Of a stretch of DNA of 64,000 bases, positions 1 through 64,000 are shown in pieces. The notes below the pieces were generated by a model. It made no database searches. It saw only the letters and a program-made list of their open reading frames with translations, and was not told the origin of the DNA. The DNA is from Thermoanaerobaculia bacterium (lineage in GTDB: Bacteria; Acidobacteriota; Thermoanaerobaculia; Multivoradales; JAHEKO01): positions 19,207 through 83,206 of the forward strand of contig CALZKB010000003.1 in the NCBI GenBank assembly GCA_945787575.1, in the 5' to 3' direction. Position numbers and translations under genes: made by a program. The first letter of the stretch is position 1; every line of letters begins with the position of its first letter.

Positions 1-1
1 C

Positions 2-1918
2 TACTTTTACGGCGAGTCGCCTGATGACCAGTACGCGCCCGACAACGTTTACTGGCTGCGCCAGGGTCCCGGTGCACGGATGGGCGGGTGGAGCATGCCG
101 CCGAATTGGGGCGATGGTGAGCTCGCGGCTCATCGCGAGCGACTCCACTTCGAACAGGACCTGCTGCCGGCGACCGCCGTCGTCCGTGATCCGGAATCCG
201 ACTACTGGTTCTGGGAGGGAGTGCGCGCCGGCGATGACACGCAAGGCCGCAAGGAGTTCGCCCTCACCACACCCGGCCTCAGCCCGACGGGAGACGAGGG
301 TGAGCTGCAGATCGAGCTCTTCGGCGTCAGCGAGACGCCTGCCGCCGAGGACCATCACGCCGTGGTCCGGCTCAACGACATCGAGATCGGCGAGACGAGC
401 TGGGACGGGGTCGGCCGTCACGCGGCGACGTTCTCGTTCCCTGTCTCGCGGCTGCAGGAGGGGGAGAACCGCGTCGAGGTCGAGGGAATCCTCGACGGCG
501 GCGTTCCCTACAGCCTGTTCTTCGTCGACTCCTTCGACCTTTCCTACCCCCGGCGCTACCAGGCGGAAGGTGACCGCCTGACGTTCAGGCCCGACCGCGC
601 GGGCTCGGTGATCATCACCGGTTTCAGCAGCCCCGACGTGCGGGTCTATGACATCACCAGGCCGGAGCGGCCCCGCGTCGTCTCCGTCCAGCCCGCGGCG
701 CCGCGCTGGACACGGGGCGAGCCGGCGGGCGGCTCCGGCGACTACAGCGTTCGCCTGGCGGCGGTGAGCCCCGAGAGCGACTACCTGGCGATCGGCGTCC
801 AGGGGATCGCTTCACCGACGATCCGCCACCGGTGGATCGACCCGCGTTCCGACCTGCGCTCCCGCGACAACCGAGCCGAGTACATCGCCATTGCGCCGGC
901 CGGCCTGCGGGCTGCGGTGGAGACGCTGGTGAGCCATCACCGGCGCCATGGGCTCGACGCTCGCGTCGTCGAGCTCGAGGAGGTCTACCGGCAGTTCAAT
1001 CACGGTCTGGCGGCGCCGACCGCGATCCGCGACTTCTTGTCCCACGCCTACCACCAGTGGTCGGGAGCGCCGCGCTACGCCGTGCTCGTCGGCGCCGGAA
1101 CCTTCGACTACCTCGATCGGTTGGGCCACGGCGGAAACCTCGTGCCGCCCCTGATGGTGGCGACGCCCTGGGGTCTGTTCGCCTCCGACAACCGGCTCGC
1201 TGACGTGGTGGGCGACGATGGAGTGCCCGATCTGGCGATCGGCCGCATCCCGGTACTCAGCGGCGAGGAGCTCACGAGCTACGTGAGCAAGCTCGAGCTG
1301 TGGGAATCGTCCGGCGCTGGGCGCCGGGCGCTCCTGCTGGCCGACGACGCCGATGGCGCCGGCGACTTCCCGGCCGCCAGCGATGCCCTCGTCGAGCTCC
1401 TGCCGGCAGCTTGGCCGGTGGAGAGGATCTATCTCTCCGAGTACCCCGTATCGCAAGCTCGCGAGCTGCTCTTCGACCAGCTGGGTAGCGGCGCTTCGCT
1501 GGTCAATTACGTCGGCCACGGCGGAGTGAGCCGCCTTGCCCACGAGGGCCTGCTGACGGCCGCCGATCTTCCCCGGCTCCGCGAGGCCGGCAGGTCGCCG
1601 ATCTTCACCACCGTGACTTGCGTCGTCGGTCGCTTCGAGATTCCCGGCTTCGAGTCCCTGGCCGAGGCGCTGGTCGTCGCCCCCGAAGGTGGGGCGATAG
1701 CGGTCTGGGCGCCGACCGGCTTGTCACTCACCGGGCCGGCGTCGGATCTCAACCAAGCCTTCGCCCGGGCGCTGGCGGTCGATGACGTCGTCACCCTCGG
1801 CGATGCCGTCCGCTCCGCCCTGGCCGATTACGCCGGCGACGGCAGCCTCCCCGCGATTCTCCAGACCTACGGCATCACCGGCGACCCCGCCGTCCCCGTC
1901 CTCGCTGGCGCCGACTGA
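2..1918 (+). CDS. C25-family (gingipain/PorU-like) cysteine peptidase, 5' end outside window
   Basis: Frame open from base 2 (YFYGESPDDQYAPDNVYWL). Motifs: YAVLVGAGTFD, PDLAIGRIP, NYVGHGG (catalytic His), TVTCVVG (catalytic Cys), C-terminal YGITGDPA. Confidence 0.88.
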   Translation, partial: YFYGESPDDQYAPDNVYWLRQGPGARMGGWSMPPNWGDGELAAHRERLHFEQDLLPATAVVRDPESDYWFWEGVRAGDDTQGRKEFALTTPGLSPTGDEGELQIELFGVSETPAAEDHHAVVRLNDIEIGETSWDGVGRHAATFSFPVSRLQEGENRVEVEGILDGGVPYSLFFVDSFDLSYPRRYQAEGDRLTFRPDRAGSVIITGFSSPDVRVYDITRPERPRVVSVQPAAPRWTRGEPAGGSGDYSVRLAAVSPESDYLAIGVQGIASPTIRHRWIDPRSDLRSRDNRAEYIAIAPAGLRAAVETLVSHHRRHGLDARVVELEEVYRQFNHGLAAPTAIRDFLSHAYHQWSGAPRYAVLVGAGTFDYLDRLGHGGNLVPPLMVATPWGLFASDNRLADVVGDDGVPDLAIGRIPVLSGEELTSYVSKLELWESSGAGRRALLLADDADGAGDFPAASDALVELLPAAWPVERIYLSEYPVSQARELLFDQLGSGASLVNYVGHGGVSRLAHEGLLTAADLPRLREAGRSPIFTTVTCVVGRFEIPGFESLAEALVVAPEGGAIAVWAPTGLSLTGPASDLNQAFARALAVDDVVTLGDAVRSALADYAGDGSLPAILQTYGITGDPAVPVLAGAD

Positions 1919-2248
1919 GTTTGCACTATCGAGCCGGGTCTCGCTCTGGACCCAGAGGAGCGCGCCGGAGCGTTCGGAGCACGGAGTCCTCGAAATGGTG
2001 GCGGACGGCCTGCCGACCGAGGTGAGCGCGACAACCGGACTCCGGAGAGAGGTGAGGGGCCTTGGTGTCGCGATCGTGGTCGTCATGTCGCCGCCTCCAT
2101 TCGAGGCCCGGCCAAGATAGAGCCGGCCGGATTACAAGACCGTGAAGGACGGCGCGGTAACATCGGGCCGAGTTCTCGATCCAGCAGATCACTGACCGGG
2201 CGCTCCAGCTCCAGTTCGCGGTCTCGCCCGGAGGGTGCAAGAGAGGAC

Positions 2249-3157
2249 GTGCGAAGCGTGTCAACCTCGAACTCAGGGAGTCGACTCAAGGGAGCCCGGC
2301 TCACGCTCTGTCTCTGCTTCGCCCTCTCGGCGGCCCCCGCGCCGGGGCAGCTCCCGGCAAGCCCGAGCCTGGCGTCGTGCGACCGGGTCCTGCCGCCCGA
2401 CCTGCAACGGATCTGCGAGCGTGGAGTGCTGCGCTTCGCTCGTTACGGCGGTGAGCGGCCACCGTTCTTCGGCCGCACGACCGGTGGGTGGGTGGGCTTC
2501 GACGTCGATCTGGCGCGCGACATGGCGGCCCGCATGGGAGTGCGCTACGAAGAGAGCACCAGCGCCCGGTCTTTCGACGAAGTCGTCGACCAGGTGGCGA
2601 GCGGTGGTGCCGACATCGCGCTCTCCAAGCTCAGCGCTACCCTCGAGCGCGCTCTCCGGGTTCGCTTCTCGCGGCCCTATCTGACGGTCTATCAGGCGTT
2701 GCTCGTCAACCGACTGGCGGCGCCGCGCGCGACCGATCCATTCCGCGATCTCAACGCGCCGAAGTACTCGATCGGCGCCCTCGCCGGCAGTGCTTACGTC
2801 GGTTACGTGCGGACCAATCTGCCGCGCGCCGAGGTCCGGCCCTACACCGACTTCGATCTCATGATGGCCGACGTGGTCAAGGGGAATCTCTACGCCGTCC
2901 TCATGGACAGCGCCCGTGCCGACACCTGGCGCCGCGCCAACGCCGAGCAGCTCATTCAGGTTCGCACGACGATCGACAAGACGCGCAAGGATCCGCTGGC
3001 GATCGCCGTCGCCTGGGAGCACACTCACCTGCTCGCCTGGATCGATCTCTACCTCGAGACGATACGGGCCGACGGCACCGCCGAACGCCTCTACGAGAAG
3101 TGGTTCATCAACCGCCGGCGCGACGCCAGCGGTCCGTCGGAGGAGAGCTCGCAATGA
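2249..3157 (+). CDS. Family-3 (polar amino acid type) substrate-binding protein
   Basis: Signal-peptide-like N-terminus; PPFF...VGFDVDLARDMA, SATLERALRVRFSRPY, terminal DGTAERLYEKWF. Confidence 0.88.
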   Translation: MRSVSTSNSGSRLKGARLTLCLCFALSAAPAPGQLPASPSLASCDRVLPPDLQRICERGVLRFARYGGERPPFFGRTTGGWVGFDVDLARDMAARMGVRYEESTSARSFDEVVDQVASGGADIALSKLSATLERALRVRFSRPYLTVYQALLVNRLAAPRATDPFRDLNAPKYSIGALAGSAYVGYVRTNLPRAEVRPYTDFDLMMADVVKGNLYAVLMDSARADTWRRANAEQLIQVRTTIDKTRKDPLAIAVAWEHTHLLAWIDLYLETIRADGTAERLYEKWFINRRRDASGPSEESSQ

Positions 3158-4521
3158 GCGCCGCTCCGACCAAGAGCAGCTGGGAGAGCCTGCGACGGCT
3201 GCTGCCGATCGTCGTCGCCATCGTCGCCGGCGCCACCATCGGCAACGTCAGCGAGACCACGGGCAACTTCTTGGCTCCCTTCGGCGCGCTCTACCTGTCG
3301 CTCCTGCTCATGTGCGTGATCCCGATCATCGGTGCCGCCGTCGTCTCGAGCCTCGGCCGCCTCGTGGCCAACCACAAGTTGGGCAAGAACCTCGTGGTCA
3401 TCATCCTCGTCTTCTGGGTCGGCATGCTGCTCGCCGCGGCCATCGGCACCGGCGTGGGCTGGGTGACCGGGGTCGGCAGCGACCTGCGGGCGTCGCCGGT
3501 GCTCGGCAGGCTGCTGCTCGACATGGAGTCCATCTCCAAGACCGACGCCGGCACCACGGGCCGAAAGCTCGCCGGCGACGAGCGCTACGTCGAGCTCTTC
3601 GAAGGGCAGGCGATGCCATCGGCGTCGCCGGCGCCCACCGGCAGCGTCGGAGATCCCGCCGCCGAGAAGCCGCGCCTCGTGACCTACCTGGGCAATCTCA
3701 TCCCCAGCAACCTGGTCGCCGCCTACCTCGACGACAACTACCTCGCCGTGCTCTTCTTCTCGATTCTGCTCGGCGTCGCCGTCGGCTTCGTCCCGGCCGA
3801 GACTCGCGATCTTGCCCTGGGCGTCGTCGAGGCGCTCTTCGACTCGCTGCTGCGGATCATCTCGTGGATCATTTTTCTGCTGCCGGTGGGGCTGTTGTGC
3901 ATCGTCGCCGGCCAGGTAGCGGGCGGTGGGCTCGCCTTCGTCAACGTCTTCCGCAAGGTCATCCTGGTCGGCCTCCTGACCACGACGACGACCATGGCGC
4001 TGTTCACTCTCACCATCTCTCGAGTGCGCAGGATTAGCCCGCTCGCCGTGCTCCGGGAGCTGCGCGAGCCACTGATGGTCGCTTTCGCGACCTCGAGCAG
4101 CTTCGCCTCGATTCCGGCAGCCATGGTGGCGCTCAAGGAAGGCCTCGGCCTCAAGCGCGAGAACGTCAATCTCTTCCTGCCGCTCGGCATGACCATGAAT
4201 CCGATCGGTAGCGCTCTCTTCTTCAGCCTGTCGGCGATCTTCGTCGTCCAGCTGCACGCAGCGCCGGAGTCCGCCTTGGGCGCCACCAACTACCTGCTCC
4301 TCGTCTTCGGCTCGGTCCTCGCCAGCCTCGCCGCCATGGGTCTACCGGGGGTGAGCGCTCTGTGGATGCTCGGGCTAATTCTCGACCCGGTCGGCGTGCC
4401 GCCCGAGGTCGGCATCGTCGCCCTGCTCGCGGTCGCGCCCATCCTCGACCCGCTCTTCACCATGGTCAACGTGTACGGCAACTGCACCGCGACCACCATC
4501 CTCGATCGCTATTTGGGGTAG
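3154..4521 (+). CDS. Dicarboxylate/amino acid:cation symporter (DAACS/SDF) family transporter
   Basis: ATGA overlap with the SBP gene; many TM segments; IPSN, AFATSSSFASIP (HP1 serine motif), ILDPLFTMVNVYGN (TM8). Confidence 0.88.
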   Translation: MSAAPTKSSWESLRRLLPIVVAIVAGATIGNVSETTGNFLAPFGALYLSLLLMCVIPIIGAAVVSSLGRLVANHKLGKNLVVIILVFWVGMLLAAAIGTGVGWVTGVGSDLRASPVLGRLLLDMESISKTDAGTTGRKLAGDERYVELFEGQAMPSASPAPTGSVGDPAAEKPRLVTYLGNLIPSNLVAAYLDDNYLAVLFFSILLGVAVGFVPAETRDLALGVVEALFDSLLRIISWIIFLLPVGLLCIVAGQVAGGGLAFVNVFRKVILVGLLTTTTTMALFTLTISRVRRISPLAVLRELREPLMVAFATSSSFASIPAAMVALKEGLGLKRENVNLFLPLGMTMNPIGSALFFSLSAIFVVQLHAAPESALGATNYLLLVFGSVLASLAAMGLPGVSALWMLGLILDPVGVPPEVGIVALLAVAPILDPLFTMVNVYGNCTATTILDRYLG

Positions 4522-4598
4522 GCCGCTCGGAGCTCGCCCGTCTTCCGAGGGCGATCAGGGCGCAGGGAGCCCGCTGGAGAAGCGGTGCGATGAACCGC

Positions 4599-5399
4599 CT
4601 ATTGCGGGAGCTGATTCACGCTGGCGAGGAAGTCGAGCACCGCTTTCGTCGCTTCGAGCCAGGCCGTAGGCTCGCTGTGCGGGCAGTGCCCGGCCCCCTC
4701 GATCAGGTGCACGTCGGCCGCTGGCAGCGCCGCCCGCACCGTCTCGATCTCCCCTGGCTCGGTGCGCGGATCATCCGTCCCATGGAGGATCAGGACCGGC
4801 GGCGAGAGCTCGCCGAGCCGACCGTCGAAGAGATCCGGATGCGAGTGCGGCGCCGTCTGGATGAGGCGCCACGCGGCGCCTTCCAGACGAAGCAGCTGCT
4901 CCCAGTAATCCTCGCCATGCTCCCTCGCCAGCGTTCGACTCAGCCCCAGACCGAGCGCTCGGGGATCGGTGGCCATGGTCTCGAAGAACTCCCGGGACCG
5001 CGGCTTGGCCCGATCGAAGTGGAGCGCTTCGAGCACGATCGCCGCGCAGCGCGCCGGCGCCTCGAGCCCCATCCACGCCGCAATGCAGGCGCCGTCGCTA
5101 TGCCCCCAGAGCACCGCGCTCTCGACCCCGAGTGCATCCATGAGAGCGAACGTCTCGTCGGCCTCCCGGCGGTGGAAGTCGAGCGCAAAGGCCTCGAGCC
5201 GACGCCCCGAGCGGCCGTAGCCGAAGCGATCGGGGATCAGCACCTTGAAATCCGAGCCGAGCGCCTCGACTTGACGATCGAACGGATACACCGAGTAGCC
5301 CCAGCCGCCGTGGAGGTGAATGAGAGGGACATCCCCGTCACCGAGGATGCGGCAGTAGAGCTCGATCTTGCGACCGCTCGAGTCCAGCTCGACCCACAT
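4599..5399 (-). CDS. Alpha/beta-fold hydrolase
   Basis: HLHGG, PDRFGYGRS, GHSDG nucleophile elbow, HGTDD, AGHCPH. Confidence 0.9.
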   Translation of the reverse strand: MWVELDSSGRKIELYCRILGDGDVPLIHLHGGWGYSVYPFDRQVEALGSDFKVLIPDRFGYGRSGRRLEAFALDFHRREADETFALMDALGVESAVLWGHSDGACIAAWMGLEAPARCAAIVLEALHFDRAKPRSREFFETMATDPRALGLGLSRTLAREHGEDYWEQLLRLEGAAWRLIQTAPHSHPDLFDGRLGELSPPVLILHGTDDPRTEPGEIETVRAALPAADVHLIEGAGHCPHSEPTAWLEATKAVLDFLASVNQLPQ

Positions 5400-5465
5400 C
5401 CGATCGAGTCTAGCCCGCGGTGGGGCACTCGCGGCGCCACCCGCGGATGCTTCGCCACGGGGCCG

Positions 5466-7667
5466 CTAGGAGGTCTGTTGCCCAGCCTGGAGCGCTTGCC
5501 GGACCTTCTCCAAGTAGGTCCTAGCCTCGGCGAGAAAAGGATCGAGATCGAGGGCGCGCTCGAGCGATGCCTGAGCGTCGGAGAATCTTGCCAGGGAAAA
5601 CTCGCTCTTGGCGCGCAGCAGAAGGGTCGTCGCGCTGTCGCCGCTTCTCGCGACCAACTCTTCGGCGAGAACGATGACCGCCTCGTGATTGCCGGCGTCG
5701 TGGTGGGCGGCGATCAGCTCCGCGGCCTGCCGGTCGTTGAGCGGCAGATCTTCCGGCGAGTCGCCACCCAGTAGCGCGAGGGCGCTCTCGACATCGCCCT
5801 GTTGGCGATAGGCCGACGCGAGGAGGACCTTGGCGGTGACGCTCGGACTGCGCTCGTGGTAGGAGGTCGCCTCCTCGGTCGCCTGGTCGTGCCGGCCGAG
5901 CTGCCAGAGCAGATCGAGATATAGCTCGAAATCGTGATCGCTCGTCCAGCCGGTGGCGAACAGATCGCGGTAGGCGATGGCGCTCTCTCCGAGGCGATTC
6001 AGCCTGGCCAGAAAGTAGGGTTGGTAGGAGCGCGCGGCGGGAGATTCGAGAAGCGCCGCCCCGTTGGCCTCGAAGAACTCCATTCCGCCCGCATAGTCCC
6101 CGAGCTGGTCTAGCGCCGACAGCAGCTCTAGGCCGGTCTCCTCGGCCTTGGGCTCGAGGGCGAAGCTCTCGCGGAGCAGCGCGATCGACTCGTCGTGGCT
6201 GCCCCTCGAGAAGAGTTCTGCCGCCAGCTGCGTATACAGCCGCGCGTGGGCTGATCTCTCGCGCTCCTCCGCCTCGGCCCAGCCGCGTCTCGGTTCGTGA
6301 TCGGGGAACAGAACGACCTCGTCCAACAGCTCTTCGAGCTGGTACGACTCCGACTGGAGGTCACCGTCCCGCCAGGCCGCAAAGAGATAAGCGAAGTTGG
6401 CTGAGCGCCGGAAGCGAACGGAGTTGTCATAGGTCGAGCCGTCCACCGTGTCGGTGAACTCGAGATCGAGGCCAGAGACTCCTTCCTCGGAGACCGTCCG
6501 CCGGTGGTCCACGGCCACCGTATCGAGATCGACGTTCACTTCCAGCAACAGAGCTTTGACAAGATCGTGATCGGCAATCGGCACGTGAGGCAGGGCCAGC
6601 GGAACAACGGCGAAGGCAGCTCCCTCGGGCGTCAGCCCGCCGAAGTCGGCCGACGGAATCTCGTCGTGCAAGGTCGGCCACTCGAGCCACCGTTCGGGTG
6701 GGGTGAGCTCGTAGCCGTAGGGCGATTCTCTCGCCGCCAGGCGATCGGGAGTAGCGATTCGTTCGAGGTCGATGAGCTCGAAACCATGGAAGGCTTCGCG
6801 CGCCAACGTGGAGAACGGCTCGCGATCGGGGGTCGAAGGGCTCCACGCGACGAGCTGGTAGCTGAAGCCGTTGTGGACGGTCACGAAGTAGAGGTGATCG
6901 AACTCCTGGGCGTCGATGACGGTATCGACCTCGAGCTGCATGCCCCCGAGATCGCCGACCGAGGCGGCCGATCGGTCGATACGCTCCAGCGACTCCGACG
7001 CGGCCGCTACGTTGGCGGCGACGATGTCGGTAAGGGTGTCGAGGCCGACATCGAGCTCTTCGGCGATGATCATGAAGAAGACGGTCGGTCGGGTTCGCAG
7101 GAAGCCCACGGCGGCGTCCGGCGAGATCTCTTCGACGGATGTGAGGCGCTGCCACCCATCGGGAACCGTAATGCTGAAGTTCAACTCTTCGATCGCCACC
7201 TGCTCGGCCCTGCTCGTCGCTATCCGTTCGATCGGACTCGGTTCGGTGTCCGGGAAAAACGCGGCAGCCGAGACGAAGACGTTGCTGGAAATGACCGGCA
7301 GCCAGAGGCAGGCAAGCGCGATCCCCCACCAGCCTTGCTTCGAGCCTTGTGTCCAACTCGTCCGGTCGCGCCGGATCTCGCGAACACCCCAAATGCACAT
7401 GACGAGAGCCACGAGGTTGACGACCCCTCCGAGATTGGCGAGGCCCAATCTGAGCAGCCTGGCGTCGGCGCCCACTCGGCCGTCGGTGGCGAAGCCGACG
7501 AGAACGGTCGTCTCTAGCCCGAGAATGAAGAGGCCGAGTCCAACCGTGGCCTTCGAGTTGGTCCCGTCGCGCCTGGCGATCGAGAAGCACTTGAGGGCCA
7601 GAAGAACCAGCAGCGCGGCGAAGAGAAACGGGAGGGCAGCTCCGAGCATCGATCCGATCATGACCAA
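5466..7667 (-). CDS. Membrane protein: N-terminal TMs, periplasmic domains, C-terminal TPR repeats
   Basis: Four hydrophobic N-terminal segments; TPR-like helices (LERALDLDPFLAEARTYL). Start uncertain within about 7649-7667. Confidence 0.7.
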   Translation of the reverse strand: MVMIGSMLGAALPFLFAALLVLLALKCFSIARRDGTNSKATVGLGLFILGLETTVLVGFATDGRVGADARLLRLGLANLGGVVNLVALVMCIWGVREIRRDRTSWTQGSKQGWWGIALACLWLPVISSNVFVSAAAFFPDTEPSPIERIATSRAEQVAIEELNFSITVPDGWQRLTSVEEISPDAAVGFLRTRPTVFFMIIAEELDVGLDTLTDIVAANVAAASESLERIDRSAASVGDLGGMQLEVDTVIDAQEFDHLYFVTVHNGFSYQLVAWSPSTPDREPFSTLAREAFHGFELIDLERIATPDRLAARESPYGYELTPPERWLEWPTLHDEIPSADFGGLTPEGAAFAVVPLALPHVPIADHDLVKALLLEVNVDLDTVAVDHRRTVSEEGVSGLDLEFTDTVDGSTYDNSVRFRRSANFAYLFAAWRDGDLQSESYQLEELLDEVVLFPDHEPRRGWAEAEERERSAHARLYTQLAAELFSRGSHDESIALLRESFALEPKAEETGLELLSALDQLGDYAGGMEFFEANGAALLESPAARSYQPYFLARLNRLGESAIAYRDLFATGWTSDHDFELYLDLLWQLGRHDQATEEATSYHERSPSVTAKVLLASAYRQQGDVESALALLGGDSPEDLPLNDRQAAELIAAHHDAGNHEAVIVLAEELVARSGDSATTLLLRAKSEFSLARFSDAQASLERALDLDPFLAEARTYLEKVRQALQAGQQTS

Positions 7668-7726
7668 TCACGAAGCAGGGTGCCAGGCCTGCAAGATGCA
7701 AGTTGGCTCGAATCTGCGGCTGAGCT

Positions 7727-7831
7727 TCAGGCCACGTGCACGCCAAGCGCGAACGCGCCGGCGAGCAGGGCCAGCCAGCTCACGAACAGCAACAGCACTC
7801 CGCCGGGCTCGATGACGATGGGTCGGTTCAC
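7727..7831 (-). CDS. 34-aa single-TM small protein (not in ORF track)
   Basis: GAGGAGGT RBS 5 nt before GTG; MNRPIVIEPGGVLLLFVSWLALLAGAFALGVHVA*. Confidence 0.55.
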   Translation of the reverse strand: MNRPIVIEPGGVLLLFVSWLALLAGAFALGVHVA

Positions 7832-7950
7832 GGGTTACCTCCTCACCCGAGTAAGCGACATCGGCCACGAATCGCTGCAGCCGACGCTCGCAAACCGGGT
7901 GCGCCGGCCGCGGGGAATCCCGAGGTCTCAGAGGACTGTTGGAGGAGGGC

Positions 7951-10101
7951 TTACGGCACGGTGTTGGACCAGGCCGAGGTGTCGCCGGACTCGAAGCCGT
8001 CGGTGAAGATGGTGAAGCCGGGGAGGCGCCACACCTCGCCGCCGGTGGGGTTATTTCCTGTCCCCGCATAGAGATTGGTGTGGTAGACGGCCAGCGTGGA
8101 AACGTCTTCGTTGATGCCGTCGCCGAAGCCGTCCAGGTTGGCCTGAATCCACCGTGCGCCGTCGTACCGCCAAATCTCTCCACCGCTATCGGCATTGAAG
8201 GTTCCCGCATAGAGGTGGCCGTCGTGTGTGATCAACCAGAACGCGTCGTAATTACTGCCATCGCCGAAACCATCGGCGTTGACCTGGGTCCAGGTTGCGC
8301 CGTCGAATACCCACACTTCGGCTCCCGTCACCTCGTTGGTCGTTCCAGCGTAGAGAGAGCCGCCAAAGACCTCGAGGGACCCGATCTCCTCATTGTTGGC
8401 GTCACCGAAACCACTACTGCCGATCTGGCTCCAGGTGCTCCCGTCGTATCGCCACACCTCGGCTCCCGTTGCCGAGTTATGTGTCGGAGCATAGAGCTGG
8501 CCGTCGTACACGGCGAGGTCGAACGCATCGCGATTGTCGACATTGCCGAAGCCGTCCGTGTTGACCTGGCTCCAGATTGCGCCGTCAAGGCGCCAGATCT
8601 CAGCGCCGGTGATCTCGTTGCCGGTGCTCACGTAGAGGAAGCCGGCATACACGTCCATCCCGTAGGCGAAGTAGTTGTTGGCATCACCGAATCCATCACT
8701 GTTGACCTGGGTCCAGTTCATGCCGTCATAGCTCCACAGTTCGGCCCCCGTGACTTCGTTGTAGGTGCCAGCGAAGAGAAGACCGTCGTAGACGGCTCGA
8801 GGAAAGGCGCCGAGGTTGTCCGCATCGCCTAGGCCGTCGCTGCCGGCCTGCGTCCAGGTCGCGCCATCGTAGCTCCAGACCTCGGCCCCGGTGAACTCGT
8901 TCCAGGTACCCGCGAAGAGGCGCCCGTCGTAGGAGCTATCAGGGGAAACGGTTTCGTTCTGTGCGTTGCCGAATCCGCCGCTGCCGACCTGAGTCCATTC
9001 GAACCCCAGGAGACACCACACTTCGCCGCCGGTCGCGTTGTTCCGAGTTCCCATGAGAGGGCGGTCGCCGAAGGTGGCTGAAGTCCAGATCTGTATGTTG
9101 TTGACATCGCCGAAGCCGTCGATGTTGGCTTGGGTCCAAGACGAGCCGTCGAAGCGCCAGACCCCTACCGCGGTCACCGCGTTGTTCGCTCCCACATAGA
9201 GATAGCCGCCCCAGGCGTTCAACCCCTCGGCATCGGTGTTGTTGCTGTCGCCGAAGCCGTCGCTGTTGACCTGAGTCCAGTTCGAGCCGTCGAACGCCCA
9301 GACCTCCGCGCCGGTCACTGTGTTGCCCGTCGACGCGTAGAGGGAACCGCCATAGACGGCGAGCGACCACGCCTTGGTGTTGTTCACATCGCCAAAGCCG
9401 GAGGTGTTGACTTGGGCCCAGTTGGCGCCGTCGTAGCTCCACACCTCGGCGCCGGTGACATCATTGCGGACCGCCGCATAGAGCGAGTCGCCGAAGACGA
9501 CGAGCGCGGTCACCTCGCGGTTGTTGACGTCGCCGAAGCCGTCGGCGTTGGCTTGATCCCAGTTCACGCCGTCGTAGCTCCACACCTCGACCCCGGTAAC
9601 GCCGTTGCTGACACCGGCAAAGAGCTCGCCGTCGTAGACCGCTTCGGGCATGGCGGTGGTGTTGTTCGCATCACCGAAGCCGTCGCTGTTGACCTGAGTC
9701 CAATCCGCCCCGTCGAAGCTCCACACCTCGGCCCCGGTGGTGCCATTGGTCGTGCCCACTAACAGCAGACCGTCATAGACGGTGCCGGGCCAGGTCACGA
9801 TGTTCCCCGTGTCCCCGAAGCCACCGCTGGCGACTTGGGTCCAGGTCTGGCCGTCAAAGCTCCACACCTGCGCTCCGGCAGCCCCATTGAAGGTCCCCGC
9901 ATAGAGCAGATCGCCATAGACGGCGCCCAGGACGGCGGTCCTGTTGTTCCCATCCCCGAAGCCACCGCCGCTCAACTGCAGCCAGTCTTCGGGATCGGCC
10001 GCAGGCCGGTGGGCGAGCTCCACCGGGCTCGCGGGCAGCGCCACGGCGAGGGTGAATCCAACTACAGCAAGGATGGAACGAACTCTCGGTTTGAGTCTCA
10101 T
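7951..10101 (-). CDS. Secreted beta-propeller repeat protein (14 x 47 aa) with GFESGDTSAW C-terminal tail
   Basis: AAGGAGGAGG RBS and ATG at 10101; signal peptide MRLKPRVRSILAVVGFTLAVALPA; repeat WTQVNxDGFGDxNN...YAGTxNxxTGAEVWSYDG. Confidence 0.88.
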   Translation of the reverse strand: MRLKPRVRSILAVVGFTLAVALPASPVELAHRPAADPEDWLQLSGGGFGDGNNRTAVLGAVYGDLLYAGTFNGAAGAQVWSFDGQTWTQVASGGFGDTGNIVTWPGTVYDGLLLVGTTNGTTGAEVWSFDGADWTQVNSDGFGDANNTTAMPEAVYDGELFAGVSNGVTGVEVWSYDGVNWDQANADGFGDVNNREVTALVVFGDSLYAAVRNDVTGAEVWSYDGANWAQVNTSGFGDVNNTKAWSLAVYGGSLYASTGNTVTGAEVWAFDGSNWTQVNSDGFGDSNNTDAEGLNAWGGYLYVGANNAVTAVGVWRFDGSSWTQANIDGFGDVNNIQIWTSATFGDRPLMGTRNNATGGEVWCLLGFEWTQVGSGGFGNAQNETVSPDSSYDGRLFAGTWNEFTGAEVWSYDGATWTQAGSDGLGDADNLGAFPRAVYDGLLFAGTYNEVTGAELWSYDGMNWTQVNSDGFGDANNYFAYGMDVYAGFLYVSTGNEITGAEIWRLDGAIWSQVNTDGFGNVDNRDAFDLAVYDGQLYAPTHNSATGAEVWRYDGSTWSQIGSSGFGDANNEEIGSLEVFGGSLYAGTTNEVTGAEVWVFDGATWTQVNADGFGDGSNYDAFWLITHDGHLYAGTFNADSGGEIWRYDGARWIQANLDGFGDGINEDVSTLAVYHTNLYAGTGNNPTGGEVWRLPGFTIFTDGFESGDTSAWSNTVP

Positions 10102-10142
10102 GGCACAGATCCTCCTCCTTGTCGGTTGCGGAAGGTGGGTAC

Positions 10143-10252
10143 CTTCGGCAGCCCGGCTGTCGTGGGATCTGCGGGGCGGCGTCCGCCGCCGCAAGAAGCG
10201 AGGACCCGTGGCTTTGCGGCACCGGCTTTTGCCGGTTGTGCCTTTATCGAAG
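10143..10252 (-). ncRNA. c-di-GMP-I (GEMM) riboswitch aptamer
   Basis: Minus strand: CUUCG-AUAAAGGCACAA-CCGGC-AAAA-GCCGG-UGCCGCAAAGCCACGGGUCCU...ACGACAGCCGGGCUGC-CGAAG. P1 is CUUCG/CGAAG; GCAAAGCC core; lies in the 5' UTR of the propeller gene. Confidence 0.82.
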
Positions 10253-10342
10253 CGTCCTCTAAGTGGACAGCCTCGGAACGATTCGACCAGACCCGACAGG
10301 GTGGGCCGAACCACCACCCCTTTGGATGGGTTGAACGGGTGC

Positions 10343-10525
10343 CTAGTCGCCGCTCGCCAGCGACTCGCGCTTGTCGATCGCCGCTTGGGCCGCGGTGCCG
10401 ACGGCGCAGGCGGAGCACGGCGGCTGGTTGCGGTCTCGCCGGGGCACGAGCTGGCGGACGAGCGCCCAGAGTCCCCACGCCGCAGCGACGGTGACGAGCC
10501 AGAACTGCCAGTCGCGCCAAGGCAT
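10343..10525 (-). CDS. FeoB-associated Cys-rich small membrane protein
   Basis: TGATG overlap with the feoB stop; one TM (DWQFWLVTVAAAWGLWALV) then CSAC. Confidence 0.75.
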   Translation of the reverse strand: MPWRDWQFWLVTVAAAWGLWALVRQLVPRRDRNQPPCSACAVGTAAQAAIDKRESLASGD

Positions 10526-12558
10526 CAAGCGACTCCCACGAGGTGCAGCCCCTGATAGGTGGCGAAGGCGAAGATCCACGCGAGACCGCTCATCCACAAG
10601 AACTGGAGCACCGCCCAACGCCAGGCGCCGGTCTCGCGGCGAGTGACGACCAAGGTCGGCAGGCACTGCATGGCGAGGACGAAGAAGACCAACAAGCTGG
10701 CCGCGGTCGCCGTCGTGAACAGCGCCGTTCCGTCGTCGCGCCGCGCGTCACGAACCCGCGAGAAGACGCCCTCGTCCGCCGGGTCGTCGACCTCCTCGCC
10801 GGTGATCAGAACGGCCAGGGTCGACACGAAGACCTCGCGCGCGAGAAAGCTGGTGAGCACCCCGACCGTCAACTGCCAGTCGTAACCCAGAGGCGCGTAG
10901 ATCGGCTGGATGAGCCGGCCCAGACGGCCGGCGAAGCTCGCCGCCTGCCGATGCGGCGCCTCGAGGCTCGCCGCCTCGGCGGTCAGCTCGAGCGCCCGGT
11001 CGGGATCGCTGGCTTCGATCGCCACCGCTTCGGCGCGCAGCGCCTCCGCTTCCGGAGGCGCCTCGACCTTGGGATAAGCCGACAGCCACCACATCACGAT
11101 GCAGATGGCGAGAATGACGGTGCCCGCCTTCTGCAGGAATGTCTTGCCCTGCTGGTAGGCGGTGAGCACGGCGGTCCGCAACGCCGGCAGCTTGTACGAC
11201 GGCAGCTCCAGAACCATCGGTCGCGAGTGACCCTTGAGCAGCGTGCGGCGGGCCACGAGAGCACTCGTCATCGCCGCCAGCGCCCCCAGCAGGTAACAGC
11301 CGGTAAACGCCAGACCCGCCATCAGCGGCCGGTCGCGGAAGAGCAGACTGGTGAGCAAGATGTAGACCGGCAGACGGGCCGAACAGCTCATGAAGGGTGC
11401 GACCAGGATCGTGGCCAGGCGGTCGCGGCGATCGGGAATCAGGCTGGTAGAGAGGATTCCCGGTATCGCGCAGGCGTGGCTCGACAGCAGGGGGACGAAG
11501 GCGTGACCCGGCAGCCCGAAGCGGCACAGGAGCCGGTCGGTGACGAACGCCGCGCGCGCCAGATAGCCGGTGTCTTCGAGCAGGCTGATGAGGAAGAACA
11601 GCAGGCAGATCTGCGGCAGGAAGACCACGGTCCCGGCGATGCCGGCGATGATCCCGTTGGAGAGCAGGTCGCGCACCGCGCCGGCCGGCAGGGTCGCTCG
11701 CACCCAATCGCCCATCACGTCGAAAGTCAGGTCGATCAGATCCATCGGAATCGTCGCGAGGGCGAAGACCGTCCAGAACAGTCCCGCCATCACCACCGCG
11801 AAGAGCAGGACACCGAGGACCGAGTGGGTGAATGCCTGGTCGAGCCGCTCGGTGAGCGTGTCGCCGCCGCTGCCGACGGCACCCTCGCCGCCGACACTCT
11901 CCTCCACGACGCGGTCGGCCCAATCGAGCAGCGCGTCGCCGTCGGCGAGGTCCGGCACCGGCAGCTCGGGGGTAACCGGCGGCGTACCCAACGCCGAGGC
12001 GAGGGTGAGCCGCAGCTCCTCCACTCCCCGGCCGCTGCGGGCGACCACCGGCACTACCGGACAGCCGAGGAGCTGCCCGATGCGGACGGGGTCGAGCGTC
12101 AGTCCGCGCCGTTGCGCGAGGTCGACCATGTTGAGGGCGACGATGGTCGGCACCCCGATGCCGAGCAGTTCGCCGACCAAGCACAGGCTGCGGGAGAGGT
12201 TGGTGGCATCGGCGACCACGATCGCGGCATCCGGCTGACGGTAGACCCCCTCGCCTTCGAGGACGGCGCGGCAGATCCGCGCCTCCGGCAGCTCGAGGAA
12301 GAGGCGGTAGGTTCCGGGCAGGTCGACGATCTCGGCCGCCTCGCCAGACTCGTCGGCCAGCTGGAAGCGGCCAACTCGCGCGTCGGTCGTGGTCCCGGGA
12401 AAATTGGCGGTCTTCGCACGCAGACCGCAAAGCCGGTTGAAGAGCGTCGTCTTGCCGGTGTTCGGCGCGCCGAGGAGGGCGACCCGAATGCGACGCGCGC
12501 TCGAGGCGGCGACGACCGCCTTCTCCTCCTCTGCCCGCCAAGGGGCAGCCGTGCTCAT
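10525..12558 (-). CDS. feoB: Ferrous iron transporter B
   Basis: GAPNTGKT, ANFPGTT, DLPG, NMVD G motifs; LEDTGYLARAA, PFMSCSARLP, AREVFVST. ATG at 12558 overlaps the feoA stop. Confidence 0.95.
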   Translation of the reverse strand: MSTAAPWRAEEEKAVVAASSARRIRVALLGAPNTGKTTLFNRLCGLRAKTANFPGTTTDARVGRFQLADESGEAAEIVDLPGTYRLFLELPEARICRAVLEGEGVYRQPDAAIVVADATNLSRSLCLVGELLGIGVPTIVALNMVDLAQRRGLTLDPVRIGQLLGCPVVPVVARSGRGVEELRLTLASALGTPPVTPELPVPDLADGDALLDWADRVVEESVGGEGAVGSGGDTLTERLDQAFTHSVLGVLLFAVVMAGLFWTVFALATIPMDLIDLTFDVMGDWVRATLPAGAVRDLLSNGIIAGIAGTVVFLPQICLLFFLISLLEDTGYLARAAFVTDRLLCRFGLPGHAFVPLLSSHACAIPGILSTSLIPDRRDRLATILVAPFMSCSARLPVYILLTSLLFRDRPLMAGLAFTGCYLLGALAAMTSALVARRTLLKGHSRPMVLELPSYKLPALRTAVLTAYQQGKTFLQKAGTVILAICIVMWWLSAYPKVEAPPEAEALRAEAVAIEASDPDRALELTAEAASLEAPHRQAASFAGRLGRLIQPIYAPLGYDWQLTVGVLTSFLAREVFVSTLAVLITGEEVDDPADEGVFSRVRDARRDDGTALFTTATAASLLVFFVLAMQCLPTLVVTRRETGAWRWAVLQFLWMSGLAWIFAFATYQGLHLVGVA

Positions 12559-12860
12559 CCTCCGACCGGGAGCTCCGACGAGGAGTCGTCGACGGGCTCG
12601 ACCATGAGACGCTCGGCGATCGCCTCGGAGAGGCCGACGCGCATGCCGCGCACCTCGACGATGCACAGCGACCCGGTCTTGCAGACGAAGAGGCGCCGGT
12701 CAGGGGTCAGCCCAAGAGCGGTGAGTAGATCCCGATCGGAGTCGCGAAGATCACTCGCGCGCAGTCGCGCGGTGGTCCCTTCGGGCACTAAGGTGAGGGG
12801 AAGCCAAGCGTCCGGCCGAGGGGAGGGGAATCGCCTGCTAGCGGGCTGAGAGGAGATCAT
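12555..12860 (-). CDS. feoA: Ferrous iron transport protein A
   Basis: LLTALGLTP...IVEVRGMRVGLSEAIAERLMV; directly upstream of feoB. Confidence 0.88.
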   Translation of the reverse strand: MISSQPASRRFPSPRPDAWLPLTLVPEGTTARLRASDLRDSDRDLLTALGLTPDRRLFVCKTGSLCIVEVRGMRVGLSEAIAERLMVEPVDDSSSELPVGG

Positions 12861-12870
12861 TGGCTTCCTT

Positions 12871-12889
12871 AATGAGACTTTATCTCAAT
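12871..12889. promoter_or_regulatory. Fur-box-like operator upstream of feoA
   Basis: AATGAGACTTTATCTCAAT, an imperfect 9-1-9 palindrome resembling AATGAGAATnATTCTCATT; AT-rich island 10 nt before the feoA ATG. Confidence 0.7.
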
Positions 12890-13163
12890 AGTCTCCAGTC
12901 TAGGATAGCACGTGCGACGCAACCGCAAACCACCCTTTCCGGTAGTAGAGGGCTCGCCCGCTTGGCCAGCGGCCGAGTCAAGCACGTCGCTGCCTGGGCG
13001 GCGTTCATGGCGAATCCCGAGGCGAGCAAGTTCGCAGGCGGGGTCCAGAGTCGGGGCGGTTGACATCTACGGCCAATCGAGAGCGGACTGGGCTCGCCGC
13101 CCGGTCCTTCTGCGATACTCCGCGGATGCCGTGCCTCTCTCTTGGGCCGAGACCGAGCGCGGG

Positions 13164-14750
13164 ATGACTTCCGCGTCGTCCTACTCGGCAGCCGGCCGGG
13201 CACTGTCGCGGCTCGTGCCCCCGTTGCGGTTGGAACCTTCGCCGACCGACGAGATGGCTCTGCTCAGCCTCGGCCGGGTCCGAGCGGAGAATCGCTTCCT
13301 GTTCCACGCTGCGCTCTGGGCGGGGCTGTTCGGCTACCTGCTGTTTATCAACCTGCTGACCGACCCGCTGCCGCTGTGGAGCCTACGCCCGCTATCGATC
13401 TGGGGCTCGATCGTCCTGTTCGACGGCTTTCTCGTCTTCGTGCCCGGCCGCCGGAAGTACGAGGCGAGGCACCGGCGCCTGCGGCAGGCCTTGCAGGAGG
13501 CCACCCGAGCGCGGGGTGACGAAGCGGTCGGCGAGCTGGACGTCCTTCGCGGCGAGCTGATCAGCTCGGTCGAGGAGGCGGAGGCGGCGCTGCGGCAGTC
13601 CGACCCCGAAACCGCCGCGGACGTCGCTCGCGGCCGCTCGCACGCGTTGACGGTGATCGCCTGGCTCGACGAGGCCGAGCGCCTGCTGGCCCGAGGCCGC
13701 GACGATCGCGAGCTCCGCCAGGAGGTCGTCGTCGCACTCTCGAGACCGACCGGGACGAGCGAGCGCGACGCCCTTCGGGCGTTGCTCGGCCAGCTCGATG
13801 TGCAGGACCTCAACCTGGCCGCTCTCGAAAGGGAAGTGACCCGCCGCAGATCCCTGCTCGAGTCGTTCTTCCTGGCGATCGAGAGCGCCAGCCTCGCGGA
13901 GGGGAGCGAGCACATACTGGCCGCCGTCGGCGACCCGATTCGCGAACGGGTGACGCTGCTGGCGGAGGTCGCCGCCGCCCGTGACAGCGAAGCGGCGCCG
14001 CTGGCCACCGGGATCCCGGCGGCGCGGATCCGCCGCGAAGTCGATCTCGCCCGCGACCTCCAGCAGTCGATCCTCCCACGTCGAGCCCCGCAACTTGCCG
14101 GACTCACCGTCGCTCATCGCTACCGCCCGTCGAGCGAGGTCGGCGGCGATTTCTACGACTTCTACGCTACCGGCGAGAACCGGCTGCTGGTGGCGGTGGG
14201 CGACGCCAGCGGTCACGGCCTCGACAGCTCGATGGTCAGCAGCATGGCCAAGAGCGCCCTCTACACCCAGGTCTCCGCGGGCCGACCCCTCGGCGAGGCG
14301 ATGGCGGAGCTCAACCGGCTGATGTGCGACACCCTCGGCCGGCGTCGTTTGATGACCCTCCTGCTGATGGAGGTCGACTCGGCCCGCCAGACCGCCTCGT
14401 GGGTGAGCGCCGGCCAGGTCTGGCCGCTGCTGCGGCGCGCGGGAGAAGTCGAGGAGCTCGAGCAGGCCGGCTATCCCCTCGGGGTCCGACGGGAGACCCG
14501 GTACCAGGTCCGCGAAACGCGCTTCGAGCCGGGCGACCTGCTCCTGCTGCTGACCGACGGCTACCCGGAGGCGGCTGATCGGGACGATGAGCCGTACGGC
14601 TGGCAGCAGCTCGCCGAGCGCCTCGTCACGCTGGGCGACTCCGATCCGAAGAGCGTCATCCGGACGCTCGAGGAAGACCTCTCCCGGCACCTGGCGGGTT
14701 CGGCGCCCCAAGATGACGTCACCCTAGTGGCGATCCGCTTCGAACGATGA
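13164..14750 (+). CDS. 2TM-domain, coiled-coil, SpoIIE/PP2C phosphatase
   Basis: ARDLQQSILP, VGGDFYD, GDASGHG, TDG, DDVT motifs; N-terminal FLFHAALW...INLLT...PLSIWG. Start uncertain (ORF open from 12912). Confidence 0.82.
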   Translation: MTSASSYSAAGRALSRLVPPLRLEPSPTDEMALLSLGRVRAENRFLFHAALWAGLFGYLLFINLLTDPLPLWSLRPLSIWGSIVLFDGFLVFVPGRRKYEARHRRLRQALQEATRARGDEAVGELDVLRGELISSVEEAEAALRQSDPETAADVARGRSHALTVIAWLDEAERLLARGRDDRELRQEVVVALSRPTGTSERDALRALLGQLDVQDLNLAALEREVTRRRSLLESFFLAIESASLAEGSEHILAAVGDPIRERVTLLAEVAAARDSEAAPLATGIPAARIRREVDLARDLQQSILPRRAPQLAGLTVAHRYRPSSEVGGDFYDFYATGENRLLVAVGDASGHGLDSSMVSSMAKSALYTQVSAGRPLGEAMAELNRLMCDTLGRRRLMTLLLMEVDSARQTASWVSAGQVWPLLRRAGEVEELEQAGYPLGVRRETRYQVRETRFEPGDLLLLLTDGYPEAADRDDEPYGWQQLAERLVTLGDSDPKSVIRTLEEDLSRHLAGSAPQDDVTLVAIRFER

Positions 14751-15466
14751 GCCGCGACCGTGACATCCGACCCTCGCTCCGCCGCCCGGTGGCGAGCCTG
14801 GAGGAGCTCGAAGCGGTCGGGCGTCGGGTTACAAGAGCTCGGGCCGCGAGCGAGCGCCGGGTGAGGTTCCTCGCGGTGACCGGCCTACTGCTCGCGGTCA
14901 TCAACCTCGGCACGAGCGCTTCGGCGTCAGAGCTGCCGCCCGGCGAGCGCTGGTGGTCTCTCTTCCCGATCGCCTCTTTCGCCCTCCTGGGCGCCCTCGG
15001 GACGTTTCGCTCTCGGATCCTGTTGGGGAGGATCCTGGAGGCCGATCGGCGCCTCCTCTTCCACCGCGGCCTGCTCGGACGGGAGCCGGAGATCGCCGCC
15101 CTCGAGCGCAGCCTCGGCGAGCGGCTGGCCGAGCTCGGAGCCGCGGCATCGCCGGCGAGGGAGGCGTTGGAGGCGGCGAGCGCCGAGGCTGGACGGCTGC
15201 TGCAGGTCCTTCGGGGAGACGCCTCGGACGTTGAAGCGGCAGTAGGGCAGGCACCGCCGACGCGCGTGCTCGCCGCGGTCGACGCCTACCGGATCGCGCT
15301 GTCCAATCTCGACACCAACCGTTTGCTGCAGCCCGACTTCAACCACCCCCCGGAACTGGCGCAGGCGCTCGTCGCCGCTCGCGATCTGCTCATCCGCTCG
15401 CCGGAAGGCGGCGTCGAGCCGAGCTCCCGCCGACCTCGAAACGAGTATCCGGCTCTTCCGCGGTGA
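14747..15466 (+). CDS. 2TM-domain membrane protein
   Basis: ATGA overlap with the PP2C gene; LLLAVINLGT...WWSLFPIASFALL followed by a helical tail. Confidence 0.62.
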   Translation: MSRDRDIRPSLRRPVASLEELEAVGRRVTRARAASERRVRFLAVTGLLLAVINLGTSASASELPPGERWWSLFPIASFALLGALGTFRSRILLGRILEADRRLLFHRGLLGREPEIAALERSLGERLAELGAAASPAREALEAASAEAGRLLQVLRGDASDVEAAVGQAPPTRVLAAVDAYRIALSNLDTNRLLQPDFNHPPELAQALVAARDLLIRSPEGGVEPSSRRPRNEYPALPR

Positions 15467-15616
15467 AGGTGCTCGAGGAGACGCTCGAGCTCGGCCCGAC
15501 TTCGCCCCCGCCCAATTCTGGCTCGGTCTGAGCGTCGAGCGGCAGCAACGCTACGACGAAACGCGGGCCGCCTTCGAGCGCCAGTTCTGCTCGGCTCCCG
15601 CTGTACGATCGACGGC

Positions 15617-16942
15617 ATGGCGTCAACGCTGCTGGGCCAGATGTGGAACTCGGTCGCCGACCGCGGGCGCGAGATCCTCGCGCGGCGGCGCGACGCTCGC
15701 GAGGTGCGGTCGATCGGCAATCTGTGCCGAGATCTCGTGTCCGAGAGGGGCGAAGCCTCCGGAGTCGCCTTGGCGCGGGACCTCATCGAGCATTATGAAG
15801 CGATGGACGAGGACCAGCGGCTGGCGTTCTTCAAGCTGCTCGAGACCGAGCTTTCGCCTGACTTCGAGCCCATCGCCCGCGCGGCCGCCACCTTCCTCGA
15901 GAGTCCCGGCCCCGCTGCCCTGCTCGATTTGAGCCGGACCGTCGAATCGCCGCGTCAGGAGCTGATTCGACGGGTCAATCTGGCCCCGCACGGCACCGCG
16001 GCAATCGTCGCGATGCGGAAGGAACTGTTGGGCCTCCTCCCGGACCATCCCGAGCTGGCGAGCGTCGACGTCGACTTCGAGCACGTGCTGCACTCCTGGT
16101 TCAATCGGGGCTTCCTCGAGCTGCGGCGGATCGACTGGAACACCCCGGCCGCGATCCTCGAGAAGCTGATCGAGCACGAGGCGGTCCACGCGATCCGAGG
16201 CTGGCCGGACATGCGCCGCCGCCTCGAAGAGGATCGACGCTGCTTCGCCTTCTTCCACCCCGCCCTGCCCGACGAGCCGCTGATCTTCGTCGAGGTCGCG
16301 CTGCTCGACGGCCTGGCCGACTCGATCGAGGCCCTCCTCTCCCTCGAGCACGCGGCGGGCGACGCGAGTCGAGCCAGCACCGCGATCTTCTACTCGATCA
16401 ACAACTGCCAGGACGGGCTGCGCGGGATCTCCTTCGGGAGCTTCCTCATCAAGCAGGTGGTCTTCGATCTGCTCCGGGAGCAGCCCCGACTCAGAACCTT
16501 CGCCACGCTGTCGCCGATACCCGGATTCCGTGCTTGGCTCGACGACGGCACCGTGGAGGCCGACGAGAGTGGCCTCGACGCTGAGGAGCTCGAGCGGCTG
16601 CAGGCGCTCGAGATCCCCGGCTGGCATCGGGACGCCGAGCTGACCGGTTCTCTCGAGGAGCCGTTGCTTCGCCTGTGCGCGCACTATCTGCTCAAAGCCA
16701 AGAGGGATCGAGAGCCTCGCGATCCGGTAGCGCGTTTTCACCTCGGCAACGGAGCGCGGGTGGAACGGATCAACTGGTTGGCCGATGTCTCGGAGAAGGG
16801 GATCAGGCAGTCGGCGGGGATGATGGTGAACTACGCCTATCGGACGGCCCAGATCGAGAAGAACCACGAGGCGTACGTAGCCCACGGCAGGGTCGCCGCG
16901 TCGGCCGTCGCGACGGCCCTGTTGCGCAAGAAGAAGCCCTGA
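15617..16942 (+). CDS. Malonyl-CoA decarboxylase
   Basis: SWFNRGFL, EAVHAI, RRCFAFFHP, AIFYSINNCQ, FATLSPIPGF, DPVARFHLGNGA, GMMVNY. Confidence 0.93.
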   Translation: MASTLLGQMWNSVADRGREILARRRDAREVRSIGNLCRDLVSERGEASGVALARDLIEHYEAMDEDQRLAFFKLLETELSPDFEPIARAAATFLESPGPAALLDLSRTVESPRQELIRRVNLAPHGTAAIVAMRKELLGLLPDHPELASVDVDFEHVLHSWFNRGFLELRRIDWNTPAAILEKLIEHEAVHAIRGWPDMRRRLEEDRRCFAFFHPALPDEPLIFVEVALLDGLADSIEALLSLEHAAGDASRASTAIFYSINNCQDGLRGISFGSFLIKQVVFDLLREQPRLRTFATLSPIPGFRAWLDDGTVEADESGLDAEELERLQALEIPGWHRDAELTGSLEEPLLRLCAHYLLKAKRDREPRDPVARFHLGNGARVERINWLADVSEKGIRQSAGMMVNYAYRTAQIEKNHEAYVAHGRVAASAVATALLRKKKP

Positions 16943-16961
16943 CCGGCCGAGCCTTCGACCG

Positions 16962-17141
16962 CTACTCCTTCAGGTCGGTGAGAATCTCGACGTAGCGATC
17001 GATGGAATGGTCCTTGCGGCCGTCCGGCCCCGGATTCGAGCAGTCGTCGATGCGTCCCTCGACCTGTCCCTCCACTCGCGCCAGGAAGCTCTTCCAGGGT
17101 CTGCTACCGGTCTCGAGGTGGGGCTCGGTGCCGCGGAGGGC
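16962..17141 (-). pseudogene. Orphan 3' gene fragment
   Basis: Short frame bounded by an upstream TAA, with no start at its 5' end and GC3-rich codons; ends ...KDHSIDRYVEILTDLKE*. Confidence 0.35.
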
Positions 17142-17157
17142 TTAGCTACTCTAGGAC

Positions 17158-17185
17158 TTGACTAGTATTAAGTTAGTGGTACACT
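17158..17185 (+). promoter_or_regulatory. Sigma70-type promoter of the PadR operon
   Basis: TTGACT-16 nt-TACACT with an extended -10 TG, in an AT-rich patch. Confidence 0.6.
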
Positions 17186-17233
17186 TAGTTTCGTGATGGG
17201 CCGAGCTACACAATACGTCTCGCCCCCAGGAGA

Positions 17234-17635
17234 GTGGCTGCCATGGAAGAGGAAGCGATCGTCAGGAAGTTCCAGAAGGAGCTCAACTCCGGTACCGCCT
17301 CCCTGGTGGTCCTGGGGCTGATGGCCCGCTCGGCCGAACCGCTGTACGGGTATCAGATCGCCAAGCTCCTGGAGGAGCTCGCGGACGGGCGGCTGCCGAT
17401 GAAGCAAGGCGCCCTCTATCCGGTGCTCCGGTCGATGGAGGCCAACGGTCTCCTCGAGAGCGAAGTGGAGCCATCGACCTCCGCGCCTCCGCGCCGCTAC
17501 TACACGGTGACCGCAGCCGGACACCTCATGCTCGAGCGCTGGATCGCCATCTGGGGCAGCACGCGCGAGTTCATCGACCGGGTATTGGCCGTGACCGAAA
17601 CCGGCGGTCACCACGAGGAGAGCACAGATGTCTGA
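17234..17635 (+). CDS. PadR-family transcriptional regulator
   Basis: YGYQIAK, GALYPVLRSME, PPRRYYTVT. Confidence 0.92.
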   Translation: MAAMEEEAIVRKFQKELNSGTASLVVLGLMARSAEPLYGYQIAKLLEELADGRLPMKQGALYPVLRSMEANGLLESEVEPSTSAPPRRYYTVTAAGHLMLERWIAIWGSTREFIDRVLAVTETGGHHEESTDV

Positions 17636-18536
17636 GAAGATTTCGACCGTCCAGGAGTACTTCGATCGCCTGGCCGCCGCCTTCGCCGGCACCGATCCGG
17701 CCGTGGCGCAAGACGCGACCTACGACGCGCAGGAGTTTCTGGCCGGGGAGCGGGAGGCGCTCGCGGCCGAGGGAGCCGATCCCGACAGCGAATCCGATCT
17801 GGTCGGACGGCTGCTGCGGCGCTTCGGTGAGCCGGCGGAGATCGTTGAGAGCTATCGCGCCACCGAGGCACAGGTGGCCGCGGCCCTGGCTCAGCCGCGG
17901 TCGCGGCCGGCCGCCAGCCTGGCCGGGCGGATTCTGGGGGTCTTCGCCGAGCCGCGCTCCTACGGCGCGCTCTTCTTCATGCTGCTCTCGCTGCCTCTCG
18001 GGATCCTCTACTTCACCTGGGCGATCACCGGCCTGTCGCTGTCACTGGGTCTCGGGATCCTCATCTTCGGCTTTCTCTTCTTCCTGTTCTTCATGTCGAC
18101 CGTCCGGGCCGTGGCGCTCGTCGAGTGCCGCGTCGTCGAGGCGCTGTTGGGGGAGCGGATGCCGCGCCGTCCGTCGGTCGTTCCGCCACGGGGCAAATGG
18201 ACCGAGCGCCTCAAGTTCTGGATCACCGACAGGCGGACCTGGCTGACCATCCTGTACATGATTCTCCGACTGCCGTTGGGCATCATGTACTTCTTGGTCG
18301 CGGTGACGTTCCTGACCTTCGCCCTCGCCTTGACGGTGGCGCCCTTCGCTCAGCTCTTTCTCGACTATCCGATCGTGCATATCTGGGGCAACAACTACTA
18401 CCTGCCGTTGTGGATCATCCCCGTCTTCTGGCTGGCCGGCGCCTTCGATCTGTTGATCCTCATCCACATCGCCCGGGCAGTCGGACGGTGGCACGCGCGG
18501 ATGGCGAAGGCGATGCTGGCGAAACCGGGGATCTAG
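17628..18536 (+). CDS. HAAS plus putative sensor-domain membrane protein
   Basis: Overlaps the padR end; EYFDRL...RFGEPAEI; YGALFFMLLSLPLGILYF...CRVVEALLGERMP. Confidence 0.8.
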   Translation: MSEKISTVQEYFDRLAAAFAGTDPAVAQDATYDAQEFLAGEREALAAEGADPDSESDLVGRLLRRFGEPAEIVESYRATEAQVAAALAQPRSRPAASLAGRILGVFAEPRSYGALFFMLLSLPLGILYFTWAITGLSLSLGLGILIFGFLFFLFFMSTVRAVALVECRVVEALLGERMPRRPSVVPPRGKWTERLKFWITDRRTWLTILYMILRLPLGIMYFLVAVTFLTFALALTVAPFAQLFLDYPIVHIWGNNYYLPLWIIPVFWLAGAFDLLILIHIARAVGRWHARMAKAMLAKPGI

Positions 18537-18595
18537 CGGGTGCCCCAATCAGGTGCCCGATGGGCTCGAGCCGAGCTTGCCGCGTTTCGGCTATC

Positions 18596-19243
18596 TCATG
18601 ACCCTCGACGAACGGCGACCAGCCAGAGCTCCCGGCGCGGCCCCAGCCGGGTGCGTAGCGGCCCGCCGATCGCGCGCAGCGGCAAGGCCAGGAGATTGCC
18701 GACCTGCCAGGGAAGACTCGCGCGCCGCTGCCACAGGTGGGGGTGCACCCGGACGGTACGAAAGCCCTCTTTCCCGAGCAGCCGGATCATGTGTCTGGCG
18801 GCATAGTAGACGTAGTGCTGGGTCCCGCCGTGCGCGAAGAAGTGATGGGTCTCCGGTGACCGTACCGCCAGGTAGAACTCGAGGTTGGGGACGGCGACGA
18901 ACAGGCCGCCCCCCTTGGCCTCGAGGCCGAGCTCGGTCGTGGCTTGCAGCGAATAGCCGAGCGAGCAACCGACGTCGAGCAGCGGCCCCGACTCCACGTG
19001 GTTGAGCAGGTCGAGGATCTGCCGGCGCGACTTGGCGACCCGGTGGCGGCGGCGCCTGGCGTAGCGCTCGTTCCACAGGACGTGCGGCCGCTTCGACGTC
19101 GGGGTCTGGTCGCGGCTCTTGTAGACCAGGTCGCAGGAACAGCGGACGAAGGTGAACTCTGCGCGCTCGACGAACGGCTCCCGTTCGTCGGATCCGCAGA
19201 CCGGACACTCACTCCAGCGGCTGACAGGCGTGGGCGACGACAT
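18596..19243 (-). pseudogene. Zn-ribbon class I SAM methyltransferase with internal in-frame deletion
   Basis: CPVC..CSCDL; LLDVGCSLG followed almost directly by GGLFVAVPN, so the central motifs are absent. Confidence 0.62.
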
Positions 19244-19662
19244 CAGCGCCCTCTTGCGATCGGTTCGGCCGCCTCTCGATTCCGCCGCAGGGCGGCGACC
19301 CGGTCCACCGCCCAGCCGAGGCCACCGTAGACCAGCGACCAGACACCGGCGTTGAGCAGCGCGATGTAGACGTGCTGTACACCGTGAACCACCGTTCTAG
19401 GCTCCCGCAAACCGAGCGCGGTCGCCAGGTCGAACCCTGGTCCGCCATGGAACGTGGCCAAAGGCAGCCCCACCAGGCCCAGCAACGCCGCCAGCGGTCC
19501 GAGAAAGTAGAGCCCGTAGAGTCCCGAAGACGCCGGTGCGATCACCAGGCCAAGAGCGAAGCCCGTCGTTCGCCACAGTCTGCTCGGCGCGTGGCGCCCG
19601 GCCCACCAGAATGCCGCGACCGGGACCAACCACAAAGCGAGCAATGCGACGAGGGTGAGCAT
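19243..19662 (-). CDS. Hypothetical membrane protein
   Basis: Hydrophobic 139-aa ORF whose stop overlaps the next ATG. Confidence 0.6.
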   Translation of the reverse strand: MLTLVALLALWLVPVAAFWWAGRHAPSRLWRTTGFALGLVIAPASSGLYGLYFLGPLAALLGLVGLPLATFHGGPGFDLATALGLREPRTVVHGVQHVYIALLNAGVWSLVYGGLGWAVDRVAALRRNREAAEPIARGR

Positions 19663-19845
19663 TCACGATGACTCTACCCTCTCAGGCGGCTCCCCCGGCA
19701 TCTCGCGGAGCTTGCCTTCTGGCGCCGGTGATCGGGGGCCTGCCCGGTCCCGACGAGCGCCGGGACAAGCCCTGTGGATCGCTGGGTTATGCTGTTTCTT
19801 TGTGTCCCATGATGAGGATCTCGGATGCGAAAGGACGGCGAGACG

Positions 19846-20295
19846 ATGCGAACGACAATAGCGATCCTGACCCTGCTCTTGGCCTCGGTGGCAACAGCGC
19901 CGCCGCTTCGAGCGGCCGACGACGGGGCCGACGTCCAAGCTGCAATCGAAGCGGTCATCGAGAAGGCCTACGTGCACGGCATCTGGCTCGACGGTGACGA
20001 AGCGGTGGCGCGCAGCGGTTTCGACCCCTCCTTCGTCATGCAAGTCGCGCAAGAGGACCACGTTCTGTCCGTGTCGCTCGATGATTGGCTCGCACGCCTC
20101 GGATTGCATGGTGAGCCGTTGGACGAGAACATCACCCATCGCATCGAGGTGCTCGACCACAGCGGCACCGCGGCCGTCGCGCTAGTCGAGGTCCATCGAG
20201 ACGGCCAGCCCCTCTACACCGACTACATGAGCCTCTACAGATCCGGCGACGGTTGGCGGATCGTCGCGAAGATCTTCCACTCGCACCCACAGTGA
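19846..20295 (+). CDS. Secreted NTF2-like (lumazine-binding-type) protein
   Basis: Signal peptide; YVHGI...YTDYMSLYRSGDGWRIVAKIF. Confidence 0.85.
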   Translation: MRTTIAILTLLLASVATAPPLRAADDGADVQAAIEAVIEKAYVHGIWLDGDEAVARSGFDPSFVMQVAQEDHVLSVSLDDWLARLGLHGEPLDENITHRIEVLDHSGTAAVALVEVHRDGQPLYTDYMSLYRSGDGWRIVAKIFHSHPQ

Positions 20296-20338
20296 GAGTC
20301 CAAGACCGACCTCGCCACGGGGCGCTACGGTGCGGGCC

Positions 20339-20641
20339 TTACTCCCCCTCGCCTATGGGCTCGCTCGAGGTTCCGAGAAAAGCATGGCCCGACACGAAGT
20401 AGTAGTTGATGGGCTTCTCATTTCTCAGAATGTCGATGACGCCAGCGAGCATCTCCGAGGGCAGGTGCATCATGATCTTGCCGCCGGTTTCGGAGTCGGC
20501 GGGGAACGGCATCCCCTTATCGTGAAACCGGACCCAGCCGAGCACGTTCGATTCGTCGGAAAGCTGAATCTGAGCTCGATTGTCGCTGTAGCCGTCGCCA
20601 GAGCCGTAGAACAGGATGTGGTACTGGGTAACGTTCGCCAT
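20339..20641 (-). CDS. Hypothetical protein (100 aa)
   Basis: AAGGAG RBS; protein-like composition, ...DILRNEKPINYYF...TSSEPIGEGE. Confidence 0.75.
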   Translation of the reverse strand: MANVTQYHILFYGSGDGYSDNRAQIQLSDESNVLGWVRFHDKGMPFPADSETGGKIMMHLPSEMLAGVIDILRNEKPINYYFVSGHAFLGTSSEPIGEGE

Positions 20642-21099
20642 CTTTGGTCTCCTTGCGAAGTGGATTGGAGATGATCCGGCGCGGTGGCAATGCCGCCCCG
20701 AAATCTGTCAGCGGGGACCGCGCCATCTGCGGATCGCTTTCGAGCCCGCGGGGCAGCTCCATCCGGCCTGGAGCCGCCCAGGCGCTCGATCAGATTCGGC
20801 GGTGGGCGTCCCGCTGCCCTGCTTGCTCTCGCTATCTGATAGCACGCAGCACGAGCTCGCAGACACACCCGCTTGGGTAGTGCCTGTCGACCGAGGACAA
20901 GGAAACCAACGGGGAACGGAGTTGGCTCTGAGGCGTAGCTAGACCCGCCAGCCATAGGTAGCCGGGGGACTTGTGCTCCCGGTCCGCGCAAGAGGAAGGC
21001 CGGCCACGGGTGCCGGCCCTACTGCCGAGGGATGACCGAGATAGCGCAACAGGGCCGGGACGGGCGGGAAGGCGGCGAGGACCAGGGAACAGGCGGGCG

Positions 21100-22386
21100 A
21101 TGGAAGTGGTTGTGAAGCTAGAATGGACCGAGCCCCGCGAGGCCGCATTCTTGAGCTCGCACGACCCCCAAGGACTGATCTTCGACTGGGCCGAGTTCGG
21201 CCCGGAGCGCTTCGCGGCGCCCCAACGCGTCGAGGTCAACGACGAGACGCTGCGGGACGGTCTGCAGAGTCCTTCGGTCGTCGACCCCCCGATCGCGACC
21301 AAGATCGACATCCTCCGTCGGATGGACCGGTTGACGATCGAGTGCGCCAGTATGGGCATTCCGGCGGCGGGGCCGCGACAGCGAGAGGACGCCGCTGCTC
21401 TGTGCCGTGAGATTGCCGATTCCGGACTCGCGCTCCGTCCCAATCTCGGAGGGCGTACGGTGATCGGCGACGTCGAAGCGATCGTCGACGTCGCGCAAGC
21501 AAGCGGCTCGGCGGTCGAGGCGTGCCTCTTCATCGGCAGCAGCCCGATCCGCCAGCTCGCCGAGGAATGGGACCTGGAGGGAATGCTGCGCAACACCCGC
21601 GAGGCGGTCGGCTTGGCCGCGGCGGAGGAGCTTGCCGTGACCTACATCACCGAGGACACGGTTCGGTCGGCGCCGGAGCATCTCGCGCTGTTGCTCGAGG
21701 CGGCGGTCGATGCCGGAGCCGCGCGGGTTTGTCTTTGCGACACGGCCGGCGCGGCGATTCCGCAGGGGGTGAGCAACCTCGTCGGCTGGGTTCGCCAGCG
21801 GCTCGGTCAAGGAGTGGGGATCGACTGGCACGGTCACCGCGACCGCGGCCTCGGCATGGCCAATACCCTGGCGGCGATCCAGGCGGGCGCGACTCGGGTC
21901 CACGGCACGGTACTCGGGATCGGGGAACGCGTCGGCAACACGGCGACCGAGCAGATCCTCGTCAACCTCGAGCTGCTCGGTCTGGCAAAGCGCGACCTCG
22001 AGGGGCTGCCCGCCTTGGTCGAGACGGTCGCCGCTGCCCTCGGGGTGGAGATACCTTCGAGCACCGCCGTCGTCGGTCGCGACGCCTTTCGCACCGCTAC
22101 CGGCGTCCACGCCGCCGCCCTCTTCAAAGCGGAGCGGCTCGGCGACCCCGAGCTCGTCGACCAGATCTACTCCGGGGTTCCCGCCCGCCGGCTCGGGCGC
22201 AGGCAGGAGATCGAGATCGGCCCGCTCTCGGGCACCGCCAACGTGATCCACTTCCTACGCGCTCACGATCTGCCCGAGGACCCCCAGCTGATCGCCGATA
22301 TTCTGGCAACCGCCAAGGGCTCACCGCGGGTGCTGAGCGAGGACGAGGTGCTCGCTGTCGTCGAGGAGGCGGGGGTCGAGCGATGA
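21100..22386 (+). CDS. DRE-TIM acyltransferase, 2-isopropylmalate/homocitrate synthase family (no regulatory domain)
   Basis: DETLRDGLQ, LCDTAG, HGHRDRGL, GIGERVGN, GVHAAA. Confidence 0.88.
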   Translation: MEVVVKLEWTEPREAAFLSSHDPQGLIFDWAEFGPERFAAPQRVEVNDETLRDGLQSPSVVDPPIATKIDILRRMDRLTIECASMGIPAAGPRQREDAAALCREIADSGLALRPNLGGRTVIGDVEAIVDVAQASGSAVEACLFIGSSPIRQLAEEWDLEGMLRNTREAVGLAAAEELAVTYITEDTVRSAPEHLALLLEAAVDAGAARVCLCDTAGAAIPQGVSNLVGWVRQRLGQGVGIDWHGHRDRGLGMANTLAAIQAGATRVHGTVLGIGERVGNTATEQILVNLELLGLAKRDLEGLPALVETVAAALGVEIPSSTAVVGRDAFRTATGVHAAALFKAERLGDPELVDQIYSGVPARRLGRRQEIEIGPLSGTANVIHFLRAHDLPEDPQLIADILATAKGSPRVLSEDEVLAVVEEAGVER

Positions 22387-23735
22387 GCGACGAGGGAGGC
22401 GGCTCGGCGTCGCTGCGGGTCTGTAACCCCAATCTCGAGCTGGCCGAACCAGCCGGCGGCAGCTATTTCGTCTCCACCTATCCGCCGTTCTCAGCCTGGT
22501 CCGGGGCCGGCGGCAGGGAGTGGCGCCACCGCCTCGACACGCCTCGTTCCAAGCCGAGCTCCGTGCCGCTGGGACTCTACGTTCACATCCCCTTCTGCGT
22601 CGATCGCTGTCACTACTGTTACTACCTCTCCCACGACGACCGGCTCGACGACCTCGATCGCTATATTCGTGCGCTCGAGAGCGAGCTCGAGCTCCACGCC
22701 CGGACGCCGGCGTTGGGAGGACGGGAGCTCGATTTCGTCTACTTCGGCGGAGGCACGCCCTCCCTGCTCTCCGCGGCGCGCATCGAGCGGCTGATGAGCG
22801 CGCTGCAGGACGTCTGGTCGTGGCACTCGACCCGCGAGGTGAGCTTCGAATGCGCTCCGCGAAGCACCACCACGAAGAAGCTCGAAGCGCTGCGCGACTG
22901 GGGGGTCACGCGAATCAGCCTCGGCGCTCAGCAGATGAACGACGAGGTTCTGCGTGCCAACGGTCGGGTGCACCTCACGGCCGACGTCGAAGCGGCCTAC
23001 CGCGACATTCGCGAGGTCGGCTTCGCCGTCGTCAACGTCGATCTCATCGTCGGCCTCGTCGGCGAGACCGACGAGACCTTCGACTCGAGCCTCGAGCGAA
23101 TCGTCGAGCTGGAGCCCGACAGCGTGACGATCTACCAGCTCGAGATCCCGCTCAACACCCCACTGTGGAGCTCGCTCCAGCACGGCGAGGTGCCGACGAT
23201 CGCATCCTGGGCCACCAAGAGAGATCGTCTGCGACGCGCATTCGACCGGCTCGAGAGAGCCGGCTACGCACAGGCGAGCGCCTACGCCGCGGTCCGCGAT
23301 CCCGAGCGACATCGATTCCTCTATCAGATCGAGCAGTATCACGGTGCCGATCTTCTCGGTATCGGCGCCTCGGCCTTCTCCCACATCGACGGTTTCAACC
23401 AGCAGAACCTGCCCGATCTCGGCGAGTACCTCGAACGGGTGGAGGACCGTGAACCGCCCCTTTTTCGGGTCTACGAGTCCACCCCGGAAGAATGCATGAT
23501 TCGCGAGTTCGTCTTGCAGTTGAAGCTCGGTCGCGTCGAGCGCGCCTACTTCGCCGAGAAGTTCGGAATCGACCTCGAGAGGCGGTTCGCGACTCCCCTC
23601 TCCGATCTCGAGGCGCGCGGTTGGCTGGGCGTCGACGACGATCACGTGACCGTGACCCGCGAAGGACTGCTACGAGTCGACCGGATGCTCCAGTCCTTCT
23701 ATCTCCCCGAGCACCGGGGGATCCGGTATTCGTGA
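22383..23735 (+). CDS. HemN-like (class C) radical SAM protein
   Basis: ATGA overlap; GLYVHIPFCVDRCHYC, YFGGGTPS, VNVDLIVGL, LGIGASAFS. Confidence 0.9.
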   Translation: MSDEGGGSASLRVCNPNLELAEPAGGSYFVSTYPPFSAWSGAGGREWRHRLDTPRSKPSSVPLGLYVHIPFCVDRCHYCYYLSHDDRLDDLDRYIRALESELELHARTPALGGRELDFVYFGGGTPSLLSAARIERLMSALQDVWSWHSTREVSFECAPRSTTTKKLEALRDWGVTRISLGAQQMNDEVLRANGRVHLTADVEAAYRDIREVGFAVVNVDLIVGLVGETDETFDSSLERIVELEPDSVTIYQLEIPLNTPLWSSLQHGEVPTIASWATKRDRLRRAFDRLERAGYAQASAYAAVRDPERHRFLYQIEQYHGADLLGIGASAFSHIDGFNQQNLPDLGEYLERVEDREPPLFRVYESTPEECMIREFVLQLKLGRVERAYFAEKFGIDLERRFATPLSDLEARGWLGVDDDHVTVTREGLLRVDRMLQSFYLPEHRGIRYS

Positions 23736-23781
23736 TCGCAGCGCCGCGGCGAGGGTTCACCGCCGGTGCGGACTTCGTGGC

Positions 23782-23967
23782 CTACTCGCGCGGTGCGAGT
23801 TCGTCGGGCTGCTCGGGTTGCTCGCCGTCGGGCGGGATCGCGCCCTCGAGTCGGGCCTTCTTGAGCGCCTTCCGCAGCGCCATCTTCTCCTGCTTGGCCA
23901 AGCGTTTCTCTCTCTTGGCTTGTTCGCGCTGGCGTTTCGCCATGGTCTGCGGTCCTGGTCTGCCCAT
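23782..23967 (-). CDS. Small basic protein (61 aa)
   Basis: GAGGAAAGG RBS; KRQREQAKREKRLAK basic helix plus acidic tail. Confidence 0.7.
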   Translation of the reverse strand: MGRPGPQTMAKRQREQAKREKRLAKQEKMALRKALKKARLEGAIPPDGEQPEQPDELAPRE

Positions 23968-24142
23968 AAACGGGGTCCTTTCCTCGGGGAAGTGAGCGGC
24001 CCTGGGTGCCTGGTAGTCAATGCCGGCACCGCCTGCAGTCAGGGCCAGGCGAACAGTGGCGAGTGCCGACGGGTCTCGACGGATTGTACCCTTTGCGCTC
24101 CGCTGCCCGTCCGGGAGGTGCGCGAGGAGGTCGCCAAGGCGC

Positions 24143-27100
24143 TCAGGGAATCGTCACGTCCCAAGCCGAGGTGTCGCCCGATTCGAAGCCATCGGCGAAC
24201 ACCAGCTGCTGGCACAGGGTGCATCGATCGCAGCTATCCGCTACCCCGTTGCCGTTCAGATCGGCCTCACAGGAAGCCGCGTAGGCACCGGGCCTACCGC
24301 CGGCGGCCAGACAGGCGTCGGGCAGCATCTCGGCGCAACCTCCCGGAAGACAGCAGGAGACCTCCACGGCGCCGGCCACCGGTGCGGACAGCACCCTGAG
24401 GACGTCGTCGCGGTCGAACGGAATCACGAACGGGTGGGAGTTCTCCTTCAGCTCCGCTCCTTGCTCGTCCTTGAAGCGATCCATCTGCTGCACGTCTACG
24501 AACGCTCGGCTGGCTCCCGGGGCGGAGAGCGTTGCCCGCAGCTCGGGCACCAGCGGATCGGTCACCTCCACCAGCTGCAGTCCCAGAGCACGGTTGGCGA
24601 CCACCGCGTAGTCGTCGACACCGGGCGGTGCGATCTGGCTCGCGACGTCGACGTCCACGACCTCTCCACCGAGGTCGAGCGTGCCGGCGACGGTCGGGGC
24701 GTCGGGGTGGGTGATGTCGAAGACCCGCAGCCCCCCGGCGCCGGCGGCGACGTAGAGGTAGTCGTGCTCGCGCGACGGGACGACATCGTCTGCCGGCAGG
24801 TAGCGGGTGTAGGTGTCGAGCGCTTGCGCGCCATCGAGGGCGATGCCGTCAACCAGCCGTGGGGTGGCGAAATCAGGAAGCAGATCGACGATTCGAACGC
24901 CGTAACCGGGATCGGCAACGTAGGCGCGGACCGCGAACGCCGGACCCATCTGGTAGTGGGCGTAGAGAGCGACGTCAGCGGCGTGGAGGCCGTCGGCGGC
25001 GCCGAGGATTTGCGGAGCCGAGTGGTCGGCGATGTCCACCACCACCAGCCCGTCGTCGCCGGCCGCGACGAAGAGATGAGCGCCCCAGGGCACCGCGCGC
25101 AGGGCTCCCGGTAGGGGTACCGTCGCAACCCAGACGAGGGTCTCGGGCTGCTCGTTGTCGTAGATCTGGACCCCGACCCCGGCGTCGACCACGTAGAGAT
25201 AGCGAGCCACGCGCGCGACGTCGACGGCATCGATCCCGGTGACGGTGGCGACCGGCTCGGTGGGCAGCCCGGCACGCAGGTCAAAGACCGACAACCCACC
25301 AGGCCCGGATGCCACGTAGAGATAGTCGGTCGTCCCGTCCACCAGATCGGGCAGGACCGCGAGGGCGTGGGGCGTCGTCGCCGGAATGGTGCCCACCCAC
25401 TGGGGCAAGTCGGGATCGCTCCACCGATCGAACACCGAGACACCGCCGTCCGCGAGCAGAAAGGCCCAGGTTCTGGCCAGCGAATAGCTTCCGGTACCCA
25501 ATCCCAAGGCCGGTGGTGAGCGGTGACACTCGACGCAGGTACGCACCTCGCCCGCCGGTCTCACGCTGTGGGCGTGCACCGGTTGATGGGCCAGACCCGA
25601 CTTGCCGTTGGCGGTCGACGGCATCTTGAAGTCGAGGATCTTCGAGCCGTCCGCCGCCGTCACGTCGGCGATCGGGTGGCAGCCGACGATGTAGGGAGCG
25701 ACCCGGCCCTCTTTGTTGGGGCCCATCGAGAAGGCCCGCAGCGCCTCGAAGACCTTGTTGTTGGTCGACACCTTGCCCACCTCGTAGTCGCGCGTGATCA
25801 GGTTCTGCCCCACTTCACGCTCGTCGCGCTCGAAGTGGCAGCCGTAGCAGTTGGGCACCCACGACGTGTGACAGGCGTAGCACTCGAGACCGCCTTCGTC
25901 CTTCACGTGCTCGCTGGTCATCGCGAGCGCGGCTCTCGGGTTGTAGTCACTCGACGCGGGGTCGACGAGATCCTTGATCTGAAGTGGTACGTGATGGACT
26001 CCGTCGACCTTGGAGATCAGGATCGGCTCGCTGCCGCTGGTGTCGACGTTGGGCAACGGCAGGCCGTCGTTGTCGAGGAAGGTGGCGTAGGCGTCCGGCG
26101 TTCCGTGGCAAGTCCGACACTCGATCCGGGTCGCCTGGTCCATGTGGCCCCAGATGTTGCCGTCACCCATCACCTCGCTCTTGACGTGGCAGTCGATGCA
26201 GTGCAGGCCCCGCTCGTGATGGAAGTCCGGGGGATTGGTCGCGGCGTCGGTGTAGTGGTAGTTGCGGTTGAACCGCTCGTCGGTGGTGCCGGGCACCCCC
26301 GGCCCGGAGGGCAGCCGCGGAGGCATCTGGGCCCTCCCGGTGAAGGTCAGGCCGATGCGCGCGCCGCGATGATGGCAGTGCAGGCACTGAGAGGTCGCAA
26401 TCGCCTTGGTGACCCGGTGGATGATCGGGTGCCCCGGCTCCTCGTGATCGATCGAGGAATCCGCGCTCTGCGAAAGGCCGTCGTCGGCGTAGGGCATGTG
26501 ACAGGCGACGCAGCCGTCCGCTCGGTAAGTCCCGTCTTCGCCCTCCGCGCCGCGGTAGCCTCGGCCGCGCGACCACAGATGACAACGGGCGCAGGCTTGG
26601 CCCGGCACGGCGGCATAGTGGGTGGCCACCTTGGACGGGTCGGCACTCGGGTCGTAGGTGATGAGATCGTCGAGACTCTCGACCGCCCCTTCGTCGATGG
26701 GCACCGTGCCGTCTTCGTCGACGACCGCGAACATGCCGTAGATCGGGGTCTTGGTGTCGACCACGCCGTTCTGGTAGAGCCCTCCGCTGACGTGGCCGGC
26801 GTTGTTGGTCATCAGGTTCTTGAGCACGGTCTCGGCCTCGGCCGGGTGGCAGAGGGCGCAAGTGTCGTCCACGACGCGCAGGTTGCTCGGGTTGACGAAA
26901 CGTTGGTACGGCAGGTCTTCCTCGAGCGGCGCGGTCGTCACGTCGTCGATGACCAACCGCGTCGGCTGAACGTGGGCGGCGAGCTTGGTCGTCGCCTGTC
27001 CATCGCCGCCGTGGCAGAACGTGCAGTGGAGCTCGAAGCCCATCTCCTCGGTGGCGTTCTCGATCTCCCCGTGGCAGGTGCGGCAACCGGGATCGTCACC

Positions 27101-27268
27101 TAGGCCGTCGAGACGGCTCGACACCGCCTCGATCCGGGGCTGGGACAGGTCCGCCGGTCGAGAGCGGTGCTGCGCCCGGACGCCCTCGGCCGCCACCACG
27201 GCGGCAATCAGGACGAACCCGATGACGGGTCCGATGAAGCGCGCGCGAGCTCTCTGCTTGGGGGCCTT
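24143..27268 (-). CDS. Multiheme c-type cytochrome (11 CxxCH) with LVIVD-like repeats, Cys-rich linker and GFESGDTSAW tail; start codon defective
   Basis: CRTCH, CTFCH, CALCH, CARCH, CVACH, CLHCH, CIDCH, CRTCH, CYACH, CYGCH, CVECH; YLYVASGPGGLSVFD-type repeats; signal peptide encoded upstream of the listed GTG. Confidence 0.88.
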   Translation of the reverse strand, partial: KAPKQRARARFIGPVIGFVLIAAVVAAEGVRAQHRSRPADLSQPRIEAVSSRLDGLGDDPGCRTCHGEIENATEEMGFELHCTFCHGGDGQATTKLAAHVQPTRLVIDDVTTAPLEEDLPYQRFVNPSNLRVVDDTCALCHPAEAETVLKNLMTNNAGHVSGGLYQNGVVDTKTPIYGMFAVVDEDGTVPIDEGAVESLDDLITYDPSADPSKVATHYAAVPGQACARCHLWSRGRGYRGAEGEDGTYRADGCVACHMPYADDGLSQSADSSIDHEEPGHPIIHRVTKAIATSQCLHCHHRGARIGLTFTGRAQMPPRLPSGPGVPGTTDERFNRNYHYTDAATNPPDFHHERGLHCIDCHVKSEVMGDGNIWGHMDQATRIECRTCHGTPDAYATFLDNDGLPLPNVDTSGSEPILISKVDGVHHVPLQIKDLVDPASSDYNPRAALAMTSEHVKDEGGLECYACHTSWVPNCYGCHFERDEREVGQNLITRDYEVGKVSTNNKVFEALRAFSMGPNKEGRVAPYIVGCHPIADVTAADGSKILDFKMPSTANGKSGLAHQPVHAHSVRPAGEVRTCVECHRSPPALGLGTGSYSLARTWAFLLADGGVSVFDRWSDPDLPQWVGTIPATTPHALAVLPDLVDGTTDYLYVASGPGGLSVFDLRAGLPTEPVATVTGIDAVDVARVARYLYVVDAGVGVQIYDNEQPETLVWVATVPLPGALRAVPWGAHLFVAAGDDGLVVVDIADHSAPQILGAADGLHAADVALYAHYQMGPAFAVRAYVADPGYGVRIVDLLPDFATPRLVDGIALDGAQALDTYTRYLPADDVVPSREHDYLYVAAGAGGLRVFDITHPDAPTVAGTLDLGGEVVDVDVASQIAPPGVDDYAVVANRALGLQLVEVTDPLVPELRATLSAPGASRAFVDVQQMDRFKDEQGAELKENSHPFVIPFDRDDVLRVLSAPVAGAVEVSCCLPGGCAEMLPDACLAAGGRPGAYAASCEADLNGNGVADSCDRCTLCQQLVFADGFESGDTSAWDVTIP

Positions 27269-27485
27269 TGGAGTCCTCTCCTCCGAGGTCGGCCGGTCGA
27301 GCGTGCCCGGTCATCTCTAGCAGAGAACGCCCCGCCCCACCCCGCCCTCAAGGGTGGGCAGGGCTTCAAGGTGTGGACCTGGGACCTGCCGGGGCGGGAG
27401 CGGGCGAAGAGGTCAGGAGAAGCGTCGAGCCCACCGGCGCCCGGAACTGACTCGGCCCCGGTCGGGTCTCATCTGTCGAGGAGAT

Positions 27486-28021
27486 GTGAAAGTGGCGGCC
27501 CGACTATTCGAGACCACAAACCCGGGATACTGGGCACAATTGGTCCACACTGAGGCCGCAGAGAAGCGTGACGAACGCCGACGACTCCACTTGGCCGCTC
27601 TCGGAGCCCTCCTCTTGCATGGCGTGATCTTCTCCTTGCGCCTGCCCGAGAGCGGCCGTTCGATCACGGTCCCAGAGCCGGAGCGCCCGTTCTTCGCGAT
27701 CGTGCCGCTCCCCTCCGAACCGCGGCCGCCCGTTGCTCAACCACCGCGGCGGCCGGAGCGAGCCCGCAGAGCGACGATCGTCGTGCCCGGGCCTCCGGAG
27801 GTCGACTTCGAGCCACTCGAGCCCGCGCCGCTCGCCGTCTCCATCGAAGTCCCGCGCATCGAGCCCGTCGACTTCATTCCGCCGCCACCACCGCCGGCGG
27901 AGCCGACCGGCCCGGTGCGCTACGACTCGACGATCACCCGGCCGGAGCGCCTCCACGCGCCGCTGCCTCGCTACACCGAACAGGCCCGCAGCGTGCGGCG
28001 GCTAGCGAGGAATCGCTCGCT

Positions 28022-28025
<4 letters not shown>
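27486..28025 (+). pseudogene. Truncated TonB-like energy transducer
   Basis: TM with conserved His (ALLLHGVIF), Pro-rich linker, then PLPRYTEQAR and an early stop where the TonB C-domain begins. Confidence 0.72.
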
Positions 28026-28927
<902 letters not shown>

Positions 28928-28931
28928 CGAC

Positions 28932-30014
28932 CTAGGACTCGAGTTTGTGAGCGCCGGCCTCGACCAGGCGGCCCAGCAGGGGCGCCAGCAGATCCGGCGT
29001 CAGATTGATGTGGTCGATGCTCTCGAGATGACGAGCGACCTCCTTGGCCGCCAGCGCCCAGGCGATCTCGGCAGGCAGGCTGCCGTAGGCTTCCATCCGC
29101 CCCTTCTCGGCTTCGACCAGAGCCTCCTCGACCGAGCGGATCTTCGCCGCCTTGGCCTTTCCCGTGAGCCGCGTCGCGTCGGCGGTGGCGCTCGCCTCGA
29201 TCCTCCGGCGATCGGCCTGAGCGGTCGCCTCGATCGACTCGCGCCGCGCGGAAGCCTCGGCTCGGATGTTGGCCGCCGTCGCCTCCTCGCGGGCCTTGCG
29301 CTGGTCGTTCAACCCTTCCTGCTCGATGAGATTCTCTTGCCGCCGCGCCAGCTCGATCTCGGTCTGGAGCTCGTTCTCGGCGATGGCGCGCTCCTTCTCG
29401 ACGGCTTCGGCCCGCCGCTGGAAGGCGGCCTCGTCGGCCTCCTGCTGAATCCCCTCACGGGCCGGCGCCTCGAGGGCGTTCTCGAGATCCGCCGTGGGCT
29501 TGAGTGCGGCGAGTCGCACCATGACGATCTCGAGCCCGATTCCCGCCAGCGACTCGTCGCCCTTGAGTCCTTCGCTCACCCGGCGATTGATCTCGGCTTG
29601 GCCGGCCTGCAAGATGACCCGGATCGGGTTCTCGGCGATGTAGGCCCAAGCATGCTGTTGGGCGAGCTGGCTCAAGACGAGAGAGAGCTTCTCGAGAGGC
29701 CGCGCCAAGTAGCCGCCGGTCTTGAGATCGAGGCTGAAGTCGAGGCGCCGGGCGAGCGTCGGAGGGTTCTTCACTCGATAGGTGATCACCCCCTGAGCCA
29801 TCACGTCCTGAAAGTCCGCGGAGCGAGCGTGAAAGGTGAACTGCAGGTCGCGGTCGTCGACCGGGATTTCGGCGATCGCCGTGGAAAGCGGATGGAACCA
29901 GAAGGCGATCCCCTCTCCGCTGCGCTGCAGCTCGCCCTTGCGAAACTGGAGGATGTGGAAGTTGGGCTCGGCTCGGAGGTGCCTAAGACTGCCGAATCGT
30001 CGAATCTCTGCCAT
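28932..30014 (-). CDS. SPFH/band-7 domain protein
   Basis: SADFQDVMAQGVITYRV...LDFS, coiled coil AVEKERAIAENELQTEIELA. Confidence 0.88.
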   Translation of the reverse strand: MAEIRRFGSLRHLRAEPNFHILQFRKGELQRSGEGIAFWFHPLSTAIAEIPVDDRDLQFTFHARSADFQDVMAQGVITYRVKNPPTLARRLDFSLDLKTGGYLARPLEKLSLVLSQLAQQHAWAYIAENPIRVILQAGQAEINRRVSEGLKGDESLAGIGLEIVMVRLAALKPTADLENALEAPAREGIQQEADEAAFQRRAEAVEKERAIAENELQTEIELARRQENLIEQEGLNDQRKAREEATAANIRAEASARRESIEATAQADRRRIEASATADATRLTGKAKAAKIRSVEEALVEAEKGRMEAYGSLPAEIAWALAAKEVARHLESIDHINLTPDLLAPLLGRLVEAGAHKLES

Positions 30015-30050
30015 CTGACTGCCTCCTGTCTGTCGGTGCCTCGAAAGGGT

Positions 30051-30749
30051 CTAAAGAGCAGAACGGCGCGCGAAGCGGTAGAGCTTCGCGGGTCGGTGCC
30101 CCACGTTGCGTTGTCGCGTCCCGGTGGCCTCCAGATCCCCGGAGGCCAGCATCCTGCGCCGGAACGAGTCCTTGTTGACCGGGCGTCCCGAGATCGTCTC
30201 GTGGACGGTCTGGAGCTGCATGAGCGTGAAGCGCTCGGGGAGCAGCTGAAAACCGATCGGCGAGTAGTTGAGTCGTCCCCGAAGGCGTTTGACCGCCATG
30301 CCGAGAATCTCGTCGTGATCGAAGGCCAAGTCGATCGGCTCTCCCGCCTCCGTGCTCACCGTGACCGGCCCTCCCGTCTCGCCCTCCCAGGGAACTTCGA
30401 CGCGCCCGACCACTCGATCGACCGAGTCGCCGCACGCTTCTCGGAAGCGATCGGCATGGACGAGAGCGAAGTAGGCGATCGTGATGATGCGCTCACGCGG
30501 ATCTCTCTGCGGATCGCCGAACGAATACAGCTGCTCGATGAAGAGATCCGCCAGCCTCGGCTGTTGGCGCAGTACCCGCGCCGCCGCGGCGTCGAGCGAC
30601 TCGTCAGGCTGAACGAATCCCCCGGGCAGACACCGCGCGCCCGCGAACGGCTCGTGCGAACGATCGACTAGCAAAGTCCAGAGCAGACCGTCCTGTGCGG
30701 TCAAGAGGGCGATGTCGACGGTGATGGCGAAACGGTCTCGGGTGGCCAT
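30051..30749 (-). CDS. nrtR: NrtR-family regulator (Nudix-like plus wHTH)
   Basis: LPGGFV, EQLYSFGDPQRDPR, LAFDHDEI, FTLMQLQ, SFRRRML, RPAKLYRF. Confidence 0.9.
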   Translation of the reverse strand: MATRDRFAITVDIALLTAQDGLLWTLLVDRSHEPFAGARCLPGGFVQPDESLDAAAARVLRQQPRLADLFIEQLYSFGDPQRDPRERIITIAYFALVHADRFREACGDSVDRVVGRVEVPWEGETGGPVTVSTEAGEPIDLAFDHDEILGMAVKRLRGRLNYSPIGFQLLPERFTLMQLQTVHETISGRPVNKDSFRRRMLASGDLEATGTRQRNVGHRPAKLYRFARRSAL

Positions 30750-30770
30750 GGGACCTCCTTATCTACGCAC

Positions 30771-30799
30771 AGCATATATGTACTAAGTATAAAAGTCAA
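30771..30799 (-). promoter_or_regulatory. Sigma70 promoter with overlapping NrtR-like operator
   Basis: TTGACT-17 nt-TATGCT, then AAGGAGGT RBS; imperfect 21-bp palindrome TATATGTACTAAGTATAAAAG (30775-30795) with a GT-N7-AT core. Confidence 0.72.
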
Positions 30800-30854
30800 G
30801 CCCCTCCAAGGTCCGGAGCGAGGCCGACAAAACGTCAGGCGCTACGATGACCTG

Positions 30855-31646
30855 GTGAATGGAACTGGTGGCTCGCCAGCCGGCAATGCAAAAGGAGCCG
30901 TCCGCCCCCGCCGGTGGCGCCTCGGCAAGAGCGTCTTGCTCGGTCTCTGGGCAGGCTGGCTGGCCGGCTCGATGGTGATGTTCGTCTACAGCGCGGTCGC
31001 GGGCGCGACCTGGCCGTCGTCGTGGCAAGCACCTTGGTCGGGGGCGACCGATTTCGTCGTGATGGAGGGAGGGCGGCTGGCGGTCTACATCAGCGACTTC
31101 GACCGCGTGCAGCTCTACTCGTCCAAAGGGGTTTTCGAGGGCTCCTTGGTGCGGGCCAAGGGCTACGTCAGCGGAGAGACTCGCCTCTCCTTGGCAACCG
31201 ATGGTCGGCTGTTCGTGACGGCGTCGCACGGTCGCCTGCGCAGCTACTCTCCGGAAGGGAGACTGCTCGACGAGAGGAGCGACGGCGTGGGCTTTAGAGG
31301 TTGGCAGCTCGGCGCTGACGGCGAGCCGGTCGCACTGGATCAGCCCTCCGGAGGAGAGCGCACCGAAGCCGTCGAGCCGGGCGAGGTCCTTTTTGCCGGC
31401 TATCCGGCACCCAAGCGGAGCGAGTTCGTGGGAGCCGAAGGCAGACGCGCTACGTCGGCAGGATCGACCATCGTCTTGGGTGGGAACGACGGCAGCGAGG
31501 TGAAGGTGGGAACACCCTGGTACTTGGTCCCGGTGAAGTACCCGTGGCCGGGCTCTGCGCCGTGGATCGTCCTCATCGTCGTCTCGGCCATCGACCGGCT
31601 GCGGACCAGAATGTGGAGCTCGGCGCCCGGCAAGCGCGAGAGTTAG
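30855..31646 (+). CDS. Hypothetical protein, N- and C-terminal TM flanking a beta-rich domain
   Basis: Hydrophobic ends; YISDFDRVQLYSSKGVF resembles an NHL-like strand. Confidence 0.62.
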   Translation: MNGTGGSPAGNAKGAVRPRRWRLGKSVLLGLWAGWLAGSMVMFVYSAVAGATWPSSWQAPWSGATDFVVMEGGRLAVYISDFDRVQLYSSKGVFEGSLVRAKGYVSGETRLSLATDGRLFVTASHGRLRSYSPEGRLLDERSDGVGFRGWQLGADGEPVALDQPSGGERTEAVEPGEVLFAGYPAPKRSEFVGAEGRRATSAGSTIVLGGNDGSEVKVGTPWYLVPVKYPWPGSAPWIVLIVVSAIDRLRTRMWSSAPGKRES

Positions 31647-31697
31647 CCGCGAGCGACTCCTCCTCGGCCGGAGGATAGCGAGCGATATGCTCCCCGG

Positions 31698-32475
31698 ATG
31701 GCGAGCTCTCAGCGGGTCGGTTCGGCGCTCCTCGCCGGCTGCATGCTGTCCCTGCCGGCGGCTACCAAGGAGCTCCTCTCCTGCGCGACGCCGGAGTCGG
31801 CGGCCGCTTTCGAGCCTGTCTACGAAGGGGTAGATCCTTCCGATTGCTCGTTCACGTCCACAACCCCGATCCGGCCTACGATCCGACGACGCCCCGCGTT
31901 ATCGAGGTCGTCGTCCACGTGATCATGGATTCCTCCTGCCTCGAGGGCGCCTTCTCCGACGAGATGGTGGCGAGTCAGATCGAGATCCTCAACGAGGATT
32001 TCCTGGCCCTGGCCGGCACTCCCGGCGCGAACGGCACCGACGCCCAGATTCGATTCGATTTCGCCGACGCCGACCCTCAGGCTGAGCCGACGACCGGGAT
32101 CACTCGCGACAACACGATCTGGTTCAACGACGACGGCGACTACTGGGAGACCCTAGCGTGGGATCCGCACCGCTACCTGAATCTCTACACCAACACCGCC
32201 TCCGGCGCCCGCGGTAACGTCCCCTTCCTTCCGCTCAGGGCGGGGTCGGCGGTAACGCCGACCGAGTGGTGCTCAACCATCTGGTCTTCGGCCGCAACGG
32301 TGCGTTCTACATGGAGCTCACCGACGACTTGTGCATGGAGGGTTTCACCGCCGAGCAAGCAAAGCGAGTGCGCTGCACGCTCGAGCACTACCGTCGCGAC
32401 CTCGCCGATTCTCCGATCTTCGAGTACGGCTTCGAATCAGGCGATACGAGCGCTTGGACGGCCTCGGTCCCGTAG
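31698..32475 (+). pseudogene. M43 (ulilysin/pappalysin-like) metalloprotease relic with GFESGDTSAW tail
   Basis: Three frames: signal peptide; VVVHVI...QIEILNEDF...WDPHRYLNLY; YMELTDDLCMEGFTAEQ. The HExxH region is missing. Confidence 0.8.
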
Positions 32476-32499
32476 ACCTGCAGACAGCGACACGCCACC

Positions 32500-33129
32500 G
32501 TGATCGAGCAAGCCGACCACCGGTCTCCCGTCGAACGGATCGACGCCTCACGCCTCCCCGAGGCGGTCGCCGTCCACTGCGAGGCTTTCTTCGACTACCC
32601 GACCATGCGCTTCGTCCTCGAAGGGTCGGCCAGCGACTACGAAGATCGACTGGCAGCTCTCATCGGGCTCTTCTTGGACGTTACCTACCTCAAGAACGGA
32701 GTCGTCTTCGGGATCTCCGAGAACGGCGAGCTCGTCGCCGCGGCGGACGCGGTGCGCTCGGGCTCGCCCGAGCCACCCGAGCTCGGCCGACGGCGCCAGT
32801 TGCTGTGGGAGCGTCTGGGCGAAGGAGCTCGCCTACGCTATGAAGCCTACTCCGCCCTCACCGAGCCGTTTGCGCCCGACGCGCCACACTACTACCTCAG
32901 CATGCTCGGCGTGCGGCGGCGCTTCGCCGGTCGAGGTCTGGCGCGCCCTCTTCTCGAAGCAGTCCAAGCGCTCTCTCTGGCCGATCCGATTTCGACCGGG
33001 GTGGCGCTCGAGACCGAGGACCTCGACAACGTCGGCTTCTATCAGCACTTCGGCTATCGAATCGTCGGCCAGGCTCGAGTGGGCGACGGCGTGGAATCGT
33101 GGGGGTTCTTCAGGCAGGACGAGGACTAG
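32500..33129 (+). CDS. GNAT N-acetyltransferase
   Basis: AFFDYP, HYYLSMLGV...GRGLARPLL, LETEDLDNVGFYQHFGY. Confidence 0.9.
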   Translation: MIEQADHRSPVERIDASRLPEAVAVHCEAFFDYPTMRFVLEGSASDYEDRLAALIGLFLDVTYLKNGVVFGISENGELVAAADAVRSGSPEPPELGRRRQLLWERLGEGARLRYEAYSALTEPFAPDAPHYYLSMLGVRRRFAGRGLARPLLEAVQALSLADPISTGVALETEDLDNVGFYQHFGYRIVGQARVGDGVESWGFFRQDED

Positions 33130-33156
33130 TTCTCTTTCCGAGCTGTTAAGCTCCAC

Positions 33157-33199
33157 CGCCACTACTTCGCAACAATTCAGCGCCACTACTTCGCAACAA
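33157..33199 (+). repeat. Direct repeat, 19-bp identical core, 24-bp period
   Basis: CGCCACTACTTCGCAACAA at 33157-33175 and 33181-33199. Confidence 0.9.
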
Positions 33200-33239
33200 G
33201 GGGTCCAACGAAGAATGATCGGTAGCGAAAGGAGAGTCC

Positions 33240-33824
33240 ATGCGCAATGTGACCGTTGTTTCATGCTGTCTGCTCGCTAGCCTCCTTGGAGCTGCGAGTG
33301 CCGGCGCGCTCGAGTACGCCGGGTATCTGTCGGTCAACGACGACGACTATGGCTACTGGGAAGGGCGACCGATGGTATTCGTCGACGGCGACCGACTACC
33401 CCTCGACGAGCAACATGGCGCAACCTCGGAGTACGTCTTCGCGCTCTCACACGATCTCGCCCAGGGGCTGGTGAGACAGTTCATTCCGCGAGCGGAGTCC
33501 GAGCGCCAAGGCAACATGCTCGGGGCGGTTGCCGAGGAGGCCACCGGAGTTGCCCGAGGCAGGAAAGAGTCGGAGCCTCCGAGGGGTGACGGCACTTGGG
33601 TGCCGTTGAGCGAGTTCTACGCCTTCGGCTTCGGCCAGTACGAGGGCTCCGATCCCACCCTCCACGTCTATTGCGACGATGGACCCGAGGTCTGGGCGTG
33701 GCTCTCGGGCCCCCATCCTCCGAGCGCGTCGCCCGACGATGCCGCGGACCGAGTGATCAGGGACGAGCTCGACATGGCCCGCCTCAAGCTCCGATGCGAC
33801 CGACCGATCGAGCCGTCTCCCTAG
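33240..33824 (+). CDS. Secreted hypothetical protein
   Basis: AAGGAG RBS; signal peptide ending ASAGA. Confidence 0.68.
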   Translation: MRNVTVVSCCLLASLLGAASAGALEYAGYLSVNDDDYGYWEGRPMVFVDGDRLPLDEQHGATSEYVFALSHDLAQGLVRQFIPRAESERQGNMLGAVAEEATGVARGRKESEPPRGDGTWVPLSEFYAFGFGQYEGSDPTLHVYCDDGPEVWAWLSGPHPPSASPDDAADRVIRDELDMARLKLRCDRPIEPSP

Positions 33825-33831
33825 GAGCTTG

Positions 33832-34020
33832 CTACGGTTCCTCCTCGAGCGCTTGCGAGGCGGCCACCAGGATCGCGCGCGCCGACGTCGTGGTGCCGCT
33901 GATCCCGTCGACTTCGAGGTGTCCGGCCGACGCCACCTTCTCCAGCACCAGCGTCGCCAGCTCCGGGTAGCGACCGGCGGGCTGCTCGAGGCTGCCCTCG
34001 CCGACGACGAGCAGCGGGGA
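33832..34020 (-). pseudogene. C-terminal relic of an FMN-binding (flavinylation) domain
   Basis: Frame without a start: ...LEKVASAGHLEVDGISGTTTSARAILVAASQALEEEP*, resembling VDAxSGATxS..I..A...AL. Confidence 0.62.
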
Positions 34021-34118
34021 CGTGGCCCCGCTCTCGCGACGGCGAACGCCACCCTACCGGGTGTTTTCGGAAGTTGCCGAGCGTCGTTAGGCTCTGCGAA
34101 CGAGGAGGTGAAGAGACG

Positions 34119-34595
34119 ATGAAGACACCCCAGGCGATCGAGGACTTCCTCGAGCAGAAGCGGATCGCGGTCACCGGCGTGTCGCGCGAGGCGAGCGATG
34201 CCGCCGCCAACCTCATCTACCGCAAGCTGCGCAGCAGCGGGTACGAGGTCTACGCCGTCAACCCCAACGCCGAGAGCGTCGAGGGCGATCCGGCCTACCC
34301 GAACCTCGCCTCGATTCCCGGTGCGCCGGTCGATGGGGTGGTGATCGCCAGTCACCCCGATGTGGCGCCCGGCTCCGTGGGCGAGTGCGTCGGGCTGGGG
34401 ATCACCCGAGTCTGGATGCACCGCTCCTTCGGCCGGGGCAGCGTCTCGAAGCCCGCCGTCGAGCTCTGCCGCGAGAACGGGATCCGCGTCATCGACGGCG
34501 GCTGTCCGATGATGTTCTGCCCGCCGGTCGACCTCGGCCACCGCTGTATTCGCTGGGTCCTCGCCCGAACCGGCGGTATCCCGCGGGCCGCTTGA
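34119..34595 (+). CDS. CoA-binding (YccU-like) protein
   Basis: GAGGAGGT RBS; IAVTGVSR, YAVNPN, VWMH, GGCPMMF. Confidence 0.9.
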   Translation: MKTPQAIEDFLEQKRIAVTGVSREASDAAANLIYRKLRSSGYEVYAVNPNAESVEGDPAYPNLASIPGAPVDGVVIASHPDVAPGSVGECVGLGITRVWMHRSFGRGSVSKPAVELCRENGIRVIDGGCPMMFCPPVDLGHRCIRWVLARTGGIPRAA

Positions 34596-34661
34596 CCTCG
34601 CTCGGCTGGTCGACAGCCTTGCCGCGGGCGCGATGGTGGGGCCGCTTCGCGGCAGTCCCGC

Positions 34662-36638
34662 CTAGCCCGTTGAAGAGTCCCCTTCTTCGACCGCCCGGAT
34701 GAGATCGGACAGCGCTGCCGGGTTGCGTAGCGTTCCGGGATCGACCGCCTCCTCCACCGGGGTGCCGGCCAGGATTCGCTTGAGTGGCACCTCGAGCTTC
34801 TTGCCGCTGAGCGTCGTCGGGATCTCGCCGACCGCCCTGATAGCGTCCGGTCGGTGGCGGGGTGATAGTTGGCTCGCCAGCTCGTGGCGAATCCGTTCCT
34901 CGAGCTCCCGATCGAGCTCGGCCTCGGCGGTCAGCACGACGAAGAGCCAGAGCTCGCCCTCGCCGCCGGACCTGCTCTCGACGACGACCGCATCGACGAT
35001 CTCCTCGAGGCGATCGAGCACTCGATAGAACTCCGCCGTGCCCATCCGGACCCCGCCGCGGTTGAGGGTCGCGTCGGAGCGACCGCAGATGACCGCCCGG
35101 TTCTCACCGTCGAGTCGGATCCAGTCGCCGTGGCGCCAGACTCCCGGGAAGTGCTCGAAGTAGCTCTCTCGGTACCGCCGGTCCCCGTCGTCGTTCCAGA
35201 AGCGCAGCGGCATCGACGGCAAGGGTGTGGTGACGACCAGCTCGCCGACCTCGTCGACGACCGGCTGTCCGTCGGCGTCGAAGGCGGCGACACCGGTGGC
35301 GAGAGCCGGCACCTGCAGCTCTCCGGCCCGCACCGGGGCCAGCGGGCAGGCGGAGAAAAAGCAGCTGCAGATGTCGGTTCCGCCGCTCACCGAGGCCAAC
35401 CAGACGTCCGCCTTGACCCGGTCGTAGACCCAGCGGAAGCCCTCGGCGGTCAGCGGGGAGCCGGTCGAGCCGATTCCGCGCAGGTTGGCGAGGTCGAACC
35501 GCGCGCCCGGCGACAGGTCCTGCTTGCGGCACGCCATCAGAAACGGGGCGCTGACTCCGAAGTAGGTGATTCTCTCCTCGGCGGCGAGCGAGAACAGAGC
35601 GTCGAGGTCCGGGAACGAGGGGCTACCCTCGTAGAGCACGATGGTGGCGCCGACCAGCAGGCCGCCCACGAGGTAGTTCCACATCATCCAGCCGGTCGTC
35701 GTGTACCAGAAAAAACGATCGCCGACGCCGAGATCGGTATGGAGCGCCAGCTGCTTGAGGTGCTCGACGAGGATGCCTCCGTGCCCGTGCACGATCGCCT
35801 TCGGTAGCCCGGTCGTGCCCGAGGAGTAGAGAATCCAAAGCGGGTGGTCGAAGGCGAGCGGCTCGAAGGCGAGCGGCTCGAATCGGGCGGTGAGGTCGGT
35901 CCACGAGAGCCACCCCGGCATCGGGACTTCGGGGTCGGACGTCAGCACGCTGGCTTCGAGGGTGGGCAGACCCTCCGCGATCGCCGCCACCTCCTCGCGG
36001 CGCTCGAAGGTCTTGCCGCCGTGGCGGTAGCGCTCGGCCGCGAGCAGCACCTTGGGCTCGATCTGCCCGAACCGATCGAGCGCGCTCGAGACCCCGAACT
36101 CGGGCGGACAGCTCGACCAGATGGCTCCGAGGCTGGCGGATGCGAGCAGTCCGACGACCGCCTGTGGATCGTTGGGGACATAGGCCACGACGCGATCTCC
36201 GGTGCCGACCCCAAGAGCTCGGAGGCCCGCTCGGAGTCGTGCCACCCGGTCGCGAAGCTGGCGCCAGCTCAACTCCAGGCGTCGACCGTCTTCCCGGCGG
36301 TAGATCAGCGCCAGATGGTCGCTCTCCGACGCCAGGGCGTGCTCGGCGTAGTTCAACCGCGAGCCCGGAAAGAAGTTGGCGCCCGGCATGATCGGCGAGG
36401 GCAGCACGCGCTCGGGTGGGCGGCGGAAGTCGACGTCGAAAAAGTCGACCAGCGATTGCCAGAAAGCCTCCAGGTTCTCCACCGACCAACGCCACAGGGC
36501 GCCGTAGCCGTCGAATCGCAGGTCTCGCTCGGCTTCGAGCCAGGCGAGGTAGGCGGTGAGTCTGCAATTCCGCCGGACCGCCTCCGACGGCTCCCACAAC
36601 AGCTCTCCGCCGCCGTCGGTCGTCAGCCTGGCACTCAG
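34662..36638 (-). CDS. Acetoacetate-CoA ligase
   Basis: LLWEPS, YSSGTTGLPKAIVHGHGG, TTGWMMWN, SGGTDIC, WRHGDW, GRSDATLNRGGVRMGT, SGKKLE. Probable CTG start. Confidence 0.92.
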   Translation of the reverse strand: MSARLTTDGGGELLWEPSEAVRRNCRLTAYLAWLEAERDLRFDGYGALWRWSVENLEAFWQSLVDFFDVDFRRPPERVLPSPIMPGANFFPGSRLNYAEHALASESDHLALIYRREDGRRLELSWRQLRDRVARLRAGLRALGVGTGDRVVAYVPNDPQAVVGLLASASLGAIWSSCPPEFGVSSALDRFGQIEPKVLLAAERYRHGGKTFERREEVAAIAEGLPTLEASVLTSDPEVPMPGWLSWTDLTARFEPLAFEPLAFDHPLWILYSSGTTGLPKAIVHGHGGILVEHLKQLALHTDLGVGDRFFWYTTTGWMMWNYLVGGLLVGATIVLYEGSPSFPDLDALFSLAAEERITYFGVSAPFLMACRKQDLSPGARFDLANLRGIGSTGSPLTAEGFRWVYDRVKADVWLASVSGGTDICSCFFSACPLAPVRAGELQVPALATGVAAFDADGQPVVDEVGELVVTTPLPSMPLRFWNDDGDRRYRESYFEHFPGVWRHGDWIRLDGENRAVICGRSDATLNRGGVRMGTAEFYRVLDRLEEIVDAVVVESRSGGEGELWLFVVLTAEAELDRELEERIRHELASQLSPRHRPDAIRAVGEIPTTLSGKKLEVPLKRILAGTPVEEAVDPGTLRNPAALSDLIRAVEEGDSSTG

Positions 36639-37207
36639 TGGTGATCCACCTGCAAGATCGGGCTGACGCCGGAGAACACCGGCTCGAGCTCGACGCCCAG
36701 CGCGTCCCCGAACTTGCTGACGAAGATGTAGACCGAGATGGTGAAGACCGCCTCGACGATCTGCGGCTCGGTGAAGTGCTCGTGGAGACGTGACCACAGC
36801 TCCTTCGAGACTCGATTGGCGTCGACGCCGATCTGCACCGTGAGGTCGAGTAGCGCCTTCTCCGCGTCGCTGAAATGAGGGCTCGTCTGGTAGCGATCGT
36901 CACCGATGTCGGCGATCTTCTCCTGCGAGATGCCCAGTCGCTGGCTGAGGGTCTCGTGCTGGACGACGCAGTACTGACACTGATTGCGGTGGGTCGCCTT
37001 GAGAATCAGGAGCTCCTTGGTCGTCCAATCGAGCTCGCCGTCCTTGAGGATCGCCATGACGAGCTCGGTGAAGACGCTGCCGAGCTCGGGGGTGTGCCCG
37101 AACACCTTGAAGATGTTGAGGAGCATCTCGAAGCGCTCCTCGGCCTTGTCGTAGAAGGCGTTGGTGGCAGCATCGGCCTGCTCGCGTTCGACGTAGGAAA
37201 CGGTCAT
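36635..37207 (-). CDS. AhpD/carboxymuconolactone decarboxylase-family protein
   Basis: KELLILKAT...NQCQYCVVQH, FSDAEKALL, HFTEPQIVE. Confidence 0.88.
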   Translation of the reverse strand: MTVSYVEREQADAATNAFYDKAEERFEMLLNIFKVFGHTPELGSVFTELVMAILKDGELDWTTKELLILKATHRNQCQYCVVQHETLSQRLGISQEKIADIGDDRYQTSPHFSDAEKALLDLTVQIGVDANRVSKELWSRLHEHFTEPQIVEAVFTISVYIFVSKFGDALGVELEPVFSGVSPILQVDHH

Positions 37208-37404
37208 CGTGGCTCTCCTCTATGCTGCGTCCAGCGGTTGGCGGTCGGCTGTGTAGCCTACCGCGATCGCGTCCGTCGTGGTCGCCTTCGGGCGACGGAT
37301 CAGTGCTCACGACCGTAGGCCCCGGCGAGAGAGGGATGGGAGCCCAGGGGTCTTGAGCCGAGCCCTCTGAATCACCCAGGATCAGAGTGCCGGCCGAGCA
37401 AGAC

Positions 37405-37745
37405 ATGAGCGAAGCCATCAGGGGAATTCACCACGTCACCGCGATCGCCACCGATCCTCAACGCAACGTCGACTTCTACGCTGGAGTGCTGGGTTTACGC
37501 CTGGCCAAGAAGACCGTCAACTTCGACGATCCGGCACCTACCACATCTACTACGGCGACGAGCTGGGGCGTCCCGGCACCATCCTGACGTTCTTTCCGTG
37601 GCCGCTGGCACGGCGCGGAAGCCGCGGCTTCGGCCAGGCCACGGTGACCTCGTTCTCGATTCCCGACGGATCGCTCGGCTTCTGGCAGACCCGCCTCGGA
37701 GAGCACGGCGTCGTCGCCGAGGAGCCGAAGTCTCGCGAGAGATGA
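37405..37745 (+). pseudogene. Ring-cleaving dioxygenase (VOC family) relic
   Basis: GIHHVTAI...KKTVNFDDP, 1-nt frameshift, then TYHIYYGDELGRPGTILTFFPWP; stops after about 113 codons. Confidence 0.85.
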
Positions 37746-37921
37746 TCGACTCCCTGTTCGACGGTGGCGATCGATCGACGTCGCAGGAGTAAGGGAGGCA
37801 AGGCGAACCGGGGGCTTTTGTCCCCGCCTGTTGAGCCTCCCACTGCCGATCGACCTCAACCCTGGCAGGGTGCGGTTGCGGCATCCGCGCTCGGGAGCCG
37901 GTGCCGAAGAGGCGCGACTCC

Positions 37922-39250
37922 GTGAGACATCCATCCGCAATCCTCTGGCTCTTCGGTGTCTTCGTCGCGGCGGCCTCCGTGGCTCAGCCGCCCTGCGCAC
38001 CGCTGGCTCCGCCCGAAGAGCCGATCGTCGAGGTCTTCCCCTCCGAGGTGGCCCAGTTGCGAGACATCGTGGCGGCGGCATCGACCGGCACGACGATCCT
38101 GCTTCACGACGGTCTCTACGACCTGAGCCACGGCGACGGCGCAGATCGGCTGAGCTTCAACACGCCAGGCGTGACTCTGAGATCGGTGAGCGGCGATCGG
38201 GACGCGGTGGTTCTCGACGGCGCCTACGGCACGAACGAGCTGATCTCCATCCTGGCCTCCGATGTCACCATCGCCGACCTCACGGTGAAGCGAGCCTTCG
38301 ACCATCCGATCCACATTTCGGGCAACGCCGGCAGTCCGATCACCGGAATCGTCCTTCACAACCTGCGCGTCGTCGACCCCGGCCAGCAAGCCGTCAAGAT
38401 CAACCCGATCGACGACGGCTACGTGGACTTCGGGGTGATGCAGTGCAGCCTCATCGAGCTGACCCCGGTCGGCCGGGAGGAGATCCGAGACAACTGTTAC
38501 ACCGGCGGGCTGGATGCCCACCAGGCTTGGGGTTGGCTGGTTCGTCGGAATCGGATCGAGGGCTTCTGGTGCGATCAGGGGCTGTCGGAGCACGGTATCC
38601 ATTTCTGGCGGGGATCGCGGGACACCCTGGTGGAGGAGAACGTCATCGTCGACTGTGCGCGCGGGATCGGCTTCGGCCTCGGCGCGGACGGATCGGCGCG
38701 GGAGTACCCCGACGACCCCTACCCGGATATCGGCTACATGGGCCACATCGACGGCGTCATTCGGAACAACTTCGTCGCCGCCGATGATCCGGCCCTCTTC
38801 GCCTCCGCGAGCGGGTTCGACACCGGGGTCGGACTCGAACAGGCTCACGGCACCGAGGTGCACCACAACAGTGTGGCGTCGACTCAGACCCCCCGCTCAT
38901 CCTCGATCGAATGGCGCTTCCCCAACACGTTGGCGGAGATCGCCAACAACCTGGCGAGCTCCGTGCTCAAGCCCCGCGACGGCGGGGTCGCGAACCTGAC
39001 GACGAACATCGAAGACGCCTCGCTATCCTGGTTCGCCGAGATCGGGGCGGGCGATTTGCACTTGACCGAATCGGCCTCCGCCGCGGTCGACGGCGGTACG
39101 GCTCTCCCGCCCGGCGCCGCCGACTTCGATATCGATCTGGAGATCCGTGACGGCAACCCCGACGTCGGAGCCGATGAGGTGCGAGAGGTGCTGTTCATGG
39201 ACGGTTTCGAGTCGGGCGACACCTCGGCGTGGTCGGTGGTCGTGCCGTAG
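37922..39250 (+). CDS. Secreted right-handed beta-helix protein with GFESGDTSAW tail
   Basis: Signal peptide; GTTILLHDGLY, IRNNF, DLHLTESASAAVDGG...PDVGADE. Confidence 0.85.
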   Translation: MRHPSAILWLFGVFVAAASVAQPPCAPLAPPEEPIVEVFPSEVAQLRDIVAAASTGTTILLHDGLYDLSHGDGADRLSFNTPGVTLRSVSGDRDAVVLDGAYGTNELISILASDVTIADLTVKRAFDHPIHISGNAGSPITGIVLHNLRVVDPGQQAVKINPIDDGYVDFGVMQCSLIELTPVGREEIRDNCYTGGLDAHQAWGWLVRRNRIEGFWCDQGLSEHGIHFWRGSRDTLVEENVIVDCARGIGFGLGADGSAREYPDDPYPDIGYMGHIDGVIRNNFVAADDPALFASASGFDTGVGLEQAHGTEVHHNSVASTQTPRSSSIEWRFPNTLAEIANNLASSVLKPRDGGVANLTTNIEDASLSWFAEIGAGDLHLTESASAAVDGGTALPPGAADFDIDLEIRDGNPDVGADEVREVLFMDGFESGDTSAWSVVVP

Positions 39251-39276
39251 CACCGGCGGAGTCTTGCCGCGGGCCG

Positions 39277-40527
39277 CTAGGGATGAACCCCCGTCGCGTG
39301 CAATCGAAAGACGATTTCCGGGGTCGCGAGATCGATCTCGGTGCGCACGAAAAGCACTCCGGTCGTCGACGCCGGGTCGTAGGCGCAGAGCCCCGGCCCG
39401 AGCCCGGTGCTGTCGGACGAGCGAAGATCGGCGCGCACGATCGGCTTGCCCGCCGCATCGCGACGTAGCCGGGGTGGATCGAGCGACTCGAGCTCGAGCA
39501 CCCGGCAGCCTCGGTGGCGGGGACGTGGCGACAACCGTTTCGGAGTGACGAGAAGCAAGAGGCTCCCATCGCGGGCTCGAGCCACGTCCGGCTGGGTCAG
39601 GACGTGACCCCCGAGGGCTGCGGCATCGCGGCGATCGCTCAGACGTCCCCGCCAAGTCCAGTCGAGACGGGCCCTCGGTCCCTCGCCGTCGGTGGCGAAG
39701 ACGCCGAGGAACTCCGCGTTCCGGTTGCGCCTTCCGGTCAACGGATCGATGACCAGACACTGGGCCACCATGTAGAGCGTCTCGTCGAGACCGTAGAGCG
39801 CCGGCTCGGTCCACAGCGCACAGCGGGCGAGTTCGGGATCGAGCGTCGAGAGATCGAGGTCCGGGCGCCAGGCCGGATCGGTGAGAGCACCGCCGAGCCG
39901 AGCCTCACGACCCCGGCCGAGCCCGCGCGGACTCGGGGATCGGGAAAGGCGAAAGTGGACGCTCTGCGGGCGGCGGTCTTCGTCGCCGAACGGCTCAAAG
40001 TAGCGCAAGTGCATGCCGAACCACCGGGTGCCGGATCGTCTCTCGAGCGGCGCCAAGGTCGATACCTCGTGTACCGACACTCCCTTGCCGCCGGTCGGGC
40101 TTGGATCGGTCTCGTGCGCCGAAGTGGCGAGGCTACGCACGAACTGCCAGCTCTCGCCCCCGTCATCGCTCGAGGCGAGATGGATGCTCACTCCGAACTC
40201 GGGACTCGACCGCGGTCTGTGGAGATGGAGATAGGAATAGGAGAGCCACAGGCGGTCACTCGACGGATCCTTGCGGACCGCGGGGTCGCCGTACCCGCGG
40301 AAGGGGCTGGGCGAGGGGCCGGGCAGGGTGAAGAAGGGATCGCCCTCGATCCGCATCTCGGGACACTGCGGGTTGTCGGCGCGGCAGTCGAAGCGCACCG
40401 GCACCGCCCCGGCCGCGGCTGCGGACACCAGCAGGACGGCACTCAGTGCCAGCACCGCCGCCCGCGCGAACTCGATCCGCGCCCCCTCGTTCCCGGCCGA
40501 GCTCCTCGCGACCCTCGTTGATCTCAT
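39277..40527 (-). CDS. Secreted sialidase-like/Asp-box propeller protein
   Basis: Signal peptide; GYGDPAVRKD, SSDDGGESW Asp-box, WTEPALY. Confidence 0.68.
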   Translation of the reverse strand: MRSTRVARSSAGNEGARIEFARAAVLALSAVLLVSAAAAGAVPVRFDCRADNPQCPEMRIEGDPFFTLPGPSPSPFRGYGDPAVRKDPSSDRLWLSYSYLHLHRPRSSPEFGVSIHLASSDDGGESWQFVRSLATSAHETDPSPTGGKGVSVHEVSTLAPLERRSGTRWFGMHLRYFEPFGDEDRRPQSVHFRLSRSPSPRGLGRGREARLGGALTDPAWRPDLDLSTLDPELARCALWTEPALYGLDETLYMVAQCLVIDPLTGRRNRNAEFLGVFATDGEGPRARLDWTWRGRLSDRRDAAALGGHVLTQPDVARARDGSLLLLVTPKRLSPRPRHRGCRVLELESLDPPRLRRDAAGKPIVRADLRSSDSTGLGPGLCAYDPASTTGVLFVRTEIDLATPEIVFRLHATGVHP

Positions 40528-40684
40528 CCAGGCCTCCCTTCTGCCGGCAGGGCACCGGCGTCTTCACCCATTTGGGGTCGCGAGGCCCTCGCTCGTATGA
40601 CTCGAAACCCGGGGACGACCGGCGAGACCGCAGTGACGATTCGGTCCGAACGAGCGCTCCACGTGCTAGGTTTTCCGGTACGCC

Positions 40685-41656
40685 ATGTCCGCTTCGCCCA
40701 CCGCATCGACCACTACTCCTCTCCTCGACGCCGCCAAGTTCCGCGACCCGCGGCGGACCGCCACCGGCGAGGAGCGCGCCCAAGTCGAGCTCGAAACCCT
40801 CGAGACTCTGTGGTTCAATACCGGAACGCTGTGCAACATCGAGTGTCGGCGCTGCTACATCGAGTCGGGCCCCACCAACGACCGCCTCGTCTACATCGGT
40901 GCCGACGAGGTGGAGCGCTACCTCGACGAGATCGCCGAGCTCGGCCTGACGACCCGCACGATCGGCTTCACCGGCGGCGAACCATTCATGAATCCGGAGT
41001 TTCTCGTGATGGTGGAAGAGTGCCTGAACCGCGGTTTCCGGGTGCTGGTGCTGACCAACGCCATGCGGCCTCTGATGCTGCCGGCGACCCGCGCCCGACT
41101 ACTGCGGCTGCACGAGAGATTCGGTCAGAGGCTCCACCTGCGGGTCAGCCTCGACCACTACACGAGAGCGCTGCACGAGGTCGAGCGCGGTCCACGCTCC
41201 TGGGATTCGACGCTGCGCGGCCTCGGCTGGCTGGTGACCCACGGGTTTCACCTGTCGGTCGCGGGACGAACCTGCTGGAACGAGGAGGAGGCCGCGGCTC
41301 GGCTCGGTTACGCGCGCCTTTTTGCCGAGCTCGGGCTGGCGTGCGATGCCGGGGACCCGGCGCAGCTCGTGCTCTTCCCCGAGATGGACCCGACTCGCGA
41401 CGTACCGGAGATCACGAGCGACTGTTGGGGCGCCCTCGGCGTCGAGCCGTCCAGCCTCATGTGCGCCACCAGTCGCATGGTGGTCAAACGCCGGGCGGCG
41501 TCGTCGACTACGGTCGTCAGCTGTACGCTGCTGCCCTACGACGCTCGGTTCGAGCTCGGGTCCACCCTCCGCGAGGCCTGCGGTCCGATGCCGCTCAACC
41601 ATCCTCACTGCGCGCGCTTCTGTGTTCTCGGCGGGGGGTCCTGCAGCGCCGGTTGA
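40685..41656 (+). CDS. Radical SAM protein (ArsS-like architecture, function unknown)
   Basis: TLWFNTGTLCNIECRRC, FTGGEPF, LTNA, Cys-rich C-terminus HCARFCVLGGGSC. Confidence 0.9.
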   Translation: MSASPTASTTTPLLDAAKFRDPRRTATGEERAQVELETLETLWFNTGTLCNIECRRCYIESGPTNDRLVYIGADEVERYLDEIAELGLTTRTIGFTGGEPFMNPEFLVMVEECLNRGFRVLVLTNAMRPLMLPATRARLLRLHERFGQRLHLRVSLDHYTRALHEVERGPRSWDSTLRGLGWLVTHGFHLSVAGRTCWNEEEAAARLGYARLFAELGLACDAGDPAQLVLFPEMDPTRDVPEITSDCWGALGVEPSSLMCATSRMVVKRRAASSTTVVSCTLLPYDARFELGSTLREACGPMPLNHPHCARFCVLGGGSCSAG

Positions 41657-41660
41657 CGGT

Positions 41661-41720
41661 TCGGGGCACGACCGTCGACCAAGCCGAGGTCTTGCCCGAC
41701 TCGCAGCCCGCCACCACCGT
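41661..41720 (-). pseudogene. Decayed GFESGDTSAW C-terminal tail
   Basis: TVVAGCESGKTSAWSTVVP followed by CGA where the other copies have the stop. Confidence 0.7.
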
Positions 41721-41989
41721 GCCGCCGAAGGCGTCGATCGACGTCTCGTTCCGAGTGTGCCCGTCGTCGGGCCCGAGCCGGTGTTCGACAAAAGGGAGCC
41801 GGCCCCCTCCACGCGCTCGAGCAACGACTCTTCGGGGCCGGGTGCGGCGGAGCGCAGTCCGCTTGCCCGAGGGCGCTGGACGTCGAGCGGCAGCACCCAG
41901 CCGAGATCGTCCGTGTCGCCCGGCATCACCAGAGTGCCGAGAGGGGTTCTCAGCGCCGCGACGAGCTCCGCCGGCGGCCGAAGTTCGGC

Positions 41990-42466
41990 TCAGGCCGCTT
42001 CGCAGAGCGATTTGAGGTTGGCCAGAGAGCGCTCGAGGCACTGGGCCTGCAACCGCTCGACCGTCGCCGCATCGGCCGGGGAGCGCGCCGGCTCGGCGCG
42101 CTGCCCGGGCTCGAGATCGAGGTCGACCTCGACTTCGGTCTCGTTCCCCTTGGCGGCGTAGGTCCAGTCCTGGTTGCACGCGATCAACAGCTGTTCGAAC
42201 GACGAGCCCAGACTGATGCACTCGGTGGGTCCTTGCGCCTTGGCGCGCCAGTGCACGACGCCTTCGACCTGGTCCTCGACAGCGGGCTGGGTCAGCGGGA
42301 AGCGCACCCCGACCGCCAGGTAGGTGCGACGGTGGCCGTTGGAGACGAGCGCCTCGGTGTCGCTCCAGCCCACGAACCAGCGATCCCATCGATGCGGGTC
42401 GCGAGCGAGCGCGCAGACCTCTTCGAGGGCGGCGTCGATTCGAATAGTTCTCTTCACGTGTGCCAT
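41990..42466 (-). CDS. SRPBCC/polyketide-cyclase-like protein
   Basis: GAGGAGG RBS; VKRTIRIDA...DPHRWDRW, SLANLKSLCE. Confidence 0.8.
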   Translation of the reverse strand: MAHVKRTIRIDAALEEVCALARDPHRWDRWFVGWSDTEALVSNGHRRTYLAVGVRFPLTQPAVEDQVEGVVHWRAKAQGPTECISLGSSFEQLLIACNQDWTYAAKGNETEVEVDLDLEPGQRAEPARSPADAATVERLQAQCLERSLANLKSLCEAA

Positions 42467-42699
42467 CTCATTCCTCCTCTGTTGGTGGGCGGAAGGACGA
42501 GACGGGCTTCGTGGCGGAAATCTCCAGCAGCAGCTCGCGGACTCGACCCGGCTCCCGCCCTCTCTGTCATCAATGAGATAGGCGTCGGTCGGCGCCGACT
42601 GTTACGGACCGGGATCTCCGCTCTCACTCGAGCTCGCCTTTTCTCTCCACTGCTCCCGCGAGTAGAGTTGAGGCCACCGACTCGCGGAAGGAGGAGAGG

Positions 42700-43353
42700 A
42701 TGCGAATCGCAGTTTTGGGCACCGGAGTCGTCGGGCAGGCGCTGGCGACGAAGCTGGTCGAGCTCGGGCACGAGGTCCGAATGGGCTCGCGCACGGCGGA
42801 CAACGAGCAGGCCTCGGCATGGACCGCCGCGGCCGGCAGCCGCGCGTCGCACGGGACTTTTGCGAAGGCTGCCGCCTTCGGTGCTCTGGTGTTCAACTGC
42901 ACCGCCGGCGCCAGCTCCCTCGCGGCTTTGCGCAGCGCCGGGGAAAAGAACTTGAACGGCAAGATCCTCGTCGACGTGGCCAATCCGCTCGATTTCTCCG
43001 AGGGCATGCCGCCCACCTTGACGGTGTGCAACACCGACTCGCTGGGAGAACAGATCCAGCGGGAGTTCCCGGCCGCTCAGGTGGTCAAGGCCTTCAACAC
43101 GGTCAACTACCGAGTAATGGTCGACCCCGGTCTGGTCGGCGGAGCACACGACGTCTTCGTCTGTGGCGATGACGAAGACGCCAAGGTCCGGGTCAAAGAG
43201 CTGATCGCGCGATTCGGCTGGGAGTCGATCCTCGACCTCGGCGACATCACGGCGGCCCGCGGCACCGAGATGATGCTGCCGCTCTGGATTCGCCTCTGGG
43301 GCTTCATGGAGACGACCGATTTCAACCTCAAGGTGGTGGGCCCGGCCGACTGA
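42700..43353 (+). CDS. NADPH-dependent F420 reductase-like oxidoreductase
   Basis: GTGVVG, GSRT, GKILVDVANP, VVKAFNTV, DLGDITAARGTE. Confidence 0.9.
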   Translation: MRIAVLGTGVVGQALATKLVELGHEVRMGSRTADNEQASAWTAAAGSRASHGTFAKAAAFGALVFNCTAGASSLAALRSAGEKNLNGKILVDVANPLDFSEGMPPTLTVCNTDSLGEQIQREFPAAQVVKAFNTVNYRVMVDPGLVGGAHDVFVCGDDEDAKVRVKELIARFGWESILDLGDITAARGTEMMLPLWIRLWGFMETTDFNLKVVGPAD

Positions 43354-43580
43354 CGGCGCCCGCAGTCGAAAGCCGCGCGATTCGCGAGGGGAGACCCCGG
43401 TCCTCGAGTCGGGGTCCGTCGGCTAGAACTTGACCGCGAGGGCTGTCGCGACCGTGGTGTCCTCGAACAGCCGCTCGTCCTCGCTGAAGGTCAGGGCACG
43501 AGCTTGGCGCCGCTGGCCGCTGGACATGTCGTCCTCCCGACGATGACTATGGCAGGCTCACCTGCTGCCTGCTCGAGCCG

Positions 43581-44102
43581 TCAACCCTTGCGGGCATAGT
43601 CGATCGCCATCCCCTTCGCTTCGCCCTCCGGGGTCTCGAAGAACATCTCCATCGAGTGGTGATCGTCGTCGACGAGGGTGATCACCGACCGCTTGGCGAC
43701 CGGCTGCCCGTCGCGCGGGTTGGTCATCGAGCCACGCATCGTCCACATCTTGCCGGCGGCGTCGACCTCACCCTGTTCGAACTGCATGATCGTAGAGGCG
43801 GTGTCGATCCAGAACCCCTCCCAGCGGCGATCCACCGTGTTGTAGCCGAAGAACCCCCGTCCTTCGAAGTCGGGAAACGGACCCTCACTGGGGTCGCCCT
43901 GATAGCTCTGGCGCAAGAAGCGCCCCCCCAGCTCCCAGGAGTTGGTCATCGTGCCGGTCGATACCATCGGCTCGCCCGGACCCATCCACATCCGGACCTC
44001 GGCCGAGAACTCCCCGACGAACGGTTCGAGCATCGCGTGCTCGGCCGCGGGCGCCGCCATTGCGGCGAAGTCACTACTGCTGGCATCGGGTGCGTCACTC
44101 AT
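43581..44102 (-). CDS. DUF1579-family protein
   Basis: EHAMLEPFVGEF, LGGRFLRQ, FEGRGFFGYN...WIDT. Confidence 0.85.
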   Translation of the reverse strand: MSDAPDASSSDFAAMAAPAAEHAMLEPFVGEFSAEVRMWMGPGEPMVSTGTMTNSWELGGRFLRQSYQGDPSEGPFPDFEGRGFFGYNTVDRRWEGFWIDTASTIMQFEQGEVDAAGKMWTMRGSMTNPRDGQPVAKRSVITLVDDDHHSMEMFFETPEGEAKGMAIDYARKG

Positions 44103-44210
44103 GGCTGTCTCCCCAGATAGTGGTCGGTGAGAGCGAGATCATAACCGGCCGCGGGGATGCAGACTCACTCGGCCGAGGGTCTTCCAGGAAGGCGAAGCGA
44201 TGCTGCGAAG

Positions 44211-45147
44211 TCACCGACGCGAGGGGTCCTCGTCGGAGGATGGATAGAGCGCGTCGACGATCTGGTGGAGCGCTTCTTCACGAGCCAGCTCGCCGTTCAG
44301 GAAGCGTGGCCAGATTCCGTTCTCGACGGTCGCGATGGCACCGCTGCGCTCGTAGAGGTCGGTCGCGTCTCCGTAGGCGACGTGTTCCGGGTCGTAGACC
44401 CGGCGCATGGTCGCCGCCGCTTGGACGAACATCAAGGTGTGCGGCACGTCGTGGAACCCGGCGTCGCTCCGAACAAGGCCGCGCTCCAAGAGCCGCGCCC
44501 GCAACTGGTCGAATGCGTTGTCGTCGCCCTTCGACGCGATGTCGAGAGCGTGGGTGGATTCGTGAAGCAGGGTCTCCAGCAGCAGGCCGTCCGCCTCGCC
44601 GCTCCCGACCTCCACCACCGCGACCGGTTGGTCGCCGCGCAGGTAGTAGGTCATCGCCCCCGGCGGGTTGGTCCGCGTGACCAGGAACATCGGCACCTGT
44701 ACGTGCGGGTCGGCGATGCCCAGCGACTCCATCATGAAGGCGAGCGCCTCGCGGTGACGGGGGACAAACGCCGCCTCTAGATAATTCAGACGCGCCTCCA
44801 GCTCGACCTTGCGCGACGGCCACAGCTCGGTCTCGAAGCTCGAGATGCGCTCCTCGATCGCCGCCGCCAAGCGCACGGCGTCATCGCGGATCGAGATCGA
44901 ACGGCCACGTGGCTGGTAGGGCTCGGGCAAGGTAACCCGCGAGCGGCGCGCCGCTCAAGTCGGCCGCCTGCGCACGGACGAAGAAGTAGAGATCCACCAA
45001 CGGATCGATGCGCAGCTCGAGGCTGGAAGCCGCTGCGACCGGGACCGAGGGCTCGGGCTGCGAAGCAGCGATTGCGACGGTGTCGCCGACACCGGCGCCG
45101 AGAGCCAGCGCGAGCAGCAACGTCACTAGAACTCGACCGTCGGTCAT
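44211..45147 (-). pseudogene. Frameshifted secreted HExxH-containing protein
   Basis: Signal-peptide ORF 44881-45147 and C-terminal ORF 44211-44930 overlap in different frames; ETLLHESTH. Confidence 0.65.
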
Positions 45148-45181
45148 GATCCGGCTAGCTTAACCGCCGCGCGCTCGACGG

Positions 45182-45934
45182 TCACCGCTCGGGCGTCGCC
45201 GTCCTCGAGGCGGGGGCTTCGGCTTCCGGGGACTGGGCCGGCAATACCAGCGGCGGTTTGTCGCCGCCGACCACGGCACCGGGCGGGATCCTCGCGTAGT
45301 AGGGCGACACGACGGTCTTCGGCAGGGTGCGGACTCCGTCGCCCATCTTGATCGGGCCGATTCCGGTGCCGGCGCCGAGCTTGCAGTCGGCGCCGATCTC
45401 GATGAGGCCGTAGCGGAACTTGCCGGCACCCTCGTAGGCGTGCACCGAGAGCTGGCTGAAAGCGCCGATGAGCGTGTTGTCGCCGATGAAGATGAGCTCG
45501 GGGCGGAAGTGATCGAGCCACGCCATCTGCATGATCTCGACCCCGCGGCCGACGTTGACGCCCATCCATCGGTACCAGCGGTTCTTGGCCGGGGTGCCGC
45601 GCATGAAGATCGACACCGCGACCTGCAACGACAACAGGATCCGCCGTCCCAACGGCAGGTTCAGTCGGCGCCAGTTCACGGCTCCCTTCTCATCCGCCTG
45701 ACCCAGGCCGGAGATCGTGTACTGGCGCTTTCCACGCGACAGGAACTCCTCGAGGTTCGCCTTGCCGGCATCCGTTCGGGGATCGAGGGTCGTCACGTCG
45801 ACGCCCTTGCCGCCGGAGGTCTTGCTGATCCGAATCGTGCGTCGGCTCTTGTGGCTGAAGCGAATCGCCCGGCCGATGATCTCGATCGTCACCCGCCGCA
45901 TCACCTCTTCCGGGGTCGCGCCGTCGTTTGCCAT
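45182..45934 (-). CDS. Hexapeptide-repeat (LbH) acyltransferase-like protein
   Basis: YRWMGVNVGRGV, PELIFIGDNTLIG, IEIGADCKLG. Start uncertain. Confidence 0.78.
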   Translation of the reverse strand: MANDGATPEEVMRRVTIEIIGRAIRFSHKSRRTIRISKTSGGKGVDVTTLDPRTDAGKANLEEFLSRGKRQYTISGLGQADEKGAVNWRRLNLPLGRRILLSLQVAVSIFMRGTPAKNRWYRWMGVNVGRGVEIMQMAWLDHFRPELIFIGDNTLIGAFSQLSVHAYEGAGKFRYGLIEIGADCKLGAGTGIGPIKMGDGVRTLPKTVVSPYYARIPPGAVVGGDKPPLVLPAQSPEAEAPASRTATPER

Positions 45935-46230
45935 GTCATCTGCGACTCTAGCCTGCATTTCGCAGTGCGCCGTGCAAAGGGGGCGAGTTTTCGGTGGGAC
46001 GCGCGCCGACACGATCAGCCAACAGTGGACCGACCGGGGGCACGGGCCCCCGTGAGTCCTCGTCTTCGGCTCGGTTGGCTTTCTCGGCTCGAATCGCCAA
46101 CATTTTGGGGTCACCTCGCGTATCAATAGAACGAGCGCCTCGGAGCTTTGCCGGTCGACGCGGAGATTCTCTGGCAAGAGAGAGCTCGACCACCGAGACG
46201 CGGAGCCGACCGTGTTGTCTTAGGAAGCAG

Positions 46231-48867
46231 ATGAACGCGCACCTCATCGGCGCGACCTTGCTGGTCGCAGTCGCCTTCGCCGTCCCGAGCCGATCCCAGG
46301 ACGAGGTCCCCAAGCGTGCCTACCAGACGGCGCGCGTTCGAGGCGCGCCACCGGTCGTCGACGGGCGGCTCGATGATCCGGTCTGGGAAACCGTCGAGTG
46401 GTCGGGCGGCTTCGTTCAGCGTGATCCCACCGACGGCATCGACCCGAGCCACCAATCGCGGTTCAAGGTCGTCTACGACGACCACGCCCTCTACTTCGCG
46501 TTCTACCTCGAAGACGATCCGACCAAGGTGACCAAGCAGCTCGCCCGACGCGACTGGTTTCCGGGAGATTGGGTCGAGGTCAACATCGACAGCTTCAGCG
46601 ACCGCCGGACCGCCTTCTCCTTCACCCTCAGTCTCTCCGGCACCCGCGGCGACGAGTTCATCTCGAACGACGGCAACAACTGGGACACCAGCTGGGATCC
46701 GGTGTGGACCGGTGCGGCCGAGATCAACGGTGAGGGATGGACGGCCGAGACCCGCATTCCGTTGAGCCAGCTTCGTTTCAGTGCCGCCGAGGAGCAGGTG
46801 TGGGGACTCCAGGTCACGCGCCGCCTCTACCGGCTCGAGGAGCGCTCGACGTGGCAGCGCATCCCGAAGGACCGCACCGGTTGGGTGAGCAACTTCGGGG
46901 AGCTGCGCGGACTGCGCGATCTACAGCCGAAACGGCGGATCGAGCTGCTGCCCTACGCCGTGACCTCGACCGAGCGCTTCGAGACCGAGGAGGGCAATCC
47001 CTTCCGCGACGGCGAGAACAACGAGCTCGACGGAGGCCTCGACGGCAAGATAGGGCTGACCAACAACTTGACCCTCGACTTCACGGTCAATCCCGACTTC
47101 GGTCAGGTCGAGGCCGATCCCTCACAGGTCAACCTCACCGCCTTCGAGACCTTCTTCTCGGAGCGGCGCCCGTTCTTCATCGAGGGCAAGAACATCTTCG
47201 ACCTGCGGCTGGCACCGGCGGTCACCGGCGGCGACTTCGCACGGGACATGCTTTTCTACTCACGACGCATCGGCCGGTCACCTTCACACGATCCGGACCT
47301 CGACGACGACGCGTTCGCCGATGTTCCCGAGAACACGACCATCCTCGGTGCGTTCAAGCTCTCGGGCAAGACCGCCTCCGGCTTGTCGATCGGCCTGCTC
47401 GAGAGCTTCACGCCGAAAGAAGAGGCCACCGTCGACCTCGACGGTGAGCGCAGCAGGCTCACCGTCGAGCCGCCGACCAACTACTTCGTCGGCAGGCTAC
47501 AGCAGGATTTCCGGGAGGGCGACGTTCTCGTCGGGGGCATGCTGACCACCGTCAATCGCGACCTCGAGCCACACCTCTCAGAGCTGCGGGACTCCGCCTA
47601 CTCCGCCGGCCTCGACTTCAGCGCTTACCTCCACGACCGCGACTACCGCTTCGAGGCATCCGTCTTCGCCAGCGAGATCCAAGGCAGCGAGGAGTCCATT
47701 CTGGAGGCTCAGGAGTCCTCGGCGCGCTACTACCAGCGCCCCGACAATGACGCCGCCTCGCTCGACCTCACCCGCACCTCGCTGTCCGGCCACGCCGGCT
47801 CCCTGCGGTTCGAGCGCACCGGCAACTCCGACCTGCGCTTCCAGACCGGCGTCGCCTGGCGCTCACCCGGTTTCGAGATCAACGACCTGGGCTTCATGCG
47901 CAGCGCCAACGAGATCAACCAGTTCACCTGGGTCGGCTGGCGCAAGCAGGACCCGTTCAGCATCTTCGACCATCTCTTCATCAACGGCAACCAATGGCTC
48001 GACTGGGACTACGCCGGAAACTTCCTCGGCGCCCAGTTCAACGTCAACGGCAACGCGCGGTTCCGCAACAAGTACGGCGCCGGCTTCGGCGTCACCCGGC
48101 GCGAGGGCCGGATCTCCAACACCGAGCTGCGTGGCGGACCGGCGTCCAAGTGGCCGGGGCAGTGGAGCTGGAACTTCTGGGTCGATACCGACCAGCGGCG
48201 CAAGGTGAGCGGCGGCGTCGGCGCCTGGGGAGCCGCGGGCGACGAAGAGAGCCGTAACGCGCAGGAGGCGTGGGCCCGAATCGTCTATCGACCGACGGAC
48301 GCCCTCCGCCTCTCCTTGCGTGCCTCCGAGGAGCGCGATCGACCCTTGATGCAGTACGTCGACACCCTCGACTTCGCTTCCATCGACCGCTTCATCTTCG
48401 GTCGCCTCGATCAAGACACCATGGCGCTGACCGCGCGCATCGACTACTCGATCACCCCCAACCTGACCGTTCAGTACTACGGTCAGCCCTTCATCTCGAC
48501 CGGCCGCTACGACCAGCTCAAGCGCATCACCCAGCCGCTAGCCGCTATGTTTCGCGACCGTTTCGAGAACTTCACCGCTGACCAGATCGTCCTCGACGAA
48601 GAGAGCTACAGTGTCGACGAGGACCTCGACGGAACCGTCGACTACACTCTCGACAATCCCGACTTCGACTTCCGCGACTTCAACTCGAACCTCGTCTTGC
48701 GTTGGGAGTACCGCCCCGGATCGGCCCTCTTCCTGGTCTGGAACCAGATGCGCTCCAGCGAGTCGTTGCTCGACGATCGCGCCTTCGGCAGCGGCTTGAG
48801 CGAGCTCTTCGACTCGCCCGTCGAAGACGTCGTGCTCATCAAGTTCAGCAAGTGGCTCTCGCCCTGA
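46231..48867 (+). CDS. CBM9-like plus DUF5916 outer-membrane protein
   Basis: Signal peptide; PVVDGRLDDPVW, RIPLSQLRF, TVNPDFGQVEAD, ERRPFFIEG, LFYSRRIGR, NLVLRWEYRPGS. Confidence 0.9.
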   Translation: MNAHLIGATLLVAVAFAVPSRSQDEVPKRAYQTARVRGAPPVVDGRLDDPVWETVEWSGGFVQRDPTDGIDPSHQSRFKVVYDDHALYFAFYLEDDPTKVTKQLARRDWFPGDWVEVNIDSFSDRRTAFSFTLSLSGTRGDEFISNDGNNWDTSWDPVWTGAAEINGEGWTAETRIPLSQLRFSAAEEQVWGLQVTRRLYRLEERSTWQRIPKDRTGWVSNFGELRGLRDLQPKRRIELLPYAVTSTERFETEEGNPFRDGENNELDGGLDGKIGLTNNLTLDFTVNPDFGQVEADPSQVNLTAFETFFSERRPFFIEGKNIFDLRLAPAVTGGDFARDMLFYSRRIGRSPSHDPDLDDDAFADVPENTTILGAFKLSGKTASGLSIGLLESFTPKEEATVDLDGERSRLTVEPPTNYFVGRLQQDFREGDVLVGGMLTTVNRDLEPHLSELRDSAYSAGLDFSAYLHDRDYRFEASVFASEIQGSEESILEAQESSARYYQRPDNDAASLDLTRTSLSGHAGSLRFERTGNSDLRFQTGVAWRSPGFEINDLGFMRSANEINQFTWVGWRKQDPFSIFDHLFINGNQWLDWDYAGNFLGAQFNVNGNARFRNKYGAGFGVTRREGRISNTELRGGPASKWPGQWSWNFWVDTDQRRKVSGGVGAWGAAGDEESRNAQEAWARIVYRPTDALRLSLRASEERDRPLMQYVDTLDFASIDRFIFGRLDQDTMALTARIDYSITPNLTVQYYGQPFISTGRYDQLKRITQPLAAMFRDRFENFTADQIVLDEESYSVDEDLDGTVDYTLDNPDFDFRDFNSNLVLRWEYRPGSALFLVWNQMRSSESLLDDRAFGSGLSELFDSPVEDVVLIKFSKWLSP

Positions 48868-48960
48868 GGCGACAGAGTCGCTCTCCAGGAGACGCTGGGA
48901 GACTCGCTTGAGTCTCGAGTGTCGCGGCGTCGAGCTGAAGAGACTCCTCAGGATGGCAAG

Positions 48961-49001
48961 TTGACACCTGTGCGCTATAGTGCTATGGTCTTCTATATCA
49001 C
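48961..49001 (+). promoter_or_regulatory. Sigma70 promoter with overlapping YtrA/GntR-like inverted repeat
   Basis: TTGACA-17 nt-TATGGT (extended TG); imperfect inverted repeat GTGCTATG-GTCTTC-TATATCAC at 48980-49001. Confidence 0.68.
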
Positions 49002-49024
49002 CAGGGTCCGGGAAGTCATCTTCC

Positions 49025-50071
49025 ATGAACGTCCACCTCAACCCGAGCTCCACGAAGCCCATCTACCGGCAGATCGAGGGCCAGATCGAGCAGGACATCG
49101 AGGCTCGGCGCCTGCGAACAGGGGACTTGTTGACGCCGATCAGCCGACTCTCCGAGGCGTTGGCGACTTCGCCGGCGGCCGTGCGCAAGGCTTACGAAGC
49201 TCTGACTGCCCGAGGTCTGTGCCGTCGCGAGGGGAAGGCGAGCTACCGCGTCGCCCACGAGGACGGTAAGGCAGAAGCCTGGGAGCGGCCCTCCGAGGAT
49301 CTGCTCGCTCACCACGTGCTCCTCCGCGAGCTGCAGCTCGCCCGCGCGGTTCAGACCCGGCTGCTGCCGCCCGCGCTCATCCGGAGCTCGACCTCGACGA
49401 TCGTCTCCCGGAGCCTGCCGGCAGCCGTCGTTTCGGGCGATTTTCACGAGGTGGTTCTCGAGCCCGACGGCCGCCTGGCGCTGGCGGTCGGCGACGTCGC
49501 TGGCAAGGGGCTCGCCGCCAGCCTGATCATGGCGTCGGTCAAGGCCGCGCTGCCCTTCGTGGCCGCCGGGAGGACTGCCGCGGAGACGGTGGGCGAGCTG
49601 AATCGAAGGCTGTGCGGAGAGCTCGCGCGGCGCGAGTTCGTCGCTCTGGTCCTGGCCCGCTACGAGCCCGAAGCGGGCACCATCGAGCTGTGCAACGCTG
49701 GGCTGCCCGATCCGCTGCTGCTGACCCGCGACGGCGGAGTGCACCCCGCGGAGGTTCGCGCCCCTCGGCTACCGCTGGGTGTCCGCGAAGGACTCGCTTA
49801 TCGCAGTCTCACGCTCTCCGTGGCGCCCGGAGATCGGCTGCTGTTCTACTCCGACGGCATACCGGAGGCGCGAACGGCCGGCGGCGAGCCTCTCGGTTAC
49901 GAGACGTTCGAGGCTCTGGTCAGAGATCACGCCCGCCGCGACGGCGAACCGAGCGACGCGTGGCTCGATCGCCTCCTCGAGCTCGTTCGGCAAGCGACGG
50001 TGGAGGAACGGCAAGACGATCAGACGGCGGTGCTGCTGGAATGCGGCTCGCCGGGGCCAAGCCGAGGCTGA
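49025..50071 (+). CDS. GntR (YtrA-like) wHTH fused to SpoIIE/PP2C phosphatase
   Basis: PIYRQI...VRKAYEAL; ARAVQTRLLP, VSGDF, GDVAGKG, YSDGIPE, DDQT. Confidence 0.88.
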   Translation: MNVHLNPSSTKPIYRQIEGQIEQDIEARRLRTGDLLTPISRLSEALATSPAAVRKAYEALTARGLCRREGKASYRVAHEDGKAEAWERPSEDLLAHHVLLRELQLARAVQTRLLPPALIRSSTSTIVSRSLPAAVVSGDFHEVVLEPDGRLALAVGDVAGKGLAASLIMASVKAALPFVAAGRTAAETVGELNRRLCGELARREFVALVLARYEPEAGTIELCNAGLPDPLLLTRDGGVHPAEVRAPRLPLGVREGLAYRSLTLSVAPGDRLLFYSDGIPEARTAGGEPLGYETFEALVRDHARRDGEPSDAWLDRLLELVRQATVEERQDDQTAVLLECGSPGPSRG

Positions 50072-50075
50072 GCGC

Positions 50076-50528
50076 ATGCAGATCCACATCACTTCGGCCA
50101 GCGACCTGCCGATCTACCGTCAGATCATGCGTCAGATCGTCGACGCCGTTGCTGGCGACCGTCTGCGGCCCGGCGACAAGCTCACCTCGCAACGTGAGCT
50201 CGCCGAGCAGCTCGTCGTTTCGCCGCTCACGGTCAAGAAGGCCTACGACGAGCTGGAGCGTGAGGGGCTCATCCAAACCCAAAGGGGTCGCGGTACGTTC
50301 GTGGCCGCGCGGGCCACGGCGGTCGATCCCGCCGCTCAGCGGCAACGGCTGCGCGAGATGGTGCGCCGGCTGCTGTCGCGCGCGCACCTCGGCGGTCTCG
50401 ATTTCACTTCGGTGTTGGCGCTGGCCCACGAAGTCCACGCCGAGCTCGAGGCCGAGCGTGCCGCCGAAGGGGGCTCTGACAACGACGAGAGCGGCTCCAC
50501 GCCGCGGGAAAGCGAGAGCGAATCATGA
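50076..50528 (+). CDS. GntR-family (YtrA) regulator
   Basis: PIYRQI, SQRELA, TVKKAYDELE, GRGTFV. Confidence 0.92.
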   Translation: MQIHITSASDLPIYRQIMRQIVDAVAGDRLRPGDKLTSQRELAEQLVVSPLTVKKAYDELEREGLIQTQRGRGTFVAARATAVDPAAQRQRLREMVRRLLSRAHLGGLDFTSVLALAHEVHAELEAERAAEGGSDNDESGSTPRESESES

Positions 50529-51430
50529 GCGTCGTCGACTTCCATCGGATCCACCACGCCTACGAGCGCGGCAACCAGGTGCTTCGCGACGTCAGCTTCA
50601 CGGTCGAGCGCAGGCAGGTCCTCGGGCTACTCGGGAAGAACGGCGCCGGCAAGACCACCCTGCTGCGTCTCGCCATGGGCCTGCTGAAGGCGCAGGAGGG
50701 CGAGGTGCGACTCCTGGGTCTCGACCCTCGCGAGCGTCCGCTCGAGGTCAAACTCCGGGTCGGCTACGTCTCCGAGGACCAGATCTTGCCGCCGGCCTTG
50801 CGGGTGCGCCAGGTGCTCGACTTCCATCGGGGGGTCTTCCCGACCTGGGACGAGGAGGTGGCTCGCCGCCTCGGCGAGCGCTTCGAGATCCCTAGCGAGG
50901 CGAAGATCAAGACTCTGAGCAGGGGGCAGGTGCGGCAGGTGGCGCTGCTGTGCGCCATCGCCCATCGGCCCGAGCTGCTCATCCTCGACGAGCCGGCCGG
51001 AGGCCTCGACCCGGCCGCCAGGCGGGAGTTTCTGGAGACCTCCATCCAGCTCCTCAACGAGGCGGGCTCGACGATCCTCTTCTCCTCCCATTACATGTCC
51101 GACGTCGAGCGCCTGGCCGACCGCATCGTCATGCTCCACGATGGCGGCGTGCTGGTCGACAGCGAGCTCGACGAGCTGCGAGAGAGCTACTCGTTGGCGA
51201 TGGTGCCCGCCGGCCCGGAAACCTCGCCGGAGCGACTGCGGGCGCTCGCCGGCTGCACCAGCGTCCGCCGCCGAGGGGACTCACTGCATCTCGTCTTCGA
51301 GCTCGAGCCTCAGGCCGCCGAGTCCCTGCTCGAGCGCGAGCTCGGAATCGCGAACAGCCGCTGCTCCGCATTGGCGCTCGAGGAGATGTTCATCGAACTC
51401 GTCGGGGGTCAGGCTCCGGAGTCATCCTAG
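50525..51430 (+). CDS. ABC transporter ATP-binding protein (YtrB-like)
   Basis: GKNGAGKTT, LSRGQ, LILDEP, SSH. Confidence 0.93.
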   Translation: MSVVDFHRIHHAYERGNQVLRDVSFTVERRQVLGLLGKNGAGKTTLLRLAMGLLKAQEGEVRLLGLDPRERPLEVKLRVGYVSEDQILPPALRVRQVLDFHRGVFPTWDEEVARRLGERFEIPSEAKIKTLSRGQVRQVALLCAIAHRPELLILDEPAGGLDPAARREFLETSIQLLNEAGSTILFSSHYMSDVERLADRIVMLHDGGVLVDSELDELRESYSLAMVPAGPETSPERLRALAGCTSVRRRGDSLHLVFELEPQAAESLLERELGIANSRCSALALEEMFIELVGGQAPESS

Positions 51431-51439
51431 GACACGCCC

Positions 51440-53299
51440 ATGATGAACGCCGCACGAGCCGATTCCATTCTTTACCGAGCCGTGAGTCGCTCGTGGTCGA
51501 GCTGGCTCCCGCTGCTGCTACTGGCCACCGGACTCAACACCAGCCTGCTCTTCGGATGGATCACCGCCGCCGCGGCCCGCGGACAGAGCTCGGCGGTACC
51601 ACCCGCGCACCTCGGGCTGCTCTTCTGGAGCGGCTTGGCGCTCTACCTGATTCTCGGCTACGAGAGGAGGCGCTGTGACCGGCTCGAGCTGACCCTGCCG
51701 TTGCCGGCGCACCGCCTCTGGCTCGGCCATCTGGCCGCGGTCTACAGCGCCGGACTGGCGTTCCTCGGCGTGGGCCTTGGAGGAGGCTGGCTGATGGCGC
51801 GCGTCGCGGTCCGTCTCCAACCTTCGCTCGAAGCGTCGTTGACGCTGCGACGTTTGGTTCCTCTCCTGCTGGCGAGCTTGTTGCTCGCGGTCGCCCTCTT
51901 CGAGCGCGACGACCCGCCCCAACATCGGATCCGCGGTGGCTTCGCCGGTCTCCTCCGGCGGTTGCTCGTCGTCGTCGCCATCGGAGCGGTCGTCTGGGTG
52001 CTGAGCGGTCGGCCGATCGCCTGGTCTCTTCTCTTGGCAGGGCTGGCGGCGGTCTCGTTGGTCAACACCTACCGCTCGCTTCCCGGCTCCTTTCTCTTGC
52101 TGCCGGAGCGGCCGGTAAGGAGACCGGTGAGAGGTCGGACCGGCGCGCTTGCCGCGCCTTCCGCCGCCGGCTCCGCACCGCGGTCGGCACCCGGCAAGCT
52201 CCGCTGGCGACTGCTGGTGCGGATCCTCTACGACTTTCCGCCGTGGGGCCCGGTGACCGCCTGGGTCGAGTTGCTCGCGGCGATCTTCATCGGCGCACTC
52301 TTCGGCGGGCTGTTCGAGCTCTTTCTGGTTCCCGAGACCGAGGGCATGCGATTCACGCAGCTGCCTCTCGTCGTCTACATGCTGGTGGTGCTCTTCGCGC
52401 CTCTTACCACCCAAATGAGCTCTCTCGATCCGCTGCCGATCTCTCGCCGAGTCCTGTTCGCCTCCGTCATTGTGCCGAGCTTGCTGGCGATGGTCGCGGG
52501 TTACGCGACGGTGCGACTCATCGTCGCCACCCGTCCGGCCACACCGCTCGTCGAATACCGCATCGAAGAGCCCCACGCCTGGGTCGGCGTCCAAGAGGCC
52601 TTGATGAGCGCCACCCGAACCGGCCCCCCGATTCTCGAATCACCGTGGGGCGAGACCCACACGGCATGGCACCGCCCGCTGTTCAAGGGTGGTGAGCTTG
52701 TCCTCTACTCACCCTATAGCACCACCGAAGAGACCTCCGCGCGCTTCGAGGCCCTGATGCTCAGTCGCGCGATCGCGGCGGGCTACGGTCTCCAGATGCC
52801 GTGGGAAGAAGCCCTGGAGCGCTATTTCGAAGTCGACGGTGACAAGATCGTCGGCCTCAAGCACGAAGGGGTGACAGGGCACGAGTTGTTCGCCGGTGTC
52901 GAGCCCAGGTCGCGAGGGCCGATCTCGGTTATCGCGCTGACCATGGCGATCGTCCCCTTCTTCCTTCTCCTCGCCCTGTTCTTGAGGACCTTCCGCGCTA
53001 CCGTGTCAGACCGCCGGCGCCGGGCGTTCTACTGGAGCTTCCTCGCCGCCCTCTTAATCGTGATGATCGGAGGCTTCACGTTCCAGGTCGCCGGGTGGTT
53101 CAACCAGCGCGTCGGCTGGGCAATCCTCGAGAGCCTCGCTTTTCGCTGGGGCCAGAGTCCGACGGCGATGGTTCTTACCTGGCTTCTGTGCTGCCTGGGC
53201 ATGGTCGCCGCCTACTGGCTGGCTCAGCGCGCCTTCCAGAGAATCGAGCTGCCCGCCACACCCACGAAGTTCACCTTGGTCGACTTCGCCAAGGAGTAG
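51440..53299 (+). CDS. Polytopic membrane protein, probable ABC permease
   Basis: About 12 hydrophobic segments in two halves; directly follows the ATPase. Confidence 0.75.
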   Translation: MMNAARADSILYRAVSRSWSSWLPLLLLATGLNTSLLFGWITAAAARGQSSAVPPAHLGLLFWSGLALYLILGYERRRCDRLELTLPLPAHRLWLGHLAAVYSAGLAFLGVGLGGGWLMARVAVRLQPSLEASLTLRRLVPLLLASLLLAVALFERDDPPQHRIRGGFAGLLRRLLVVVAIGAVVWVLSGRPIAWSLLLAGLAAVSLVNTYRSLPGSFLLLPERPVRRPVRGRTGALAAPSAAGSAPRSAPGKLRWRLLVRILYDFPPWGPVTAWVELLAAIFIGALFGGLFELFLVPETEGMRFTQLPLVVYMLVVLFAPLTTQMSSLDPLPISRRVLFASVIVPSLLAMVAGYATVRLIVATRPATPLVEYRIEEPHAWVGVQEALMSATRTGPPILESPWGETHTAWHRPLFKGGELVLYSPYSTTEETSARFEALMLSRAIAAGYGLQMPWEEALERYFEVDGDKIVGLKHEGVTGHELFAGVEPRSRGPISVIALTMAIVPFFLLLALFLRTFRATVSDRRRRAFYWSFLAALLIVMIGGFTFQVAGWFNQRVGWAILESLAFRWGQSPTAMVLTWLLCCLGMVAAYWLAQRAFQRIELPATPTKFTLVDFAKE

Positions 53300-53480
53300 T
53301 GGATCCTCCGGGTTGCGGACTCGACCGGTGATCCGCCACTCACCGAAGGTGAGCTCAGTGGCAGAGGGCTCGTGCGCTCACCTCGGGGTCGAGACCATTA
53401 CCTCGGAGAGAATTGATTCGATTCCCTCCCTACGGCACTCTGGACGCGGCTGTCAGGCCAACATCTCGAAAGGAGAACCG

Positions 53481-53816
53481 ATGTCACGAAGCTCGATCTA
53501 CCTCTTGCTGGCGATGGCCGGGGCCGTGCTGCCCTGGTTCTTCTTCGCCGAGTTCTTCGCCGCCGAGGGAGCGAGCGGCAACTTCGTCGGCGCCTTGTTC
53601 GCCAACGGCGCGGCCGGGGGCTTCACCGCCGACTTGCTGATTTCGTCGCTGGTGTTCTGGATCTTTCTGTTTCCCACCGCTCGCCGGGCCGGAGTCGGTC
53701 ACCCGTGGGTGTTCGTGGTGATCAATCTCTTGATCGGCTTGTCGTGCGCGCTGCCGTTGTTTCTCTGGCGGCTCGAGCGCGGCTCGCGTGCGACGCCGGA
53801 AACCGCAACGCCGTGA
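53481..53816 (+). CDS. DUF2834-like membrane protein
   Basis: AAGGAG RBS; GAVLPW, ANGAAGGFTADLLIS, IGLSCALPLFL. Confidence 0.82.
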   Translation: MSRSSIYLLLAMAGAVLPWFFFAEFFAAEGASGNFVGALFANGAAGGFTADLLISSLVFWIFLFPTARRAGVGHPWVFVVINLLIGLSCALPLFLWRLERGSRATPETATP

Positions 53817-54133
53817 CCACGCCGGCGTCGACGCCCACCGCCGGCGGCTTCGGCACGGCCCTTCGGGGTTGGCGGCGCCACCGCAGGCTGTCACAGCTCG
53901 CTCTCTCCTTGGAGGCGGGGGTCTCTCCGCGGCATGTCTCCTTCCTCGAGACGGGGCGGTCGCGTCCGAGCCGGGCGGTCGAGGTCCGGCAAGGGGATGC
54001 AACCCTGCGCTGGCTGACCACTCTCATTACCTTCGGTGGAGCGCTCGATGTCGCGGTCGACGAGCTGGTGGTCGAGTGCTTCTTCCCAGCCGACGTGGAG
54101 ACCGAGCGATTGATCGCGGCTTCAGCTCGCTGA
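53813..54133 (+). pseudogene. MmyB-like XRE regulator with large in-frame deletion
   Basis: LRGWRRHRRLSQLAL...RHVSFLETGRSRPSR joined to the C-terminal TTLITFGGALDVAVDELVVECFFPAD. Confidence 0.78.
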
Positions 54134-54195
54134 AGTCCGGTCGAGCCACGACGCATTCCCGAATCTTCGCCCGAGCGGGCGGGGTGAGACTCTCC

Positions 54196-54225
54196 GTGCA
54201 GCTGCTCGGCGCGAAGCAGCTGCAC
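54196..54225. repeat. Perfect 11-bp inverted repeat
   Basis: GTGCAGCTGCT-CGGCGCGA-AGCAGCTGCAC upstream of archease. Confidence 0.75.
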
Positions 54226-54307
54226 TTCAGCGCGGGTCGCACCGGCCCCGGTTGGGGTAGAGTTGAGATCCGGCGCGGGCCGGGCTCTCGAGGAGGTGAG
54301 GAAAGCC

Positions 54308-54700
54308 GTGGGCTACACCTACCTGCCCCACACCGCGGATCTGCGGGCGCTTCTCGACGCCGCCGACGGCGACGGTCTGTACCAGACGGCGGTCGACCTG
54401 GTGCGCGAGACGGTAGTCGGCGAATCGCCGGTCGCCGCTCGTGAGGAGCGCCGCTGGACGCCGATCGGCGACGACGCCGAGGAGCGCTTCTTCCGCTTCG
54501 TCCGCGAGCTCGTCTTTCTCTACGACGTAGACGGCTTCCTACCGGCTTGGGTGCGCCGCGGAGAGTCGACCGTGATCGCCGGTGAGTGCTTTGCCGCCAT
54601 GAGGCACACCAGCGAGCGCCAGATCAAGGCGGTCACTCGCCACGGCTACCGCTTCTCCACCGACGGCCGGTGGCGGGCCGAGTTGATCTTCGATCTCTAG
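54308..54700 (+). CDS. Archease
   Basis: YTYLPHTADL ... IKAVTRH ... LIFDL C-terminus; adjacent to rtcB. Confidence 0.9.
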   Translation: MGYTYLPHTADLRALLDAADGDGLYQTAVDLVRETVVGESPVAAREERRWTPIGDDAEERFFRFVRELVFLYDVDGFLPAWVRRGESTVIAGECFAAMRHTSERQIKAVTRHGYRFSTDGRWRAELIFDL

Positions 54701-54713
54701 AGGGCGAGCAGCC

Positions 54714-56192
54714 ATGAGCAAGACGACGACCCGGACCCGGACCCACTCACCGGCCCAGCCCCGCTGGGAGCGGATCGACCAGCACCGGGTGCGCCTGCCG
54801 CGTCAGGGTGGCATGCGCACCGACGGCTTGGTCTTCGCCGACGCCAAGCTGATGACTCAGCTCGAGGGCGACCAGGCGCTCACCCAGGTGGCCAACGTCG
54901 CCCACCTGCCCGGCATCGTCGGCCCGTCGATCGCCATGCCGGACATGCACTGGGGCTACGGCTTTCCGATCGGCGGCGTCGCCGCTTTCGCTGGCGAGGA
55001 CGGCGTCATCTCGCCCGGCGGCGTCGGCTACGACATCAACTGTGGCGTGCGCCTGCTGGTGACGCCGCTCACCGTCGACGAAGTTCGGCCGCGGATGACC
55101 GAGCTGGTCGAGGAGCTCTTCACCACCATCCCGTCGGGGGTCGGCTCGCACCGCTCGGATCTGCGTCTGTCGAAGGATCAGCTCGACGCGGTCCTTTCTC
55201 AAGGAGCGCGGTGGGCGGTGCATGCCGGGCTCGGGGCAGAGCGCGATCTCGGGGCGATCGAGGCCGGCGGCTGTCTGCCCGACGCCGATCCCCAGGCGGT
55301 CTCCCAGCGCGCCAAGGAACGCGGCCGGAATCAGCTCGGCACGGTCGGCTCGGGCAATCACTTCGTCGAGGTCGGCTGGGTCGCCGAGCGCGACGACGAA
55401 GCGGCGGCCGATGCGCTGGGCCTGACCGCGGGGCGGGTAACGGTCTTCATCCACTCGGGCTCGCGCGGGCTCGGACACCAGGTCTGCGACGACCACCTCG
55501 ACGTCATGGTCGCCGCCGCCGGCCGCTACGGCATCGCCCTGCCGGACAAGCAGCTTTGCTGCGCGCCGCTGGGAAGCCCGGAGGCGGACGCGTACTGGTC
55601 GGCGATGAACGCCGCGGCCAACTTCGCCTTTGCCAACCGTCAGGTGATGACTCACTACGCGCGAGCCGCTTTCGGCCGCATCTTCGGGTCCGAAACGGCG
55701 TCTGGCATCGACCTGCTCTACGACGTCGCCCACAACATCGCCAAGCTCGAAGAGCACACGGTGGACGGCAAGCGCCGGCAGGTGGTCGTGCACCGCAAGG
55801 GCGCGACCCGCGCCTTTCCACCCGGCCACCCGGAGCTCCATCCGCGCTACCGCGACCTCGGCCAGCCGGTGCTCATCCCCGGCGACATGGGGCGCTGCAG
55901 CTACGTCCTGCTCGGCACCCGACAGGCCTTCGACGAGACCTTCGGCTCCTGCTGCCACGGCGCCGGCCGCCAGATGTCGCGCCGCGCCGCCAAGCGCGCC
56001 GCCCGGACCCGCAACGTCGCCAACGAGCTCGCCGCTCAGGGAGTCGTGGTGCGTGCCGCCAGCCGCGCCACCGTCGCCGAGGAGATGCCCGAAGCCTACA
56101 AGGACGTGCGGGACGTGGTGAATGTCGTCGATGGGGCGGGGATCGGCCGGAAGGTGGCGATGCTCAAGCCCGTAGGGGTGGTCAAGGGCTAA
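54714..56192 (+). CDS. rtcB: RtcB RNA ligase
   Basis: MPDMHWGYGFPIGG, GYDINCG, GSGNHF, HSGSRG, HNIA, HRKGAT, CHGAGR, EEMPEAYK, terminal VKG. Confidence 0.96.
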   Translation: MSKTTTRTRTHSPAQPRWERIDQHRVRLPRQGGMRTDGLVFADAKLMTQLEGDQALTQVANVAHLPGIVGPSIAMPDMHWGYGFPIGGVAAFAGEDGVISPGGVGYDINCGVRLLVTPLTVDEVRPRMTELVEELFTTIPSGVGSHRSDLRLSKDQLDAVLSQGARWAVHAGLGAERDLGAIEAGGCLPDADPQAVSQRAKERGRNQLGTVGSGNHFVEVGWVAERDDEAAADALGLTAGRVTVFIHSGSRGLGHQVCDDHLDVMVAAAGRYGIALPDKQLCCAPLGSPEADAYWSAMNAAANFAFANRQVMTHYARAAFGRIFGSETASGIDLLYDVAHNIAKLEEHTVDGKRRQVVVHRKGATRAFPPGHPELHPRYRDLGQPVLIPGDMGRCSYVLLGTRQAFDETFGSCCHGAGRQMSRRAAKRAARTRNVANELAAQGVVVRAASRATVAEEMPEAYKDVRDVVNVVDGAGIGRKVAMLKPVGVVKG

Positions 56193-56292
56193 GCACCGAG
56201 GAATCCAGATGCCGGGCCCGTGGTTGCAGGTAGGCGGACCTCGAGCAGCGGCCCGAGTCTGCGATGATGTCGTCCCGGGGTCGGGAGGCTGG

Positions 56293-57396
56293 ATGAGAAC
56301 AAACCCTCGAAAGGCAACGTTAGCCGGTGCGCGCCTGGCGGCGGCCGCGCTGGTCGCTGCGGTCGGGTCCGCCGCCGGCACAGCAGCCCAAACCAGGCAG
56401 ATCCCTCAGTTCGAAGGGCGTGTCGAGGTCACCGAGGTCCTCCTGGATGTCGTCGTCACCGACAAGAAGGGCAATCCGATCGCCGGTCTGGGAAAGAAGG
56501 ACTTCATCGTCGAGGAGAACGGCCGTGAGATGGAGCTGACCGGAGCGGACTTCTATACCACCCGGTACGGTCCCGGCGGCGGAGGCGACGGTGAGATACC
56601 GGCGAGCCGCTATTTCGTCCTCTTCTTCGACGACACCCGGATGATGGCGAATCGGATCAATCGACTCGTCCAACAGCAGCAGAAGGCGGCCCGAGGCAGT
56701 CAGGAGTGGATCGAGACCGAGATGAGGCCGTCCGACTGGGTTGCCGTCGCCGGCTTCGGCATGAAGCTCAAGATCTTCCACGACTTCACCCAGGATCGGG
56801 AGGCCCTTCTCCAGGCCGTGACCGACGCCGCTCGAGGGATCGATCCGGAGCCGGGCCGCTGGACCCAAGAGCCCGCTTCCGATAGCGGCCCCTCGCTGCT
56901 GCGTTACCTACCGTCCGGTCGCGAGCTCCGGCGTCAGACCCGGAGGATCTACTCGGGAATGCGCCTGTTGGCCGAAGCGACCGGCCACATCGTGGGCCGC
57001 AAGAACCTCCTCTATTTCGGCATCGGGTTCGGCACGCTGGACGGTCCGGGCGGCTTTGCCATTCCGGACCGGCGCTACTACCCGGACCTCGAGCGTGCGC
57101 TCAACGACAACAACGTCGCGGTCTATCCGATCGACCTGACCCTTCAGGCAGCGCGGCACGCGCAAAGCGATTTCCTCAACGCGCTCGCCCACGACACCGG
57201 CGGTGTCTACTACCGGAACTTCATCGCTTTCACCACGCCGATGCGTGCCATCGCCAACGAGAACATCGGCTACTACCTCCTGAGCTACCGTTCCGAGCAT
57301 CCTGAGGGCGAGGCGGGCTACCAGAAGCTCCGAGTCGGCACTCGAATCCCCGCCGTCGTGATACGCGCGCAGCGCGGCTACCGCTACGGCGGCTAG
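56293..57396 (+). CDS. VWA-domain protein (acidobacterial type)
   Basis: Signal peptide; VLLDVVVTDKKG...LGKKDFIVEENG, GRKNLLYF, LAHDTGG, YYLLSY, RAQRGY. Confidence 0.88.
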   Translation: MRTNPRKATLAGARLAAAALVAAVGSAAGTAAQTRQIPQFEGRVEVTEVLLDVVVTDKKGNPIAGLGKKDFIVEENGREMELTGADFYTTRYGPGGGGDGEIPASRYFVLFFDDTRMMANRINRLVQQQQKAARGSQEWIETEMRPSDWVAVAGFGMKLKIFHDFTQDREALLQAVTDAARGIDPEPGRWTQEPASDSGPSLLRYLPSGRELRRQTRRIYSGMRLLAEATGHIVGRKNLLYFGIGFGTLDGPGGFAIPDRRYYPDLERALNDNNVAVYPIDLTLQAARHAQSDFLNALAHDTGGVYYRNFIAFTTPMRAIANENIGYYLLSYRSEHPEGEAGYQKLRVGTRIPAVVIRAQRGYRYGG

Positions 57397-57433
57397 CCCA
57401 GCCTGGCCAGCAGCGGGCCAGGCGTGGCACCAC

Positions 57434-58288
57434 CTAGGCTACGACGACCCGATCGCCGCCGGCGTGCTTGGCTCTGTAGAGGGCGCGATCGGCGGCGCGA
57501 AAGGCCAGATCGAGGTCGTAGGCCTCGTCGGACCAGAAGAGGCCTAAGCTCGCGCTCGGACGGACGTCGTCGGTGGAGGCGGGGATCCTCAGGCGCCGAA
57601 TGGCCTCCGCTTTGCGCTCTGCCAACGCCGCGGCGTCGGCCAGGCTGAGGGAAGACAGGAAGAGCACGAACTCGTCCCCTCCCCAGCGCCCGGCCGCATC
57701 GCTCTTGCGCAGGTTCCGTTGCAAGGCGGCGGCTCACTGACGCAGGACCTCGTCGCCGACGTCGTGGCCGTGGGTGTCGTTGATGGTCTTGAGTCCGTCC
57801 AGGTCGATCAAGAGAAAGGCGTACGGCATCTCGAGACGCTCGAGCAGAGTCAGCTCACGCTCGACGATGCGCACAAAGAACCCGCGTCCCAGAGTGTGGG
57901 TCAGGTCGTCCTCGGAGATCAGGTCGTCAAGATCGATGTGGCACTCGAGGATACCGCCGTCGCTCAGCGGCACGGCGACGACTTTGTGCAGGCTTGCCGA
58001 GCGCGCACCGGTGACGTGGGCGTGGCAGACCGTGACCGGCTCCTGCCGTTTCGTCGCCTCGATCTTCGGGCAGAACTCGCCATGCTCGTCGCAGGGCTGC
58101 GCATAACCGTGAGTGATCTGGTGGCAGGTCCCGGCGGCGCTACCGTAGAGGCGCTCGGCCTCGGTGTTGCGATAGCGCAGCCCGTAGTCGGCATCGATCC
58201 ACAGGACCGGGAAGGGAAGGGCATCGAGGAGGGGTCTCGCCGCCGGCAATCCCTCGACATCGAGCGGGAAGTGCGGTTGCCTCGCCAC
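57434..58288 (-). pseudogene. PAS-like plus GGDEF diguanylate cyclase interrupted by an in-frame TGA
   Basis: [48 protein letters not shown]; both ORFs share one frame (855 nt). Confidence 0.85.
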
Positions 58289-58337
58289 TAGCCCAGAACG
58301 CTAGCACGGGTTACCGACCGCTGACAGGGAGGGTGTC

Positions 58338-58850
58338 TCAGGAAGGGGGAAACGGGTCGCTGCGAGCGACAACCTCCTCTTCGGTCAGCCCGTATAGCGG
58401 CGGCCCTCCGACCCCCAGAAGCGCGAGGTACGTATAGAGCTGCCCCCGATGATGGACCTCGTGCTCGAGCATCGCGCGGAGCCATTTCCACACCGTGATC
58501 TCGGCACCCGCGGGCGTCACGCACTTCTTCTGAAGGGCCTCCGGGTCGAGTGTCGACAGGATCTCGACGGTCTCCTCGCGCATCCGATCGAGAAAGGCGC
58601 GCACCTCGCCGTAGCCACTGGCCAACTCGATGGAGTGGCCCGGATAGATGCTCGGCCGACCGCGGACGTTCTCCGCAAACATGTAGCGCTCGAGAGATCC
58701 CAGGTGCCTGAGGACGTCACCGAACGAGAACTTGCCCTCCTGGTAGCGCCACTCGATCTGGTCGGGAGGGATTCGATCGGCGACCCCCAGAGTGCGTCTT
58801 CTCACGCTGCCGGCGTAGGCTAGAAAAGGCTCGATCGCGGGAATCTCCAT
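58338..58850 (-). CDS. DinB-family protein
   Basis: SFGDVLRHL, MLEHEVHHRGQLYTYL. Confidence 0.92.
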   Translation of the reverse strand: MEIPAIEPFLAYAGSVRRRTLGVADRIPPDQIEWRYQEGKFSFGDVLRHLGSLERYMFAENVRGRPSIYPGHSIELASGYGEVRAFLDRMREETVEILSTLDPEALQKKCVTPAGAEITVWKWLRAMLEHEVHHRGQLYTYLALLGVGGPPLYGLTEEEVVARSDPFPPS

Positions 58851-58921
58851 GGCAAGAGTCTAGCGTCCCTCGGGACGCCGGTACGTCACAACGGTCCTCT
58901 CGACCGGAAACCGGTATCGAC

Positions 58922-60397
58922 TCAGCTCAGAGGCCAGCCGGTCCAGCGCGCCGTCGCGTCGGTGCCGGCGTCCGGGTCGCTGTCGACCCCGACGGAACCT
59001 GTGCCGATCGTCAGCACCAAGCCGAGATCCCCGAACATCTCGACCAGTGGGAGCTGGCCGGGGTTCTCGACGCAGCAGTCGATCAGATCGTCGACGGAGA
59101 CGCCGGTCGTCGACTCGATGAGATCGCCGAGACTCGCCAGATCGAGGTCGGTCTCCCGACCGGGTCCCGAATGGAGCGAGCGCATCACGGCATCGAGCGA
59201 GTGACGATCCTCGCTGCGCACCCGGATGGCGACGTCGAGCGCCATGCTGGCAAGGAACCCGCCGCTGTAGATGAGGTCGTAGTTGGTGAGCTTCGTCCGG
59301 CCTCCGGCCACCATGCTGAGCTCCCCCGAGGCGGCCAAGTACTTCTCCACCTCGTCAGCCAGCTGGCGGAAGGCGGCTTCCACGGGGATCTCTCCAGCCC
59401 CCAGCTGGCTTCGCATCGTGTAGTAGCTCGCCGTTCCTTCGCTCATCCAATAGAGACCCTCTTGCGCCTCGAGATCGCGATACGCGAAGTTCGCGTTCCA
59501 CAGGTGAAACGCCTCGTGCACGGTGATGAACCGCAGCATCGGCAGCGTCGAGGCGTCGAGCGCGCCGCCCAGCACCATGCTGATCGTGCTCCCCATGACG
59601 CCGCCGCCCCAGAAGCCGGCATCCGCCGCGACGAGGAGCATGCGGCCCTCGGCAGGGGCACCGAAGAGCCGGGCGAACACGTCGAGGTAGCGCTCGACCG
59701 TGTCGACGATCAGGTCCTTCTGTCCGATGGCCTCAGGGCCGGCCAAGGCGATCCGGACCGCGGCGTCGCTCCCTTCGCCCAATAGGGCCTCGAAGTGCTC
59801 GCCGGCGATGAACGCAGAGTCCAGAAGGGCATCGTTGTCATCGGCCCGGAACTGCTGACCGGACACGAGGACCCGCCAAGGGGTCGTGGCACGCCAGCCG
59901 TCGGGTAGCGCGAAGGAGACGAGAATGTCCTTCGCCGGAGCACCTTCGAAGAACAGGGCTCGTCCCGACCACAAGACGGCGTCGGGCCTCGCCCAGGCCA
60001 GCTCGTCGGCGCCGGGCAGGTTGTCCACGCGATCGTGCCCGAGCCGCATCAAGTAGCGGATCTCGAGCGGCCCGCGAGCGTCGCCAACCTCGTACCGTCC
60101 CTGCTCGACGCTTCGGACGACGACCGGCTCGCCGTCGGCGTCCCGGACTTCGAGATCGTGAATGAATCTCGCCCACCCATCCTCGATGCCGCTGTCCTCG
60201 GCATCTCGCAGCAACAGCAGCTCGCCGTCGGTCGTCGGAAACAGCTCCGCTTCGACCCGAGCGAGCCGCAGATCCGACGACTCGATGGTGACCCGGTACT
60301 CGTCAGCCGGCGAGGGTTCGCAGAGGAGGGACAGTAGCGCCAGCGTTCCCACGGCTCTCGTGATTCTCCCCGAACACGTTGGTTTGAAAGACGTCAT
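58922..60397 (-). CDS. M61-like (glycyl aminopeptidase-type) metallopeptidase
   Basis: Signal peptide; HEAFHLWN, WMSEGTASYY, IYSGG...LD, SLDAVMR. Confidence 0.85.
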   Translation of the reverse strand: MTSFKPTCSGRITRAVGTLALLSLLCEPSPADEYRVTIESSDLRLARVEAELFPTTDGELLLLRDAEDSGIEDGWARFIHDLEVRDADGEPVVVRSVEQGRYEVGDARGPLEIRYLMRLGHDRVDNLPGADELAWARPDAVLWSGRALFFEGAPAKDILVSFALPDGWRATTPWRVLVSGQQFRADDNDALLDSAFIAGEHFEALLGEGSDAAVRIALAGPEAIGQKDLIVDTVERYLDVFARLFGAPAEGRMLLVAADAGFWGGGVMGSTISMVLGGALDASTLPMLRFITVHEAFHLWNANFAYRDLEAQEGLYWMSEGTASYYTMRSQLGAGEIPVEAAFRQLADEVEKYLAASGELSMVAGGRTKLTNYDLIYSGGFLASMALDVAIRVRSEDRHSLDAVMRSLHSGPGRETDLDLASLGDLIESTTGVSVDDLIDCCVENPGQLPLVEMFGDLGLVLTIGTGSVGVDSDPDAGTDATARWTGWPLS

Positions 60398-60643
60398 CTA
60401 CTCAGACTCCTCGCGGCGATCGGCTTTCAGTCCGATTCCGACAGACTCTCGAGAATCGCCGCCGCGTTGCCGCCGTTTGCCAATCGGCGGCGGTTACGGT
60501 CCCCATTTCGGCGAGAACGGGCGCCGAGAGGACGGTAAGGACGAAGCAAGCAAGGCGTCGAAGCATAGTCGGTCTCCTGATGACGAGAGTCGTCACTTCC
60601 CTAGACAATGTGCGAGGAGGTTCGTTAGCGGCGTCCACCGGCG

Positions 60644-60870
60644 GCACTCGACGAGGTCCCGGACGAAGGTCTCGCCGCCAAGCCGTCGGGATCGCGAGGC
60701 AGAGACGTGGCTCGGGTCTTCGCTCACCTCTTTCGGGTGCGGGTGGGCTGGCTCCATCACCACGAGACCGGAAAACGACCCAAGGTGCCTCGCTTCGACA
60801 AGGGTCCGCCGCCCGCGAAGTCAGAGCTTGAGGAGTTGCTGACCCGGTGCCGGAAGAGGTCGCGGTCAAG
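60644..60870 (+). pseudogene. DinB-family internal fragment
   Basis: ALDEVPDEGLAAKPSGSRGRDVARVFAHLFRVRVGWL, preceded by an in-frame TAG (60626-60628) and lacking the C-terminal HExHH motif. Confidence 0.58.
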
Positions 60871-61007
60871 GGTCTCTGGGGTCGGTGGATCTTCGGTTCA
60901 CGGCAGTGACCGGGCATCCCGGCCGGAAGCGCTCGGCGCCACCCCTTGCCGCGGCCACCGGACCCTTGGAATACTCGGCCCCCAACTCGCTCGAAGGAGG
61001 AGACCGG

Positions 61008-61334
61008 ATGGCCGAGCATACCTACGAAGAACTCAAGCACCAGACGATCGCCGAGCTCCGAGAGCTGGCGGCCGGAATCGACCACGAGGCGGTCCAGGGC
61101 TACACGCAGCTCAAGAAGGAACAGCTGCTCCCCGCCCTGTGTACCGCGCTCGGCATCGACACGCACGAGCACCACGAGGTCGTGGGCATCGACAAGGGGA
61201 AGGTCAAGGCCGAGATCCGGCAGTTCAAGCTGCGGCGTGACGAAGCGCTGGCCGGCGGCGACAAGGCAGCTTACAAGCGGGCTCTGCGCGAGATCCACCG
61301 CCGCAAGCACGAGCTGCGCAAATCGATGGTGTGA
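61008..61334 (+). CDS. Small basic protein with Rho-N-like helix pair
   Basis: AAGGAGG RBS; YEELKHQTIAELRELA...YTQLKKEQL. Confidence 0.78.
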   Translation: MAEHTYEELKHQTIAELRELAAGIDHEAVQGYTQLKKEQLLPALCTALGIDTHEHHEVVGIDKGKVKAEIRQFKLRRDEALAGGDKAAYKRALREIHRRKHELRKSMV

Positions 61335-61336
61335 CC

Positions 61337-62668
61337 CTAGAAATTGTAGATCGCCGACAACGAGGCGGTGTCCACCCGATCGGCGACGTCGATACCGAAA
61401 TCGAGCTGAAAGCTCGGGAAGGCGACTCCCAGGCCCACCGCATAGTGCGTCTCGTCGTCTCCCCGCGGCAGCAGCCCGCGGAGGACGGGATCGTCGGTCG
61501 CGGCGGCTCTCAGCTGGTGGTCGGGATCGAGCCACACCCCGACCCGCACGGCGACCACCGGGGTCGAGCTGAGAAACACGTACTCACCGCCCAGGTGTAG
61601 CTCTTCCACATCGTCGACGGTTTGGTCTTCGATGCGGAGGCTCTGCACGATGCTCGAGTACTCGACGCGGTCCCACTGAAAGCTCACGGTGAGGCCGCCC
61701 GGAGCCTGGTAGGCGCAACCGAGGCCGAAGGCCAGCGGAAAATCGACCGCCTCCGCCAAGCTTCGCTCGAGCACTCCGCCCGGCGGCACTCCGAAGTCGA
61801 TCGCTTCGCCGGCTATGAGCTCGAACACGGCTTCAAGCTCAGGCCCCTGGCGATAGACACCCCCGATTCTCCAGCGGTTCGAGAGCCGCACCAGAAAGCC
61901 GACGGTCACGGTCCAGTCGCTGTCTTCGACCGTGAAACTCCGCTCCAGCAGCGATCTTTCGGAAAGGTAGGAGTTCGGCACGAAGAGACTCTCCAAGGAG
62001 TCCTCGTCGACGAAGGACAGCGTCGCCATCGAGGTGAGCGAAGCATCGTGGTAGACGAGCCCGAGGCCGACGTCGAAGCGCTCGTTGACGCGAAAGGCGC
62101 CGGAGAGCCCGTAGCTCACGACATCCAGGTCGGTCCTCACCCGCTGGTCGAGAAGCCGAATCTGGCAGCAGTCGGTGCCACCCGCAAACAGGCCCTGGGT
62201 CTCGCCGAGGAACCGGAACTTCGCCAACTGATGGCGAAAGAAAGCGATCGACCAGTCGCCTTTCGGGTAGGCGATCGAGAGGAAGGAGAGCCCCGAGGCG
62301 ACATCTTCCGAGATCGCCGTCCGCAGACCGACCGTGGTGTCGATCCCGAAGCCGCTGGGGAGGCCTTCCACCCGGCCGCTCTCGGTAAACGGCGTCGAGT
62401 AGCTCCAGCGGCGCCCTTCGATCGAGACCTCCGGCTCGACCAGCAGTACCAGCCCAGCCGGATTTGAGAAGGCGGCGGTTGCGTCGTCCGCCAGGGCGAC
62501 GAAGGCGCCGCCGAAGCCCATGCTCCGGGCACCGGGATCGGAGAAGCTCAACTGAACGGGAACGATCGGCTGCTGACCCGCTACGCCGGCCGGGGCCAGC
62601 AGCTCGACGAATAGCAGGACAAGAAGCCCGGTACGGCTGGATAGTCGGACGAGCCGGTCGATCATCAT
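61337..62668 (-). CDS. OmpP1/FadL/PorV-superfamily outer-membrane beta-barrel
   Basis: PGARSMGFGGAFVALADDATAAFSNPAGL hatch motif; amphipathic strands; C-terminal ...SAIYNF. Confidence 0.87.
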   Translation of the reverse strand: MMIDRLVRLSSRTGLLVLLFVELLAPAGVAGQQPIVPVQLSFSDPGARSMGFGGAFVALADDATAAFSNPAGLVLLVEPEVSIEGRRWSYSTPFTESGRVEGLPSGFGIDTTVGLRTAISEDVASGLSFLSIAYPKGDWSIAFFRHQLAKFRFLGETQGLFAGGTDCCQIRLLDQRVRTDLDVVSYGLSGAFRVNERFDVGLGLVYHDASLTSMATLSFVDEDSLESLFVPNSYLSERSLLERSFTVEDSDWTVTVGFLVRLSNRWRIGGVYRQGPELEAVFELIAGEAIDFGVPPGGVLERSLAEAVDFPLAFGLGCAYQAPGGLTVSFQWDRVEYSSIVQSLRIEDQTVDDVEELHLGGEYVFLSSTPVVAVRVGVWLDPDHQLRAAATDDPVLRGLLPRGDDETHYAVGLGVAFPSFQLDFGIDVADRVDTASLSAIYNF

Positions 62669-62833
62669 CCCGTCTCTTGTTCGTGCGCTAGTCGATCCCA
62701 AGTGTAGCGGCCTCGATTGGGTGGCTCACTACCTAAGTGGGTAGGCGAGCCGGCCCACAGTCGTTGCGGGTTTCTACCGACCACGTCGCGTCTACAAGTG
62801 AACAGGGACACGACTCAAGGAGGAGGACAAGCG

Positions 62834-63340
62834 ATGAGAAGGTTCAAGATTCCTAGCAGACGCGCGAGTCGAGGGTTGCAAGCTCTGGTGTGGGCGGCGG
62901 CGCTGACCGTGGTCGGCTGCGACAGCAGTGTGAAGATCAGCCCCACCGTGCCGGAGTGGCCCGACATCACCCCCATCGGAGAGCGCAACCTTCTGATCAG
63001 CGGCACCCTGGTGAGCGAGCGAGGTGCGTGCCTAGAGGCGACCGTTCTCTTTGACGGCCAAGAGCTGGCCGACGCTCGCGTCAGCTGCCCCGACCCTGAG
63101 GGCTGCACCGAGCTCGAACTGGCGGCGGTGACCCCAAGCGCCAGCGGCCACCACACCATCTCCTTCCAGCTGTTGAGTCAGTCCTCGGAGAGCGAACACT
63201 ACGTGGTGACGGGAAGCGTCGTGGTAACCCGCGGCCTGCGGCTGGGAGGCATCGTCCTCCAACTGGGACCCACATCCGCGACCCTGCAGCCCGGCGAGAG
63301 CGTCACGTTCGACCTCGATTTCAGCAGACTGACCCGATGA
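62834..63340 (+). CDS. Putative lipoprotein
   Basis: AGGAGGA RBS; lipobox-like VVGC. Confidence 0.7.
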   Translation: MRRFKIPSRRASRGLQALVWAAALTVVGCDSSVKISPTVPEWPDITPIGERNLLISGTLVSERGACLEATVLFDGQELADARVSCPDPEGCTELELAAVTPSASGHHTISFQLLSQSSESEHYVVTGSVVVTRGLRLGGIVLQLGPTSATLQPGESVTFDLDFSRLTR

Positions 63341-63357
63341 CGGCCCGCTGCGGGGAG

Positions 63358-63390
63358 CCGCCACCCGACCAAACGGGTGGTGGCGGCGGC
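63358..63390 (+). terminator. GC-rich hairpin after the lipoprotein gene
   Basis: CCGCCACCCG-ACCAAA-CGGGTGGTGG; no U-tract. Confidence 0.35.
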
Positions 63391-63485
63391 GGCGGTGAGA
63401 TCTAGAATCTCGCCATGAGCCGCGGATGCTCGGCCTTTCGGCCGGCGCCGCGGCCCACATACTCAAACCGACCAGCGAGGCAACC

Positions 63486-63968
63486 ATGCTCAAGAAGGAT
63501 CACCGTTGCATCCCGTGCGCCCTGGTGCTGGGCGCTCTTCTAATCTCTCCCGCCTTCGCCGGCGACCCGCTGACCCTCGGCGAGGGGATCACCGTCGAGG
63601 CGGCGACGCCGATTCACGAGATCCTCGCCGACCCGGATGCGTTCATCGGCAAGACGGTACGCATCGAGGGCGGCGTGCTCGACGTCTGTCCGATGAAGGG
63701 CTGCTGGGTAGAGATCGGCAGCGAGGAGGAGAGCCTTCGAGTCAAGGTCGAGGACGACGTGATCGTCTTCCCGGCGGATTCGAAAGGTCGGATCATCGCC
63801 GCCCAGGGGACGGTCGAGGCCGTCGAGATGACGCGTGAGAAGTACGTCGAGTGGCTCGCTCACCTGGCGGAGGAGAAGGGTGAGCCGTTCGACATCGCCA
63901 AGGCCGATATCGGCGAGGGTCCGCACCGCACGATCCGCATCCGCGGCACCGGGGCGCGGATCGAGTAG
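63486..63968 (+). CDS. DUF4920-like exported protein
   Basis: Signal peptide; GKTVRIEG..DVCPMKGCWVEI, VKVEDDVIVFP. Confidence 0.85.
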   Translation: MLKKDHRCIPCALVLGALLISPAFAGDPLTLGEGITVEAATPIHEILADPDAFIGKTVRIEGGVLDVCPMKGCWVEIGSEEESLRVKVEDDVIVFPADSKGRIIAAQGTVEAVEMTREKYVEWLAHLAEEKGEPFDIAKADIGEGPHRTIRIRGTGARIE

Positions 63969-64000
63969 CGCCGGCGGCTTGCCTACTGCACCGCGCGACT

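Follow-up and report, generated by a model that had tools for sequence, protein, structure and literature searches.

The enzymes of cellulosomes are docked via dockerin modules, and the cohesin proteins include SLH-anchored ones. The subunits of chaperone-usher pili use donor-strand complementation. SpyTag/SpyCatcher and similar pairs are engineered split domains that form a covalent isopeptide bond; we know of no natural counterpart that operates across a proteome, and our literature search for a natural, proteome-wide tag/catcher system found none. Beta-strand complementation in pili is also described for PilY1/PilC with minor pilins (PMC12918778).

We analyzed a 64-kb stretch of DNA (the window) from an uncultured member of the Thermoanaerobaculia, in the Acidobacteriota (source genome G000, 5.6 Mb), in which several genes end with the same short tail. 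We think that this tail is probably a docking tag, which would complete the fold of a receptor in trans and so tether varied cargo to a lectin-like or envelope-anchoring module. A role as an outer-membrane translocation signal is less likely. Our opinion is evenly divided on a broader claim, that this is a natural tag/catcher system of one class of Acidobacteriota: a lectin-fold domain would have been split, so that a peptide of 14–19 residues, carried by 70–135 exported proteins per genome, would plug into one shared, separately secreted receptor, which would be wall-anchored by SLH in at least one lineage.

Such a system would resemble dockerin–cohesin in three ways: dozens of unrelated secreted enzymes per genome have one small C-terminal module, this module is predicted to bind non-covalently to a receptor module, and SLH can provide the link between receptor and envelope (here, in a receptor–SLH fusion from the genome G032). 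However, dockerin is an autonomous calcium-binding fold of ~70 residues and docks onto the surface of an intact cohesin. The tag described here has 14–19 residues, is not expected to fold by itself, and would supply a part that the fold of the receptor lacks; neither sequence nor fold relates this system to dockerin or cohesin. Also, the host is a diderm acidobacterium, and because most of the receptors have a single domain, no multivalent scaffold is evident, in contrast to the cellulosome. As in pili, an incomplete beta fold would be completed in trans by a short donated strand, and the predicted tail–receptor contact is an antiparallel edge pairing. But pili are homotypic or fixed heterotypic fibres with an Ig-like or pilin fold, whereas here one receptor type with a predicted concanavalin-A-like (ConA-like) jelly roll would serve ~70 unrelated cargo proteins. 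As in SpyTag/SpyCatcher, a short peptide that was split from a beta-rich domain would rebind the remainder, but this pair is natural and presumably non-covalent.

The window contains these tails:

7951..10101, minus strand: exported repeat protein, probably a beta-propeller, with ~13 ELWxxDGT-like repeats and a signal peptide, MRLKPRVRSILAVVGFTLAVALPA, from 10101; the ORF (7951-10317) has the C-terminal tag IFTDGFESGDTSAWSNTVP at 7954-8010 and its stop codon at 7951-7953
24143-27199, minus strand: ORF for a multihaem cytochrome with LVIVD repeats; tag VFADGFESGDTSAWDVTIP at 24146-24202
31844..32475, plus strand: broken gene, with its upstream part in the frame of ORF 31844-32503
32416-32475, plus strand: tail of the broken gene, which translates to IFEYGFESGDTSAWTASVP and a stop
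37901..39250, plus strand: exported right-handed beta-helix protein with a signal peptide; tag at 39191-39247
39191-39250, plus strand: tail of the beta-helix protein, which translates to LFMDGFESGDTSAWSVVVP and a stop
41661..41720, minus strand: decayed, non-terminal relic of the tag, with GCESGKTSAWSTVVP and then 22 more codons

The four intact tails translate exactly as an earlier note on this DNA had reported, and two of them are on the minus strand, which that note had left unstated. The decayed fifth copy that it had listed is real as well: GCESGKTSAWSTVVP and the 22 further residues can be read in the minus frame of 41595-42389. Upstream in this frame, the sequence looks non-coding and holds no credible ORF for a cargo protein.

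Signal-peptide-like N-termini had been claimed for all four proteins. Signal peptides are clear in the repeat protein and the beta-helix protein. The cytochrome has a hydrophobic, signal-like stretch, but it shortly precedes the first canonical start codon, which leaves the real start of the protein in doubt. The broken gene is frameshifted and has no intact N-terminus: its last 69 codons (32266-32475), which end with the tag (32416-32472), are in a different frame. It had been described as an M43 relic, but it has no Pfam match and its sole match is to a metzincin model (TIGR03952, E = 0.1), which does not confirm this identification. The repeat protein matches the ELWxxDGT repeat with E = 1.6e-8, which is under the family cut-off, and it matches the tail profile at G000:C3:27160-27225 (E = 1.1e-13). 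The N-terminal half of the cytochrome is ExtM-like (NF040943, E = 7e-54, under the equivalog cut-off), and the protein also matches LVIVD (E = 6.7e-11) and Cytochrom_c3_2 (E = 8e-8). The beta-helix protein matches NosD/beta_helix_1 weakly and Beta_helix with E = 0.016.

The tail is far more widespread than these four genes: 72 ORFs in the source genome end with xFxDGFESGDTxAWSxTVP and a stop codon. A six-frame scan of the entire genome found 80 matches to the motif, and 72 of these stop exactly 5 residues past the Trp. We also built a 24-column profile from 71 of the tails, and its per-genome E-values are as low as 1e-15. Given these counts and E-values, the recurrence of the tail is not due to chance. 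Matches in numbers from 35 to 135 recur across many genera. Nor is the motif common inside proteins, which the earlier note had named as a finding that would speak against a tag. Three of the 8 non-terminal matches (on contigs C365, C74, and C82) are complete copies of a larger domain, described below, and a fourth (on C54) lies directly behind a signal peptide.

As had been proposed, the tail is conserved as a protein sequence and is not a DNA repeat. Across the 72 tails, the mean identity is 0.82 at codon positions 1 and 2 but 0.59 at position 3, both TCN and AGY codons are used in the serine columns, and no two tails have identical DNA. Five residues are invariant across 71 tails, including three aromatic ones. 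The tail is acidic (D, E, D), and its last residue is Pro in 68/72 cases. The residues after the Trp vary by lineage, from 0 to 5: some genomes have ..AWSxTVP and others have ..AW.

The cargo is diverse. The 77 cargo proteins match 93 Pfam families, including FG-GAP, BNR, LVIVD, S8 subtilase, trypsin-like, GDSL lipase, and lactonase. With a crude hydropathy heuristic, applied genome-wide to 67 terminal-tail ORFs (5 fragments of under 120 amino acids were left out), we found a signal-peptide-like start in 48; 5 are cut by contig ends, and 14 lack such a start. This fits the idea of a portable C-terminal tag on varied proteins that are exported by Sec.

In this respect the tail is like the sorting signals LPXTG (sortase), PEP-CTERM (exosortase), MYXO-CTERM, GlyGly-CTERM, and the T9SS CTD: each is a C-terminal element that many Sec-exported proteins have in common and that has expanded patchily in particular lineages. 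It differs from them in lacking a transmembrane (TM) helix, a basic tail, and any model match, and we found no sorting enzyme. Indeed, the tail matches no model in Pfam or NCBIfam, our literature search found no published description of it, and the sorting-signal models in NCBIfam had zero matches at E ≤ 1 (whole proteins) or E ≤ 10 (tails). TM-anchored signals (LPXTG, PEP-CTERM, MYXO-CTERM, GlyGly-CTERM, and IPTL-CTERM) have a motif, then a hydrophobic TM helix, and then a basic C-terminal cluster; the 72 tails have no hydrophobic stretch. The T9SS CTD (type A or B) is a beta-sandwich of 70–100 residues that matches TIGR04183 or TIGR04131 and occurs with the T9SS core genes, while the conserved part of the tail has 14–19 residues and matches no CTD model. 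(A search of the source genome for the SprA family gave no match, but the control matched nowhere either.) The beta-signal that BAM recognizes in outer-membrane proteins is the C-terminal strand of a beta-barrel and ends with an aromatic residue, usually Phe, instead of Pro, and the cargo proteins have soluble-type domains. Dockerin (PF00404) has ~60–70 residues with a duplicated calcium-binding F-hand, so the tail is too short, and dockerin is not among the top 25 of the 93 families listed for the cargo proteins.

By sequence comparison, the tail and the N-terminal segment of an undescribed domain of ~200 residues are homologous. In low-copy relatives and in the source genome, IFxDGFESGDxxxW is followed by a domain of ~180 residues, and in tandem-repeat proteins, the copies of the domain start with the motif (8 proteins read; segments from 84). 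The domain has IFxDGFExGxxxxW directly before a ..LxVxxxAAxxGxxGL.. strand and has a C-terminal ..FDxFxSxR strand. We aligned the domain (alignments A3 and A6) and obtained 3868 library matches; the A3 profile matches the tails at positions 1–20. Like adhesin and CBM modules, the domain also occurs in tandem arrays within giant proteins.

The domain is predicted to have a ConA-like, two-sheet jelly-roll fold. An AF2 model of a typical full domain (28-row alignment) is all-beta, with a pLDDT of 94.3 and a pTM of 0.91. Because the mean pLDDT is 74 for residues 1–10 and 89 for residues 11–20, we consider the motif to belong to the modelled fold. Against this, residues 1–10 contain no regular strand by DSSP, and in an earlier run with 8 sequences, residues 1–32 were under pLDDT 50. 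Foldseek found 151 PDB matches at E ≤ 0.001, and the 46 matches listed are all ConA-like or lectin-type jelly rolls. The neighbours, with TMq of 0.4–0.6 and E of about 1e-6, include PL7/PL18 alginate lyases, LNS/LamG, galectin, and CBM40. The likeness to these families and to TtX122 is at the level of the predicted fold only (7–15% identity), and the domain has no sequence match in Pfam, NCBIfam, or the PDB.

The candidate receptors are secreted proteins of ~190 residues that, in alignments, are this same domain minus exactly the tail segment. In the source genome, the receptor is encoded by:

C37:8585-9199, minus strand: signal peptide, then the domain from profile position 22 on

We defined the receptor subfamily (alignment A4) by a Sec signal peptide directly before the motif-less domain, with a total length of about 205–245 amino acids. 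In all 18 orthologues, from 17 genomes, xTLAVTxAAAxxGxFGLEV comes directly after the signal peptide and the motif is missing, and 4 additional receptors that we checked have the same layout, again with the motif absent. Among the best 150 of the 3868 library matches, 41 are 195–260 amino acids long; the motif is in none of these 41, and by eye, all 41 have a hydrophobic, signal-peptide-like N-terminus. One receptor gene would have to serve about 70 cargo proteins, which is a counterpoint to docking.

Most of the receptors have no anchor, lipobox, or additional domain, and SLH is absent from all 18 of the A4 receptors. However, the only receptor-type gene of G032 encodes a signal peptide, the motif-less domain, and SLH (PF00395; E = 4.7e-12, 46.1 bits versus a cut-off of 20.8). 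Because SLH in diderm bacteria can mean periplasmic tethering, this does not establish a surface location. The earlier note had suggested a tag for translocation or for surface attachment: attachment fits these results, and nothing indicates an outer-membrane translocon.

In low-copy genomes, the gene directly downstream of a terminal-tail gene encodes a signal peptide and the motif-less domain (6 pairs). The four pairs that we read, from G022, G020 (two), and G015, have gaps of -16, +1, -1, and +169 nt; another two, in G020 and G013, are known by their coordinates only. In the source genome, a receptor-type gene on C224 overlaps the start of a tail gene.

With the C37 protein as the query, we found the domain in 27 of 29 tail-positive relatives and in 0 of 12 tail-free ones, but this genome-level co-occurrence is partly trivial, as the tail and the receptor are homologous. 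The motif-less receptor itself is present in 20 of the 21 genomes with at least 20 tail matches, including G195, which is from another order. In G003, the receptor was not found, and this genome is just 77% complete. The main evidence against docking comes from G035, a genome of 97% completeness: it contains 118 tail matches (7 of 10 sampled tails stop at most 6 residues past the Trp) but no motif-less receptor by the A4 or A3 profile, and has one fused full domain only.

We modelled a complex of the mature C37 receptor with a 32-residue tail, in three runs and with 3 controls. The complex scored 0.82 and the best control scored 0.02; the mark for this score is reached by 58 of 80 solved complexes and by 2 of 110 mismatched pairs. 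At least 97% of the contacts were common to all three runs, and the partner pLDDT was 78 or above. In the model, I-F-x-D-G-F of the tail runs antiparallel to the receptor's final strand (199–205), and the Trp contacts residues 53–55 and 182. Of the four residues that are invariant among the receptors, three (E62, D199, and R205) are within the modelled interface. Because the model joins two halves of one fold, and such pairs tend to pass on account of their likeness, it argues for compatibility and not for binding as such. Still, where the earlier note knew of no characterised machinery, there is now a candidate partner: a secreted, motif-less domain that co-occurs with the tail, is paired with it in operons of low-copy genomes, and is predicted to bind it.

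In the docking model, Sec would export both the cargo, from which the tail would project as a short free extension, and the separately encoded receptor of ~190 residues. Edge-strand pairing of the receptor with the tail would then complement the fold in trans and so rebuild the full domain. About 70 enzymes and binding proteins could thereby use one common lectin-like or envelope-anchoring module instead of having their own copies. We speculate that cargo was initially fused to the full domain, which then split into an operon pair and later became a universal receptor with 70–135 tagged cargo proteins per genome. If so, all three stages persist in living relatives. With a shared receptor, diderm bacteria would display or retain an entire exoproteome by a principle that is new, and the system would offer biotechnology a ready-made orthogonal peptide–protein pair.

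We consider it unlikely that the tail is a true secretion or sorting signal, for an outer-membrane translocon or a sorting enzyme, with the receptors as periplasmic targeting factors or pilots, or unrelated. The extreme C-terminal position of 72/80 matches in the source genome, which is diderm and has two secretins, and the typical exoproteins among the cargo would fit such a signal. So would the ~118 tail matches without a detectable receptor in G035, and a single receptor for ~70 cargo proteins suits a recycling factor better than a stoichiometric partner. Yet no candidate translocon or enzyme emerged, and the tail has no feature of known processed signals. The motif also occurs internally, as the N-terminal part of a folded domain, and once right after a signal peptide (C54); the length past the Trp differs by lineage, from 0 to 5 residues; and the 1:1 operon pairs and the SLH-fused receptor suggest a stable complex over a transient signal.

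Less probable still is that the tail acts alone, either as an acidic and aromatic hairpin with affinity for Ca2+, a glycan, or the outer membrane, or as a C-terminal degron or processing mark for a periplasmic protease. Its acidic residues and three invariant aromatics are compatible with this, as are the receptor-less tails of G035, and the exact C-terminal placement could mean that a free carboxylate is recognized. But the tail's last residues differ between lineages (..AWSxTVP versus ..AW), which speaks against a fixed C-terminus being recognized; a peptide of 19 residues is unlikely to adopt a fold of its own; in the full domains that we read or modelled, the tail residues belong to the domain and do not show up as a separate unit; and the operon pairs would be left unexplained.

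Finally, the decayed relic at 41661-41720, several fragments, and the full-domain fusions in relatives might suggest that a C-terminal domain was lost repeatedly and left the tails behind without a function, or that recombination spread them as a DNA cassette, but the codon data bring this very improbable reading close to refutation: the tails are under strong purifying selection (0.82 versus 0.59, five invariant residues, and no identical DNA copies), 72 independent truncations at one residue are implausible, and 35–135 matches recur in many genera.

The window (C3:19207-83206 of the source genome, G000) comes from a 5.59-Mb assembly of 484 contigs with 66% G+C, given as 97.5% complete. The four C-terminal tails quoted in the earlier note are all present exactly as quoted, and the decayed fifth copy that it reported is real:

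32416-32475, plus strand: tail
39191-39250, plus strand: tail
3' end of ORF 7951-10317, minus strand: tail
3' end of ORF 24143-27199, minus strand: tail
minus frame of 41595-42389, minus strand: decayed fifth tail, ..GCESGKTSAWSTVVP and 22 more codons

Upstream of the decayed tail, its own frame holds no credible coding sequence. It adjoins an intact small ORF (MAHVKRTIRIDAALEEV...) at 41990-42700 of the window (minus strand, minus frame 0). This ORF resembles an ordinary cytoplasmic protein, which leaves the relic tag as an orphan between two genes.

The earlier note proposed scanning the whole proteome for the motif and scoring its C-terminal position. In a six-frame scan of all of G000, we found 80 copies of the motif, and in 72 of these the stop codon lies exactly 5 residues past the tryptophan. 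The tail is thus confirmed as a proteome-wide tag. Its consensus is IFADGFESGDTSAWSxTVP, and an alignment of 71 tails shows no variation at residues F, F, G, D, and W. As claimed, conservation is at the level of protein: codon identity is 0.82 at positions 1 and 2 versus 0.59 at position 3, the serine columns use both TCN and AGY codons, and no two tails are identical in DNA.

The 77 tail-bearing ORFs match 93 Pfam families, including FG-GAP, BNR, LVIVD, Sortilin-Vps10, lactonase, S8 subtilase, trypsin-like, GDSL lipase, and Big_5. Judged by sequence, this is a typical set of exoproteins, and with 72 terminal copies it bears out the idea of a portable tag for diverse secreted cargo. Of 67 tail ORFs evaluated by a crude hydropathy heuristic, which left out 5 fragment ORFs, 48 were scored as beginning with a signal-peptide-like stretch (5 are cut by contig ends and 14 have none). 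Signal-peptide-like N-termini had been reported for all four tailed proteins in the window. This holds for the repeat protein and the beta-helix protein, which have clear signal peptides. The hydrophobic stretch of the cytochrome lies upstream of its first canonical start codon, and the "M43 relic" is frameshifted. Its M43 identity could not be confirmed either, as the best protease match has E = 0.1.

The cytochrome (24143-27199, minus strand) is an unusual fusion. An ExtM-like multihaem c-type cytochrome makes up the N-terminal half (E = 7e-54, under the equivalog cut-off); LVIVD repeats come next, then a stretch rich in cysteine, and finally the tag. The protein may have a redox function outside the cell.

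The earlier note's view that the tail is not a known sorting signal agrees with our searches. No Pfam or NCBIfam model matches the tails of the four window proteins, nor does any NCBIfam model match the 71 tails at E ≤ 10, apart from hits of NTTRR-F1 to 5/71 (best E = 0.043), which we consider to be noise. Full-text searches of the literature, covering main texts, gave no description of the tail among the papers listed. It has neither a transmembrane helix nor a basic tail, falls well short of a T9SS CTD in length, and has a proline at its end. Two secretins were found in G000; in the SprA-family search for T9SS, the control matched nowhere. The suggestion that the tail is an outer-membrane translocation signal is unsupported. 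As for the other option, surface attachment, an attachment tag is closer to the evidence, and its site may be the periplasmic wall, the surface, or the matrix.

The end of the tail varies by lineage. It reads ..AWSxTVP in G000 and in two relatives (G019 and G195), and the stop codon is 5 residues past the tryptophan in 19/20 sampled tails from these two relatives (loci L262-L281). In another relative, G033, it is often ..AW-stop, with the stop right at the tryptophan in 4/10 sampled tails (L252-L261). Because of these differences, we take the minimal tag to be about 14 residues, and a fixed C-terminus does not seem to be the feature that is recognised. Outside the window, a protein on contig C54 (L033:4-816, minus strand) has the motif LFSDGFESGNTLAW directly after its signal peptide, and then a Pro-rich linker and a domain of about 250 residues. 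Here the tag seems to occur in an N-terminal form, as would be expected if it serves in docking but not if it is a C-terminal signal.

In relatives with few tail matches, the motif is often not terminal but is followed by about 180 more residues. From these extended copies we aligned a domain of about 196 residues, which is also present in G000 (contigs C365, C74, and C82). Neither this parent domain nor its stand-alone form (the receptor, below) has a significant match in Pfam, NCBIfam, or PDB sequences. A profile of the receptor subfamily matched 3868 representatives (clustered at 50% identity) in a library of 1.84 billion proteins, 641 of them at E ≤ 1e-30. Some of the matches are giant proteins in which as many as 6 copies of the domain stand in tandem. 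Copies of the domain start with IFxDGFExGxxxAWS (seen in 8 tandem proteins and in segments from 84 proteins). Since the same motif opens this lectin-fold domain, the tail is therefore a detached version of the domain's N-terminal segment.

The lectin fold comes from an AlphaFold2 (AF2) model of the full domain, built from a 28-row alignment, which is all-beta (pLDDT 94.3, pTM 0.91). In the motif region, pLDDT is 74 for residues 1-10 and 89 for residues 11-20, and by DSSP the first ten residues contain no regular strand; an earlier AF2 run on the full domain from G000, with 8 sequences, left this region unmodelled. The Foldseek neighbours are concanavalin-A-like jelly rolls: PL7/PL18 alginate lyases, LNS/LamG, galectin, CBM40, TtX122, and the lectin-like subdomain of clostridial neurotoxin binding domains (TMq 0.4-0.6, 7-15% identity). 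The modelled fold, together with its tandem use in giant proteins, suggests that the domain is a lectin- or CBM-like binding module.

The domain profile also matches G000 genes that begin at profile positions 22-52 and so lack the motif segment. The receptor on contig C37 consists of a signal peptide and then the domain from position 22 on:

C37:8585-9199 (L126:6001-6615), minus strand: receptor gene, 205 residues

Its orthologues (18 sequences from 17 genomes) all have a signal peptide followed by xTLAVTxAAAxxGxFGLEV..., and none contains the motif. Four further receptors, from G001, G023, G032, and G195, likewise lack the motif. Among the 150 best of the 3868 library matches, 41 measure 195-260 residues; none of these has the motif, and by eye all 41 have a hydrophobic, signal-peptide-like N-terminus. 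Searching for homologues of the C37 receptor brought up only 5 close relatives, which gave no functional clue. In G032, the sole receptor-type gene (L224:1471-2811, plus strand) encodes an SLH domain (PF00395, E = 4.7e-12) after the motif-less domain, which points to tethering at the cell envelope. By eye, more SLH-like repeats follow. A second type of receptor in G000, on contig C224 (L107:1180-2004, plus strand), has a Cys-rich insert, and its gene overlaps the start of a tail-bearing gene. The insert has a weak match to NF045639, "GCX_COOH / 3-coathanger stack" (E = 8.7e-5; 22.3 bits, with a cut-off of 26).

The distribution of the tail is sharply patchy. Among 40 relatives, 19 genomes have 20-135 tail matches, 8 have 1-7, G003 has 12, and 12 have none; the last group includes genomes that are nearly complete, in 1-5 contigs. 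We also drew 200 genomes evenly from the phylum, each at least 90% complete; with G000 counted, 12/201 have a tail match at E ≤ 1e-5. Multiple copies are confined to G000, two members of its order, and one genome from a different order in that class. Named carriers are almost all Acidobacteriota: Thermoanaerobaculia, 'Candidatus Multivoradales', Holophagae-labelled records, and a few Vicinamibacteria and Bryobacterales. The tail is also found in single MAGs labelled Gemmatimonadota, Deltaproteobacteria, and Chromatiaceae. The sole cultured carrier that we found, Acanthopleuribacter pedis, has the fused form only, so we rejected it as a model for the split system.

The domain follows the tail across genomes. 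It was found in 27/29 tail-positive genomes (profile included) and, with the C37 protein as the query, in 0/12 tail-free relatives. Of the 21 genomes with 20 or more tail matches (G195 counted), 20 have the motif-less receptor. G035 (97% complete) has 118 tail matches, with 7/10 sampled tails stopping within 6 residues of the tryptophan and 5 at exactly 5; there the profile detected no motif-less receptor and only one fused domain. The receptor is also absent from G003, whose genome is 77% complete. In low-copy genomes, we read four pairs in which a terminal-tail gene is directly followed by a gene for a signal peptide and a motif-less domain, with gaps of -16, +1, -1, and +169 nt (in G022, G020 twice, and G015). 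Two further pairs, in G020 and G013, were identified by coordinates only. The fused copies, the operon pairs, and the co-occurrence across genomes suggest a path in which cargo was at first fused to the full domain, tagged cargo and receptor then became a split operon pair, and one receptor finally came to be shared by many tagged cargo proteins.

We modelled a 32-residue tail (71-row alignment) in complex with the mature C37 receptor (residues 25-205; 18-row alignment). It scored 0.82, versus 0.02 for the best of three controls. The mark for this score was reached by 58/80 solved complexes and 2/110 mismatched pairs, a calibration that is only rough because self-made alignments were used. In three runs, at least 97% of the contacts agree, with partner pLDDT of at least 78. 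The low-error contacts (203:15, 202:16, 201:17, 204:14) have a constant sum of residue numbers, which implies that I-F-x-D-G-F of the tail pairs antiparallel with the last strand of the receptor. In the model, the tail's tryptophan contacts receptor residues 53-55 and 182, and the interface includes E62, D199, and R205, which are three of the four residues that are invariant among the receptors. The model speaks for compatibility of receptor and tail and is no demonstration of binding, since the halves of a split fold are prone to pass by likeness.

Overall, we think there is a reasonable case, somewhat better than even, that the tail docks exported cargo to a secreted lectin-fold receptor by complementing its fold in trans. 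This would resemble cohesin-dockerin in function and donor-strand complementation in mechanism, but those systems are unrelated to the tag and receptor in sequence and fold. Among the papers listed by our literature searches, none describes docking by this pair. With one receptor gene for about 70 cargo proteins, high expression of the receptor would be needed.

If this is correct, then a large share of the exoproteome of widespread, uncultured Acidobacteriota of soil and sediment is organised by a docking principle that is undescribed in bacteria. The docked proteins would span proteases, lipases, lactonases, sialidase-like BNR proteins, FG-GAP and LVIVD propellers, and a multihaem cytochrome. 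It would also be a rare traceable fission of a single-fold gene, with a fused domain, an operon pair, and a one-to-many system as successive stages, and it makes a prediction that is directly testable with two small recombinant parts. Should the receptor prove wrong, a C-terminal tag conserved in 72 copies would still pose a sorting problem for which no machinery is known. The tail gives a simple annotation rule for spotting exported cargo, and the jelly-roll domain of about 200 residues (3868 representatives) and the motif-less stand-alone receptor are two new families.

In 10/18 receptor loci, from several families, the receptor gene is beside sulfatase-family genes. The neighbours of the C37 receptor are:

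L126:2-2974: sulfatase-family gene
L126:4540-5997: sulfatase-family gene
L126:6755-9520: sulfatase-family gene
L126:9753-11378: ORF with 10 transmembrane segments and no Pfam match

All three sulfatase-family proteins end in LEALGYL(N), and two have lipobox-like signal peptides.
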